In this document: piece by piece, positions 1 through 64,000 of the stretch
How positions within the stretch are numbered: the first letter of the stretch is position 1
Layout of the letters: every line of letters starts with the position of its first letter
Assembly (NCBI GenBank): GCA_002269645.1
Contig: NIVC01000554.1
Coordinates: 165,491 to 229,490, forward strand
Length of the DNA stretch: 64,000 nucleotides
Direction: 5' to 3'
Origin: Macrostomum lignano
Lineage: Eukaryota
Made by a program: the position numbers and the translations under genes
The notes under the pieces: generated by a model
The model's database searches: none
The model's input: only the letters and a program-made list of their open reading frames with translations
Told to the model about the DNA's origin: nothing

Positions 1-255
1 GAAAGCCCGATATGTATCGAAAACAATAAGAAAGATGAGAGCCCGATACGTATCGAAAAAAATAAGAAAGATAAAAATCCCGATATGTATCGAAAACAAT
101 ATACCAAAGATAAGAGAACCCGATGTGTGTCGAAAACAGTAATTATGCCTGATATTTTTCGAAAACAATAAGCAAGCCCGATATGTATCGAACAGTACGA
201 AGGCCCGATATGTATCGAAATAAACAACAAACCGATATGTATCGAAAGCAATTAT
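1..255. repeat. Degenerate CCCGATATGTATCGAAAACAAT tandem repeat (XPO4 intron 4)
   Basis: About 6 variable-length copies visible. Confidence 0.8.
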
Positions 256-278
256 AACCAGCCTGATCAGGCGCTCAC

Positions 279-3200
279 CAGCGGGCTGGGCTCGGGCGCG
301 GTCCTCGCCAGCAGACAGGCCATCCGCATGACGGCGGCCACCAGCTGCAGCAGGCGATCAACCTGCTGACTGTGGCCGCCGCCGGCTCGGCCCTGGCCTT
401 GACAAGCCTCGCACAGAGCTCGGACACTCTCGGCCACATTGGCCGACTGGGCCAGCGACTCGGACATGAGGCTGCGTGGTACAAACGGCGCCGCCTCCTC
501 GGCGTCCGGTTCAACAATCACGTGACCAACAACCAGCAGCAGCCAGTGGGCATCCTCCGAGGCCGACCAGACGGCGGCAGCGGACGCCCCAGGCTGCTGA
601 ACTCCAGCCAGCAGTTCGGCGCGCTGATCCAGCGCCTCGGCCAAAGCGCTAAGCGCGAACGCCGGCGCCCGGCGCGCAAATTCGCCAGCAGCGGCCAGAG
701 CGGAAGCGAATCGAACCTGGTCCGTCTCCTCCAGCTCGTGCACCGATTCGTCGTCGTCCGCTTCAGTCGCCTGTCGCTGCTGCATCGCCGCCAGGCCGCG
801 GAATCCGTCAGGCGGCGCCAGGCGGGAGCGCATCAGGGCGGCGAACAGCGTCTGGGCGATTGGGCCGACTGTTGAGGCGGCCGACGCTTCCGTCGAGGAG
901 GCTGCGGAGGCCAGGTCCGCTGCGCTGCCAGCTGGGGCAGGATTTAAGGGCGGATATACACTGGGGATCATTCAGAGCTGGTTTAAAACTGCCTAGAAAG
1001 TATTACCTAATTGCCTGATTGACAGGTTGACCCGGAGCACTATCCTAATTGCAGCGTACTCAAACCTACACCAGCCTACTTAAACCCACACCAGCCTACT
1101 CAAACCCACACCAGCCTACTTAAACCCACACCAGCCTACTCAAACCCACACCAGCCTACTTAAACCCACACCAGCCTACTCAAACCCACACCAGCCTACT
1201 TAAACCCACACCAGCCTACTCAAACCCACACCAGCCTACTCAAACCATCTACGCCGATCTACCCAGCAGCTCACAGTAAATCCCCACTCACAATCGAACG
1301 GTCCACCGGAAGAGTCGGCAGCGAACAGATGCGCCCAGGCGTCCAGCAGGCTGTCCGCCGCTTCGGACACCCCGGCGCTGGCGTCAGCAGCTCCGCTAGC
1401 CGACGAGGCGGAGGCGGCAGCTTCCAAGGCTCTGACGGTGAGCTCGGCAGCTTGGCTAGCCAGTGCAGCCGGCAGCCGGTCCAACGAGCTGCAACAGCCG
1501 CCGCTGTGCTGGCACAGGTTGGCGAACACATTGGCAAAGCCGGTGAGCTCCGGGCCGCCGGCAGCCGGCAGCCCCTGCTGCAGCGCCGCGGAGTACAGAC
1601 TGGCCAAGCTGGTGAAGTGCGCCTCCTTGGCCGTGTGATTGGCGAACACGCCGGGGCCGCTGAGCGACGCCAGCTGGCTGATGCAGGCCAGACAGAGTCT
1701 GACCAGCTCGTGGCTGATGTTCAATTGCTGTTGCTGCTCCTGCTGTTGCTGCTGCTGCTGCAGGTGCTGGCGAAGGTTGGTGAGCAGGTCGAATAGGGCT
1801 GGTAGAAGGCCGGAATCGAGCAGCACAGTGCGCCAGTTATCGTTAGGGCGTAGAATACCGGCTGGACCGGACTGCGGGCGGGTGAGGAAGTAAATTTGTG
1901 ATTAATTTGAGTGATTGAGTTATTGATTCTCTAATTAAGTGATTGATTGATTGACTGACTGATTGATTGATTGACTGACTGATTGATTAATTGATTGATT
2001 GACTGATTGATTGACTGAGTGATTGATTAACTGGTTGATTGACTGATTGATTGACTGAGTGATTGATTGATTGATTGATTGATTGATGGTGTAATATATT
2101 GATTGATCAATTGACAGATTATTAGTGAGAAATACTGACTGAGTGACTGGTTGATAAACACATTGGCAACCAAAGCGAGCCAACGGCGCACACTCATGTT
2201 ACCTGCAATCCAGCCAGCCGCCTCGGCAGCCTCTTAGGCAGGAAATCCCAGCTAAGCGCGCACTCCATTGCCTGCAGCAGCGGCAGCAGCAGATCGGCAT
2301 TAGAAGCAACAAACTCTGAGCTAGTAGCCGACGCCGCGGCGCAGCGAACGCACAGCACGAAGGCTCTCAACAGGCCGGCCTCCTCGAACTGGCGCCTCCG
2401 CTTGACGTGCTCCTCCCAGGCCAGGCCGCACCTGCCCAGCTGGTATTCGTTTAGCAGGGCGCGAAGGCCGGCGCAGCCCAGCAACTGGGCGGCTCGATCC
2501 GAGTTTGGCTGGGTCAGCAGCTGCTCCATCTCGTCCACCATACGGCTGGGCGTGTCGCACAGCTTCGCCATGGTGCACACGGCCAGCAGCACCTTGGGAG
2601 AGACAGACAGTCGCGGAGTAAAGATTCAGTAAGGATGGGTTCGTCACTTGCACCCACATCAGCCAGCCGCACAGGTGACTGCCGCACACCCACCTACCCA
2701 GTACACCCCACGTGCCCAATCCCACACCCCACCTACCCAATCCCACACCCCACCTACCCAATCCCACGCCCCACCTATCCAATCCCACATCCACCTACCC
2801 AATCCCACACCCACCTACCCAGTACACCCCACGTGCCCAATCCCACACCCCACCTACCCAATCCTACACCCCACCTACCCAATCCCACGCCCCACCTATC
2901 CAATCCCACACCCACCTACCCAATCCCACACCCACCTACCCAATCCCACGCCCCACCTATCCAATCCCACACCCACCTACCCAATCCCACACCCACCTAC
3001 CCAATCCCACACCCCACCTACCCAATCCCATACCCCACCTACCCAATTCCACACCCCACCTACCCAATCCCACACCCTACCTACCCAATCCCACACCCCA
3101 CCTACCCAATCCCACACCCCACCTACAAAGTCCCACACCCCACCCGCCCATGCCACACCCCACCTACCCAATCCCACACCCCATCGGCATTTACCCAAAC

Positions 3201-3692
3201 CCACACCCCACCTACCCAATCCCACACCCCACCTACCTAATCCCACACCCCACCTACCCAATCCTACACCCCACCTACCCAATCCCACACCCCACCTACC
3301 CAATCCCACACCCCATCTACCAAATCCCACACCCCACCTACCCAATCCCACACCCCACCCGCCCATCCCACCTGCTCCCGCACGAAGACCGGCAGTTCGT
3401 GCCGCCTTTCTCCCAGCAGGTGCAGCAGCGACACCCTGAGCTGCTCCACGGCATCGGCAGGCAGGTCTCGCCACTCCCTCAGCAGAGCATGCCTCATCGT
3501 GCTAGCAGCCTCAAACATGAGCAGCGGATTAGCCGATGCAGCCAGCAGCCTGCGGCACAAATCGTAGGGCCGGGCAGCTCGCCGGAACTCCATGACGGTG
3601 TCGGTGGCGGACTGCCGCTCAGCCTGGCTGAGATGCGGCAGCTGCACCAGCTGAGTGGCCCGTTCCAATTCGGCAATTTGCAGTTCCATCAT
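279..3692 (-). CDS. XPO4: Exportin-4, 5' part. Exons 3692-3372, 2592-2203, 1871-1292, 931-279; continues beyond the left edge of the window
   Basis: Recognisable XPO4 motifs in order: LLREW..L....EQLR..LL, VREQ|VLLAV, LSWDFLP, LRPNDNWRTVLLDS, CISQLASLSGP, RLAPPDG, EEISELEE-like ELEETD, EDAHWLLLVVG. All four junctions are GT-AG with matching phases 0,0,1,0. Confidence 0.9.
1057..1246. repeat. 20-bp minisatellite CCAGCCTACT(T/C)AAACCCACA with strict T/C alternation (40-bp higher-order unit)
   Basis: Direct reading; XPO4 intron 3. Confidence 0.95.
1905..2155. repeat. (ATTG/ACTG)n microsatellite
   Basis: Direct reading; XPO4 intron 2. Confidence 0.9.
2680..3362. repeat. 21-bp minisatellite CCCACCTACCCAATCCCACAC
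   Basis: About 32 copies fill XPO4 intron 1. Confidence 0.95.
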
Positions 3693-4020
3693 GCTTTTTT
3701 ATTGTTTCCAAAATTTCTGCTTCGCGAGTTCTACGCAACTATTTTCAAGTCGTAGTCTCAATGAATTGAAATGATTCAACGATTCAATTGTTACAACACA
3801 ACCGCTGCCGCTGCTATCAAACTGCTAACCACCTCGTCTCGCACTGCAAATGACTGAAAGAATTATTTAAGAAAGAAATTATTATGCGGATTAGCTACTG
3901 ATTCGACTGAGTAGGATGCAGCAGAATAGAAAACACGAGCTAATTTTAACAGTTTTCAATTTATCAAACTTTATCAGTTCTGTATCTAAAATATTTGCAA
4001 GCCTCGCTATAAGCTTTTTC

Positions 4021-4520
4021 CTATATAGATTCCCTTATCTACATCCCCTTATCTAGATTCCCTTAATATACATTCCCCTTATCTAGATTCCCCTAATATA
4101 GATTCCCCTTATCTAGATTCCCCTAATATAGATTCCCCTTATCTAGATTCCCCTAATATAGATTCCCCTAATATAGATTCCCCTAATATAGATTCCCCTA
4201 ATATAGATTCCCCTTATCTAGATTCCCCTAATATAGATTCCCCTAATATAGATTCCCCTTATCTAGATTCCCCTAATATAGATTCCCCTAATATAGATTC
4301 CCATAATATAGATTCCCCTAATATAGATTCCCCTAATCTAGATTCCCCTTATCTAGATTCCTCCTAACTAGATTCCTATAACTAGATCTCCTTATTTAGA
4401 TTCCTCAATCTAAATTCTCCTTAACTAGATTCCTTTAAGTAGATTCCCTTATCTAGATTCCTCTTATCTAAATTCGCTTATCTAGATTTCCTATCTAGAC
4501 TCCTGTCATCTAGATTCTCC
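4021..4520. repeat. 15-bp minisatellite AGATTCCCCT(A/T)AT(A/C)T, degenerating rightwards
   Basis: Direct reading. Confidence 0.9.
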
Positions 4521-4899
4521 TATCAGACTATTTACACAATGTACTGCTACACATTTAAATAAAAATCTGTTCAAAAGCAGTATGCAATTTTTCAAATGTA
4601 CCAAGCAAATGATAGAATGAAACTGCTTGACTAAACAGGTCACATTAATGCTGTTGATATTATTATCATTATTATTGGTAAGAAAGCCACAAGCTAAACA
4701 GGGACATACAAGGGGATCTGTATGAAAATAGATAGATTAGCAAGCATTTTTGCTTTACTAAAATCAAGCAATCAGCAAGTTGGTAACGTTGCTAACAGTA
4801 TAAACATAATTTTAACTATTTTATCATACTAAAGCAAATTTAAGCTACTCCTCAAACTGCCTTAAGACTTCAAGACTTCGGCATTTTTCTCAAATAGTT

Positions 4900-5776
4900 A
4901 CACTCGAGTCTTCCGCACTCCCTAACACACTCGAGTCTTCCGCCCCCTCTCCCCTAACACACTCGAGTCTTCCGCCCCCACTCCCCTAACACACTCGAGT
5001 CTTCCGCCCCCACCCCTAACACACTCGAGTCTTCCGCCCCCTCTCCCCTAACACACTCGAGTCTTCCGCCCCCACTCCCCTAACACACTCGAGTCTTCCG
5101 CCCCCTCTCCCCTAACACACTCGAGTCTTCCGCCCCCTCTCCCCTAACACACTCGAGTCTTCCGCCCCCTCTCCCCTAACACACTCGAGTCTTCCGCCCC
5201 CACTCCCCTAACACACTCGAGTCTTCCGCCCCCACTCCCCTAACACACTCGAGTCTTCCGCCCCCTCTCCCCTAACACACTCGAGTCTTCCGCCCCCTCT
5301 CCCCTAACACACTCGAGTCTTCCGCCCCCACTCCCCTAACACACTCGAGTCTTCCGCCCCCTCTCCCCTAACACACTCGAGTCTTCCGCCCCCTCTCCCC
5401 TAACACACTCGAGTCTTCCGCCCCCACTCCCCTAACACACTCGAGTCTTCCGCCCCCACTCCCCTAACACACTCCAGTCTTCCGCCCCCTCTCCCCTAAC
5501 ACACTTGAGTCTTCCGCCCCCTCTCCCCTAACACACTCGAGTCTTCCGCCCCCACTCCCCTAACACACTCGAGTCTTCCGCCCCCACTCCCCTAACACAC
5601 TCGAGTCTTCCGCCCCCTCTCCCCTAACACACTCGAGTCTTCCGCCCCACTCCCCTAACACACTCGAGTCTTCCGCCCCCACTCCCCTAACACACTCGAG
5701 TCTTCCGCCCCCTCTCCCCTAACACACTCGAGTCTTCCGCCCCCACTCCCCTAACACACTCGAGTCTTCCGCCCCA
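4900..5776. repeat. 32-bp minisatellite ACACTCGAGTCTTCCGCCCCC(T/A)CTCCCCTAAC
   Basis: About 27 near-identical copies starting 3 nt after the TOM22 stop codon. Confidence 0.95.
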
Positions 5777-5778
5777 TC

Positions 5779-6219
5779 CTAAGCGTGAGCAAAAGCCGGC
5801 TGCCCCGCAGCGGACGCACTGGCCGGTCCCAGCATCATTTTCCGTTCATTCTCCAGCTCGGCCTCTTCAACTCCGACCCGTTCGCGTTCGATGATGAGCG
5901 GCAGCAGCGCGATGAGGCCGGTGGTGGTGGCCACCCAGGCTAGATTGCTGGCCTGTCGAAAGCTCCACAAAGTCAGCTGGAAGCTGCCGGACACCAGCCC
6001 GCTGGCCGCACTGCGCACCGGTTTTGGGAACATTTCGGCCAGGGCCAGAATTCTCTCGGCAACTGTCTCGTCTTCAAGTTTGTCCTCGTCATCAAGGACA
6101 TCTTCGATGGGTTTCTGCTGCTGTTGCTGAGGCTCTGAAGACATCGCGCCGCTGCCGCCTACCAGAGGGTACGCTGGTGGCGGCGGTCGGTCGCCATCGA
6201 AAGGTGCCAGGCCTGACAT
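5779..6219 (-). CDS. TOMM22: Mitochondrial import receptor subunit TOM22, 146 aa, single coding exon
   Basis: Acidic N-terminus, DETVAERILALAEMFP, TM segment AWVATTTGLIALLPLIIERER and C-terminal MMLGP are typical of Tom22. An acceptor CTGCAG lies 2 nt before the ATG. Confidence 0.92.
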   Translation of the reverse strand: MSGLAPFDGDRPPPPAYPLVGGSGAMSSEPQQQQQKPIEDVLDDEDKLEDETVAERILALAEMFPKPVRSAASGLVSGSFQLTLWSFRQASNLAWVATTTGLIALLPLIIERERVGVEEAELENERKMMLGPASASAAGQPAFAHA

Positions 6220-6314
6220 GACTGCAGATTACGGAGCATGCAATGCAGGTATTCTGTTGTTGAGAACTAATAATTGACTGATTGACTGCTAATCTGTTGC
6301 CTGAGTGAGACTGT

Positions 6315-6625
6315 GCATGACTCTACACCTGTGCTCTGAGTGAGACTCTGTAGGACTCTACACTTGTGCTCTGAGTGAGACTCTGCAGGACTCTACACCT
6401 GTGCTCTGAGTGAGACTCTGCAGGACTCTACACTTGTGCTCTGAGTGAGACTCTGTAGGACTCTACACTTGTGCTCTGAGTGAGACTCTGCAGGACTCTA
6501 CACCTGTGCTCTGAGTGAGACTCTGCAGGACTCTACACCTGTGCTCTGAGTGAGACTCTGCAGGACTCTACACCTGTGCTCTGAGTGAGACTCTGCAGGA
6601 CTCTACACCTGTGCTCTCAGTGAGA
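6315..6625. repeat. 35-bp minisatellite CTCTACACCTGTGCTCTGAGTGAGACTCTGCAGGA
   Basis: About 9 copies. Confidence 0.95.
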
Positions 6626-7162
6626 TTCTAATAAGTCAAAGAATTGTGAATAAACAAACAAAAGAGCAAAAGCTTTCTTTTATGATTCAATTAAAATCGC
6701 TTTTTAAAATTGATACAGCATATCAGAACATGGTTTGCGAGAGATTAAATTAAACCTATTTAACTGTTAAAGATAATTGCTAGACAAAATGACAAGAACT
6801 TTTCAATTGAACAGTGTAACAATTAAAACTTTTAACACACAGTAATGTATTGCTATACATTTTTGAGATGAATGCCAACAAGAAAGTATTATAACCATAA
6901 TTGAACAGAAAATTAATAAAAAAACAGCGAACTTATTTTCACAAGGACTTTGCCCAGTGACACAACAATACAGTTTGTAAAAATTGATTATTACATAAAG
7001 CAAAGTTCTGCGCGTTTCTCGAGACTTGCATACAGCTTTATAGTCGTCATATTACATCAATTTGTGAACTAGCATCGTCCAACTGCTGGAAACCATTCAA
7101 ATGTGGAATAATAAAGAAATGCTTGAAAATTTAATAAAGCTAAATAGACAGTTGGACAGAGA

Positions 7163-7757
<595 letters not shown>

Positions 7758-7760
7758 ACC

Positions 7761-10700
7761 TCAGCTAGCAGCGGGCAGCTCCAGAGCAGCAGCGGCAGCA
7801 GCCGCCGACTTTCTTTTGCCGCCGCCTCGCGGTTTTTTTGTCTTCGTCGTCGTCGCAGCCGTCGTAGACGCCGCCGCCGCGGTCGTCGGATTCGTCGACA
7901 AAGTGTTGCTCGCGGAGTCGGCAGGTGCGGCAGGAGCGGCGGATTTTACGCCAGCCGAAGGGCCAACGCAGACGGGGCACTCCCAGTGACCCTGCGGAAT
8001 GTCCTGCAGCCCGAGGCAGAAAGTGTGAAAGCCCCTGTCGCAGGCGTCGCAGAACATCATGCGCTCCTCGTTGCCAGGGTCGAGGCACTCCTGGCAGCGC
8101 TTGCAGTCCATGCACTGCCAGGCGTAGGCCCTGGCCGCTGTCAGCATGTTGTCTGGCAGCTGGAGGCAGGCTGCGTGGCCTCGGCTGCGGCACTCGCTGC
8201 ACTCAATGACCTGCGGGGTTGGGGCGGACTCTAATGCGAAAAGGCTGGGACGATTCTTATGGGATCTTAGAGATTCTGAATCAGAGGTCGGCAAACTCAA
8301 GGGTCAGATTTAGAATCTAGCTCATGACTGCGGGCTAGAGAAGAGAGACAAGACGACATATGAGATATGAGAGCAGAGGGCAGATGAGAGAGGGCAGACG
8401 AGGGGAGAGAGGAGAGAGGGGAGATGAGGGGAGAGAGGGGAGATGAGGGAGGAGAGGGGAGAGAGGGGAGATGAGGGAGGAGAGGGGAGAGAGGGGAGAT
8501 GAGGGAGGAGAGGGGAGAGAGGGAGATGAGGGAGGAGAGGGGAGAGAGGGGAGATGAGGGAGGAGAGGGGAGAGAGGGGAGATGAGGGAGGAGAGGGGAG
8601 AGAGGGGAGATGAGGGAGGAGAGGGGGAGATGAGGGAAGACAGGGGAGATGAGGAAGGAGAGAGGAGAGGAGAGAGATAAGAGAAGAGCGGAGACAAGGG
8701 GAGAGAGAAGAGATGAGAGATGAAAGAAGAGAGGAGAGACGAGGGGAGAGGAGAGAGGGGAGATGTGAGAGGAGGGGGAGAGAGGAGAGGAGAGAGGAGA
8801 GGAGAGATAAGAGAAGAGGGGAGACGAAGGGAGAGGGAAGAGATGAGAGATGAAAGAAGAGAGGAGAGACGAGGGGAGCGGAGAGGGGAGATGAGGGGAA
8901 GAGGAGAGAGGGGAGATCTGAGAGGAGAGGGGAGATGTGAGGGGAGATGAGGGAAAGAGGAGAGGGATGAGATGAGATTAGATGAGATGGGAGAAGAGAT
9001 GCCGACCCCTAAACGGAGCTAAAAATCGCGGTAATCGGTAATAACCCCATAAATCTAAAAGCATACTTAAAAAATGCCGAACGCGGAAAAAAGATTAAAA
9101 TTTTCACCTGCCAAGCGGAGCAGTCACTCTGGCACACCGTACACTTCACGGCATTATCCAATCGAACAGGCGGCAATGGTGGTCGCCTAGGCAACGCGTA
9201 TAAACAACTAGTCAGAGGCAGATAGTTCAACCGCTCGCTGCCAGCAGTGATGCTATCGGCGTGCTGGCAGCAGTCAGCGAACTGGCCAGGCAAAATGGCT
9301 ACAGGATAAGCTGATCGTTCGCTTTTATCCTGCCGTGGAGGCGACTGCGGCTGTGTGACTGGCAGCAGCAGCTGCAGAGTCTGGGTGCACACGGCGCCTG
9401 AGGGCCGGTTGGCTAAGAAGCGCCGATTAAATGCCGAGGCGCTTTTTACAGCGCGCTGATGAGCGCGCTGCCTAGCGGACAGCTGCGGCGGCGGAGGCGG
9501 CAGCAGCGAGTTGGGCGCCGGAGGAACTGGGGGAGCGGCCGAATTTGACGCGTCGTTAGCAACGGTTGCTAGGGAGGATTGACGCGACGATTGTTGCTGG
9601 CGTTGACGCTTTGTAGGCGGCGGCTGAGACTGCGTGGCGATTCGTTTGGGAGGGAATGAGATAACATGGGATTCGACTTGCCGCTGATGGTGAGGATCTG
9701 GGAGGCTGGCTGCATAGCAACTGAGGATCTGGGAGGCTGGCTGCATAGCAACTGAAGAGCTGGGAGGCTGGCTGCATAGCAACTGAGGAGCTGGGAGGCT
9801 GGCTGCATAGCAACTGAGGAGCTGGGAGGCTGGCTGCATAGCAACTGAGGAGCTGGGAGGCTGGCTGCATAGCAACTGAGGAGCTGGGAGGCTGCATGGC
9901 ATAGCAACTGAAGAGCTGGGAGGCTGGCTGCATAGCAACTGAAGAGCTGGGAGGCTGGCTGCATAGCAACTGAGGAGCTGGGAGGCTGCATGGCATAGCA
10001 ACTGAGGAGCTGGGAGGCTGGCTGCATAGCAACTGAGGAGCTGGGAGGCTGGCTGCATAGCAACTGAGGAGCTGGGAGACTGCATGGCATAGCAACTGAA
10101 GAGCTGGGAGGCTGGCTGCATAGCAACTGAGGAGCTGGGAGGCTGGCTGCATAGCAACTGAGGAGCTGGGAGGCTGGCTGCATAGCAACTGAGGATCTGG
10201 GAGGCTGCATGGCTGCATAACAACTGAGGATGTGGGAGGCTGGCTGCATAGCAACTGAGGATGTGGGAGGCTGGCTGCATAGCAACTGAAGAGCTGGGAG
10301 GCTGGCTGCATAGCAACTGAGGAGCTGGGAGGCTGGCTGCATAGCAACTGAGGAGCTGGGAGGCTGGCTGCATAGCAACTGAGGATCTGGGAGGCTGCAT
10401 GGCTGCATAACAACTGAGGATCTGGGAGGCTGCATGGCTGCATAGCAACTGAAGAGCTGGGAGGCTTTCTGCATAGCAACTGAGGAGCTGGGAGGCTGGC
10501 TGCATAGCAACTGAAGAGCTGGGAGGCTGGCTGCATAGCAACTGAAGAGCTGGGAGGCTGACGGCATAGCAACTGAAGAGCTGGGAGGCTGGCTGCATAG
10601 CAACTGAGGAGCTGGGAGGCTGGCTGCATAGCAACTGAGGAGCTGGGAGGCTGCATGGCATAGCAACTGAGGAGCTGGGAGGCTGCATGGCATAGCAACT

Positions 10701-12236
10701 GAAGAGCTGGGAGGCTGGCTGCATAGCAACTGAGGAGCTGGGAGGCTGGCTGCATAGCAACTGAGGAGCTGGGAGGCTGCATGGCATAGCAACTGAGGAG
10801 CTGGCAGGCTGGCTGCATAGCAACTGAGGAGCTGGGAGGCTGCATGGCATAGCAACTGAAGAGCTGGGAGGCTGGCTGCATAGCAACTGAGGAGCTGGGA
10901 GGCTGCATGGCTGCATAGCAACTGAGGATGTGGGAGGCTGTCTGCATAGCAACTGAGGAGCTGGGAGGCTGGCTCCATAGCAACTGAGGATCTGGGAGGC
11001 TGGCCGAAAAACGCTTCCTAGAATGTTGGGGGGCTGGTCAAGCAAACCCTTCTGACAAGTGCCGGATGCGTCTTAATAAGAGATCATCTAATCCAACACC
11101 TGCAGCATGCCAGGAAAATCGTACTAAGCAGTGAATTGTGGCTAGATGAGAAAATACTCACCGCTGCTGCAGCAGGCTCAGTACTGCTAGAGTCGGGGGC
11201 GGAATCCTTAGAAACCACGCTAGGCAGCTGCTGCTCAACGGAATTGGCCAATTCTGGGGTCTGATTGGATGCAGTTGTTGCGCTGTGCTCAACAATTGAG
11301 TCTTTATTTTTGTTGGCACTTTCAACAGAATCAGCTGCGGCAGTCTGGATTTCTGAAGTTGAAGCCAGATGTGCGGGAGGTGCCGGAGGCGGCGGCTGCT
11401 GTTCTTGCTGAGTTGGAGCGGCAGACGAAGTTGAGTTTCTGCTCTCTGGAAGAATTAATAAGTATGAATAACTAATCTTTAAATCTACCAGAATCTATAC
11501 GCTGACAATCTACCTGAATCTATACTGACAATCTACCTGAATCTATACTGACAATCTACCTGAATCTATACTGACAATCTACCTAAATCTATACTGACAA
11601 TCTACCTGAATCTATACTGACAATCTACCTGAATCTATACTGACAATCTACCTGAATCTATACTGACAATCTACCTGAATCTATACTGACAATCTACCTG
11701 AATCTATACTGACAATCTACCTGAATCTATACTGACAATCTACCTGAATCTATACTGACAATCTACCTGAATCTATACTGACAATCTACCTGAATCTATA
11801 CTGACAATCTACCTAAATCTATACTGACAATCTACCTGAATCTATACTGACAATCTACCTGAATCTATACTGACAATCTACCAGAATCTATACTGACAAT
11901 CTACCTAAATCTATACTGAAAATCTACCTGAATCTATACTGACAATTTACCCGAATCTACACTGACAATCTACCTAAATCTACGCTGACAATCTACCTGA
12001 ATCTACACTGACAATATACTCTAATCTACGCTGACAATCTACCTGAAGTCAACAGAAAGAAAAACAAAGATTTTCTTACCAGCAGGTTTCTCAGACAGAC
12101 TGGCGCTCGCATCGGGTTCCTCAGCTAACGTGAGCTCATCCTCAGCTTCATCTGGCAAGGAGAAAACAACGTCAGCATTGGCGGGGATTCCGCCATCGGC
12201 AGTTGATAAAGATTCGCTCGCGTCTGCATTTGACAT
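7761..12236 (-). CDS. PHF10: PHD finger protein 10 (BAF45a/SAYP-like). Exons 12236-12080, 11445-11162, about 9629-9108, 8210-7761
   Basis: SAY-domain C-terminal motifs [19 protein letters not shown] and [11 protein letters not shown]. Tandem PHD fingers (CSEC...GHAACL...WQCMDCKRC...[18 protein letters not shown]...W.CPVC). Splice phases are consistent (1,0,0); the exon-3 acceptor could be 6 nt further 3'. Confidence 0.85.
8335..8995. repeat. GA-rich low-complexity repeat (PHF10 last intron)
   Basis: Direct reading. Confidence 0.9.
9688..11003. repeat. 31-bp minisatellite GCTGGGAGGCTGGCTGCATAGCAACTGAGGA with 32/35-bp variants
   Basis: About 41 copies in PHF10 intron 2. Confidence 0.95.
11483..12045. 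repeat. 23-bp minisatellite ATCTATACTGACAATCTACCTGA
   Basis: About 24 copies in PHF10 intron 1. Confidence 0.95.
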
Positions 12237-12389
12237 AGCTATAGCTGTATGATTTGACCGGGAATGTACAGCTGCTTATTAATAACTGAAACAGTAATGT
12301 GTAAGGTCTGTATAAATGATAAGTAACACTGATGAAATGATTGCTTGGCACCTGCCTCTCCCGTTGGAAAAGTTATGCACCTGCAGAGG

Positions 12390-12870
12390 CACAAAAGGTG
12401 AGCGAGGTGCACAAAAGAGGCACCTTGGTGGCCTATTTCGTGTGTGCTTTGGAAATGCACCTGAGTGCACCTTTTATGCCTAAATGTCACCAATATTTTT
12501 GAAAAGAGGCATGAAAGGTGTACAATCGGTGAAGTGGTCAGGCAGAAGGTGAATTCTCAATTTTGATTGGTTGCGGCGGTAGGGGCAGTAAAGGTGTACA
12601 AGGGGCACTGGAGGTGCGCAAAAGATGAAGAGTAGGCTCACAAGTGAGGCACAGCAGGTGCAGGAAAGGTGCTGAAGGGGCGCAGAAAGCGCATGAAAGG
12701 TGAATTAGAGGTGCATTTAAGGTGCATTTAAGGTGCATTTCAGGCACGAAAGGTGAATTAAAGGTGCATAAGGTGTACATGTGCGTAAATATGTATACAT
12801 GTGCATTTCCAAAACACGCTCGAAAGAGACCCCTAAAGTGCCTCTTCTGTGCACCTCGCTCACCTTCCAT
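12390..12870. mobile_element. Foldback/MITE-like element with imperfect inverted arms of about 70 bp
   Basis: 12395-12460 and 12801-12867 are imperfect reverse complements (AAGGTGAGCGAGGTGCACA.AAGAGGCAC...TTTGGAAATGCAC); the interior is rich in AAGGTG/TGCAC motifs. Confidence 0.55.
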
Positions 12871-13194
12871 GCCTATGCACGAATTAACGCATTAATAGTT
12901 TGTAACAAAATTAACTGAGAGTTACCTGGTACATACTCGTATATTGCACGCACAGATTGAACATAGAAAAGCTTTATTTACACCTATTCTAATCGCTGCT
13001 ATCCCCTTCCTACTCCTGACAAACCACGAAACTAAACATTTCCTATACTGATAAGTCTTAATGACTTTCAAATACTCAGGAAAAGTTCCGAAAAGTGATG
13101 AAAGGCTTGCATTAGTGAGGAAAAGTTTCCAATAGTGAGAAAAGGTAGCAAAAAACTTCGCCAGTTGAAACTTTAACGCCCCTTGCATTGCCTC

Positions 13195-13545
13195 TACGCC
13201 TAAAGTGCCCACTGTGCACCTTTTATTCACCTTTCGTGCCTCCAGTGCACACTGTACACCTTTTCTGCACCTCCACAGCAGCGCACCTTTTATTCACTTT
13301 TCACTCCCCCAATGCCCCCAATTACTACTTTATTCACCTTCTGTGCCTCAACGCACACTGTGCACCTTTTATGCACCTAACTCCCCAACGACACCTGTGC
13401 CCCTACCGCCTATTTCGTGCCTCAAATTCACCTTCCGCCCCTGCAGAGGCACTCAGGTGAACAAAAGGTGCACAAGTGGCACAAAATAGGCATAAGAGAG
13501 GCGAAAGTCAGGCAGAAGGTGCAAAACTCTTCACCTTTCATGCTT
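13195..13545. mobile_element. Second copy or relative of the AAAGGTGCAC foldback element
   Basis: Starts CCTAAAGTGCC as at about 12832; reiterated CACCTTTT/TGCAC motifs switch strand near 13450. Confidence 0.4.
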
Positions 13546-13569
13546 ACTTTAAAAACTCAAAATCCAACG

Positions 13570-13790
13570 GGTCTCCGCTCCATCAAGATTCTTGCACCTG
13601 CCTCTCCGCTCCATCAAGATGCTTTGAACCTGCCTCTCCGCTCTCCATCAAGATGCTTTGAACCTGCCTCTCCGCTCTCCATCAAGATACTTTGAACCTG
13701 CCTCTCCGCTCTCCATCAAGATGCTTGAACCTGCCTCTCCGCTCTCCATCAAGATACTTTGAACCTGCCTCTCCGCTCCATCAAGATCCT
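13570..13790. repeat. 32-34-bp minisatellite GAACCTGCCTCTCCGCTCTCCATCAAGATGCTTT
   Basis: About 7 copies. Confidence 0.9.
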
Positions 13791-14002
13791 TGATTGGCCT
13801 CTCAACTAACACTATATCCATACATCGGTACAATACTAAAGAGACGCAGAATAGATGCTGGTATTAGAATTAAAAAAACGCAAACCCGAGTTTCACAATC
13901 ATGTATTTTGCTACTGGTAAATCAATTAAGAAAAATGCAAAAAACCCGGCAATTTAGTCTCGGTGCAGCAGACACACACAGTTCGGAATGCGCAAGCAAC
14001 AT

Positions 14003-15099
14003 TCACTGATTAACATTCTGGGCAAACAGCTCCAGCTGCCGCTTATCCGCAGGACTTGGCGCCAAGTCAAATGCCGTCTTCTCCTCTTTGTTGATGTGGC
14101 CGACATTGGCACCGGCTTCAATCAGCAGTCGGGCATCTTCTAGACGGCCCTCTTCGCAGGCGAAGTGCAGCGGCGTGTTGCCGACAGAGTCGCTGACGTT
14201 GACAGGCGCTCCGCGGCTTAGAAGAAGGCTGGTCACCGCAGTGTGGCCCTGGGTGCGGGATGGTCAAATGGATTGATTTGAGTAGCTTGTGATTTTATGT
14301 GGAATTTTCCATCCCAGCTTAACAAAAATACTTTGGAATTTTCCACTTGACCTTCATTCGAAATACTATGGAATTTTCTACTTGACCTTCATTGAAATAC
14401 TGTAGAATTTTCCACTTGACCTTCATTGAAATACTATGGAATTTTCCACTTGACTTTCATTGAAATACTGTGGAATTTTCCACTTGACCTTCATTGTAAT
14501 ACTATGGAATTTTCCACTTGACCTTCATTGAAATACTGTGGAATTTTCCACTTGACCTTCATTGTAATACTATGGAATTTTCCACTTGACCTTCATTGAA
14601 AAGCTGTGGAATTACATACCTGCGCGCAGCTTCTATGCAACGGCGTCACCCCGGAAGTGGCATCCCGCGGCCCAGCGTCGGCCCCGGCGTCGAGCAGCAG
14701 CCGGGCGAGTTCCGGTCGATTCTTTGAAGCCGCGTAGTGCAAAGCTCGCTGCCCAGTAGCATTAGAAGCGTCCGGATTGGCCCCGGCGCCTAGCAACCGC
14801 CTAGCAACGGCTAGGTGACCAGCCGAAGCGGCCAGCATCAGCGGCGTCCAATCCTGATCGTCTGTCGAGTCGACAGTCTCCGGACTGCCAGCAGTCAGCG
14901 CCAGTTCCACAATACGCTCAGCGCCTTTAACGCAGGCCCAGTGCAATAGGCCACGGCCTGAGGAGTCCCGGCTGCTCGTTAGCAGCTCAGGCTGAGCAGT
15001 TTTAGCCTGCTCAACTAGCTTTGTGCACAGCTCTAACTGGCCATTGTGTAGCAGTTGAACAGCCTGCTCTAGATTGGCTAGTGATTGGCTGACAGACAT
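14003..15099 (-). CDS. PSMD10: Gankyrin / 26S proteasome non-ATPase regulatory subunit 10. Exons 15099-14620 and 14248-14003, 241 aa
   Basis: Ankyrin repeats with gankyrin-type motifs LLHWAC, WTPLMLAASAG, ALHYAASKNR, TPLHR...|GH, GNTPLHFACEE and NKEEKTA. Phase-0 GT-AG intron. Confidence 0.9.
14300..14600. repeat. 34-bp minisatellite TGGAATTTTCCACTTGACCTTCATTGAAATACTA
   Basis: About 8 copies fill the PSMD10 intron. Confidence 0.95.
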
Positions 15100-15189
15100 T
15101 TTTCTCTGTTCCAGCTTAATATTTCAAGCTTGTAAACATCAAAGCACAAGAGCACACTACCGACAATAAATTCAACCATGTAGTGTATA

Positions 15190-15240
15190 CCCTAACCTAA
15201 CCTTGAAACCTAACCTAACCCTGAACCCTTACCCTTAACT
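15190..15240. repeat. Degenerate telomere-like (CCTAA/CCCTAA)n tract
   Basis: CCCTAACCTAACCTTGAAACCTAACCTAACCCTGAACCCTTACCCTTAAC. Confidence 0.7.
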
Positions 15241-15652
15241 ATTAAAACAATGGCTATTACAATGCTAGGGTTATTAAAATGACAATACTATTACAAGCCA
15301 AAAAGACAAATATTAAAGTGATAGTAGTATTAAAAGGACATTAGTATTAAAATGACTGCAATCATAGATAGCAAAATTCAATTTGGCTAACTTAATAAGC
15401 AAGAGAAATAGAATGCATAAATACCATTTTAGACCATATTCTAAATTTGTGTTTTTGTTAATTCATGAACAGTTTTCTCATTTTTATTGCTTGTTTTCTT
15501 GGCTACATCGGAAATTAGCATTGTTAATGCCTATTATTACTTTTATAATAGGCATTTGAAATATTATAAAAGCTAATTTTCATTAGGTAAATGAACAATT
15601 ATTATTAAAGTTACTATTTGTGCTAGAAAATTTGGTGAAATCTACCACCTTT

Positions 15653-17151
15653 CCATACTCAGGAAGGTGTACATCATGGCGGAAAATTCCGGTATACATC
15701 AATGAAAAATATGCGCGAAGTGGCGCACACGGCGCACAACAAAGGCTTAGCAGAAGTTTTTAGTGCATAGTGGCGCACAGCAAAACCAGATCAGTCACCT
15801 AAATATATAATCTGTATATGCAGTGCGTAAAATATGCTTTAAGATTACGTTTTTTCCAAGCATATGTGGTAGTAGGCTGGTCTACCACTGGGGTGAGCAA
15901 TGGCAGGCTTCCAGTGCGGACAACGGCGGAACATTCGGCTCAATTCCATAGAATGATGGACTAACATCATTTTTTTATTTTTTGCTCCCTTGTTTGTTCC
16001 CCCGGTTGTCCCCGCCTTTGCTCCCTCATCTGTTCCTTTTTCTGTTCCCTCCCTTGGCCCCTGTTGTTTTAGTGTTTCCAGTGGCCGGGTTTCTTTGTTT
16101 CCCATTGTTGTCCCTTCCCTTGTCCCACCCCTGGGATCCCCCACGCTAATTTTATATATTTACGTTGATTTTGGAGTCTCTAATTCTCATCTCCCCTGTT
16201 GGTTGTTTGTCAGTTTGTTCCATTTTTTTATTTCCGGTCTTTGTTCATTTATCTCGCGTAGCTCTAATAATTAATGGTAATAATAATAACAAAATAATAA
16301 TAAGTTCGCAAATATCAATAATATTTATTCAGTTGTTCAGAATCGAAGCCTTTCGTTTTCTATTGAGTCATTTGCCCGCAGGGCGTAAAATAACCAGTCA
16401 GTCTCAACTCAAAGAAAGCTTTGAGACCCTCAATGTTCCGTAAAACGACATTTACAGTGGTGGCAGCGCTACTTTACTACTGAGAGTAACACAACTAGCA
16501 ATCTTGATGAATTACGAGTTCACAGTGTCTAAGGACCCCTCCTGAATGACTCAGGCTGCTACTAGACTGCTCGACTGCAATTACAACTATCCTCCCCCGG
16601 AATTGAGGACCCGGCAGACGGAATAACCAAGGAGAAGAATTAGCGCATCAATTCGTGCATTTTTCCGGCTTTATTTGCGCTTCTATAATGCCAGTGGCAA
16701 TTCAAAGAGGAATCCACCCCACCTCACTGGTGTCAGCAAATTTTCGAAACCGAGAGTTTCCAAGAAAATTCTTCTCCACCCCCACCTCACATATCAATAA
16801 AAAATTGTTTCTTAGTAAGTGAAATGAATAATAAAATTCAAAATGGGATTCTACCATAAAGTTAAAGCTATTTCTTTTGAGAATTTTCTACATGAGCTAA
16901 AATAAAGCAAAAGTTTTGAGTTGAAAAAAAGGCTACATAAGGTACGAAAATTTATCCGTTTTTTTAGTTTTGTTTTAATTGGACTTTTACCGAGTTTTTA
17001 GTGCTACAGCGCATTAGTTAGCTATGTATTTGTCAATGAACGAATGTAGACCTCGGCGTACAGATTCATATTTTAGCTTTGCACACAGCGCACACTTAAA
17101 AAATACACTGAAATATATTCCTGCGCACACGTAACACCTTCCTGAGTGTGG
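15653..17151. mobile_element. Non-autonomous TIR DNA element, about 1.5 kb
   Basis: 18-bp TIRs CCA(T/C)ACTCAGGAAGGTGT; flanks CCACCTTT and CCACCTTC (7/8 TSD); no coding capacity seen. Confidence 0.7.
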
Positions 17152-17280
17152 CCACCTTCCTAACTATGGGGTAAGGGGGGGGGATTTTAATGCCCCTGAT
17201 CTGGAATGAGCAACAGTTTTCTGCATATGACTATTTGTCATATTTGATACACTTTCCTACAGCTATAGCCAGCTTTAGTT

Positions 17281-17845
17281 CCATAGTTAGGATCATGTCA
17301 TGGTATACGCCAGAATAAAAAGTCCCATAAAAAAATCTATGCCACTTCATACTGAAATGTACGCCAAGGTTCTAGGAACTTACACCAGGTTTTCTAGGCT
17401 TTGCGACAATAAATGATTTTTTTGCATATTACACATTTTTTAACAATAAAAATTTAACAAATGTGTGGTTTTCATTTAAAGTAAATTGGCTTACAGATAA
17501 TGCCAACAAAAATCAATTTTTTGTTTAAGTTTTTTAGAAAATTAACATGATTAGTTTGCATGGAATTTTAAATTTTTATAAATCACGAATAGATTTATGA
17601 ACTTTTATCTTATGAGTTTTATAGTTTGAATCATTTTATAATAAGATTCTGAGGTTATGGCATTATGCCAAAAGTTGTTAATATTAACTTTGGCATGAAG
17701 GTTGGAGTTGGTATACGCTGCTTGGCATATTTACACCACGGCGTCATGCCAAAAAGTACGCCAAATATATTTTGCCTCATTTTTTATGCCAATTGTACGC
17801 CAAAAAAAGTAAAATTTTCATCATCATCTATCATCCTGACTATGG
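17281..17845. mobile_element. MITE, 565 bp
   Basis: TIRs CCATAGT(T/C)AGGAT; perfect 8-bp TSD CTTTAGTT (17273-17280 and 17846-17853). Confidence 0.8.
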
Positions 17846-19683
17846 CTTTAGTTCCTAATCATTTTAATAAGAAACATACATTTTGATAATTGTAAACCAA
17901 AGGTGATATCAACTAAAACAATATTACTATCATTTAAAAAAAACAGCGCTTTTGTCTTCAACAATTATTTTAAATGGTGATCGTCACTGTTTGAGGTGAT
18001 TGTAAACCAAAGGAATGCCAAACTAGGCTTATTATTATCTATTTATACATTTAGAGCTGTGGCCATCCTGGTGTATGGCCTGGCCATCTTGGTCATATAT
18101 ACTCATATGCTACTAAAAGTAAAACTAGGCCTAGGCCTATGAACTATCTATCCCAATCCCACTTATTTTAAATTGTCAAAAATTGTTTTAAAAATTTTGC
18201 TTTCAAGAAAAAATTTGAGGAAAAAAAACAAATCATTTTAGGGTTTTCTGATTTTGTGACTTGCATGACTCAAAATGAAAAAATTAATAATAAAATAAAG
18301 TTTAAATTCTTAAACAGACAATTAAAACAATTTCTTAACCTAATTTTTTGTCCTATTGAATCTATTCCATTTTTTAATCCTCATTTTACCGCCTGGTATC
18401 TATATTACATTATTAGTATCATATGATCAGATCACTAACACAGCTAATCACTAGGCCTAGGCTAAAGCTAAACTGATTTTTTTAACTGAACATTATACAA
18501 ATTAACATACCAATAACGCACGCAGTTAAGGCCATAACTTATAGGACACGCCGGCCATGCCTAGTAATATAGGCCTAATCCTTCTCTCTAATATCGACTA
18601 GGTGATAGGTATGTCAGTCCACACATACTGGTGGCCGCCATCAGTACCAGGACTCACCAATAAAAAACAGTTCACCTATTTGAATACGATCATTTTCCTT
18701 GAAAATCAAGAAAGTATATCAAATTGTATTTTTCAGGCTTAATTTATATTTATATTTTTTTACTATCAACTAAGTCTAAAAAAGAAAGCATTTCTAAATA
18801 ATTTTGTCCTTGGGAGACTTTCTGGTTCATCGCCTGTAAAACGAGCTAGGGCAAATGCCTGCACATTTAGAACTTAAAGAGAATTCAGATTGCCAAGTCA
18901 GAAAAAGTCTCAAAAAAGAAGTGGCTTAACTTAATTAAGTTAGTTATAGATGCAGGGGGCTGGGTGCATCCTAGTGCACTTTATGTGGCATTAATTAACA
19001 AAGCCAGCGAAAGGTAACTACTTATTTACTGCCAATTTCCACCGACACGCCCCTGTACAGGCAACATGCAATAGCGCGGATTACAAAACGTCCGTATGTA
19101 ATATACGCAGGCAGCATACACAGGAGCGAGCAGCTGCCGTAATTTAATTTATCGTAAGGTATTTAAATTGCCTTGTGACTGGCGGGGACGTTGGCCCAGA
19201 ATGCAAGGGGTGTTATAATTTAGCAGACCATCCGGCAAGTCGTGATTTCAATTTTGTACATGTAAATAAATGTAGTTCCAAATTAACTGTACTTGGAATC
19301 AAGCCTTGCATGGGCAGCTGGCACATAAGAGCGCCGCGCTACAGACACAGGCTACGGACAGACCTATACAACATGTACATTTAAAAATAGTTTTAAAATG
19401 CTACCATATGTACGACAGCTAGCTGGTAAATGCACGTGTAACACATATGTAATGCACTACATTCGATTCCATATAAATTTCCAACTACGTCGACTATTAC
19501 TGTAGCCTTAAACGCAAGTATGCATGTAACATATTACCGGTGGGTAGCAGTGTGCACATGTAATAAATGCATGCCAGGCCACACGTACATAATCCAGCTA
19601 TTTTTGCGAATCTATAAAAAGTATCGAGATTCGCGCTCGTAATTGCAGCTATTCATGTATAGCACATGTACATGTATATTTTG

Positions 19684-20652
19684 CAAGGACTACTTAAGAA
19701 CACAGGACGTTACACTTGCAAATATTGGCAGAATTCTAAAAGGCCGCTTTGAATGCATGTGTCTATGGTTTTAGTGGCCTTTTTGCTATTTGAAGCAATG
19801 TGTATAATACATGAATAGAAATTTTTGCCTAGTGAATAAAGCTTTTTATATGCATGTATACCGACAAAATATTTATATTTTCTCCAAAAGGTGATCGTGA
19901 ACAGGGTGTAGAAGTTTAACAAAAAACGAAGAAATACCCAAAAATAACAAGAATGACAATATTGAATGATAGGAACTACACTTGGTCAACAATAATAATA
20001 CTTATTCGCTCATTTCCCGATTCATGGACTTGTTTAAAATGTAGAAGCAACACGATGGTAGCAAAGATGACAGTGAAAATAGTAATAAATTCGTCACAAA
20101 GTTAATCGGAGTTTAATTTTCGTAACCGTCTTGCACCAACACCGCTTTGATGTCTCTCAGTTTCAGATTCCTTTCTTACTAAACCCTTGTAAAAGGAATT
20201 TGCAAACCGGCGAGATATTCTTATAAGTAGCTCGTTGCCAAGTGCAATATCCAAAAAAGAGTCGAAAATTCTCAGAAACACATTAACTGAACTGTTAACG
20301 CAACGCTGTCCGGAGCCGAGAAAGAAGACGTAGCAGAAACTAGCATACACAACAAGCCATTCTGGCGGATGACTCAATTTTCCGCGAGACACCAACTTTG
20401 TGAACTCACAGCTGTTGTCTGTAGCATATGCCTCGGTGCTTTTCCCGGACAAATTTTCCTTGTACGAGACATAACCGCATATATAGTAAATAGAAGCTTT
20501 CTCTTCATCAGAGAGTTCAGCGGCAGACCGGTACACATTGCTTCAAATAGCAAAAAGGCCACTAAAACCATAGACACATGCATTCAAAGCGGCCTTTTAG
20601 AATTCTGCCAATATTTGCAAGTGTAACGTCCTGTGTTCTTAAGTAGTCCTTG
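19684..20652 (-). mobile_element. Non-autonomous P-element (THAP9-type) deletion derivative, 969 bp
   Basis: Perfect 121-bp TIRs (19684-19804 and 20532-20652) starting CAAGG. Perfect 8-bp TSD ATATTTTG (19676-19683 and 20653-20660). Internal ORF remnant 20536-20102 (IYYICGYV, LVSRGKLSHP, RRFANSFYKG) resembles a P-transposase C-terminus. Confidence 0.85.
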
Positions 20653-21312
20653 ATATTTTGTTGCTACTTTCTACTAAGCACTACATTACAGTTAAATCAC
20701 GTCACGTGCTGTATTATACTAGCACAAAAGTACTTATGCAAATTGCATCTTCTAGTAGAAATTCTTCTCTAAAGAGAGACACGAAAGAAGTCCTTCTGTA
20801 GAAAAAAACTCATACTGCAGCTTCGGTTTCAAAAAGCAAACAACCATGCAAATTTTATTTCATATTTGCTTTTACAGGCTCCAAGTTACATATGTAAAGA
20901 AACGTACACCCGCTGAGAATACAAATAAAAGGGGAACATTGCCTAAAGAAACGTACACCACAGCCTAAAAAAATAGCTTACATGTACACGAGGCTTGCTT
21001 GCTACAATATCTGGGAGCTGAGCTACAGGGTCGGGTTTGTCTAAACCCTCTTTGTTAGTACTCCACTTATCTTTAATTTGTTTAGCTCAAACTATACAAA
21101 CATCCACACGTCAGCTCCGTCAAATATTATTGACTTACATTTGCAATTGCGTATACCTAGCTCAGCACGCCCTCTAAAAATCCAACGCATTGCATTTTAA
21201 TCGGCTTCTAATTGAATACTGTAGGTAATGCTGCTTCATACATATATCTGATTCTGAAATTCTGATACCCCCAACAAACAATGGAAACAAAAAAGGTCGA
21301 CGCCTTGGTTTA

Positions 21313-23620
21313 CTACTCAAATAAGTCGTCCTCCTGGCCTCGATTATAAAACTGAACATCGCCATCAGCGCCGCCCGCAACGGCATCTTCTGAGGCGCTG
21401 CCACCAGCGCTGTTGCTAAGGAGCGCATCCAGGTGTCTTCTTCGAATCAGCCTTCCAACGTTGATCTCAGCCGGGTCCCAGCCGTCCTCGAGTCGCTGAC
21501 GAGTCTCCAGCTCGGCGTTAAGCTGGCGAATCTGCTGCTCCCGCTGCTGCTTCTGCAGCTGCAGTTGGCGCGGCGCCGCAGCCTCTCGCGCAGCGGAAAT
21601 ATGCCGCAACAGGCTGGCACCGGCGCAGACCCAAGAGTTTAGCGACGCAACTGCCTCGGCCGTTTGCGGATTGGCGCCGCGTAGATCCAGAGCGCTCAGC
21701 CGGCGCTCCAATTGACGGATTGTCGACGGTGAGCAGCCGGGACTAGTCATTGAGTAGTCGTGACCGTCGCTGCTGTCTCTCGCCCTACCGCTGCCGCCGA
21801 CACCACTGCCGGGTCCACTAACGACGCCGTCGCCGTAGTCGGACGCGCTGCTGCTGTTCAGTTCTTTCACAACACTGACGTCGCTCGTGTACATGCTCTG
21901 CTGCTGGCTGTGCAGCTGCTGGTTCCTCTGCTCGTGCTTCGGTTGGCTCTGCTTGCCAGCAGTGCGATTCCGACGACTGCCAATTTTTATTAATGGTTGA
22001 GTATGCGCGCATTCATGATTGACACTGAGCCTGCCTGCTGGTAACTTAATAAATAACATTTTAATATTGAATGCTTCATGTAAAATAGGTTGTGTGCATT
22101 GAATACTTCCGAAAAAATGCAGACATCTTTTTAACCGTTCTTAAGAGGCAAATTAAAATATGTCTGCGCCATCACAGATAAAATCGGCTCTTAGACTCGC
22201 TAATTGTCATTTATTTTATGCCTCAAGCGTAATAAGGCTGTCACGTTTTTGGCATGTCCACGAGCACATTTGAAAATACCCCCACGGAATTCTATCATTC
22301 AAGGAGCATGTCATGTAAAGGTCATACAGTCAAGGTATCGAACTGTCCTTCACGATTTCCGGATGTATCAATGTCCTCAAATTAAGTTCGAGATAGATAA
22401 ATCTTAAATTCATCAAACAAGTTGTCACAGTTGTTCTGCCGACTGACCTAGCGGTTCTTACCATATGCAAGTGCTTGCGTGTTATACTCTTCTAGAGTGG
22501 TCACAGACGAGTATTCTCTTTATTTGAGCATCGAGACCAACCCCGAGAAAGCCATTGCATTCAGATTACTAGAAAAATGCTAAATGCAATCTTGCAACTC
22601 ACGACAGACTTGTTGAGTGCGGATATCCACTGCTCAAGCGGCCGCCGCCTCGTGAACGGCCCCGAGCTGTAGATCCGCTCACAACGGCAGACCGCGCACT
22701 GCCGCGCAGTCTGGATGATTCACCGCCAACCCGGCGAGGCAGCGGCTGCGGCTGCGGCGGTCGCTTTGCCGTTTCCAGGAGGCGCATAGTTCTAGCCTGA
22801 TTGGCGGCCAACTTGCTGCAGGAGATTGCCTGATTGCCGGTGAAAGTCAGGCGCACATTTTTGCACAGGTCCTGCATTTTAGATTAGACATCGGATTCAC
22901 TTGACTTTTCATCGATGTGTATGTAGTTATATTAGTGAAAGCTAACAAATCTTAAATTTCAGCCGGTTGATTAGTTTTGAAGTTTTTAAAAATTTGTAAA
23001 AGCCGCGCGATCAGCACACACCACACAAGCTAGAATGTACTCACTTGATGGTGGGGGGTACGTGTCGAGTGCTATGTATGCGGATGTGTTCCATAGGTCT
23101 GTGAGTGTAGATATACAAAAATTCTACAATCTTGACTTTTGCTCACATAGCTGACGGCATAAGGATTTGTGGTCCCGACAGAAATGTCTCGGTGAGGCAA
23201 CTGGACATTAAAGCCTACATCATTAGCATAGAAACTATTTGGCATCAATTAGGAGGCGCAAACCTGATAGGCAATTGACTCGCCCCCGTCTCCTCCAGAG
23301 TCAGCTCGGCCGGCTGAGTCGCCCTGTTGAATGCGTTCCATGATGCGCCGCTCCTCGGCAGACAGCGAACGAAGCCGACGGCCAACATCGGCGTCCCCAG
23401 TCAGGGCAGTCCGCCGCCGACGCAGTTGCGCACCACGGCTGCCGCTGCCACCAGTGACTCTGCCGAGCGTCAGTTGAAGCTTCTGCGTGCTGCCACTAGC
23501 GGCCGAGTCACCTGAACTTGCTACTAATCTACGACTGGTGTTGTAAACTGAGGCTGGCACTTTCATGTCGCGAATGCGCAGCGGATCATCCACCGCGGTT
23601 GCCGCAGCTGATTTTCGCAT
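21313..23620 (-). CDS. Hypothetical protein, about 429 aa, low-complexity and coiled-coil-like. Exons 23620-23264, 22871-22603, about 21976-21313
   Basis: Three GC-rich ORF blocks in AT-rich surroundings join in frame through GT-AG junctions of phase 0 and 2. No family recognised. Confidence 0.6.
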
Positions 23621-24202
23621 TTGGACCTTCGATAAATATTATACAAAAAAACCGTTTGAGGCCGAGTATAAATGTTTCATCTCGTTCTCGACACTGAAAT
23701 TTGAATGCCAATGCACGGGAGGGCGAACACTACCATAGAATAACTCATCTCAAGCACGAGCTGCTTAGCGATCGAATAAAAATTATACAATGATTAAAAG
23801 TTTTCATCAGCATCTATACTATATGACAAGACTATGGGAAATATCTTCCACTCGGAAGCTTTTAAAGTATTGAAGTTTAATTCAACTAACAGGTGTGTCG
23901 CAATAGCTCGTACTCTATCTGGTGAAACTTTGCTTCCTCCCATGGCTGTTGCAATTAATGAGCCATCTGTCGACTAAGGATTCTAGCTAACTCTCCAAAC
24001 TAATTAGACGTACCGAAGTACGGTGCTTGTTTTAAACACGTTTGAATACTGACTGTCTTGAAGGTCTTAAAATAGAACAAAAGAAAAAGTGCAGATCACT
24101 TGGCTGTTTTTATTCCAACAAGGCTGTAACGCTCGCAACTGCGGAGGCTTTCTAGAATAATAGGATTCTGACCTACCATTCAAAAGTTTTAGGCTCAAGT
24201 AC

Positions 24203-24210
24203 TATAAATA
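24203..24210 (+). promoter_or_regulatory. TATA box candidate (TATAAATA) upstream of the GT32 gene
   Basis: Consensus match about 420 nt before the ATG, in the divergent spacer between the hypothetical gene and GT32. Confidence 0.35.
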
Positions 24211-24632
24211 GACTGCAGCTTATTTATTTCTTGTTCTATTCTCGACAATTTCAACTTTTTTGAAGCAGCCCAGTTTCCTTCGGCTTCATCCCTGGATTTT
24301 GTCAGTCGCATCACCAAGCCTCCTGACAAACTCGTGTGGAATCAGCGATCGTCTGCTTCCGCACATCCGATTGTCAGGCAGCTCACCCATCGGCCTCCAC
24401 TCCAGCGACTGAGTGAGCTGCTTTAGCCCCAGCACTGCAATGCCAAGCCTTCCCAGCTCAGCTCAGACTCAACTGTTCATTGTTCCTCATCAGCCTATCG
24501 CTGCCTTGGGTATAAGTACCGCAGAACTGTAGCCGCTTTCCCTCGACACTCAGCATCTCAATTGCACTGCAGCTTTTCATTTAGCTATCGTGGTATTTTT
24601 CCTCTTCTAGTAGGGGGCGATCGCACCGTTGA

Positions 24633-27600
24633 ATGCGACTTCTGTCAGTGCGGCTGTACCGGAACCGGCCACTGACTGTTCTGCTTCTGCTCCTGCTGCT
24701 GCTGCTGCTGCTGCTGCTTGAATGGCGTCAAGCTTCAAGACGGGACCAACTGATCAGAATGCTGGAGCCGTGGTCGATTATTGATCAAATAGCCAGCGAG
24801 TCTCGGCGAATACCTGCAGAGTTCATGCTTGACGCGGAAGTCGAGAAGGCCATACGGCATCGCCTTAGCACTTCGCTTACTCTCCTGTCGATGCAGAATT
24901 CATCGAAGCGAAGCCTTCTACGCGCGAAGAACTGCGACGGACGAATCTCGCCGCTGCTGCACCAGATCTATTCAACAGCTGACATTCCCGTTGCGTACCG
25001 GTTCGCAGTGATTCCTTGCCTGCTGATCAATACTGCGCTGGGCGGCTTCAGCTATGTGTTGTGGACGGATGCAGATGCGACCGCCTTTATGCGGGACAAC
25101 TACCCCCAGTACCTGGATATGTATAGCCGGTACAAACAACCACTGCAAAGGTCGGACGCTCTGCGGTACTTCATTTTGCATCACTATGGAGGTAATTGAC
25201 ATGGACTTAGAGTAGAACAAATTAGGATTTCTAGAGCTTTTCCTAGCCGAGAAAGTTAAGCAGAGGATATAGGATACAGGATGGAGGTTGGGACCCCGAG
25301 CTTGAAAGCTTGGGTCAGTTGCAACTACCTGGCGCCCTTGAAGGGGCTTTAGCACCAGGGGCTTTAGCACCGGGGGCTTTAGCACCAGGGGCTTTAGCAC
25401 CAGGGCGCGAGGTGTAGGCACCCTACCGGCGGGGGCAGGCGCGCACTCGGCGTTTTGTCGACTGCCTGCTGGCTGACGCCGGCGCCCCAGTTTTGGCCGA
25501 CGGCATGGCGTTCATTCGCGATCTGGCCTTGAAGCGCGCCCTGTGACGCTAACTGCGTATTCTGTTGTTGTTTTTGTTGCAACTACGAGCGTAGTTTGCT
25601 ATCCCGTGTAGCAATTTATCGAGTTCTTACATACGTTCTCAGTCATTAACTATGCCTCTCAATGAACGAGTATATCTCGTCCAACCAATGCATGGCTCTG
25701 GCAGGAATCTACGCGGACATGGATGTCCAGTGCTTGAAACTGTTCACCGGTCTGGCCACCAATGAGACTTGCTTCTTCGATCAGGAGCGAGTTGAGCAGA
25801 GCCAGATTCTGCACAGCCAGACTAACTCTATAATGAACTCGGTGATGGGCTGCAGCCGGCAGCACCCCTTCATGCGGGTGCTCATTCAAAATCTGCACGA
25901 CTCGAGACGCCGTGAGTTATGGATGATCAGGTTAACTGTACATGTATAAATGCGCTTTCTTTTGGGCAGATGTACGAGTACATGTAGGCAGATGTGGAGG
26001 TGCAACCGACAGCTCAGCTGCAGCTGTTGCGCGGCGCATTAGAAGGGAAGGCTGCGTACGGCTGTTCAGTCCAAGGACTGGGGGGTCGCCACACACACCC
26101 TCAATTACCTCAGCTAATGCTGGCACCCATTTTACAGCTGGGGGAACTGAAGCAATGCAGAATTAAGTGTCTTGCTCAGGGACACAAATACAACTAGACT
26201 ATACTAGATGACGCGTTTCTAGTGGGTCTTGGACACAAATTATTTCGAGTGGGTCGAGAATCAAGCCCCCGACCTTTCTGTCCTTAATCCGACGCTCTAA
26301 CCTCTAGGCTTACAGCCCCTTTGTTTACAACTGTAATAACTTTGAAGGCAAAGGCTGGCTTGTTGCACGAATTAGTTTGCTCTGCTGAGCAGAGAGTTGC
26401 GATACCGGAAAAGAAGTGCCCTTCCCAAGCAGAGTGGGAGGCACCTTTAAGGAAGTATATTTGGGGTGGGTACGCCCCGAGCTTCGTAGAGGGAAGGCAT
26501 GAGTGGGACGCACATAGACAGAGGAGAGATACGGACAATGGGGTGAGTCACACGCAGACGGACAGACAGACAGAGAGAGATGTTGGAACCAGACAGACAC
26601 GCAGTGATTCAGACAAGGGGAAGGTGCATACGCACTAAGAGTTCATCATGTCCGTGGCACAAACGCCACAACAACAAATGAAACATTCATTTATGAATAA
26701 ATAGGAACACATTAAATATTCAAAAAGACAAGTGATAACTGATAATCGTTCTTCTGGTCTATAAATAATTTCAAGAACAAGAAAAACAAAAATATTTGAA
26801 ATCACGCTGTGCGTCCAGTTGCATATTATACCTGTAACCAAGCTACATAAATGGGGCGTCAAAACCAGTTCAGGTTTTGTAAAGGTTTTTATTACTTTGA
26901 TCAGTTTCTAACAGTATTGACAACCTGTTGTTACTTTCTGGACATGTCGAAGCAAACGTTAGAGTACATTTCTGAGCCTGTCCTGTAAAGTAAGTAAAGT
27001 AAAATAGAAAAAGATCCAAGATCAACTGAGGTACCAAAAGGGGCTTTAGCACCAGGGGGCTTTAGCACCAGGGGCTTTAGCACCAGGGGCTTTAGCACCA
27101 GGGACTTTTGCACCAGGGGCTTTAGCACCAGGGGCTTTAGCACCTTGCTTTAGCACCAGGGGCTTTAGCACCAGGGGCTTTAGCACCAGGGGCTTTAGCA
27201 CCAGGGGCTTTAGCACAAGGGGCTTTAGCACCTTGCTTTAGCACCAGGGGCTTTAGCACCAGGGGCTTTAGCACCAGGGGCTTTAGCACCAGGGGCTTTA
27301 GCACCAGGGGCTTTAGCACCAGGGGCTTTAGCACCAGGCTTTAGCACCAGGCTTTAGCACCAGGGGCTTTAGCACCAGGCTTTAGCACCAGGGGCTTTAG
27401 CACCAGGCTTTAGCACCAGGCTTTAGCACCAGGGGCTTTAGCACCAGGCTTTAGCACCAGGGGCTTTAGCACCAAGCTTTAGCACCAGGCTTTAGCACCA
27501 GGGGCTTTAGCACCAGGCTTTAGCACCAGGCTTTAGCACCAGGGGCTTTAGCACCAGGCTTTAGCACCAGGCTTTAGCACCAGGGGCTTTAGCACCAGGC

Positions 27601-30265
27601 TTTAGCACCAGGCTTTAGCACCAGGCTTTAGCACCAGGGGACTTTTGCACCAGGGACATGAATCTCTTGTCTGCCGGTCTCATCTATCATTTCTAAATTC
27701 TGCATGTTCCTGTAACATTTCTGCAGATTACAACTATGAAGCAGCCTCTGAAAGAAGCATATTCTTGCTCAATTTTTAATTCGAATAATCAGGATATAAG
27801 ATATAGTTAAATTAGTGCTGGAGAAAAAGCGGAAAACATCGTATCCCACTAAAGCAGATGAGAGTAAATGCTGGTCTTTAGTGAAAATCGAACGATTCGA
27901 GAGCGTTATGGTGTCTTGCCACTTCGGCTGTCCCTGCTTATGCTAATGGCTGCTCTCTTTAGCTTTCTGTCTGGCCTTATTATAATTATAAGGCATTATT
28001 TCTGTCTCTCTCCGGCTAGCCAATCAAGTGCTATGAGTAGCCTTAACTCTGTCTCAAAAAACTGATGCACTTTACCTAGAGAACGGGCCAGTTATTTTTG
28101 TAAAAACTCAGCTGCCGTCACAGCTAGAAATATAAGAAATCTACTAACACAGCTCTACTACTTTCAGCTACCTAAATGTACAATTATGGATATAAATAAG
28201 TGCCGCGAGTTAACATCAAAAGAAAATGAAATCTAATTTAACAATTTGGACGTTTAGGCATCGTATAGTTTTTGTCAGTCAAGTTTCGCTCGCTCGCTCG
28301 TGCTGGATTCTTAACGGAATCAGCCTCTTGATTGACTATACATGACATGAGTTCCTTTAAACCTTAGTTTTACAAGCTCGTTAAACTACTCGTTGCAATT
28401 TCAGTCACCGACATACTGAGATCCACCGGACCCCTATTCCTAACCAAGCTGTTCAGAAACTTTGTTCGTAAGCAGTCACCAGAGAGGCGCAAAGGCCTGA
28501 GAGCTCTGTCACCTGAGGTCTGCTCGCCGCTCATTGATCAGCCGAAGAAAATGGCTCAGAACTGCAGTAAGTAGTAACTATAGAATTTAATAAAATCTCT
28601 CTACTTTTGGACTGCAAAAGTTGATTCGAGGCCTGCTTTTTTAAACAAAACTGCAATTCAATGGCGTGATTTTGAAAAATACAAGGCTATCCTTTGTCAG
28701 CATCTATAAATTGGAATTTTTTCATCTTTATCTTTTACACTAATCTCTGAGCCCGAAAATTAATACCCGGAGATAAGCCTAATTTAATCTTAAGCAGCTT
28801 TTAGATACCAGTTATAAGAATATTCAGCAGGTAGATTGTGGAGCGGGATGTGAAATCCAAATCCTCGATTTCCTTCTTCTATTTATCCGCCTACCTGTGG
28901 GCGGCGCTCCGCTTTACTCCTATTAATCCGATGCATGGAACTCACCGGAGGGAATTTGTCAGGTGGCTCAGGGGGAATTTGTCAGGTAGCTCAGAAGGAA
29001 TTTGTCAGGTAGCTCAAGGGGAATTTGTCAGGTAGCTCAGGGGGGATTTTTCAGGTAGCTCAAGGGGAGTTTGTCAGGTAGCTCAAGGGGAATTTGTCAG
29101 GTAGGTCAGGGGAATTTGTCAGGTAGCTCAGGAGGAATTTGTCAGGTGCCTCAAGGGGAATTTGTCAGGTAGCTCAGGAGGAATTTGTCAGGTAGCTCAA
29201 GGGGAGTTTGTCAGGTAGCTCAAGGGGAATTTGTCAGGTAGGTCAGGGGAATTTGTCAGGTAGGTCAGGGGAATTCGTCAGGTAGCTCAAGGGGAATTCG
29301 TCAGGTAGCTCAGGAGGAATTTGTCAGGTAGCTCAGGGGGAATTCGTCAGGTAGCTCAAGGGGAATTCGTCAGGTAGCTCAGGAGGAATTTGTCAGGTAG
29401 CTCAGGGGGAATTCGTCAGGTAGCTCAAGGGGAATTTGTCAGGTAGGTCAGGGGAATTTGTCAGGTAGCTCAGGAGGAATTTGTCAGGTAGCTCAGGAGG
29501 AATTTGTCAGGTAGCTCAGGGGAATTTGTCAGGTAGCTCAGGAGGAATTTGTCAGGTAGCTCGGGGGAATTTGTCAGGTAGCTCAGGGGGGGTTAGGTAG
29601 CTCAGGGTGGGGGGTTTGTTGGGTAGCTCAGGGGGAATTTGTCAGGTGGCTCAGGGAGAATTGCTCAAGTAGCTCAGGGGAATTGCTCATCTGGTTCAAT
29701 GGAAGCCTTCGGCTGGAATCAAGGGATTGCTTAGATTTCTCAAGGGGTATTGTTCAGATTTTTCTCAGAAGGCATAAGGGGTATTGCTGAAAAGGATTAA
29801 GGGAAATTAATCAGAGTTCCTGCCTAGAATAGCTCAGAAACTTTTATCACTTCGCATGAACGACGTTATATTTCATGTTAAGACTTCATATGCAGTAACT
29901 TCGATCTAAGGCTCTCATTTTTTCCTTTTCGCTCATTACCGATTTGTAACGCCAATCTTGCAGAGCGCTGGATCCGCATGTCCGCTCACAGACGGCTGCA
30001 GCGCCAGATTCAACTGCAGCTGTCAGCCTGTCGCAGCCTGCAGAAGACCGGCTTCAGTCAGAGCCTGCACCGCTGGCTCACCAATGCCACTCTGGCTGTG
30101 CACAGATTTCTGCACCTTGGTTACCATAGCGACAGCGCAGTACCCGCTGCGGCGGCGGTTCGATTCTCTATAGCATCGGCGGCGCCTCAAGTTCGGGTGT
30201 TGCGGTACACTTCGGACTCGAATGAGCTGGCAAGACTAGCGCAGACCTGCTTTGAGTCTCAATGA
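24633..30265 (+). CDS. GT32-family DXD glycosyltransferase (SUR1/OCH1-like), type II membrane protein, about 409 aa. Exons 24633-25191, 25705-25911, 28405-28566, 29964-30265
   Basis: N-terminal poly-Leu anchor; LLHQIY...IP; QRSDALRYFILHHYGG|IYADMD (DXD motif); MNSVMGCSRQHPF; STGPLFLT; late AVHRFLHLGY. Three phase-1 GT-AG introns join the exons in frame. Confidence 0.85.
25344..25403. repeat. 15-bp GGGGCTTTAGCACCA array, copy 1
   Basis: About 4 units. Confidence 0.9.
26040..26319 (-). mobile_element. tRNA-derived CORE-SINE in GT32 intron 2; 3' end approximate
   Basis: Minus-strand head GGGGCTGTAAGCCTAGAGGTTAGAGCG (A box) with a degenerate B box, followed by GTGTCCCTGAGCAAGACACTTAATTCTGCATTGCTTCAGTTCCCCCAGCTGTAAAATGGG (26187-26126), which closely matches the MIR/CORE domain as I recall it. 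Confidence 0.75.
27039..27655. repeat. 15/13-bp GGGGCTTTAGCACCA array, copy 2
   Basis: About 43 units, with 13-bp deletion variants in the right half. Confidence 0.95.
28945..29685. repeat. 22-23-bp minisatellite GGAATTTGTCAGGTAGCTCAAGG
   Basis: GT32 intron 3. Confidence 0.95.
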
Positions 30266-30553
30266 ATAATGAGCAGTGCGAGCGTATTTTTATACTTTCA
30301 AAGATTAAGGAGGTCTAGGTTCCAATACTTAGCTTGTATGTTTAGTGTACAAGTGTAGAAAGGGATTATGATGTAACTTGGTCGTGCGACTCGTGCGTAC
30401 CAACTCCGGGGCTCTGTCGCCGAAAAGCATTACTTCCAGGCCCCACTCTCTTGAACTGTTTCCCTCGTTTAATATTTGGTAGCTCAAAGCCCTTCGAACT
30501 TAACTAGCAGCTCCAGGATGTTTTATAGGTACACACCAAAGGCCTGGCCGCCA

Positions 30554-30590
30554 CAAGGACCACTAGAAGATTACGCTGTAGTGGTCCTTG
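30554..30590. mobile_element. 37-bp P-like remnant / excision footprint
   Basis: Termini CAAGGACCACTA...TAGTGGTCCTTG match the 19684 TIR at 10 of 12 bases. Flanks GGCCGCCA and TGCCGCCA form a 7/8 direct repeat. Confidence 0.55.
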
Positions 30591-30936
30591 TGCCGCCACC
30601 AGTCACCTGCGTAAAAGTACACCTGAGAATCTAAGGCTCGATCTGTGCTTAGATGAACTCTTTTGACCTAGAACGCGGTATCCTCAGAGCGTTGCTATTC
30701 GTTAATTCCCCAGGGTTTTAATTCTAAAATGAGACAGCGTTAAAATCAGATGGAGGAGGAATAAAAGCTATTCAAATAGCGGAAAAATTAGCTTCTTTAT
30801 GTAGAAATTTAATCACGCTCCATGCGCGTGACTCGTGATGCACAGGACCTTGAACTGCCAACCAACTTTGTAACGTCGCCTGCATAGCCGTAACGCGATT
30901 TGGCTAATAATACAAGCTATGGGATGGGCGTAGGGA

Positions 30937-31037
30937 TGAGTCATCCGATGAGTCATCGAGAGAAAATAGGGCCTGGATAGTTAGGCAAACATAGGGAAAG
31001 TAATGGGAAGAGGAGATAATATTAGAACAGTATAAAG
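30937..31037 (+). promoter_or_regulatory. Two AP-1-type TGAGTCA sites (30937, 30949) plus TATAAAG (31031)
   Basis: Exact consensus matches clustered upstream of the MATH-like ORF. Confidence 0.35.
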
Positions 31038-31561
31038 GGCTCTCAAATCAAATCATCAACAATGCATTCTATTTCATATAGTAAATACTCTTTTTGTGTA
31101 ACTATGGAATTATGCGTTTTATGTACTCGTACCGTTGAAATATTTGCTTCATCTAACCAATGACAATCTAAATAAACTATCTGAGCAGGTCACTTGAATC
31201 CTGATGGAGACTCTGAGCTATCGCTGTAACGCTCGTACTAGCTAGCTAAACCAGTCTTCGTGACAAACGCACACGCACAGCATATTTGTTGCACTAGCTC
31301 TATCTCTATTCAGCAGTCTTTCTGACTTCTTTCTTTTTTTCAAGCCTTAGCCATCTTAGTCTATTTTTAGAATCGGTTGTGCAGTGTACCTTGGCTGAAT
31401 GAAACTTGTTCTTGCCACGGTAATTCCGTGGAAAGCCCGTAAAGTTAGTTGTGGCTAACCCACGGAAATTTCGGTGGAAAACCTTGCAACTGATTTTATG
31501 TCAAGCAAATCTCTTTTCTTAGTTCCAAGCACCCATCTTCAATTGCGCGACCCTGCAGAAA

Positions 31562-32068
31562 ATGGTGAGACTAGTGACATGCAACAGTGATCAAGATCGA
31601 ACAGACGGAGCTGTGGTCGAAGTGATCTCCAGCAACGACGCCTGTTATGCTACTATCACCTGCACACAATCGGTGCAGGTGAGCACTGACGAGCTACTGA
31701 GAAAACGCTCCAGCTTCGATTACAAATCGGAGGCTTTCACATTTTCCGGACTGACAATGCGGTTGCGGCTACGCTGCGTCGCATCTTCATCGTCGGAGCC
31801 TCAAGTCCGGGCGTTTCTCGTGCTGCTCTCGTCGAATGGGACGCCGATCCACCGCCCGCTGCTGGCCAGCTGGACGACAGGCGTCAGCGTCGACTCGCAG
31901 CCGATGACGTCTTTCATTAGCGAGAAAATCGTGTTCGATCGAGAGCCAATAAATCAAAACGACTGCTCCGTGATGAGTCGAGGCGTCGAGGTCGTTAATT
32001 TGAATGATTTAACGGCATGCTGCGAGTCCAACTGGCTGTCTGTGCAATTGACTTTGCAGTTCAATTGA
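31562..32068 (+). CDS. Stand-alone divergent MATH/TRAF-like domain protein, 168 aa
   Basis: KSEAFTFSGLTMRLRL and VRAFLVLL resemble MATH beta-strands (SxxF...GxxWxLxL; VSxFL). Acceptor CCCTGCAG lies 3 nt before the ATG. Confidence 0.55.
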   Translation: MVRLVTCNSDQDRTDGAVVEVISSNDACYATITCTQSVQVSTDELLRKRSSFDYKSEAFTFSGLTMRLRLRCVASSSSEPQVRAFLVLLSSNGTPIHRPLLASWTTGVSVDSQPMTSFISEKIVFDREPINQNDCSVMSRGVEVVNLNDLTACCESNWLSVQLTLQFN

Positions 32069-32239
32069 ACTTGTTTACAGTCAAAACGCTCTTTTTTACT
32101 GCTCATTATAATATTCTGATTGAATGGATATAATTGTAAATAACTTTTCAATAGAATCGTTTCACGTGAGAGCTTACGAATCTCCCTACGTATTTCATAT
32201 TTAATTCTTTAGTACACAGTAAGAAGTTGAACAATATGG

Positions 32240-32690
32240 AGGAGAGCGGTACAAGGAGAGGAGAGAGCGGTAGAGGTAGAGAAGAGCGGTAGAGTTAGAG
32301 GAGAGCGGTAGAGGTAGAGAGGAGAGCGGTAGAGGTAGAGAAGAGAGCGGTAGAGGTAGAGAGGAGAGCGGTAGAGGTAGAGAAGAGAGCGGTAGAGGTA
32401 GAGAGGAGAGCGGTAGAGGTAGAGAAGAGAGCGGTAGAGGTAGAGGTAGAGAGGAGAGCGGTAGAGGTAGAGAAGAGAGCGGTAGAGGTAGAGAGGAGAG
32501 CGGTAGAGGTAGAGGAGAGCGGTAGAGTTAGAGGAGAGCGGTAGAGGTAGAGAGGAGAGCGGTAGAGGTAGAGAAGAGAGCGGTAGAGGTAGAGAGGAGA
32601 GCGGTAGAGGTAGAGGAGAGCGGTAGAGTTAGAGGAGAGAGGAGACCGGTAGGGGAGAGCGAATAGAGGTAGAGAGAGAGAGAGAGAGAA
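32240..32690. repeat. GAGAGCGGTAGAGGTAGA purine-rich minisatellite
   Basis: Direct reading. Confidence 0.9.
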
Positions 32691-33563
32691 GAGCAGTATG
32701 TTGAGGACTGTACACTGATTGTACGCAGAATTCGCAAACTGAATTACCAGTTTTAATAATTTATTCATACTGACGGGTTTTAATAAAAATGCCTTTTGCA
32801 GGGTAAATTTAGAAAATTCAGTGCAATTTGCGCATCCAGAAAGAAGAAGCTTGTCGCAGAGTCGAACAGGAAGCGCACAAGGGGGAGACAGAGAGGGGGA
32901 GAGGAAGAGATCGGCACGGAGAAGGGTTAGGAAAGGCCATGGTGTTGAGGGAGGGCCTGTAAGCCGCCTGCGTTTCTGAGCAACTCTTCGCATGCGGCGA
33001 GGCGATCAGGGTAAGCATTGGAATCAGGGCGCTCAGGTGAGTGTGTGTCTGTTGTGCGCCAGTGCTCACAGCCTGTGCTGTCTCCATTTTGCCTCAGGGC
33101 TAAAGCAAGCAATTCCCCTTCCCTCCAACAGCCTACCTGCCTGGCCTCTCTTTCCTGCCTCTGCTGCTCTCCCCGCCAACTGCGACCGTCCACCCCTACT
33201 GGCTCCCCCCCCCCCCAGCTCCTTTAGCCTTGCCCTGTGCGCGCTAATCTGCTGCCTCTATTTCTGCCGTTTCTCCCTTCCTCTCTTCTCCTAACTCCCC
33301 CCCCCCCCACAGCCGAATCCTAAGAAAGTCGAGTAAATAGCAGATAAAAGCTCAGGATTACTCGAAGTCTTCAAAATTTCTCTTCAATCTTCTTCTTGCT
33401 GTTCGGTCAGACTTCTTCCTGTATGCGTTGACTGGACAATAAACTAAATTCCATATAAAAACACAGAAAAATTTCCCGAAACTTAATTCAGATTTCGATA
33501 TTTTGAAAACAGCACCCAGATTCCGCTTCCTGAGAGCTTCTTCCGAACTTCTTACTGAAAGCA

Positions 33564-35359
33564 ATGCAAAAGGACAGACCGTCAGGTAAACTTATTTGAG
33601 TATTGCCTTCAGAATTTTGTAGCTATAGAAGTCGTTGGATCATTAGAGTTAAATGCTAAAATCGATCACACACACAGACAGGCTAGTTTTTAGTATATGG
33701 AAATCGATTCCAGACGCATTTCTTCTACATCCTTGTCCCTCTAGACACTTGTCTCCCAGGTGTCCGTCCCTCTAGACACTTGTCTCCCAGGTGTCCGTCC
33801 CTCTAGACACTTGTCTCCCAGGTGTCCGTCCCTCTAGACACTTGTCTCCCAGGTGTCCGTCCCTCTAGACACTTGTCTCCCAGGTGTCCGTCCCTCTAGA
33901 CACTTGTCTCCCAGGTGTCCGTCCCTCTAGACACTTGTCTCCCAGGTGTTCGTCCCTCTAGACACTTGTCTCCCAGGTGTCCGTCCCTCTAGACACTTGT
34001 CTCCCAGGTGTCCGTCCCTCTAGACACTTGTCTCCCAGGTGTCCGTCCCTCTAGACACTTGTCTCCCAGGTGTCCGTCCCTCTAGACACTTGTCTCCCAG
34101 GTGTCCGTCCCTCTAGACACTTGTCTCCCAGGTGTCCGTCCCTCTAGACATTTGTCGGCCCTTTAAACACATTTGCATTTAAAGCGTTTGGATCTAAAAT
34201 ACTGGCTGGTGGTGACTCACGTTTTGAATGTACCGCAGTTTTTGTTTTAGCTTCGACCCGTAATAACAATTACTAATTGTGCTAAGATTATTTAAAAAGA
34301 AATCCTGTCAAACTTGGATAGCTAGCTGTACAGGGCAAAAATTATAATCCTAACTTGTTCTAATCTTATCTATGCAGTCTTTCTTTACCACTAATGGCTG
34401 TGCAAATAATATTGCAACTTCGTTAAGCGTTAGTACTCTGAAAATTCTCTTGACTTGGCAAACTTAGCATTGGAACGCTGATTGATACCCTTAACCTCTT
34501 CCTGCCAAATTTCGATCATATAAATTGTGAAATATCTATGAAGTACATCCATACGTTCTTATTACATCTAAATTGTAGAAAACGTTGATGTATGTCAACG
34601 CTAAAACAAGTCTGTGAATGTAGAAAAAGGAGGGACAAATAGATCGGTGAAAGGAGTGCAAGACCAGCATGCAGAATCTACAGATTGAATGTTTTAGTGC
34701 TTACTTTCTGCAAATTTGCAGGCGCATCGTCAGAGCATGGCGCAGTGGGCGGCCCTGCATCGGCCTCGCCGTCAGTCGCTGGATCAACTTTGGACGGCGA
34801 TGACACATTCAGTACGCCGACTTTCAGTCTGCGCGCTCAGAAGAAAATCGCAAGTCAGCTGGCCTCTAAGAAGGCCATTAAAATCTTCCTCGACGCACCG
34901 TCGGCTCGGGTGTTTGACAAGATGTACAAAATCGTGAAGACTCACACCCAGTCCAGGCAGGCAGCCCAGAAGCTGATGAAGCAGATCATCAAGATCAATT
35001 TGAAAATCGGTGTCCTGTATTTAAACGACGCGTTCAACAACGAGGAGATGGCGATGGCCGACGAGTTTCGCGACAAATTCAACGACTTGGCGACGGCTCT
35101 GGTGCGGATGCAGAAGCGCCAGACGCCCGTCAACCTGGAGGAGCTGCTGGGCCAGCTGGGCGACTGTGAGCAGCTCGTGCTGCGCCTCATCCGGCGGCAT
35201 CTCAGCGAGAAGTCGGCGCAGACGGTGCGCAACTGCTCGAAGTTTTTCCGGGATCCGCGCCTGCTGCGCGACATGTTCGACTCCGAATCGCCGATTGCCG
35301 CGCAACTCGACAGCCTGTGCGATGATGTGCAGGACTTGCTGGACAGGGGCGTCATTTGA
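33564..35359 (+). CDS. TNFAIP8: TNFAIP8/TIPE family protein. Exons 33564-33585 (MQKDRPSG) and 34722-35359
   Basis: FSLRAQKKIASQLA, KLMKQIIKINLKIGVLY, FNNEE...F..KF, RHLSEKS..V..C..FF.DP.LL..MF and C-terminal LLDRGVI. A phase-1 intron joins a 22-nt first exon that has an in-frame stop upstream of its ATG. Confidence 0.9.
33736..34149. repeat. 31-bp minisatellite CTCTAGACACTTGTCTCCCAGGTGTCCGTCC
   Basis: About 13 copies in the TNFAIP8 intron. Confidence 0.95.
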
Positions 35360-36048
35360 TTGGGTGGGCGGGCAGCTTCAAAACTGGAGTGGAGATCTGC
35401 GCCCTCTTAACCCTGCAGGTTCAGGAGAGTCTGGAGAAAATTATTGCTCCAGCGTTGCACAGTCAGATGTAGAAAATTGTCTTAGAAAACAGATTAAACT
35501 TTTTGCGGCTGAGACAGGAGTTCGGGAGAAGTAAGGACTGGGGGTATTCCCATGGTCACCGTCGTAACATCCGTAACTAAGGCGAGTGTTATTCCATCCT
35601 ACAGACGCTGAGGCACAGGCAATTTTCTACTTAAGATGGAAATATCTTTAATTACAACTCTATCGATATATTTTTTCATCAAAGAGAGCACACAAATTGA
35701 GGCTACCGACTAACTTCTGATGGATTTATTTTTGATCACAATAGGCACAAATTTTGTAGCCATGCCCGAGAGAGCACCATCAAAAAAGGCGTCGAGTTTC
35801 TCTTTGAGTAGCCATAGCCACAGGGATATTTGATGAACCCGAAAATGAAGAAGCACGCAGGCACCGACTCTTGTCCCGACTCTCTTATCGTCAGGCAGGG
35901 CACGCAACCTGTTTGCGCTGCTGGCTCCGATATACTGGGAAATTTCTGAAACCCCTTAATTCATAAAGTACGCCGGCCTGGTTGATATCTAACAGAATTA
36001 TGACGTTACCTAGGTGCATGTCACATGCCTCATAGGCATCACACAGAC

Positions 36049-36109
36049 TGTCTGTCTCAACTGTATGTCTGTCTGTCTGTCTGTCTGTCTTTGTGTCTGT
36101 CTGTCTGTG

Positions 36110-36158
<49 letters not shown>

Positions 36159-36159
36159 G
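36049..36159. repeat. (TCTG)n microsatellite
   Basis: Direct reading. Confidence 0.9.
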
Positions 36160-37419
36160 CTCGAATTAAGAAGCTGGACTTGCAATATTTTTTTTTCAAA
36201 TTTGCGCATCCATGCAGACAAATAAGCTCGCAAATTTTAGTTACAGTCCGCTCTGAGTTTTTGTCTAAAGTGCTTTTTGCTATAAGTAAAGCTATTCGTC
36301 AATACATTTGTTTGTTCAGCATGTGATTGCTCAGATCCTGAAATCCATCACTGTCTTGTCTTGTCTAAAGAAGAAAAATCCAGACGCCTTGTGCTTTGTC
36401 TTCGTCTCGTATAAATGTGACGTTCTGATTTGAGGTCTCTTTTATCCGGTCTCTAAGGAACTGATGTTGCTTTGGGCTGTGTTTAACAATTTTGAAGAAA
36501 GTATTTACCTTTCCAACGAGATAAGCAACGAGATAAGCTATAGTCCTGTTTCTGTGCTTTTTTATACTATTCTGTCATTGGCAGAAACCCTTTCAAATTT
36601 TAATATTTTATTTGTTAGTTCGTCGTCTTTTGTGCGCCGATTTGAATTTATTTGTTCTACGAGTAACTCAACCGTTTCGATCGATATTTCGCTTAAGGAG
36701 TAATATAAGTTGTAATTTTTTATAATTAACTTTACACTTAAATTGATAGAAAATAAAACATGCTCTACTCGTGTGTCTGTCTTGCCGCGTCAGTGCCCTC
36801 TGCTATCGATTTAGTTGCAAATAATATTCCATTTTTATTTTAAAATGAAAATTTTGGAATCAATGTTGGCAAGCAATGTCTAACGCACAGGTACGCTAAT
36901 AGTGTACAATGGGGCCTAAAGCGAATTGCTTTCAGGAAAAAGAGACTCACAAAACGCTGAGTAGCTAATCAAAATTGAACATCCGATTAAACTGGTCACA
37001 GTTCAGAAATTTGAAATCGCCACGAGTTTAAACAAAAAGAACACGATTGACAGAACATTGGACAGTGGACAAGAGAGTATTTTCTATTAAAAAAAGCAAG
37101 TTATGCGAAGCATTATCCATCAGAGTAGGTTAATTCACAGCTTTTAAGCTATCGTATTATATCCATGCTGCACGTACAACGATTAGAAAAGATATTTGCC
37201 TTGCTATTACTACTGTATTATTGCTGCGATTGCCAAAGCAGATCAAGCACGAACGGGCCAATTGGAATCTACAGGTGGGTGTGGCCTTCTCTGTTAATCC
37301 TCCAAATGCTGCTATTTATAGCCGTAACGCAAAGCGACTCTACTATGCTTGGCTGGGCAGACAGGCAACTAACAGAGGAGACAGTCTGCACGACTGTACA
37401 GTTATGGAAAATATTTTAG

Positions 37420-40400
37420 CTAGCACAGCTGCTCCCGGTTGTACAGATCAGCCGATCCACTTGGCTGAGCCGATGAAGCCGATGGAGCCTCAGCCTCCTC
37501 TGGGATGCCCAGACAATGGCCCGGAGATCGAATCCTTGGCAGCGGCATCGGCTGCTGATTCATTCTAGATTTGACAGCTGCCGTTGTTGCGTGAGTTGGC
37601 GAGCAGCCTGTCAAAGATACTGCCGCGTGCTGCTGCAGTTGATGATGAGGCTGATGCGGATGCTGAGACTGCGGCGACATCAAAGAGGCCGCCGACGAGG
37701 CTGCATTTGATAGAAGCTGGATAGAGCCTGCCAAAATTTAACCAAATTTTTGTTAATCTACGCAAAAAAATTCCTATAGTCCTACTCATTTTGATTTGGT
37801 CAGTAGCATTATGAGCGCATCAATTTATACTTCAAGAAGAATATGAAATTAGGTTTTGGATTTAAAAAGCGAGTGATAGATAAATAATCTAGATAAATGC
37901 AAAACAGTATCTTTGTAGAACGGAAGATAAACGGATTTTTTGTAGAATACATAACGTATCGCTCAAAATGGTTAGTATCATTTAGGTCGATAATTTGAAA
38001 TCCCTCACTTCGAAGCCGGTTTCTAAGAAATTCCTCCATGGCCGAAACCCTCACTCTCTACGTAGACGCACAAGAGAGAAAGCTGAGATTAAGAGTCCAT
38101 TGAACAAAGACTAGGTTGGGCCATAGACAAGACGCACATTCCAGACTGAGAAACTCGATTAGCAAACCTCTATCTTTGTCTTTGAGTTAGTTACATTGCC
38201 ATGGCCATAAGAAAAATGCACAAGAGAGATGGGTAGAGCTATAGGTTTGCTCAAAGCTTCTTTGCTCGACTCACCCTGATGCTGATGCTGATGAGCTGCT
38301 CCGTCTTCGCTGCCGCCCCGACCGGAGTCCGCGCTGTCACCGCCATCGAATTCCTGGCAGCGAAGCAGAACATCGCAGTGAGATGTGTGAGCAAGTACGC
38401 TCGTAAAATGTGCTACATTTTAGCTATAGCAGCCATCATACGAACTACACGAAGTGAATTCACATTTGCTTCAAATCGTTAGTTCATAAAACGAAAGTGA
38501 CTACAAACACTCGTCATCTCCATTGCGCAACACAACTCTGGCAACCTGAGCCAACCTGCTTTTTTGTTCTGACTGTTCACGCGAGGTCACAGAACACACT
38601 TCCAGCTTTTAAATAAGGAATTCCCATATTTGCAACCGTCTTCTGGAGAAACTTGATCCTCTTCTTTCGGCTTTATTCTATGGTTGTTTTGTTAACTAGA
38701 ATCCTTTCTCAAGCGGTAAGGCTTAAGCACTCACTTTTACTCACTCGGTGTGCCTGCGTGATGCTGCTCAATTACTGAGCAGCCTGTTCTATGCTGTTGG
38801 TGAAGATCCTTATTTGAAACCCGAGCGTTAAATCTCACAATTTTGTGCTTCATCTACTAGCGTACAGCTATTTCAAGAGACAAGGTGCTAGAAAAAACTG
38901 GCCTTCTAATTATTTTGAGCACGAGAGTGAAGCTAAAACCAATTCTTCATCTCTCTAATCTATGAGTCACAATTCATCCCTTCTCAATGTCAATCATTCT
39001 GTGAGGGTTAGTAGCTATACCTACTGCACCATTTCACCCTATTCAACACACATTTTGACGCCTAATGACGTTGCTTGACGAAACTACGATTTTGCTGCGA
39101 AGAAAGCAAAGCCAGGTGTGAAGCATTCAATGAGGACGACTAAATGCAACGATTTCTCTGCACAATCGTCCAGCGCAAACCCTCCCCTAACTCTGTTTCA
39201 CATCCCGGACATCAACATTAAGCTCTACAATGATATGCTTCGTTTCGGTGTGTCCTGTGATTGAGTGTCAAAATTGAATGGAGTCACTATATAGAAGCTT
39301 TAAGTGCTCAAAAGTAAGGGTAAAACGTTGTAATTGTCAAGACTGGTTAAAGCTACACACGAAGGGCAAAGGTTCTATGATTGGTCGCTGGTCAATAAGA
39401 AGAAATTTCACCTCATTTCCAGCCAGAAGCAGCTGCATGTTTGGCTGCTGGTACATGGCCTGCTGCTGATGCGGGAAGCGGAACGGCTGCTTGGATTGCT
39501 GCTGCAGGTGCTGATGCTGCGGATAGTACAGCGGATGGTGCGACTGCATCATTGGCAGCACTTGTGAGTCGCTCTGGCAGAAGGTGGTCATGTGCAGGTG
39601 GTGCCTTGTTGGTGTACCGCAGCCGCTGCTGCAGCCGCCTCCTCCGATGTCACCGCCGCCGCTGAACAACAGCGGCTCAGGCGCACCACAGTCGTCCAGC
39701 TGGTCATCGAGGCCGAATTGGCACGATGCTGGCAGCGGCAGCGTCGGTGGCGATAACGCCTTTTCGACGCCAAGGCCGCCACCGTTGCCGCAAGAGGAGC
39801 CACCGGCAGAAGACGCGGCGCCTGCAGATCGCTGATGACGCCGTTGACGGACGCAGACAATGGCGGAAACCAGGCAGAGGCTGACCAGGCAAGTTGCCGC
39901 CACCATGGCAACAATGATTGACAGGTTAACCTGAGCCTCGCGCAGGTGTCCGCCGTCGCCAGCGTAGCGCAGAACGTTTATAATCAGCTGGGTGTCTACA
40001 AACATCTGCGGCCGGTCAGCGTCCACAGCACGGACTGTCACGACGTGGCGGCCAGGAGTTGGTCGGGCAACTAAGCGAATCACGCCAGACTTTGGGTCGA
40101 TGGCCAGAAAAAACGAAGCATGCGACGGTACCCAGGTGAGCGGTTCGCCAACTGCATCAATGAGCTGGTAAGTGATGTTGCTGGATTCGTCTGAGTCTGT
40201 CGCCTGCACCCAGGTGACGTCATCATTGATTCGATGCGCAGTGGAGATGTTCACAAAGAGGTTGGACTCCCTCGGAAATGACCAAACCGGTGGACTGTCG
40301 TTCTCGTCCTCTACAATCACTGTGAGCTCAGCCGTAGTGCTCAATCGTGGCTGGGCCTCCGTATTGGCAACAGATACAGATATTAGATAGGCCGAATGAA

Positions 40401-42462
40401 CTTCTCGATCCAACGAGACTGTTGTCCTAATCTGACCGTCTTTGGTCACAAGAAACGGCCGCTCCCTCGGCCGCAGATAACGGTCTCCACCTTCCAAGCC
40501 AAGAATTTTGGCTCGCACATCTAGCAGTTGAAATTCAGCTCGGGAATTTGGTCCGGGAGCGTCGGGATCAGTGAATCGGATCCGACTGTCGCCATTTGAT
40601 GCTGCGAGCACAGGAGTGTCAACCGGTGCATTTTCGCGTACCTTGTACAGTCGGGGCTGAAGAATTTCAGGAGCATTGTCGTTTACGTCTAATACACGAA
40701 CAGTGACGCTTGCGCTAGCGGTGTGCTGTGTACCTTCGGAGTCAGGTGTGTCCTTAACTTGAATGACAAATACCAAACGATCGTTTGGCAATCGAAGCGA
40801 GTCTCGATCTATTGACGACTTCACTCTGATTACACCTGTTGTACGACTGACCCCCTGTAGATTTGAGAAGCTCGATGTATCTCTCACTACGGCCTCGAAG
40901 AAGCGACCGTGGGAAGTGGCTCCGTCGTCTAAAATTTGAAAAGTCAGCGGGTCGTCTCGGTCCCTATCAATGGCTTCAATAGTGAGCACTGGCCGTCCTA
41001 CACCGTTGTCATCATGTTGACCGTTCGACTCTTCAACCGTGGCGTTGTAATATGAAGATTGAAACTCCGGCGAAAACTCATTTACATTCTCAACTTTGAT
41101 TTGCACGACTTTGCTTGCCGACTGCGGCGGAGACCCGGCATCGCGGCAATCGATTCGAACGCTAGTCCTTGTCTGTGCCTCGTAGTCCAGGGATTGCAGG
41201 CTGTAAAGCATGTAATCTTTCTCTCCAGACGACGTAAGCCGAAACAGCTCCGCTCCTGGCTCACCAAGCTGACAAGTTGTGCGACCATTGTCTTCTAGAT
41301 CTTCGTCGGTCACCTGAATGAAAGCTAGTGAGGCGCCTGTATTCGCGTTCTCCCGGACTAAAACCATTCCAGAGTTCTTGGTTGCTTCAGGTGTACCTTT
41401 CTGCTGCAATCGCTGGACCATCGGAAGGATTGAAATGTTCGGTGCGTGATCGTTGGCGTCTCGGACGCTCAGAGGGAAGCTAGTCACTGTTTGGCGGCTG
41501 GGAGCCCCATTATCTGAGACTAGCACCTGAATGACGTACTGAAGATGGCTTCGCGCATTTAGTCGGCGGTGCAATCGGACTTCGCCAGTTGTTTCGTTAA
41601 TAACGAATGCTTCCATGGACTTTCTATCGCCAGTGATGCTGTATGTCAGGCGGCCATTTTCGCCACTGTCCGCGTCCGTGGCGGTCACTTTACCCACCCG
41701 ACCGCCAACGGGCAGCGTGTCCGGCACTGCCAGCCACGCGTCTGGCGTTACAATCGGCGCGTTGTCATTGCGATCGCGTACCCGGACTATGAGTCGCTGG
41801 CTGGTACAGTTCGGATTTAAACCACCGTCACAAGCGGTCAGGTTTAGCAAGTGCTGCTGTGCCGTCTCATAGTCCAGAGCCTGGGCTCCTTCAGCCAGCA
41901 CGAGGTACAGCGCGCCTTGCTGATGCCTCTGCTTTAGTGCAAATTGCCCCCCACCGCCAATCAGGAAGTAGTGACCTTTAATGAGCATTCCATTGTCCCC
42001 AATGTCCGCATCGGTTGCCGCATCCAGCGGGCACTGAAAATTTGTATCGCCCTCCTCGACGATTAATTCTTTCTGTGGCTCTTTGAACACCGGCGCATTG
42101 TCGTTTATATCCTTAATGGTGATGCGCACCACAGTCCGGTCGTTGTCTGAGAAAGCGTTGAGTTCGATCACGCAGGGTCGAGTCTCGCCTGCGTCGGGAC
42201 AAGCGACCGGATCCTCGCGGTCGATTCGCCCTCTGATGCGCACGTTGCTTTCTTTGTCAACTTTGAAGTAGGGCGACTCCGGCATGAGTCTGAAGTCTGA
42301 GAGGCGGCTTGGGCTGCCTAAGGCTCGCCATAAGTTGCCAACTCCCGCATTCAGGTCAGTCTCTTCGTCACATTCGAAGTTCACCTCGCGACTCGCGGCC
42401 AAGATGAAGGGTGCGCAGCTGACGGCCCACAGCAGGGCGACAAGGCTAATCGAGTTAAGCAT
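37420..42462 (-). CDS. Protocadherin, delta-like, 7 cadherin repeats. Exons 42462-39412, 38353-38275, about 37727 (or 37700)-37420
   Basis: One 3-kb exon carries the signal peptide, seven EC repeats (DINDNAP, DRNDNAP, DANDHAP, NVNEFSP, DVNDNAP, DENDSPP linkers; LDYE/IDRE/LDRE) and the TM segment. Exon 2 encodes DSADSGRGGSE, like the protocadherin DSGxGDS motif. Phases 0 and 1 are consistent. Confidence 0.88.
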
Positions 42463-45299
42463 CGCTGTCCCAAGAATTCGAAGGTCAATCGCGGCGCTAG
42501 ATTGCTCCGAGAGCCATGGCTTGAACTGACGTGGTTAAGATTTAAGCTGTCGATTATCTGCGGGGAGGAGAGTTTTTCAATCAGCCATGCTCGAGAAGGC
42601 ACTCAAGCGTCAAGAAAAATATTGGTCGCCTTTTAAAGACGACTTTATTGTGTGATTTAGCCTGACTATGCCATAAACTCGTGGGTTAAACTGCTTTCGC
42701 GTATAACTTAGTCCATGACGGTTTATTTATCCGCTATTTAGCTCGAACTATACACTCAATGGGAAATATTATATCATAATGGAAATGCAGCAAACCAAAG
42801 ATGACGACTCAAAAGAGAAGAGCAAAATACAAGGGGGCCTCCCCATCCCCTTCCCGACTGCCCGCTGAGTGTGTGACACGGGAAACCCTTCTTCTGGCTC
42901 GGTCAGTCGCTCTGGATTATTGTCTTCCCTTTCTATCCTTTTGTGAGTCCGGCTTCGCCGAGAACACGTGAGCTCGTCGATTCTCTAATTCTGCTTTCAC
43001 AGGGCCTCCTGCATTTTCACTTGCACCCGTCTGTATCCATGCGATGGAGTAGGGAGATAGATGGGTAAACGTTGATGGGCTGTCTTGTTCCATAGCGAGG
43101 CATTTCCTTTCAACATTTTTGTGTTTTTTTGTTTAGCGTGTTTTACCTGCGTTCCTATCTATCTGTCGGTTTGCTTCGAATCCCCCCGCTGCTCAAATCC
43201 TCTCATGCTCGCTAGGTAAGACTATATCCTTCTCCTATGTGGGCACCTCCAGAAGGAAAATTGCTATGTTGAATCGTAAAATAACAAGGATCGAGCAGCA
43301 GAAACGGGTACAAAACAACAGGCAGATATTGAAACCGACAGGTAAATAGAATTGTGAGATGTCTCTTTCTGCTTGTTGCTAGGGAAGAGATTCTAGAATT
43401 CACTTCCTGTTGCATGTTTTCCCCAGCATCGAATATTGAAAGGCTGCAGACTGTGCGAGGTTATGGGAAAGCTCAGAAACATTTCATAGATTAGAAGGGG
43501 ATTAAGTTTCAGTGGAGCTGAGGCATTTTCAGTTTATAAATAGGGTGTAAAATAAGCAAATTAGATTTTGAAATAGGTGATGCTCCAGGGATTAGAAAGC
43601 ACAATTTGTTGTTGTTGTTCAGGAGCACCAAAAAGTCTTAGATTATGTCAAGAATGAGCCTCTAGGAATCTAAATAGGAAAGATTTTGTCACAAAGGTCA
43701 AATTTATGAAGCTGAAAGTACCTTCCCTTATGACACACGTTTGACTAGACTTAATTCCGGTTTTGTGCAGTTTACTTCCGGTTTATTCTAGAAGACGACT
43801 ATCCTGATAAACACCAAAACCCGATGACCCACACGATTATCGTGAACCAAATATCACGAGAAAGCCGGGGCCAAGAGACTACCTCTGGAATCGCAGCAGC
43901 GAGTGCTTCTGACGTTGCATGAAGTGACTAATTGTCGCTGGAAATTAGGCTAATTCCACCATCAGCGAAGCATGAAAGACAGAAAACACAGGGCCTATAA
44001 GTAGGTTGAAAAAACTCTCAGTTTCTTTTGTCGGATAATCCAGCGATAAGTTCCAGTGCAATCGAGAGCTTTGGTGGACTATTTCCAGAATCGAGGACTC
44101 CCTGCGAAGTTCCCACGAAGGGCGGGGGGGGGCAGAATTTTTTGTCCTTGTACGAGCGTAACTGACGCCAGGCCCAGCAAAGCTCTCCCGCGGCATCAGA
44201 TTGTGGTGGAGGAGACGCTGGGGCGATTTTCAGTGTTTAATTTGGCGAATATCGCGGTATCACGATAAACTGTCGGGCTGCCAGAGGAACCTGACGAAGC
44301 CCATGCAGCTCCAAGTCAGGCAGACAGGCAGTCAATTTTAGCTGCAGTTCAAGGCTTCCCTTGGCCGACCAACCCACCCCGCGGGGCGTTTTAAAAAGAA
44401 AATTGCGATGGAAATTCTGATCTTTAGCCTGCATAGCGCGGCATGTTTCGGATCTTTTGTCGCAAGCTGTACGTCAAAATTTTTTTTTCTCTTCTGGGCT
44501 TCCAGTTTTTTTAGCTCGCACCAGCTTGTCAGTCTCGCTTGCCCTCTGGGGAGCAGCAAATTCATCTCTTCAGATTAACAAATTTCGCTGCGTTGGCAAC
44601 CCGCTCGACCCTAAATCCAATTCCCAGCTTGATTTTTCACTCTTCTGTGACAGGCACTCTCTAGGAAAGTTTTCTACTACAATGATTCAGTCCCGTGTGG
44701 AGTTTTTTGTTATATACAATGGACGATTGAAAATTGATGTCGATCTACATTGCTTTATGAGTCTGGGAATGAAAAAACAGCCTGTTGGCTAGCACGCATC
44801 AGAAGCTCTTGGAGACAGAGAGCGAGAGAGAGAAATAACTCGCTCTGTCACCTGCTACCTCTTCTCCCAGTCCCAGAGTACTCGGTTTGGTCTGCCCCTG
44901 TCGTGCGCTCGCAACCAGCTCAAACGCTAGGAATAAAATCCCGCCCTGATTAGGGGCACAATTGAAGATTAATTAAAGGCTCAGTCCAACAGTGGGTGGT
45001 GTGCGCTCACGCAAGTTGTGGGGCTACTCCCAAAGTGGACACAATAATCCCATGGGATCGCACCGTATGGATGGTACGATCCAAGCTGTGCTGCAGTGGT
45101 CAGTCATTGCTAACATAAGCGCGGCAGCTTTGGAACAGCGCCGATCTCGCTATCCCTGAACAGACTAAGCCACGCGGTCTGAATGCGACCGACTTCTGTG
45201 ACAGGTTTATTGCTCCTATAGCAGCAAGTCCAGAGCCATGTGTCATAGATTCTAGATGCTTACAAGAGTGAAGTGGTTCCGTTTCACCCGTTAACTTGT

Positions 45300-45560
45300 T
45301 ACGTCAGGATTTTTCATTGAGGGGCGTTTCTGTGAGCGCAATCGAGGGGCGCCAACACCAAAGGACGCCAGCACCAGCACCAAAGTAGTTGTCGGGGAGG
45401 TGTTTAACAATTGGGAACGGAGATGTTTAACCTGTTGCTGTTTTGAGGGGGGGGGCAAAAAAAATTTCAGCTATAGGGGGCTAAGCCCCTTGCCCCCCTA
45501 GCTAATCTTTTATTAATAGAGGCAGGGGGCTATTGCACCCTGGCGCACTTTAGGCTACAT
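45300..45560. mobile_element. Possible MITE remnant
   Basis: CAGGATTTTT...GGGGC start and internal GGGGGCTAAGCCCC / GGGGGCTATTGCACCC motifs typical of small non-autonomous elements; TIR and TSD not resolved. Confidence 0.25.
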
Positions 45561-46106
45561 TGTCAAACAACCGACGAGAGGAATTTTACCGGCCATTCCG
45601 CCGACTCCCCTGAGCAGGCACACAAACGCGCGGATACGTACGCATGTAGATGTACACTTCACTGTGCCTTGGGGTAGGTTTTCAAGGGCGTTAATTGTAT
45701 GAGAAGTCCCAAGCCGAGATTCCAATTTAGCCCCAAATTAATTTGGCTGCAGTTTGAATCGAGGCTAGACCACTATATAGGCTACGGCCCCTGGTTGATC
45801 TGAGTCCATGGAAACTGTGAGTAACATGATTTTAAAAAGAACTTTTCTTCTAGCTAATAGAAACCTCTGTGCCTAGATACATGTCTATGGTGTACAAACT
45901 TCAAACTTACACTGTCATTTCAAACAGTCTCTTGTAAGTTTTCAGAACTTGGAACTTGACTCCTTACCCACTGCTCACTTGCCATACTGATGGCACTGCC
46001 AAAGGAACTTATTGCGCAGCCAGGTTTTTGCCTTGAAAAAAAATGTCAGCAAAATTTTATTGCCTTTTAAGCAAAAATTTGGCAGGAAGAAACATGATCG
46101 AATAAA

Positions 46107-46137
<31 letters not shown>

Positions 46138-47169
46138 GAGAGAGAGAGAGGAATGACTGGGCTGAATGACGCGAAGAAAAACGTCTTGTATATTTTAGCT
46201 ACAGTTCATGAACAAGTTGCAGATGCTGGCCTTCGCATGACTCAGTTGAAATTCGCAATTTCAATGCGAAACAATATATTCTGCTCGTTCATCTATCTTG
46301 TTTGTCTTTCCACTCGCAGATCAAAATAAAGCGTTTCCCCTCTGCTGCACACTCGCCCAGAACATTTGGTCGAAATTGTTTTTTTTCACTTTCCCACGGG
46401 AGAATCCCCGGCCTCATCTGGGCGTTTGTCAAAGAGAGGGGCTTCTGCCAGATGCTCCCGGGATTAGAAACTCGGGCCCGCTTTCATCCTCCCTGCCTGT
46501 CCAGTTGTTGATATCCCGCTGGGAAATCCCCTTTAGGATTTAGAGTGCCGCCGAGGGTGACAGCCTATGGTAGCGGAGGAGGGGGACCCGATGAGGACGT
46601 CCTGATGACCTCCGGGACCCTCCTCGGATTGTCGCTGTTGCATCCTGCAGGCAGTGTTTGACATTAATGGAATTCTGCTATGCAGAGGGGGGATTACGTC
46701 TGAAACGGCAAACATTAATACCAAGAGAGCGAGCACTGCACAACGCATTTCATTTGCATTGATATCCATTTTGCCTGCACTTGCTGCTAGAAGCTCCTCA
46801 TTTTGCTGCAAAGAGGGAGAGGCATATTGAAATTTGTTAGGGATTGCATGAGACTGACGTGTCCTGCTGCCAGGAGTGCGATGGGGTCGTGCAGGTCAGG
46901 CAGGGACAAACCCATTTTGAAATCTTCTTCTAGTTTTTGAACTCAAGTGTCTTGTCGAAAGCTGAAGCGGCTTTCAATTTTCAGCTTTCAAGTTTTTTGT
47001 TAATAAAATCCGCACTGAAAATCTTGAAAAGTTAAAATGTTTTAACACATCAATTAAAAAATCTCAGTTATTTTTTGATGATGAAATAGAAAGTATTTTG
47101 TCATTATTCTTTCACATTATTGCCAGACAAGAAATATAAATCATTGTTGCGGGCCAGAGGAGAGTGGAA

Positions 47170-48020
47170 AAAAGAGAAATGGGAGAGAGGGAAAAGGAGG
47201 AAAGAAGAGAAGAGACGAGAGGAAAGAGGAAAGGAAATGAGAGTAGAAAGAAGAGGAGATGAGAGGAAAGGAGATGAGATGAGAGAGGAAAGGAAATGAG
47301 AGTAGAAAGAAGAGGAGACGAGAGGAAAGAGGAAAGGAAATGAGAGTAGAAAGAAGAGGAGATGAGAGGAAAGGAGATGAGATGAGAGAGGAAAGGAAAT
47401 GAGAGTAGAAAGAAGAGGAGACGAGAGGAAAGAGGAAAGGAAATGAGAGTAGAAAGAAGAGGAGATGAGAGGAAAGGAGATGAGATGAGAGAGGAAAGGA
47501 AATGAGAGTAGAAAGAAGAGGAGACGAGAGGAAAGAGGAAAGGAAATGAGAGTAGAAAGAAGAGGAGATGAGAGGAAAGGAGATGAGATGAGAGAGGAAA
47601 GGAAATGAGAGTAGAAAGAAGAGGAGACGAGAGGAAAGAGGAAAGGAAATGAGAGTAGAAAGAAGAGGAGATGAGAGGAAAGGAGATGAGATGAGAGAGG
47701 AAAGGAAATGAGAGTAGAAAGAAGAGGAGACGAGAGGAAAGAGGAAAGGAAATGAGAGTAGAAAGAAGAGGAGATGAGAGGAAAGAGGAAAGGAAATGAG
47801 AGTAGAAAGAAGAGGAGACGAGAGGAAAGAGGAAAGGAAATGAGAGTAGAAAGAAGAGGAGACGAGAGGAAAGAGGAAAGGAAATGAGAGTAGAAAGAAG
47901 AGGAGACGAGAGGAAAGAGGAAAGGAAATGAGAGTAGAAAGAAGAGGAGATTAGAGGAAAGGAGATGAGATGAGAGAGGAGAGGGGATGAGAGGAGAAAA
48001 GAGAGGAGAAGAGAGAACTT
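47170..48020. repeat. GA-rich compound satellite with alternating longer and shorter units (core GAGAGGAAAGGAAATGAGAGTAGAAAGAAGAGGAGA)
   Basis: Direct reading. Confidence 0.9.
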
Positions 48021-49912
48021 AGAAGAGACACAAACCTTGAGCGAGCCGATTGCTATAATAGCGAAATTTCAAAGAACCCAATAAAAACCCTGTCAATAGC
48101 CCTGTTACTGCTAAAATGCCTGCAAATACTTGGTTTTTGAAAACAAACTATAATAAGCAAGTTCAACAATTTATTAGATATCTAGGAAATAAAAATACCC
48201 TCGGCTGTGCAGAAAACTTTATAAAATCCGAGAGAGTTCAGAAGCAATCAGCCAAATGGAAGCGCACCGCTGATGGCTCTTATTTGGCAGATCGTTGGCT
48301 TATCAAACTAATGGAATTGAATGAATAAAATACAATGCTCCGCATGCTGGCAGCAGTTATTCATTTTCATTTTCATTTCCTTGACATTGAGGGAAAACAT
48401 TTTTGTATGCGATCGTTATTGGGGATTTTTTGGCATCCTTCAATTAGGGGGCAGTGAGTGAAGTGAATATCCTCTGGGTTCCACTTCCCACCCGACCGAC
48501 AAACTGGCAAGACTGACGCAATGCCCAATCCCGACTATTTTTTTAGATATCCCCTTAATGATGATGAAGAGCTTGCAGAAGCCGTTGCAGCTTGCTTCTG
48601 CTTCTGCTATAACCAGCTCTGTCTCTCGGCCAGCAAGCAAAACCACTTTCTTCTTGAACTTGTGTTCACCCTGATAGCGACATCGAGCCCTCGGTCAGTC
48701 CCAGCATCCCGCGTGCTTGTTACAGCGTCGCCACAAAACTCGGTCCGTGTTTGTTGCCACCGAATTAAAAGGTTATTGCAGCCGGACACAAGGCAGTACC
48801 ATGCACGCACAGAATCCGTCGGCTTCAGCATTTCATCCTCATGCATCCGCATGGGAAGGGATCTGTTTTTGGCAGTAAACCTTATCCTTAGTTAGTGCCA
48901 TTTGCCATTTGCCATTACCACAGGAAAGGTGACCAGATCCCACCGGGGACTGGGGAGAAGGAGAGACAGACAGCGGCAGAAATCGTTGTATAGATTTTTA
49001 GTGGATTAAAGCCGCAACTTGATTTATAGTGTCTGATTAGAGTTATATGGGGGGCTCCGGCGCCACTCTCTCCCATCTCTAAGCGATTCGTTGCCAAAAG
49101 AGAGCACAGTTAGAGCCAGTCGGACTGACCCCCCCCCCCAGCCAGCGCTAGAGTCTGCGGGGACGGCGAGCTGCACAATTTCCCGAAGAATTAATCACAC
49201 ACAGATAGAATAACAAAACTAACTCAGGATTTCCTGACCGCCCCAGATCAGATGCAGATAGATCTGCCTGTGCCCAGCTGCATGGTTCACCTGGAACTGC
49301 AAGGATGGCATGGGAGCGGCTCAAATCCGTCCCTTTTTCCTGTCCCGCTGCCAAACTGATGACACGCGGAGATAGCGATGGCATTTGTACTATAAAAACA
49401 GTTGCAAATTTGTCCGCCACGATGAGTCAGGGAAAGGCCTGCTGAGTTGATAAAAAAACTCGGACACAAACTGAGCAAGGACGGTTCGCTGCATCCCCTA
49501 TTAGCTAACTGGGGATCTGGCTTTGTTCGAAATTCTCTCCTACTATCGGGAAATGCATTTCTACTATAGGAAGCAGATGGGAGAGCCAGGCCTGTTCTAA
49601 AGAGGAGAGGACTCGATGAGCTCGAGCAGCGTAAAATAACATTCGTTCGGACGACAGCCTGTCCGAGAGCTGATCCGAGCCCTCATCAGGCCGGCCTGAG
49701 TCTGCTTATCTCCTGTCCGCTTTGCTTGTACTCCCTGCTGCTGTCTTATGCAAATATTTCTAAGCTCACGTATCCCCATCTTTATGACGTCTGTCAGCGC
49801 TAAGGTAATAACATTATGCTACCTGTACTACCTACCTGCCTAACTATACCGATAGACATTGATAGATAGGTTCGTAGGCCGGTTGGTAGTACAGGTAGCA
49901 TAAGAAGGTTTT

Positions 49913-50658
<746 letters not shown>

Positions 50659-53600
50659 CTTTTAGAAAAGCGATTTAAGAAAAGTAAGGCAACTTACCTG
50701 AGCCGATGTGAGTGGACCTCCCGCCGAGACCAGAAAGTTCAACCCTAGGGGACTCCTTTTAAGTGCAGCTCAGAGGGCAGCAGATAACGGTTTTCATATC
50801 CTTGGCTGGATTCATGGGGCTGAGCTGCGGTATAGGCGAGCAGAAGGTGATGGATCCGAAGTGAGTGGGCAATCGAAGGGGGGTCGATTATATTCCAGGA
50901 GAGCGAAGTTCCCCAGCCCGCACTGAAAAAACAGTCAGGCAGCCACGCCTCTGGCACCCTCCATATAGGCCACTCGTCGTGTCCATTATCGCATCGGTTG
51001 GCCCGGCCCTCCAGCCCTGCTACTGGCTCGCCCCGCTCCTTGGGCTAAGCTTGAGTGTGTGTGAGGATTTTCCCGTTTTTTTGCAGACGCCACAGCCAAT
51101 GAGAGGACGAGTGGCAGGGCCTAGCAATGCATTAGCTAAGCTGTGTCTGGTCTGGCGGTGAAACAACTTAACAAAATCCGGCTTCCTTTTCACGCATCAT
51201 GGTGACCTTCTACTTCTGTTTGTATTAATATTGTGGGGGTTAATTACATGTAACTAATAGTTTGAAGGTTGATTAACGTGATTTTAGGTAAATAAACGTT
51301 ACTTCACGCAACGTCATAATGATGGAGGGTTTACGTTAATTTACGAGTTTTTCAACCGAAATGCAAACCTACAAAATCAAGTACATGCGGTTAATTAACG
51401 TAAATTAACTTTCTAGAAAATTTAACTGTGCTAAATTAACCACTCAATTGTTAATTTTCGTTCATTTACATAGAGATTAACCATCATTATCAACGGAATG
51501 CTAACCATGTTAACTGCCACCTTAATGAATTTTCAGTTAGCTGCTGTGACATTGTCGCGCAATGTTCTGATGTCATCTGGACATCGCAGGCAAGTAGATC
51601 CTTTTTACATTAGACTGACGAATTAACGACGCTCTACGTCATTCAAGGGTGCCAAGGATCACCTCTAAGATTGAATAGCTCGTAATGCTAGACAGATATG
51701 CATTCAGGTATTGCAGAATCTTGCCTCTCTTTACAGGGAAACCGTCCTCCAGATCAACTACCGGCATTGCGCACCGCGCTATGGGATCTGGGCTAGAATT
51801 GGGATAAATATTACAAGAGTGAATATCGAGGCAGATCGAGGCGCGCAGTAGTGGATTGGGTGGAGGTTTTTCAATGCAAACACAGACGCAGAACTTATCC
51901 CGCCTTATCTGCCAGTCTGTCCCAGGCCAGAGAGGATTATCCTGTCAAGTGCGCAGGCGCTGGAAGTGGCAAAATAAGCTGCTTGGAGGTGAAAACTTGA
52001 CAGTTGCGCAGGCGGATGGACCGGTGCGGAGTCCCGCGGTCCTCCACGGCGTCTGCCCTCAGTCCCCCCAGAGCTCCCAGAAGTCTTTTCTAGGAGTTCG
52101 TGGCCCTAAATTTGACCCACCAACCCCATTTGCCATTAGGGAGAAGCTAGTTGGGAGTTTTGCAAATTGAGTCTGACGTTTCGCCCTAGCAACTGAATTT
52201 TTTTATAAGCTTTTCTATGCGCTACAAAATCCTCTCACCCTACATACAGATTTCAAAATGGATAGAAGGGATAGAAATATGGGTGAGAAATTTTCATCTC
52301 GCACATTTTCAACGCGAAAGGAACCCCCTCTCGAGCCACGGATTTGTGTCAATTTAGCGACCTGAAAACTGCATCAGAGACTGTAGTGGCCCAGAACTTA
52401 GAGAGCTCATCTCGGGTTTTCAATTATCCCCAGGATTATATTGTCACCTGAGATGAACTCGTAAAACTCTGTTCCCATTTCTGAAGTTCATCAACCCAAA
52501 GCTTGAAGAATCAGTGGCGCAATTAACACCTGCTGTTATTGTTTATAAAGCAGTAAGAAAATACAGGAACAAAACTTGCCAGTTGGTGACCCAACTTAGG
52601 CCCACAGATCTTACCTTCAAAAGCCCATTGTTAGCGAGAAACCACGAGTGTCTTAGGGGGGGGGGCTTGAGTTGAGTTGAGTCCCTTCCTGACTGATCGC
52701 TTCGGGGCAAAGCCTCAGTCAAAAGTGTTTGAACGGCTATGGAGAGAAAGAATGAAATTCCACCACAAGTCGAAGAAGCCCCTATAGAACAGCTTTGCTC
52801 TGCAGAGACAAAGCGCGCTGGAGTGCTGGACCAACCTGTAGGCTAGTTCTCTGGCCACTCAAAAACACCTAGGAGTGTAACTACTCATTGCCACCTGCCC
52901 TGAGGGTGGGGTGCTTAGGAGGCAAAGGTAGGCCACTAAATATGCCACGAGAGAGTTGAGCTTGCTGCAGGCAGCCATCTGTATCACCCAATATGATCTT
53001 CTGTAGTTCTTCTGCCTCCGAGGTATTTGTTTGTTTATCTTCTGGGGGCTTTTTGCCACTGACTATATTAAAGCGGCAGTCGATATGCAGCCAGCGAAGA
53101 GGCAGTCATGTACATTCTACTGACCCCTAAGAACCTCACGGATACGTACAACAGGCTCACACAGGGTGGACTGCGACCTGGACTTCCTCATCACATTCAG
53201 TGTCTTCGTGTCTAACCCTCGCATGTGAGAATTACCAGCTGGAACTAGCGATTCTACAGAACTTCTACAGAAATTTTTGTTGCACACCTTCTCAAACAAG
53301 AATCAAGTTACAAGCCCTTAAGACTGTCGAGATACACATCGACTCTGCCAGAAGGTCGGATTTTTCCCATAAGCGTCATGCCAATGTATTCAGTGCACTC
53401 CTGTGCGCCAATCAGCACTGCGCCTCACTGCAGCCTTGCCAAGGCTCCAAATTTCATCAACACTTCGATCACATGTGTCTGCATCAGCGCTCACAGCGTT
53501 GGTTCACTGGCCTTCACCCTGGTGGAGCTTCTGGACCTTCAGCAGGTGGCACCAGGTGGCTATGGACATCCCATGGACAACAGTGGGCGAACCTCAAATG

Positions 53601-54544
53601 CTGAACATCCCCAGCTTGTCTCTCAAGCATTCGGTCGCCGTTCAGACGCCGTCGGCTTCTTCTACGGTTGACACCAGGCGACTATGGACACCAGATCGAA
53701 CTATTTCATCATACCTTTAACAATTCTGAACTGTTAAAAAATATTTAGAGCAGCAAAAATGGTTAGATATTCCTACTGTTAATGCGGCCATGCGTACCTT
53801 GGCACGAGTGTCAGACCGTTGAACTGCAGTTTCTCTGATTTTGAAGAATTGGCGCAACCGATTCTATTGGAACTGACGACTTGATGAATTGCGGGTGCAG
53901 GAGAAAATAGTAGTAGAGAGAAGGTGCTGAAGAGCTGCTAGAAGTGGGAGCAGCTGATGAGGTCAGAGGGTATACAGTGGAGCCAAGATGTTAGTTGTGA
54001 AAGCAAAGAAAGCAGGAACTGCAGAGGCGGCGGAGACACACAGAGAGAGAGAGAGGTGGGGAGAGTTTGGCCAGGTTAATACTAAAATGCAGTTCAGTGA
54101 CCCAGAAAAAAATTATGCTCACACAACTCAGTTCACTCGGCAATCTTTGCCTGATTGATATGTGTCGGAAGCTATCGTGCAGCAGAGCTCAATCGGATGC
54201 TGAGGTGAAAGGTGCTATTCAATAAGAACTGCATCGCAATGGGAGCTAGTTGAATTAAAGCAGCATACAGAACTACGGATTAAATATAGCATACAATGTG
54301 CAGGTTGAAAAAGCAGTGAAAAACTGCTGGAGACTGACATGCCTTGACATGTCACAAAATACTGCTGGTGACGCAATACAAATGTTCCTGCTGTCAAGGC
54401 TAGCAGACCCAATATATCAATTATTTATTTGCCAAATTGTTTCATGAGCATTTTGACTGAAATACAGAGTAGAGTTGCAAACTAGAAACTCTAAAACCTA
54501 TCATTATCCTCAGGTATGCCAATATTAATAATGTCATTCCAGGG

Positions 54545-54753
54545 TCTTTTAGCTCCAGGGGCTTTAGCACCAGGGGCTTTAGCACCAGGGACTTTAGCAC
54601 CAGGGGCTTTAGCACCAGGGACTTTAGCACCAAAGGCTTTAGCAACAGGGGCTTTAGCACCAGGGACTTTAGCACCAGGGGCTTTAGCACCAGGGACTTT
54701 AGCACCAGGGGCTTTAGCACCAGGGACTTAAGCATCAGGGGCTTTAGCACCAG
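54545..54753. repeat. 15-bp GGGGCTTTAGCACCA array, copy 3
   Basis: About 13 units. Confidence 0.9.
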
Positions 54754-55678
54754 AGGCGCCATCTGGTCTCCTTGCATCGTAAAGCTGGAGGCTATATTTT
54801 TGCCTTTTTTTCAAATTGATTCAATCATTTATTTAATCAAAGCGCTTCTGTTGCAACAATAGATACGCTTAAATTAGATTTTTTCGTTCTACGTTGCCAT
54901 CCATCTTTATAGAAGCGGCAGTTTAAGATAGCTACTGAGAACAAAAGACCAGCTCTGATGCCTTATCCAAGGAGCTTCAGCTCTATCGAGTCAATAGGAG
55001 AGCTAAGAACCGGCGTTACGCAACAAAGATGAAGCGATTCAAGTGACAATATGAGGCAGGCATTATTACCCGAATTGAAACCTCAGGCTAAATTTGATCA
55101 GTGTTCGTGAGCACAGGGCTATGAGGTGTGTAGCCGGAGACCCGCATCCCACATGCTCTGCACAGCCACGTGAAACCCTGCACTCCCTCCATGGCAGCTC
55201 AGATCAGACACTACGCATCCTGCCGAGACTCCGGAGAATCCGTGATTTCAGATCCCGTCTGATAATAAAAGCTGCATGCCCGGATCCGTGAAGCCAATTT
55301 GCGTCTTGAGACCTGAGCAAGGAGATCTTTGAGCAGAGGATCTGGAGTGGCGAACCCAACTCTTCCCTACAATGCACCGATTTAACGCCAAGCACTAACT
55401 ATATTAGCTTTGACAAATAAAAAGTGGATAATTTAAGTACGAGTATTCTACAAGTAATACAAATCTGAGTAGTAATATTAATAATATCTGCATGAGCGTT
55501 GTCACGACATCTTCACTAAACCCAGCGCTGAGGCAAATCTTTCCCATTTCGCTGATTCCTGAACACCTACAAGTGCACCAATACAGGGTGTACAGCGGCC
55601 CTGACTTTCTGATCACCAGGCATGTACACTCTCTCTGTGCCTCGGTGGTGGACAATCACGACAACCAATTTTGAGCAC

Positions 55679-55800
55679 AAAAACACCAAATTTGGAATCG
55701 AACAAGGGACCTTCACGGGCGTGGATCTCGCAAGGAGTCGAACCTGACAACTCCTCGGGTTCTGCTCCAGATGCTGAGTTAACGATCGCTTTGGGTGACT
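55679..55800 (-). ncRNA. Pol III-type unit (tRNA-like, A box + two B boxes + T5). Could be an ncRNA, tRNA pseudogene or SINE head
   Basis: TAACTCAGCATCTGG (A-like), GGTTCGACTCC (55744-55734), GTTCGATTCC (55703-55694), then TTTTT (55683-55679). No normal anticodon arm. Confidence 0.45.
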
Positions 55801-56554
55801 GTGGGGAGGTTGGGGGGGGGGGCAACGGAGACCCCCCACTGCTCGGTTCCCCTTTTTAATCGAGGTCTAGTTGGGGTTGGCTACAAAAGACTTGGGCATG
55901 AAGGAAGGCAACAATAATAAAGGGAAGACGACACTCGTCTGGCCCGGAGCTACCTGAGCTGCCCCGGGCTCCCATGCGTGCCATAAAACGGCTGCCTCAT
56001 GTTTCTCTTTCCCTCATCTCCTTTCTCGCAGCAATCGGCCCCGATCGCCTCGCGTGAGCAGCCGCGATTCCTTTTATGCGCGTCTTACCTATTGTGTTAC
56101 GTAATCGATTAACAATATAACTGTTTCCTAGTCACAGCGGCCAAAATGTGTCGTATTTATATATATGGTTGAAAAGGTAACTGATCGTGCAGTGCTGCAT
56201 GAGCTTTGAGATCGGACTCAGGCCGACTGACAAGCGGCAGAGTTGAGACTCGGAAAGTTGAGCAACGGGGGAAACCGAGCAGACAAAAGAGACCGTTTAG
56301 GAAACCTCAAAGCTTCTTGGCTGCGGCCCTTTGATTTCCACTCCCTCTCTCTCCATCAATCTGGAGATTGTCAAAGCAATTTGCAAAGCAATTTTCTACT
56401 CTATTAGAACTTCACGGGAAACTTATTTGGGCTGAAGAGCAAAGTGGACGCTATTATTTTCTGGAGGAAAAGCTGTGCCTCCAATTTTGGTAAAAAAATT
56501 TGACGAAATTCAATAATTTGGTAACTAAATATATGATCTCAACCTGCGTTAGCG

Positions 56555-57245
56555 TACCTGTCTGCGTGTCTGCCTATGTGTCTACAGCGTACCTGTCTGT
56601 GTGTCCGTCTATGTGTCTGCAGCGTACCTTTCTGTGTGTCTGTCTATGTGTCTGCAGCGTACCTGTCTGTGTGCCTATGTGTCTGTGTACCTGTCTGCCT
56701 ATGTGTCTGTGTACCTGTCTGTCTATGTGTCTGTTTACCTGTCTGCCTATGTGTCTGTGTACCTGTCTGCCTATGTGTCTGTGTACCTGTCTGCCTATGT
56801 GTCTGTGTACCTGTCTGCCTATGTGTCTGTGTATGTCTGCCTATGTGTCTGTGTACCTGTCTGTCTATGTGTCTGTGCACCTGTCTGCCTATGTGTCTGT
56901 GTACCTGTCTGTCTATGTGTCTGTGTACCTGTCTGCCTATGTGTCTGTGTATGTCTGCCTATGTGTCTGTGTACCTGTCTGTCTATGTGTCTGTGTACCT
57001 GTCTGTCTATGTGTCTGTTTACCTGTCTGTCTATGTGTCTGTGTACCTGTCTGTCTATGTGTCTGTTTACCTGTCTGTCTATGTGTCTGTTTACCTGTCT
57101 GCCTATGTGTTTGTGTACTTGTCTGCCTATGTGTCTGTGTACCTGTCTGTCTATGTGTCTGTGTACCTGTCTGCCTATGTGTTTGTGTACTTGTCTGCCT
57201 ATGTGTCTGTGTACCTGTTTGTATGTCTGCCTATGTGTCTGTGTA
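56555..57245. repeat. 24-bp TG-rich minisatellite ATGTGTCTGTGTACCTGTCTG(C/T)CT
   Basis: Direct reading. Confidence 0.9.
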
Positions 57246-58304
57246 ATTGTCCCTATACCTGTCCATGTTTCTGTATACCCGTCTGTATAACGGTCTGTGT
57301 ACATGTCTATGTACATCAGTCCATGTCTCTGTGTACCTTTGTACCTTGCGCATCTGTTTGTGTACCTGTCCTATGCACCCAGCACTTATCCGAGAATTCT
57401 GCTGCTTGCATCCACTAGCTACAACTGCAATGCAAAATGAGTAACAACCTGCAAGCATTGTTAGAAAGTGAAAACCCATGCGTTAAAAAAATTACCAGTT
57501 TCACTTCGTGGTTAACTGACTCACCATCAATTCTGCTTTATGCAACGATTTCAAACGCTCGCAATGCAGCTTTGTTATATTTAAAACAAACTTTTTCTGC
57601 ACTAACTTTTACAAGCCCTCAAACTGGTTAGGAGCGGGAACAGTTGAATGAGCGACTGACACACAGAGAAGACACTAAACATTCCATTCCAATATCTACC
57701 ACTGCACACTTTTCAATCGTGAATGCCCCACAGTCCTCCCAGCATCCGCCATTGACTGACAGATGTCGCTTAATCCCGCATCCTGGTGTGCCGTTTATAA
57801 TTAGTGTGAACAGCAACAATGGCCTGTACACCTGTAAACAGTCCCAACCATGCTGTATTCCACTGCTATCGATGCCCGAACGGAGAAGCCTAAGCAAAGG
57901 AGATCCACGGGCAATGTCTCTCCAAAAAATCATTTTTTCATTCCATATACGAACGGACTACGGATTACATTTGCGATGTAGCTTGTCAGTTACCTGTAGC
58001 TATTTCATTGACTTGACAGTTGGTCAAGCCCTCAAACGCCCCCCCCAGCGGACGCCACTGTTGGCCTCAAATTAAGTTAAATTTCAACTGAATAAGCTTC
58101 GAGCACGAGATGTCTTAATAATGTCTGCAACCGATTCGAAGTGATATTTTAATAATTCGTTCAATCACTACAATTTGAGTGTGGGATCAAAATTTCTGTT
58201 GAATCCAGCTCAATATAAGTCAATATTCGTGTACTATGTTGAGGGCTTGGGGTAAGCTCTTGGTCTGGCCGCCTCCAAGACACAGAGAGAAGCTTTACAC
58301 ACTG

Positions 58305-58339
<35 letters not shown>

Positions 58340-58634
58340 GAAAAAATCGAACCCAGTTCCTGGAATAGAGACTGAAAGCTGCTTGAGAGTTGTAAAACTG
58401 CGGGACAAAGCGCGCGCTTGTATACGGTAATGCCGTTGAATTATTTAAGCGCAAACTGGGAACGAAATTGAAACCAGAAAATATTTGCAATGAACTGTAT
58501 ACTCCTAGCTTAAACTCTGAAAAGGTGGGAATATATAGATATGAAAATAAATACTTAACCTATTATTTTCGGTTCCGGTGTTTGATATCAGGTGTCAGTA
58601 GTTAAGCTTTCTTATCTCTATCGCATTAACCTAA

Positions 58635-59392
58635 TTTCCCTCTCTACTCCCACTCCCCCTTTACTCTCACCCCACTTTTATACTCTCACTCCCCTCTCTA
58701 CTCTCACTCCCCCTCTCTTCTCTCACTCCCCCATTACTCTCACCCCACTTCTCTACTCTCACCCCCCTCTCTACTCTCACTCCCCCTCTCTACTCTCACT
58801 CCTCCTCTCTACTCTCACTCCCCCTCTCTACTCTCACTCCCCTCTCTACTCTCACTCCCCTCTCTACTCTCACTCCCCCTCTCTACTCTCACTCCCCTCT
58901 CTACTCTCACTCCCCCTCTCTACTCTCACTCCCCCTCTCTACTCTCACTCCCCCTCTCTACTCTCACTCCCCTCTCTACTCTCACTCCCCTCTCTACTCT
59001 CACTCCCCTCTCTACTCTCACTCCCTTCTCTACTCTCACTCCCTTCTCTACTCTCACTCCCTTTTCTACTCTCACTCCCCTCTCTACTCTCACTTCCTTC
59101 TCTACTCTCATTCCCCTCTCTACTCTCACTCTCTTCTCTACTCTCACTCCCCCTCTCTACCCTCACTCCCCTCTCTACTCTCACTTCCTTCTCTACTCTC
59201 ATTCCCCTCTCTACTCTCACTCCCCTCTCTACTCTCACTCCCTCTCTACTCTCACTCCCCTCTCTACTCTCACTCCCTTCTCTACTCTCACTCCTTTCTC
59301 TACTCTCATTCCCCTCTCTACTCTCACTCCCTTCTCTACTCTCACTCCCACTCTCTACTCTCACTCCCTCTCTACTGTCACCCCCCTCTCTG
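58635..59392. repeat. 18-19-bp CT-rich minisatellite CTCTACTCTCACTCCCCT
   Basis: Direct reading. Confidence 0.9.
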
Positions 59393-59813
59393 AGTCATGT
59401 ATTTTCCGTTAATTCTAACATTCATTTTCTGCTCTGCGCTTCTCTGTTCTTCATCCTCTATGCTGCTGTAAAATATAATTGTTTTTCAACCGAAATAAAT
59501 TATTTCTCCATTAAACAGCCTGCAGAAGCAGAGTCTGAAAAGCAGCAACATCCAGCAACAAGTTTGACAGGCAAGCGCCATTGGGAGTCCGAAAGCTGTG
59601 CCAGCCCGAAGCAGTTTTAATAAGGCGGGTGCTTTCGCTTTCAGAAACCTGCAGCTCTTTTGGCGGTCTTTTTGCATTTTGAATTCTTTTTATTGCTCTA
59701 AAGAGCGAATACGCGTACTGCGGAGGTTGGTAGGGCGCCGATGATGAGGCGCAGGCTGCGTTTCTACCGAATATTCCCACGGAATTAGCGATTTTCCTGA
59801 TTCCCATGGTATG

Positions 59814-60032
<219 letters not shown>

Positions 60033-61504
60033 GGATGAAGAAATGGCAATACTCGAAAATATCGTCATAAAGCTTGGCAATCTGAAGCGTACAGTACAGT
60101 TTGTGGGCATAAAGCGCCATGGTTACAGCCATTGCAAAGCAATTCCAAATGCAACAGTTTTGCCATTTCTGTTTACCTGCAATTTTGTCTGCTTACCTGC
60201 AAGAAAACCGAAGATCTGTTTATAGCAAAAATTTGATTGTAAAATAATACTTTTTTCGCGGAACCAAATAACCTTTCGGTTTTGGCTTGAAGTGCTCCAA
60301 CTCAGGAAGTCAGTATAGAGCAGGAAATGTTTCATAAATTTCTCTGTAATATACGCTAAATCCTATCGAGCATAAATAATCCTTCGCCGCATATTTTAAA
60401 TCCATGCCCTTGGGCCATTGATACAACAATACATATTTATGAACGCATATTTTTATTCTCCGATAAGGCGCAACAGCTTGCGCAGTCTCTTACGCGACGC
60501 CTCAAGCCCATGGTTTTCCTGTCCCGCTATTTGGCACCGGGACTGAGAGCACGAGTTGCCAGCCGTAGCCGCGGCATCCCTTTCGCCTCTAGGAGCTCCT
60601 TTCTCCTTCGCTGAGCTCTGTAGGATTTCTTTTTCCTAACCAGAAGAAGATTGGCGGGGCGAAGCGCATGGCGTTCTGGACACAAAACCTGGAGTGGAAA
60701 CTAACTTGGCTGATGTTTTTACGCTTTCACACCAGCCTTTCACCGCTTTCACGCTTAGAAGCCACGCAATAAATACAAAACTTCACAAAGTCAAAGGATA
60801 TCATACCGCGATTTACGCTTACCGTCGGTTTGTTTCATCCGATTCCAATCCGTCTATCTAGAAGTCCATGACTGGCCTGAGGGTCCCCAGCTGCTGGCCG
60901 CTTCCTCAATTGAGCCGATCGGGTCAAATTGTCTACGTTTACGTAGCATAGGTAAAAATGCATTATTTTTTCGGGTTGAATTGCCCCACCCCCTCCGCCC
61001 GTAGCCCCGGAGGAGTGCTGCGGCTTTCGCGGAGAGATTTTCCTATGTTTTCGCGACTTCTTGTAGAGACACGCCCCGTGAAAATGTGTGTGCCTTCAGC
61101 AACCCGCAGCACCCACACACACACACACACACACACGCAGGTATGCCGAAATCAAAGTGGAGCCATTGGGCCATGCAGTCTGCCGGAGCATTAATAACGG
61201 GTCAGCGAATCCCCTCCCCTGTGTCTGGAGCCACTTCTATCAGCTCGCGGTGTTGTACTCGTATGCGCCCCAACCCTCCTTAGATTGCCATCTGGAGAGA
61301 TAAGACCCCCCGACTGCCCAGCTGCGATCTCCTCCCAGCATCGTCATCAAGCTTTCCCTCCGGTGGCTGTTTGCAGTTTACCAGACGCGACCCAGTCACC
61401 AGGATGACTTGGCGCTATTTTGTGTTTTGGCGTTTTTTCAGATTTTATGCTCGATTTTCGATTACATTTGGGCCGTTGTCGTTGCCGCTAGTAATGGTTT
61501 TTTC

Positions 61505-61583
<79 letters not shown>

Positions 61584-61584
61584 C

Positions 61585-61630
<46 letters not shown>

Positions 61631-61631
61631 T

Positions 61632-61664
<33 letters not shown>

Positions 61665-61860
61665 CAGTCAGTCAGTCAGTCAGTGCAGTCAGTCAGTCAG
61701 TCAGTCAGTCAGTCAGTCAGTCAGTCAGTCAGTCAGTCAGTCAGTCAGTCAGTCAGTCAGTCAGTCAGTCAGTCAGTCAGTCAGTCAGTCAGTCAGTCAG
61801 TCAGTCAGTCAGTCAGTCAGTTAGTCAGTCAGTCAGTCAGTCAGTCAGTCAGTCAGTCAG
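61505..61860. repeat. Compound microsatellite (GTAA)n followed by (GTCA)n
   Basis: Direct reading. Confidence 0.95.
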
Positions 61861-62943
61861 CCGATAATGAGATCGTGAACCTAAGCTATTAAAGACACCT
61901 ATGAAGAATGTGACAAGCACCAGAACACTACCGGTATTTGGGCAAATTCAAGGTCTGTATCTTCTAAGTCTGTTTCGCAATACCTCAAAGCAAATTGTCC
62001 ATGCCTCCTAGTCCCCATTCATGCCAGCAATATCTATCTTGTTCTTTGCTCCGGGCAATAATTCAGCCGCAGACCCCGGTTCCGAAATCTAAAAGATGAT
62101 CATCACGAAAGGCGAAAGTGTCCCGGATGAGTTCGCGCATGGCTGGCGGCAGATTCTGCTCAATTTGCTGCTGCTCTAGCATGACTGTATCGCTAGTCAA
62201 GGTCGAGCTAATTCCAACTATATGACCGGGCGATGACTTTGGGGTCTTTGATGTTGCGTAACTCGGCTAGGCTGCGGGTTTAAATTCGGACAGGCGACTC
62301 TAAGGCCCGATGCACAGTCTGCTAATCTACTGCGTGACTGCATGATGCCGATGGATTAGCAGGCTGCTGCAAGGCGGAGAAACAAAACTATTGCAGATTT
62401 TTATTCGGGTCATTCGACAGGAAAAATCGGCACTGGCTGCAGACCCACTGATGCTTGCTTTTAGCTCGAATGAGTGGCAGCACGCAAGACATTTCGCTGC
62501 CAGCAGTGTAACCAATGCGATTTCGTAATATTGTCGTCTGGTCTTGTTTCGATAGTTTTAAGGAATAGTAAATTTAACAATACAGTAATTTCAGCTAGCA
62601 ACAACAGCAACGCAACCACATCAGAATACGCTGTCACTAAGAACAGCGTCACAGGGCGCGTTTCAATCAGCGATCCGCAGGCCTTAATCCGCAGCAGCAG
62701 CTCCTCTCCTGCACCGACTTTGGGCAGAAACTGCATCTCCGTGGACGCGGATGATGCAGCCTGCAGATGGAGTCACAGTCACTGCAGCGCCACAAGTCGC
62801 TTTGACGGACCAGGACCGCACGGCGATACAGTGGAAGCTCGAAGCGATCTTGTCAACCTGCTAGTCGAGGGAGTCCACTAGAGCTTGGAACAGTGCCGCC
62901 CTCTGGTTTTGAGGCATAGAGCCGTCAACTGCAGGACTCCCCA

Positions 62944-63130
62944 GGGGGTTGCTTTCACAAGGTCGAAACTTCATAAGCTCGAAATTTCACAACGTCGAAA
63001 ACTTAATATAACAAGAACAATGCAGTAGTTTTCTACGTTGTGAAATTCCGACCTTGTGAAGTTTCGACCTTGTGAAAGAAGGTGCTTTCGACGTTGTGAA
63101 ATTTCGAGTTTGTGAAACCTCCTCCCTCCC
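62944..63130. mobile_element. Small foldback MITE built from 16-bp TTTCACAAGGTCGAAA units
   Basis: Left-half units are inverted in the right half; GGG...CCC termini flanked by CAG on both sides (possible 3-bp TSD, PIF/Harbinger-like). Confidence 0.55.
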
Positions 63131-64000
63131 CAGGCTAGACCGAAGCGACGCTGCAGGTCCTTGGAAGCCGCAGACAAACTGCTGACATCACTGAAGTTCC
63201 AAAGCATTGACACAAAATGGCACTTTTAATTTCATCCGTAGACAAAAAAGCATTTCGAGAATGTTCAAGCTACTACTAAGAGGGTATATTTTGCCTTTTA
63301 CGAGTAAGAAAAATTAGCAATTTTAAGGAAATTTTTTTACTTTTGGTTGTAATTGTCTCAAAAAACTTCCTTCTTATTCTCGTTTTGAGAAGGGCAAACG
63401 GTCCACGAATTTAACATTCTTTGTCTACTCAGTCAAAAAGCCGAAAAATGTAATCAAGCAAGTGCAAAAGCAAATGGTTTTAAAAAGGGAAACTTATCAA
63501 CTGTTGACTAATACGAGCTTTTCCGTTTTTAGTTGCTCAAACCACAATCATTATTTTCTAAACTGGCCTCAATTCTTTGTCTCCACTCTCACTTTCATAC
63601 ATGTAGGCATAACTTAGAATTAATGGCATGCAATATCCTGGGTTGTAAATAAAGTTCAACGTACAAGTATTGGAAGTAACAGCCTCGAGACTCAAAATCA
63701 AAGAGCTGCCAAAGAATTCCAGGGTTTCGCTCTCGTTTTTGTCACCTTGACGCTCAACCTCTGGTTGCTACGGCACAATTTGGATGTCAGTTTTGATCAG
63801 ATCAATCAGGTATACACTAAGAAATGCAGTACAACAACAGACCGAAAGACAAATTTCTGCCAAGTCACCTGACAGGAAATAATAAATTGAAGGCAAAACA
63901 TATGGCTACTTCACAATTAGTTCGCAACAGCTGTCTACAGGAAACATCAACTGGCGGTCAGAATTTGAAAGAGAACTTCGTAGCCTGCAAAGCTGCGGAC

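Follow-up and report, generated by a model that had tools for sequence, protein, structure and literature searches.

Four consecutive minus-strand genes of the free-living flatworm Macrostomum lignano, which encode a PSMD10 (gankyrin)-like protein, a PHF10-like protein, TOM22 and exportin-4 (XPO4), are likely to form one operon-like transcription unit that is resolved by spliced leader (SL) trans-splicing, judging from sequence and deposited annotation. The inclusion in this operon of a fifth gene, an orphan that precedes PSMD10 on the same strand, is not supported. The locus is a real but ordinary case of the repeat-inflated operon spacers already known from M. lignano (Ustyantsev & Berezikov 2021, PMC8629364), and is itself undiscussed in any searchable paper text.

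The stretch of DNA analysed (the window) is the terminal 64 kb of scaffold NIVC01000554.1 of the Mlig_3_7 assembly, the annotation of which is that of Wudarski et al. 2017 (PMC5730564). A sequence-only reading had identified five consecutive minus-strand genes, four of them conserved housekeeping genes of unrelated function, and the deposited calls agree: orphan, PSMD10, PHF10, TOM22 and XPO4 follow one another, and neither strand has an annotated gene in between (Table 1). All five genes are real, and their coding sequences (CDSs) start at the ATGs assigned by that reading. Brute-force enumeration of GT-AG gene models returns hundreds of solutions, because the minisatellites are open in several frames; models were chosen by splice sites common to the paralogues, by exact identity to deposited proteins and by tblastn. 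The spliced PSMD10 and PHF10 models are letter-exact to the deposited proteins and, thus, their CDSs begin at these ATGs. The PSMD10-like protein and human gankyrin can be aligned over their whole length (E=5.5e-44), and the PHF10-like protein has a Pfam PHD match and PHF10 as its best PDB match (E=7.5e-33). A protein homology search with TOM22 matches only M. lignano proteins. XPO4 opens with the ATG at 3692 and does not end at 279, as first read, but runs off the window start as part of a 1214-aa CDS (tblastn; gene call PF28490). No SL RNA gene, Rfam family or tRNA was found within the window, and a sigma-70 promoter/terminator scan, a type irrelevant to a eukaryote, gave chance-level results.

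Table 1. Features of the locus, in window coordinates.
Feature	Position	Strand	Details
XPO4 (exportin-4), 5' part only	228..3692	-	exons ~3692-3369, 2643-2203, 1874-1293, 944-228; PAA81009.1, BOX15_Mlig028063g1
Tandem XPO4 acceptor motifs TTTCAG (G at 3854), TTGCAG (G at 3844)	3844..3859	-	identical in three copies
TOM22-to-XPO4 spacer, 1934 nt	3845..5778	-	unique blocks 4523-4899, 3845-4018
TOM22, single exon, 146 aa from ATG	5779..6219	-	Pfam Tom22 4e-12
Candidate SL acceptor CTGCAG	6222..6227	-	2 nt upstream of TOM22 ATG; identical in three copies
PHF10-to-TOM22 spacer, 1539 nt	6222..7760	-	(GACA)n 7165-7743; 35-bp minisatellite 6301-6629; ATTAAA at 7135
PHF10-like tandem-PHD gene, 470 aa	7761..12236	-	exons 12236-12080, 11445-11162, 9629-9108, 8210-7761; PAA81011.1, BOX15_Mlig024207g2
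PSMD10-to-PHF10 spacer, 1766 nt	12237..14002	-	candidate acceptors TTTCAG (G at 12286), TAG 12241-12239
Non-autonomous DNA transposon, 1210 bp	12362..13571	-	window copy only; empty site in both paralogues
PSMD10 (gankyrin)-like, 241 aa	14003..15099	-	exons 15099-14620, 14248-14003; PAA81012.1, BOX15_Mlig024207g1
Sequence upstream of PSMD10, ~450 nt	15100..15550	-	94-98% identity; only upstream stretch common to all copies
PSMD10 5' splice region	15129..15139	-	TTGCAG of paralogues reads TTGATG (15139-15137); next AG downstream 15130-15129
Remainder of orphan-PSMD10 gap	15551..21312	-	15551-17844 without counterpart in other copies
Orphan gene, 429 aa	21313..23620	-	exons 23620-23264, 22871-22603, 21976-21313; PAA81013.1, BOX15_Mlig024932g2

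Genes of the Mlig_3_7 annotation derive from RNA-seq transcriptional units (TUs) divided at mapped SL and poly(A) sites, and the GenBank locus-tag prefix encodes the TU, such that unit membership can be read from the tags. In the window copy, PSMD10 and PHF10 share a prefix (Mlig024207g1 and Mlig024207g2). Gene order and strand are identical in two further copies of the cluster: a sister copy, which is an inverted duplicate on the same scaffold and has all four genes in one unit (Mlig026922g1-g4), and a third copy, in which the first three genes are Mlig002079g1-g3. TOM22, the tag of which is masked in the window copy, is g3 in both of these paralogous copies (BOX15_Mlig002079g3, Mlig026922g3), and PSMD10 is gene 1 of its unit in all three. 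One assembled TU, as read from the tags, spans the genes, with the window XPO4 (Mlig028063g1) and the orphan carrying other prefixes; that the window XPO4 sits in a separate unit counts against the model. A prefix can be shared without a shared transcript through clustering at 95%, as it is for the two paralogous loci of the orphan; this explanation was rejected for the operon genes, because clustering at that threshold is impossible for sequences that are unrelated. The PHF10 C-terminus, TOM22 and XPO4 are joined in an older gene model (UniRef A0A1I8FKK1), and such chimeric models are taken as a sign of polycistronic RNA in flatworm studies (PMC12582326). The locus tags are absent from searchable paper text and from the supplements of Grudniewska et al. 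2018 that were examined, and a chimeric protein query for flatworm orthologues was swamped by ankyrin-repeat proteins.

The three copies are recent duplicates within one genome (91-98% identity) and, thus, their colinearity says little about conservation. Differences among them include a copy-specific transposon, minisatellite number (up to 15-fold), a mutated acceptor and a frameshifted PSMD10. The TU assembly permitted up to 1000 multi-mappings per read and, as the genome has many repeats and three copies that are nearly identical, spacer coverage could be partly artefactual.

Operons of M. lignano are defined by adjacent genes of the same orientation, SL trans-spliced downstream genes and a repeat-adjusted intergenic distance of <1 kb (PMC8629364). 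By the deposited gene calls, the genes of this locus are adjacent, similarly oriented and uninterrupted on the opposite strand. The stop-to-acceptor spacers have the lengths that were claimed, with 1764 nt for PSMD10-PHF10, 1539 nt for PHF10-TOM22 and 1934 nt for TOM22-XPO4, and subtraction of tandem repeats and the copy-specific transposon leaves unique remainders of ~330, 596 and 551 nt, respectively. All three pairs are, therefore, below 1 kb after adjustment, whereas the orphan-PSMD10 pair is not, as ~2.9 kb of its gap is common between copies. Across the three copies, the unique remainder of the spacers stays constant, while the number of repeat units differs by as much as 15-fold. The PSMD10-PHF10 spacer holds the 1210-bp transposon, with terminal inverted repeats CCCGTTGG.../...CCAACGGG and AGA flanking both sides, and a 34-bp minisatellite (13572-13793), the 67-bp double unit of which is repeated 3.3 times in the window, compared to 49 unit copies in locus L003. 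The (GACA)n array of the PHF10-TOM22 spacer has 146 copies in the window, and 85 and 248 in the paralogues. In the TOM22-XPO4 spacer, a G-rich minisatellite with a 32-bp unit (4920-5775, 26.8 copies) begins 3 nt past the TOM22 stop and is accompanied by a 15-bp minisatellite (4022-4521, 34 copies). The PHF10 introns are similarly ~82% minisatellite. Canonical poly(A) hexamers are lacking from the ancestral parts of the spacers, which counts against the model: all four AATAAA of the PSMD10-PHF10 spacer lie inside the transposon and, as had been reported, AATAAA is absent between TOM22 and the XPO4 acceptor, where an AGTAAA variant occurs at 4759. The 0.3-0.6 kb of unique spacer DNA, in turn, could hold internal promoters.

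An acceptor-like AG had been reported before each of the five ATGs. These AGs are present, but their proximity is at the level of chance (Fisher combined p = 0.09-0.11), with a median gap from AG to ATG of 9 nt over all 859 minus-strand ATGs. When compared to the published motif [T/C]TNCAG, only the TOM22 acceptor is striking; among minus-strand ATGs, just 0.9% have a motif as close as in its CTGCAG/TC-ATG arrangement. The deposited TOM22 CDS of the window is 5'-partial ('AVM...') with a start at 6225, and its 5' end lies <=8 nt from the ATG and 1-6 nt from CTGCAG, not exactly after an AG. For PHF10, the proposed site at -2 is a TAG, the closest motif match is 49 nt upstream, and the deposited 5' end in L003 is also not directly after an AG; these two deposited ends count against the model. 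The XPO4 motifs come after a pyrimidine-rich tract, ~150-160 nt before the ATG, and the 2.1-kb spacer has no other match to [T/C]TNCAG. In locus L002, the 5'-partial deposited CDS of PSMD10 starts exactly after TTGCAG, giving a 5' UTR of <=38 nt. Thus, the 5'-partial CDSs of L002 PSMD10 and of TOM22 imply very short 5' UTRs. By alignment, the PSMD10 acceptor used in this paralogue is mutated in the window copy, a further point against the model, and the acceptor formerly placed at 15130 is the next AG downstream of the mutated TTGCAG. A match of 8 nt to the 3' end of the SL (ATTGCATG), located 18 nt before the TOM22 acceptor, is attributed to chance (4 in the window versus 2.9 expected).

The proposed working of the unit builds on gene content, order and strand, spacer anatomy and deposited TU membership, to which it adds a predicted promoter position, exact acceptors, poly(A) sites and the equation of the assembled unit with a true precursor RNA. 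RNA polymerase II would initiate before PSMD10, with the ~450 nt that the copies share (15100-15550) as the probable start region and the most likely site of the unit's promoter and outron; this stretch includes a telomere-like TTAGG(G) repeat (15191-15233). Transcription would pass through PSMD10, PHF10, TOM22 and XPO4, and the precursor would be converted to monocistronic mRNAs: the transcript of each upstream gene would be cleaved and polyadenylated at its 3' end, and a single 35-nt SL would be trans-spliced to an acceptor a short distance before each downstream ATG. Like the introns of these genes, the kb-scale spacers would be mostly a neutral load of minisatellites and transposons, with the unique core of each spacer remaining at 0.3-0.6 kb. 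Conserved housekeeping genes are enriched among the trans-spliced genes of M. lignano, and all four operon genes are of this class.

Alternatively, the operon may include only PSMD10, PHF10 and TOM22, with XPO4 SL trans-spliced at 3844/3854 but transcribed from a separate promoter within the 1.9-kb spacer. Both the window copy and the third copy (Mlig008392g1) list XPO4 as gene 1 of a separate unit; its candidate 5' UTR is the longest (~150 nt), and the spacer before it has unique blocks of 377 and 174 nt. This arrangement is, however, unlikely, as the sister-copy XPO4 (Mlig026922g4) belongs to the unit of the other three genes, the older fused model links TOM22 to XPO4, and the adjusted TOM22-XPO4 distance of 551 nt is <1 kb. 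According to the authors of the operon survey, transcriptional units break at repeat-rich operon spacers (PMC8629364), which would account for the separate XPO4 units of two copies. Quite unlikely is a set of four or five monocistronic head-to-tail genes, in which the units are artefacts of read-through, multi-mapped repeats or paralogue cross-mapping and trans-splicing serves the removal of single-gene outrons. Such a set is consistent with the ~60% of M. lignano trans-spliced genes that lie outside operons, the raw spacers of 1.5-1.9 kb, the chance-level AGs before the ATGs and the 1000 multi-hits permitted in RNA-seq mapping. It is at odds with the shared unit prefix, which is seen in three copies and which unrelated genes can obtain only through a single assembled transcript that covers them, and with the very short 5' UTRs of TOM22 (<=8 nt) and PSMD10. 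The spacing of trans-spliced genes, moreover, has a distinct <1 kb mode after repeat subtraction, and all three pairs fall within it.

The four-gene unit thus retains the part of the sequence-only reading, one polycistronic unit with repeat-inflated spacers, that TU tags and adjusted distances bear out, and drops the orphan, which is in a different TU from PSMD10 in all three copies. For the orphan, 1.84 billion representative proteins include no homologue, the protein homology search matched only M. lignano proteins, and Pfam gave no domain. Its proposed acceptor at -6 is a poor AAG, with a TTTCAG 73 nt upstream. A five-gene unit transcribed from the orphan across the transposon-rich gap into PSMD10 is very unlikely, even though the two genes share a strand with no annotated gene between them, PSMD10 is apparently trans-spliced in a paralogue and, hence, has an outron, and a plus-strand glycosyltransferase gene ~1 kb upstream, head-to-head with the orphan, would make the latter the first minus-strand gene. 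Besides the TU assignments, the gap itself argues against such a unit: its length is 6.2 kb in the window, as reported, and 8.4 kb in the sister, of which no more than ~2.9 kb can be aligned between the two; it is, thus, well above 1 kb after adjustment, and it includes several AATAAA and ATTAAA on the minus strand. At least 3.2 kb of the window gap is copy-specific, including a 969-bp element (19684-20652) that has perfect 121-bp terminal inverted repeats, is absent from L005 and contains an ORF with no Pfam match. In the favoured model, the orphan is a separate gene, and its own promoter probably lies in the ~1 kb between it and the glycosyltransferase gene. That transcription starts at the orphan, or at a promoter shared with the divergent glycosyltransferase gene, and proceeds through >6 kb of copy-specific transposon sequence to span five genes and >27 kb (the XPO4 end is outside the window) is highly improbable. 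If true, operons in this genome would tolerate multi-kb transposon insertions between cistrons, beyond the published 1-kb repeat-adjusted definition. In a weaker variant, the 1.2-kb transposon found only in the window copy and the loss of its PSMD10 acceptor would make the copies a natural experiment on operon output.

The four-gene unit does not differ in kind from the published operons of M. lignano, which are of the same species and assembly and share same-strand conserved genes, a single 35-nt SL, the [T/C]TNCAG motif and spacers that are swollen by simple repeats and transposons, fall below 1 kb once these are subtracted, and are the sites at which TUs split. The published adjusted mode is ~100 bp between transcripts, compared to 0.3-0.6 kb here from stop to acceptor with 3' UTRs included. 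Two-gene operons account for 75% and three-gene operons for 18% of those described, the maximum is nine genes, and a four-gene class is listed (PMC8629364). Parasitic flatworms (Schistosoma, Echinococcus and others) are of the same phylum, likewise have an SL that ends in AUG and resolve downstream genes by SL trans-splicing, and chimeric models reveal polycistronic RNA with intergenic distances of up to several kb; by contrast, operons are called with cut-offs of 200-1000 bp (300 bp in a 2025 study), and far fewer operon genes are found (PMC12582326). The SL2 operons of Caenorhabditis elegans, of two to eight genes, are similarly polycistronic for unrelated housekeeping genes and couple 3'-end formation to SL trans-splicing. 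They use, however, a dedicated SL2 for downstream genes and have low-repeat intercistronic regions of ~100 nt, whereas M. lignano has one SL and raw spacers of 1.5-1.9 kb at this locus; the locus is, thus, operon-like in its working and not of the SL2 type. In tunicates (Ciona, Oikopleura), a single SL type resolves operons enriched in housekeeping genes, as in M. lignano. Unlike at the M. lignano locus, the cistrons of tunicate operons are separated by little sequence or none.

The suggestion that repeat expansion hides such a unit from operon callers is outdated, as repeats were subtracted for that reason in M. lignano (Ustyantsev & Berezikov 2021, PMC8629364). The locus illustrates the published phenomenon in clean, textbook form and has little importance beyond confirmation. 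Raw intergenic distance serves poorly for calling operons in repeat-rich genomes with trans-splicing, and existing TU annotation should be compared before clusters are called new. Housekeeping operons would survive a heavy load of minisatellites and transposons because they require no more than an acceptor, 3'-end signals and a few hundred bases of unique sequence, and the three diverged copies could offer a natural experiment, on a small scale, on how robust operons are.

The deposited annotation of the locus has exactly five minus-strand genes, uninterrupted by any gene on either strand, and these are the same five that had been recognized from the sequence: a 429-aa orphan followed by PSMD10, PHF10, TOM22 and XPO4. 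Human gankyrin aligns end to end with the PSMD10-like protein (E=5.5e-44), and the best PDB match of the PHF10-like protein is PHF10 (E=7.5e-33), with DPF2/3 worse by eleven orders of magnitude. The spliced models of PSMD10 and PHF10 match the deposited proteins letter for letter; therefore, no coding exon lies upstream of either ATG, as the sequence-only reading had stated.

Features of the locus and its surroundings (window coordinates unless an accession is given; the window is the final 64 kb of scaffold NIVC01000554.1, 229,490 bp, and record position = 165,490 + window coordinate; spacers run from stop codon to proposed acceptor)
Feature	Position	Strand	Description
Locus, window copy	1-25100		
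Locus, sister copy (L003/L005)	NIVC01000554.1:13373-52139		
Locus, third copy (L002)	NIVC01000230.1:695224-715670		
Orphan	23620..21313	-	429 aa, three exons
PSMD10-like	15099..14003	-	241 aa, two exons
PHF10-like	12236..7761	-	470 aa, four exons
TOM22	6219..5779	-	single exon; Pfam Tom22 4e-12
XPO4	ATG 3692	-	~667/1214 residues inside window
PSMD10-PHF10 spacer			1764 nt; tandem repeat 222 nt; 1210-bp transposon removed; unique remainder ~330 nt
PHF10-TOM22 spacer			1539 nt; tandem repeat 908 nt; nothing else removed; unique remainder 596 nt
TOM22-XPO4 spacer			1934 nt; tandem repeat 1356 nt; nothing else removed; unique remainder 551 nt
Non-autonomous DNA transposon, 1210 bp	12362-13571		terminal inverted repeats CCCGTTGG/CCAACGGG; duplicated flanking AGA
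Element, 969 bp	19684-20652		perfect 121-bp terminal inverted repeats; absent from sister copy
G-rich 32-bp minisatellite	4920-5775	-	GGGGAGTGGGGGCGGAAGACTCGAGTGTGTTA, ~27 copies; begins 3 nt past TOM22 stop
Telomere-like interstitial repeat	15191-15233	-	(TTAGG/TTAGGG)-like; ~100-130 nt upstream of PSMD10 ATG
Glycosyltransferase fragment	24633-25199	+	DXD motif; divergent from orphan
TNFAIP8-like protein	34685-35359	+	Pfam 3.6e-48
Open exon with cadherin repeats	39337-42462	-	1041 aa; 5.7e-56

The locus is present in the assembly as three copies that are colinear and, with their spacers, 91-98% identical at the nucleotide level. The window copy and the sister copy form a tail-to-tail inverted duplication on one scaffold, ~110 kb apart. 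The DV1 line has a known genome or large-chromosome duplication, and the arrangement may reflect this event or a scaffolding join of homeologues. In L003, PSMD10 lacks 1 nt of a G run (L003:2850-2852, GCCGCGGGATG to GCCGC-GGATG, homologous to window ~14666), and the deposited protein is thereby cut short at 150 aa; either this paralogue is decaying or the assembly contains a homopolymer error.

The NIVC accessions belong to Mlig_3_7 (GCA_002269645.1), the genome assembly of Macrostomum lignano, a free-living flatworm (Wudarski et al. 2017, PMC5730564). Its transcriptional units were built from RNA-seq, and the TBONE pipeline divided them into genes wherever spliced leader (SL) or poly(A) sites mapped (Wudarski et al., PMC5730564). 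Each GenBank locus tag is written BOX15_Mlig<unit>g<gene>, and its prefix stands for one unit or for several units clustered at 95% identity. In the sister copy, PSMD10, PHF10, TOM22 and XPO4 are Mlig026922g1, g2, g3 and g4. In the window copy, PSMD10 and PHF10 are Mlig024207g1 and g2, TOM22 is very probably g3 by the accession run PAA81009-81013, and XPO4 is Mlig028063g1; in the third copy, the tags are Mlig002079g1-g3 with XPO4 as Mlig008392g1. A prefix shared among unrelated neighbouring genes is possible only with one assembled transcript spanning them; thus, the assembled precursor is four-gene in one copy (L003/L005) and three-gene in the other two. Gene 1 of the unit is PSMD10 in all three copies, and the orphan is in a separate unit in each (Mlig024932g2 in the window, Mlig024932g1 in the sister copy, Mlig022633g1 in the third); the first two of these tags share a prefix because a prefix can denote a 95%-identity cluster.

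An operon of three genes followed by an independently transcribed XPO4 is possible, as the separate XPO4 prefixes of the window and third copies would have it, but the sister-copy XPO4 falls in one unit with PSMD10, PHF10 and TOM22. It is also possible that the units are assembly artefacts from multi-mapping. In the older ML2 assembly, the UniRef protein A0A1I8FKK1 (960 aa, labelled 'PHD finger protein 10', mapping to window 8138-228) fuses the last exon of PHF10 with TOM22 and exons of XPO4, and chimeric gene models have been taken as a trace of polycistronic RNA in parasitic flatworms (2025 study, PMC12582326).

In M. lignano operons, a substantial part of the intergenic distance comes from repeats; subtraction of RepeatMasker and TRF intervals gives bimodal distances with a main peak at ~100 bp, and operons are called at an adjusted distance < 1 kb (Ustyantsev & Berezikov 2021, PMC8629364). 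The non-tandem remainder from stop to next ATG is constant across the three copies of the present locus, at ~316-340 nt for PSMD10-PHF10 (window transposon subtracted), 576-633 nt for PHF10-TOM22 and 706-710 nt for TOM22-XPO4, and the arrays vary widely between copies in copy number: (GACA)n is repeated 85-248 times, the 32-bp unit 17.6-27.6 times and the 34-bp unit ~6.5-49 times. Minisatellite makes up ~82% of PHF10 intron sequence; thus, the repeats are not special to the spacers. The minisatellite that follows the TOM22 stop must be either in the 3' UTR of TOM22 or transcribed in the precursor, and its runs of G could fold into G-quadruplexes.

The spacers hold few canonical poly(A) hexamers. 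Between PHF10 and TOM22, none is present except ATTAAA at 7135. From TOM22 up to the XPO4 acceptor, none is present and just an AGTAAA variant occurs, at 4759, which bears out what had been read from the sequence. All four AATAAA between PSMD10 and PHF10 fall within the 1210-bp transposon, which has internal inverted repeats and is inserted in the operon spacer of the window copy only, both paralogues having an empty site at this position. A read-through precursor could be polyadenylated prematurely at these minus-strand hexamers.

The five-gene operon proposed by the sequence-only reading stands for PSMD10, PHF10, TOM22 and XPO4, by their locus-tag units, and is unsupported for the orphan. 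The orphan-PSMD10 gap measures 6.2 kb in the window against 8.4 kb in the sister copy, and the two align in just three blocks (21400-20653, 19683-17845 at 86%, and 15550-15000), with 15551-17844 having a counterpart in no other copy. The 969-bp element in this gap (internal 144-aa ORF at 20102-20536, no Pfam match) is absent from the sister copy, and at the empty site the aligned blocks overlap by 8 bp, which suggests a target-site duplication; thus, its insertion is very recent. The adjusted gap is ~2.9 kb, well over the 1-kb criterion, and the divergent glycosyltransferase gene lies ~1 kb upstream of the orphan; therefore, the orphan is best read as a separate gene. The orphan has no Pfam domain, none of 1.84 billion representative proteins is a homologue of its L005-copy paralogue, and UniRef labels as 'PEHE domain-containing' a protein identical to that paralogue (95% identical to the window orphan).

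A single 35-nt SL (CGGTCTCTTACTGCGAAGACTCAATTTATTGCATG) is published as being received by ~30% of M. lignano genes, with an enriched acceptor motif of [T/C]TNCAG, and operons hold ~15% of the genes. An AG before each ATG, offered earlier as evidence, is uninformative: the median gap is 9 nt over all 859 minus-strand ATGs (combined p 0.09-0.11). By the full motif, TOM22 alone stands out (0.9%), with a four-gene combined p of 0.04. Sequence alone would not establish an operon.

Where a deposited CDS is 5'-partial, the annotated 5' end of the mRNA can be placed with a precision of three bases. The L002 PSMD10 CDS ('YKLEIISWNREKM...') begins directly after gctTTGCAG, with the ATG 36-38 nt downstream. 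This TTGCAG acceptor is intact in L003, and in the window copy two substitutions have turned it into TTGATG (15139-15137, minus strand); the window-copy PSMD10 must use another AG, e.g., 15130-15129, or be processed differently. The AG proposed at 15130 is present, as just the next one downstream of the mutated CAG. A single block upstream of PSMD10 is conserved between the copies, and the telomere-like repeat sits within it. Deposited TOM22 proteins start 'AVM' or 'VM' at the site aatCTGCAG/tcATG (slash, junction); therefore, the 5' end of TOM22 is within 8 nt of the ATG, the annotated end being 1-6 nt upstream of the junction and off the junction itself. The annotated start of L003 PHF10 ('SNHTAM...') is 15-17 nt before the ATG and does not follow an AG; it lies 21-26 nt downstream of an AATAAG that may, speculatively, show where PSMD10 is polyadenylated. 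For XPO4, two motif matches lie in tandem (3854 and 3844), identical in all copies and the sole matches in the 2.1-kb spacer. If the acceptors 2 nt before the ATGs of TOM22 and PHF10 (6217-6227 and 12234-12241, minus strand) are used, the terminal AUG of the SL falls 5 nt before the start codon in another frame (AUGNNAUG) and opens an upstream reading frame that overlaps; in L003 the sequence differs (CAG/CA-ATG) and the 2-nt spacing is the same.

The initial observation is, thus, largely correct, with the exact acceptors, poly(A) sites and single promoter of the four-gene operon being predicted features. Repeat-subtracted operons (Ustyantsev & Berezikov 2021) and RNA-seq units (Wudarski et al.) are described for this same genome; thus, the main inference from the sequence, of one polycistronic unit that tolerates kilobase-scale repeat expansion between its cistrons, is already published, and both the locus (in the annotation) and the principle (in the paper) are public.
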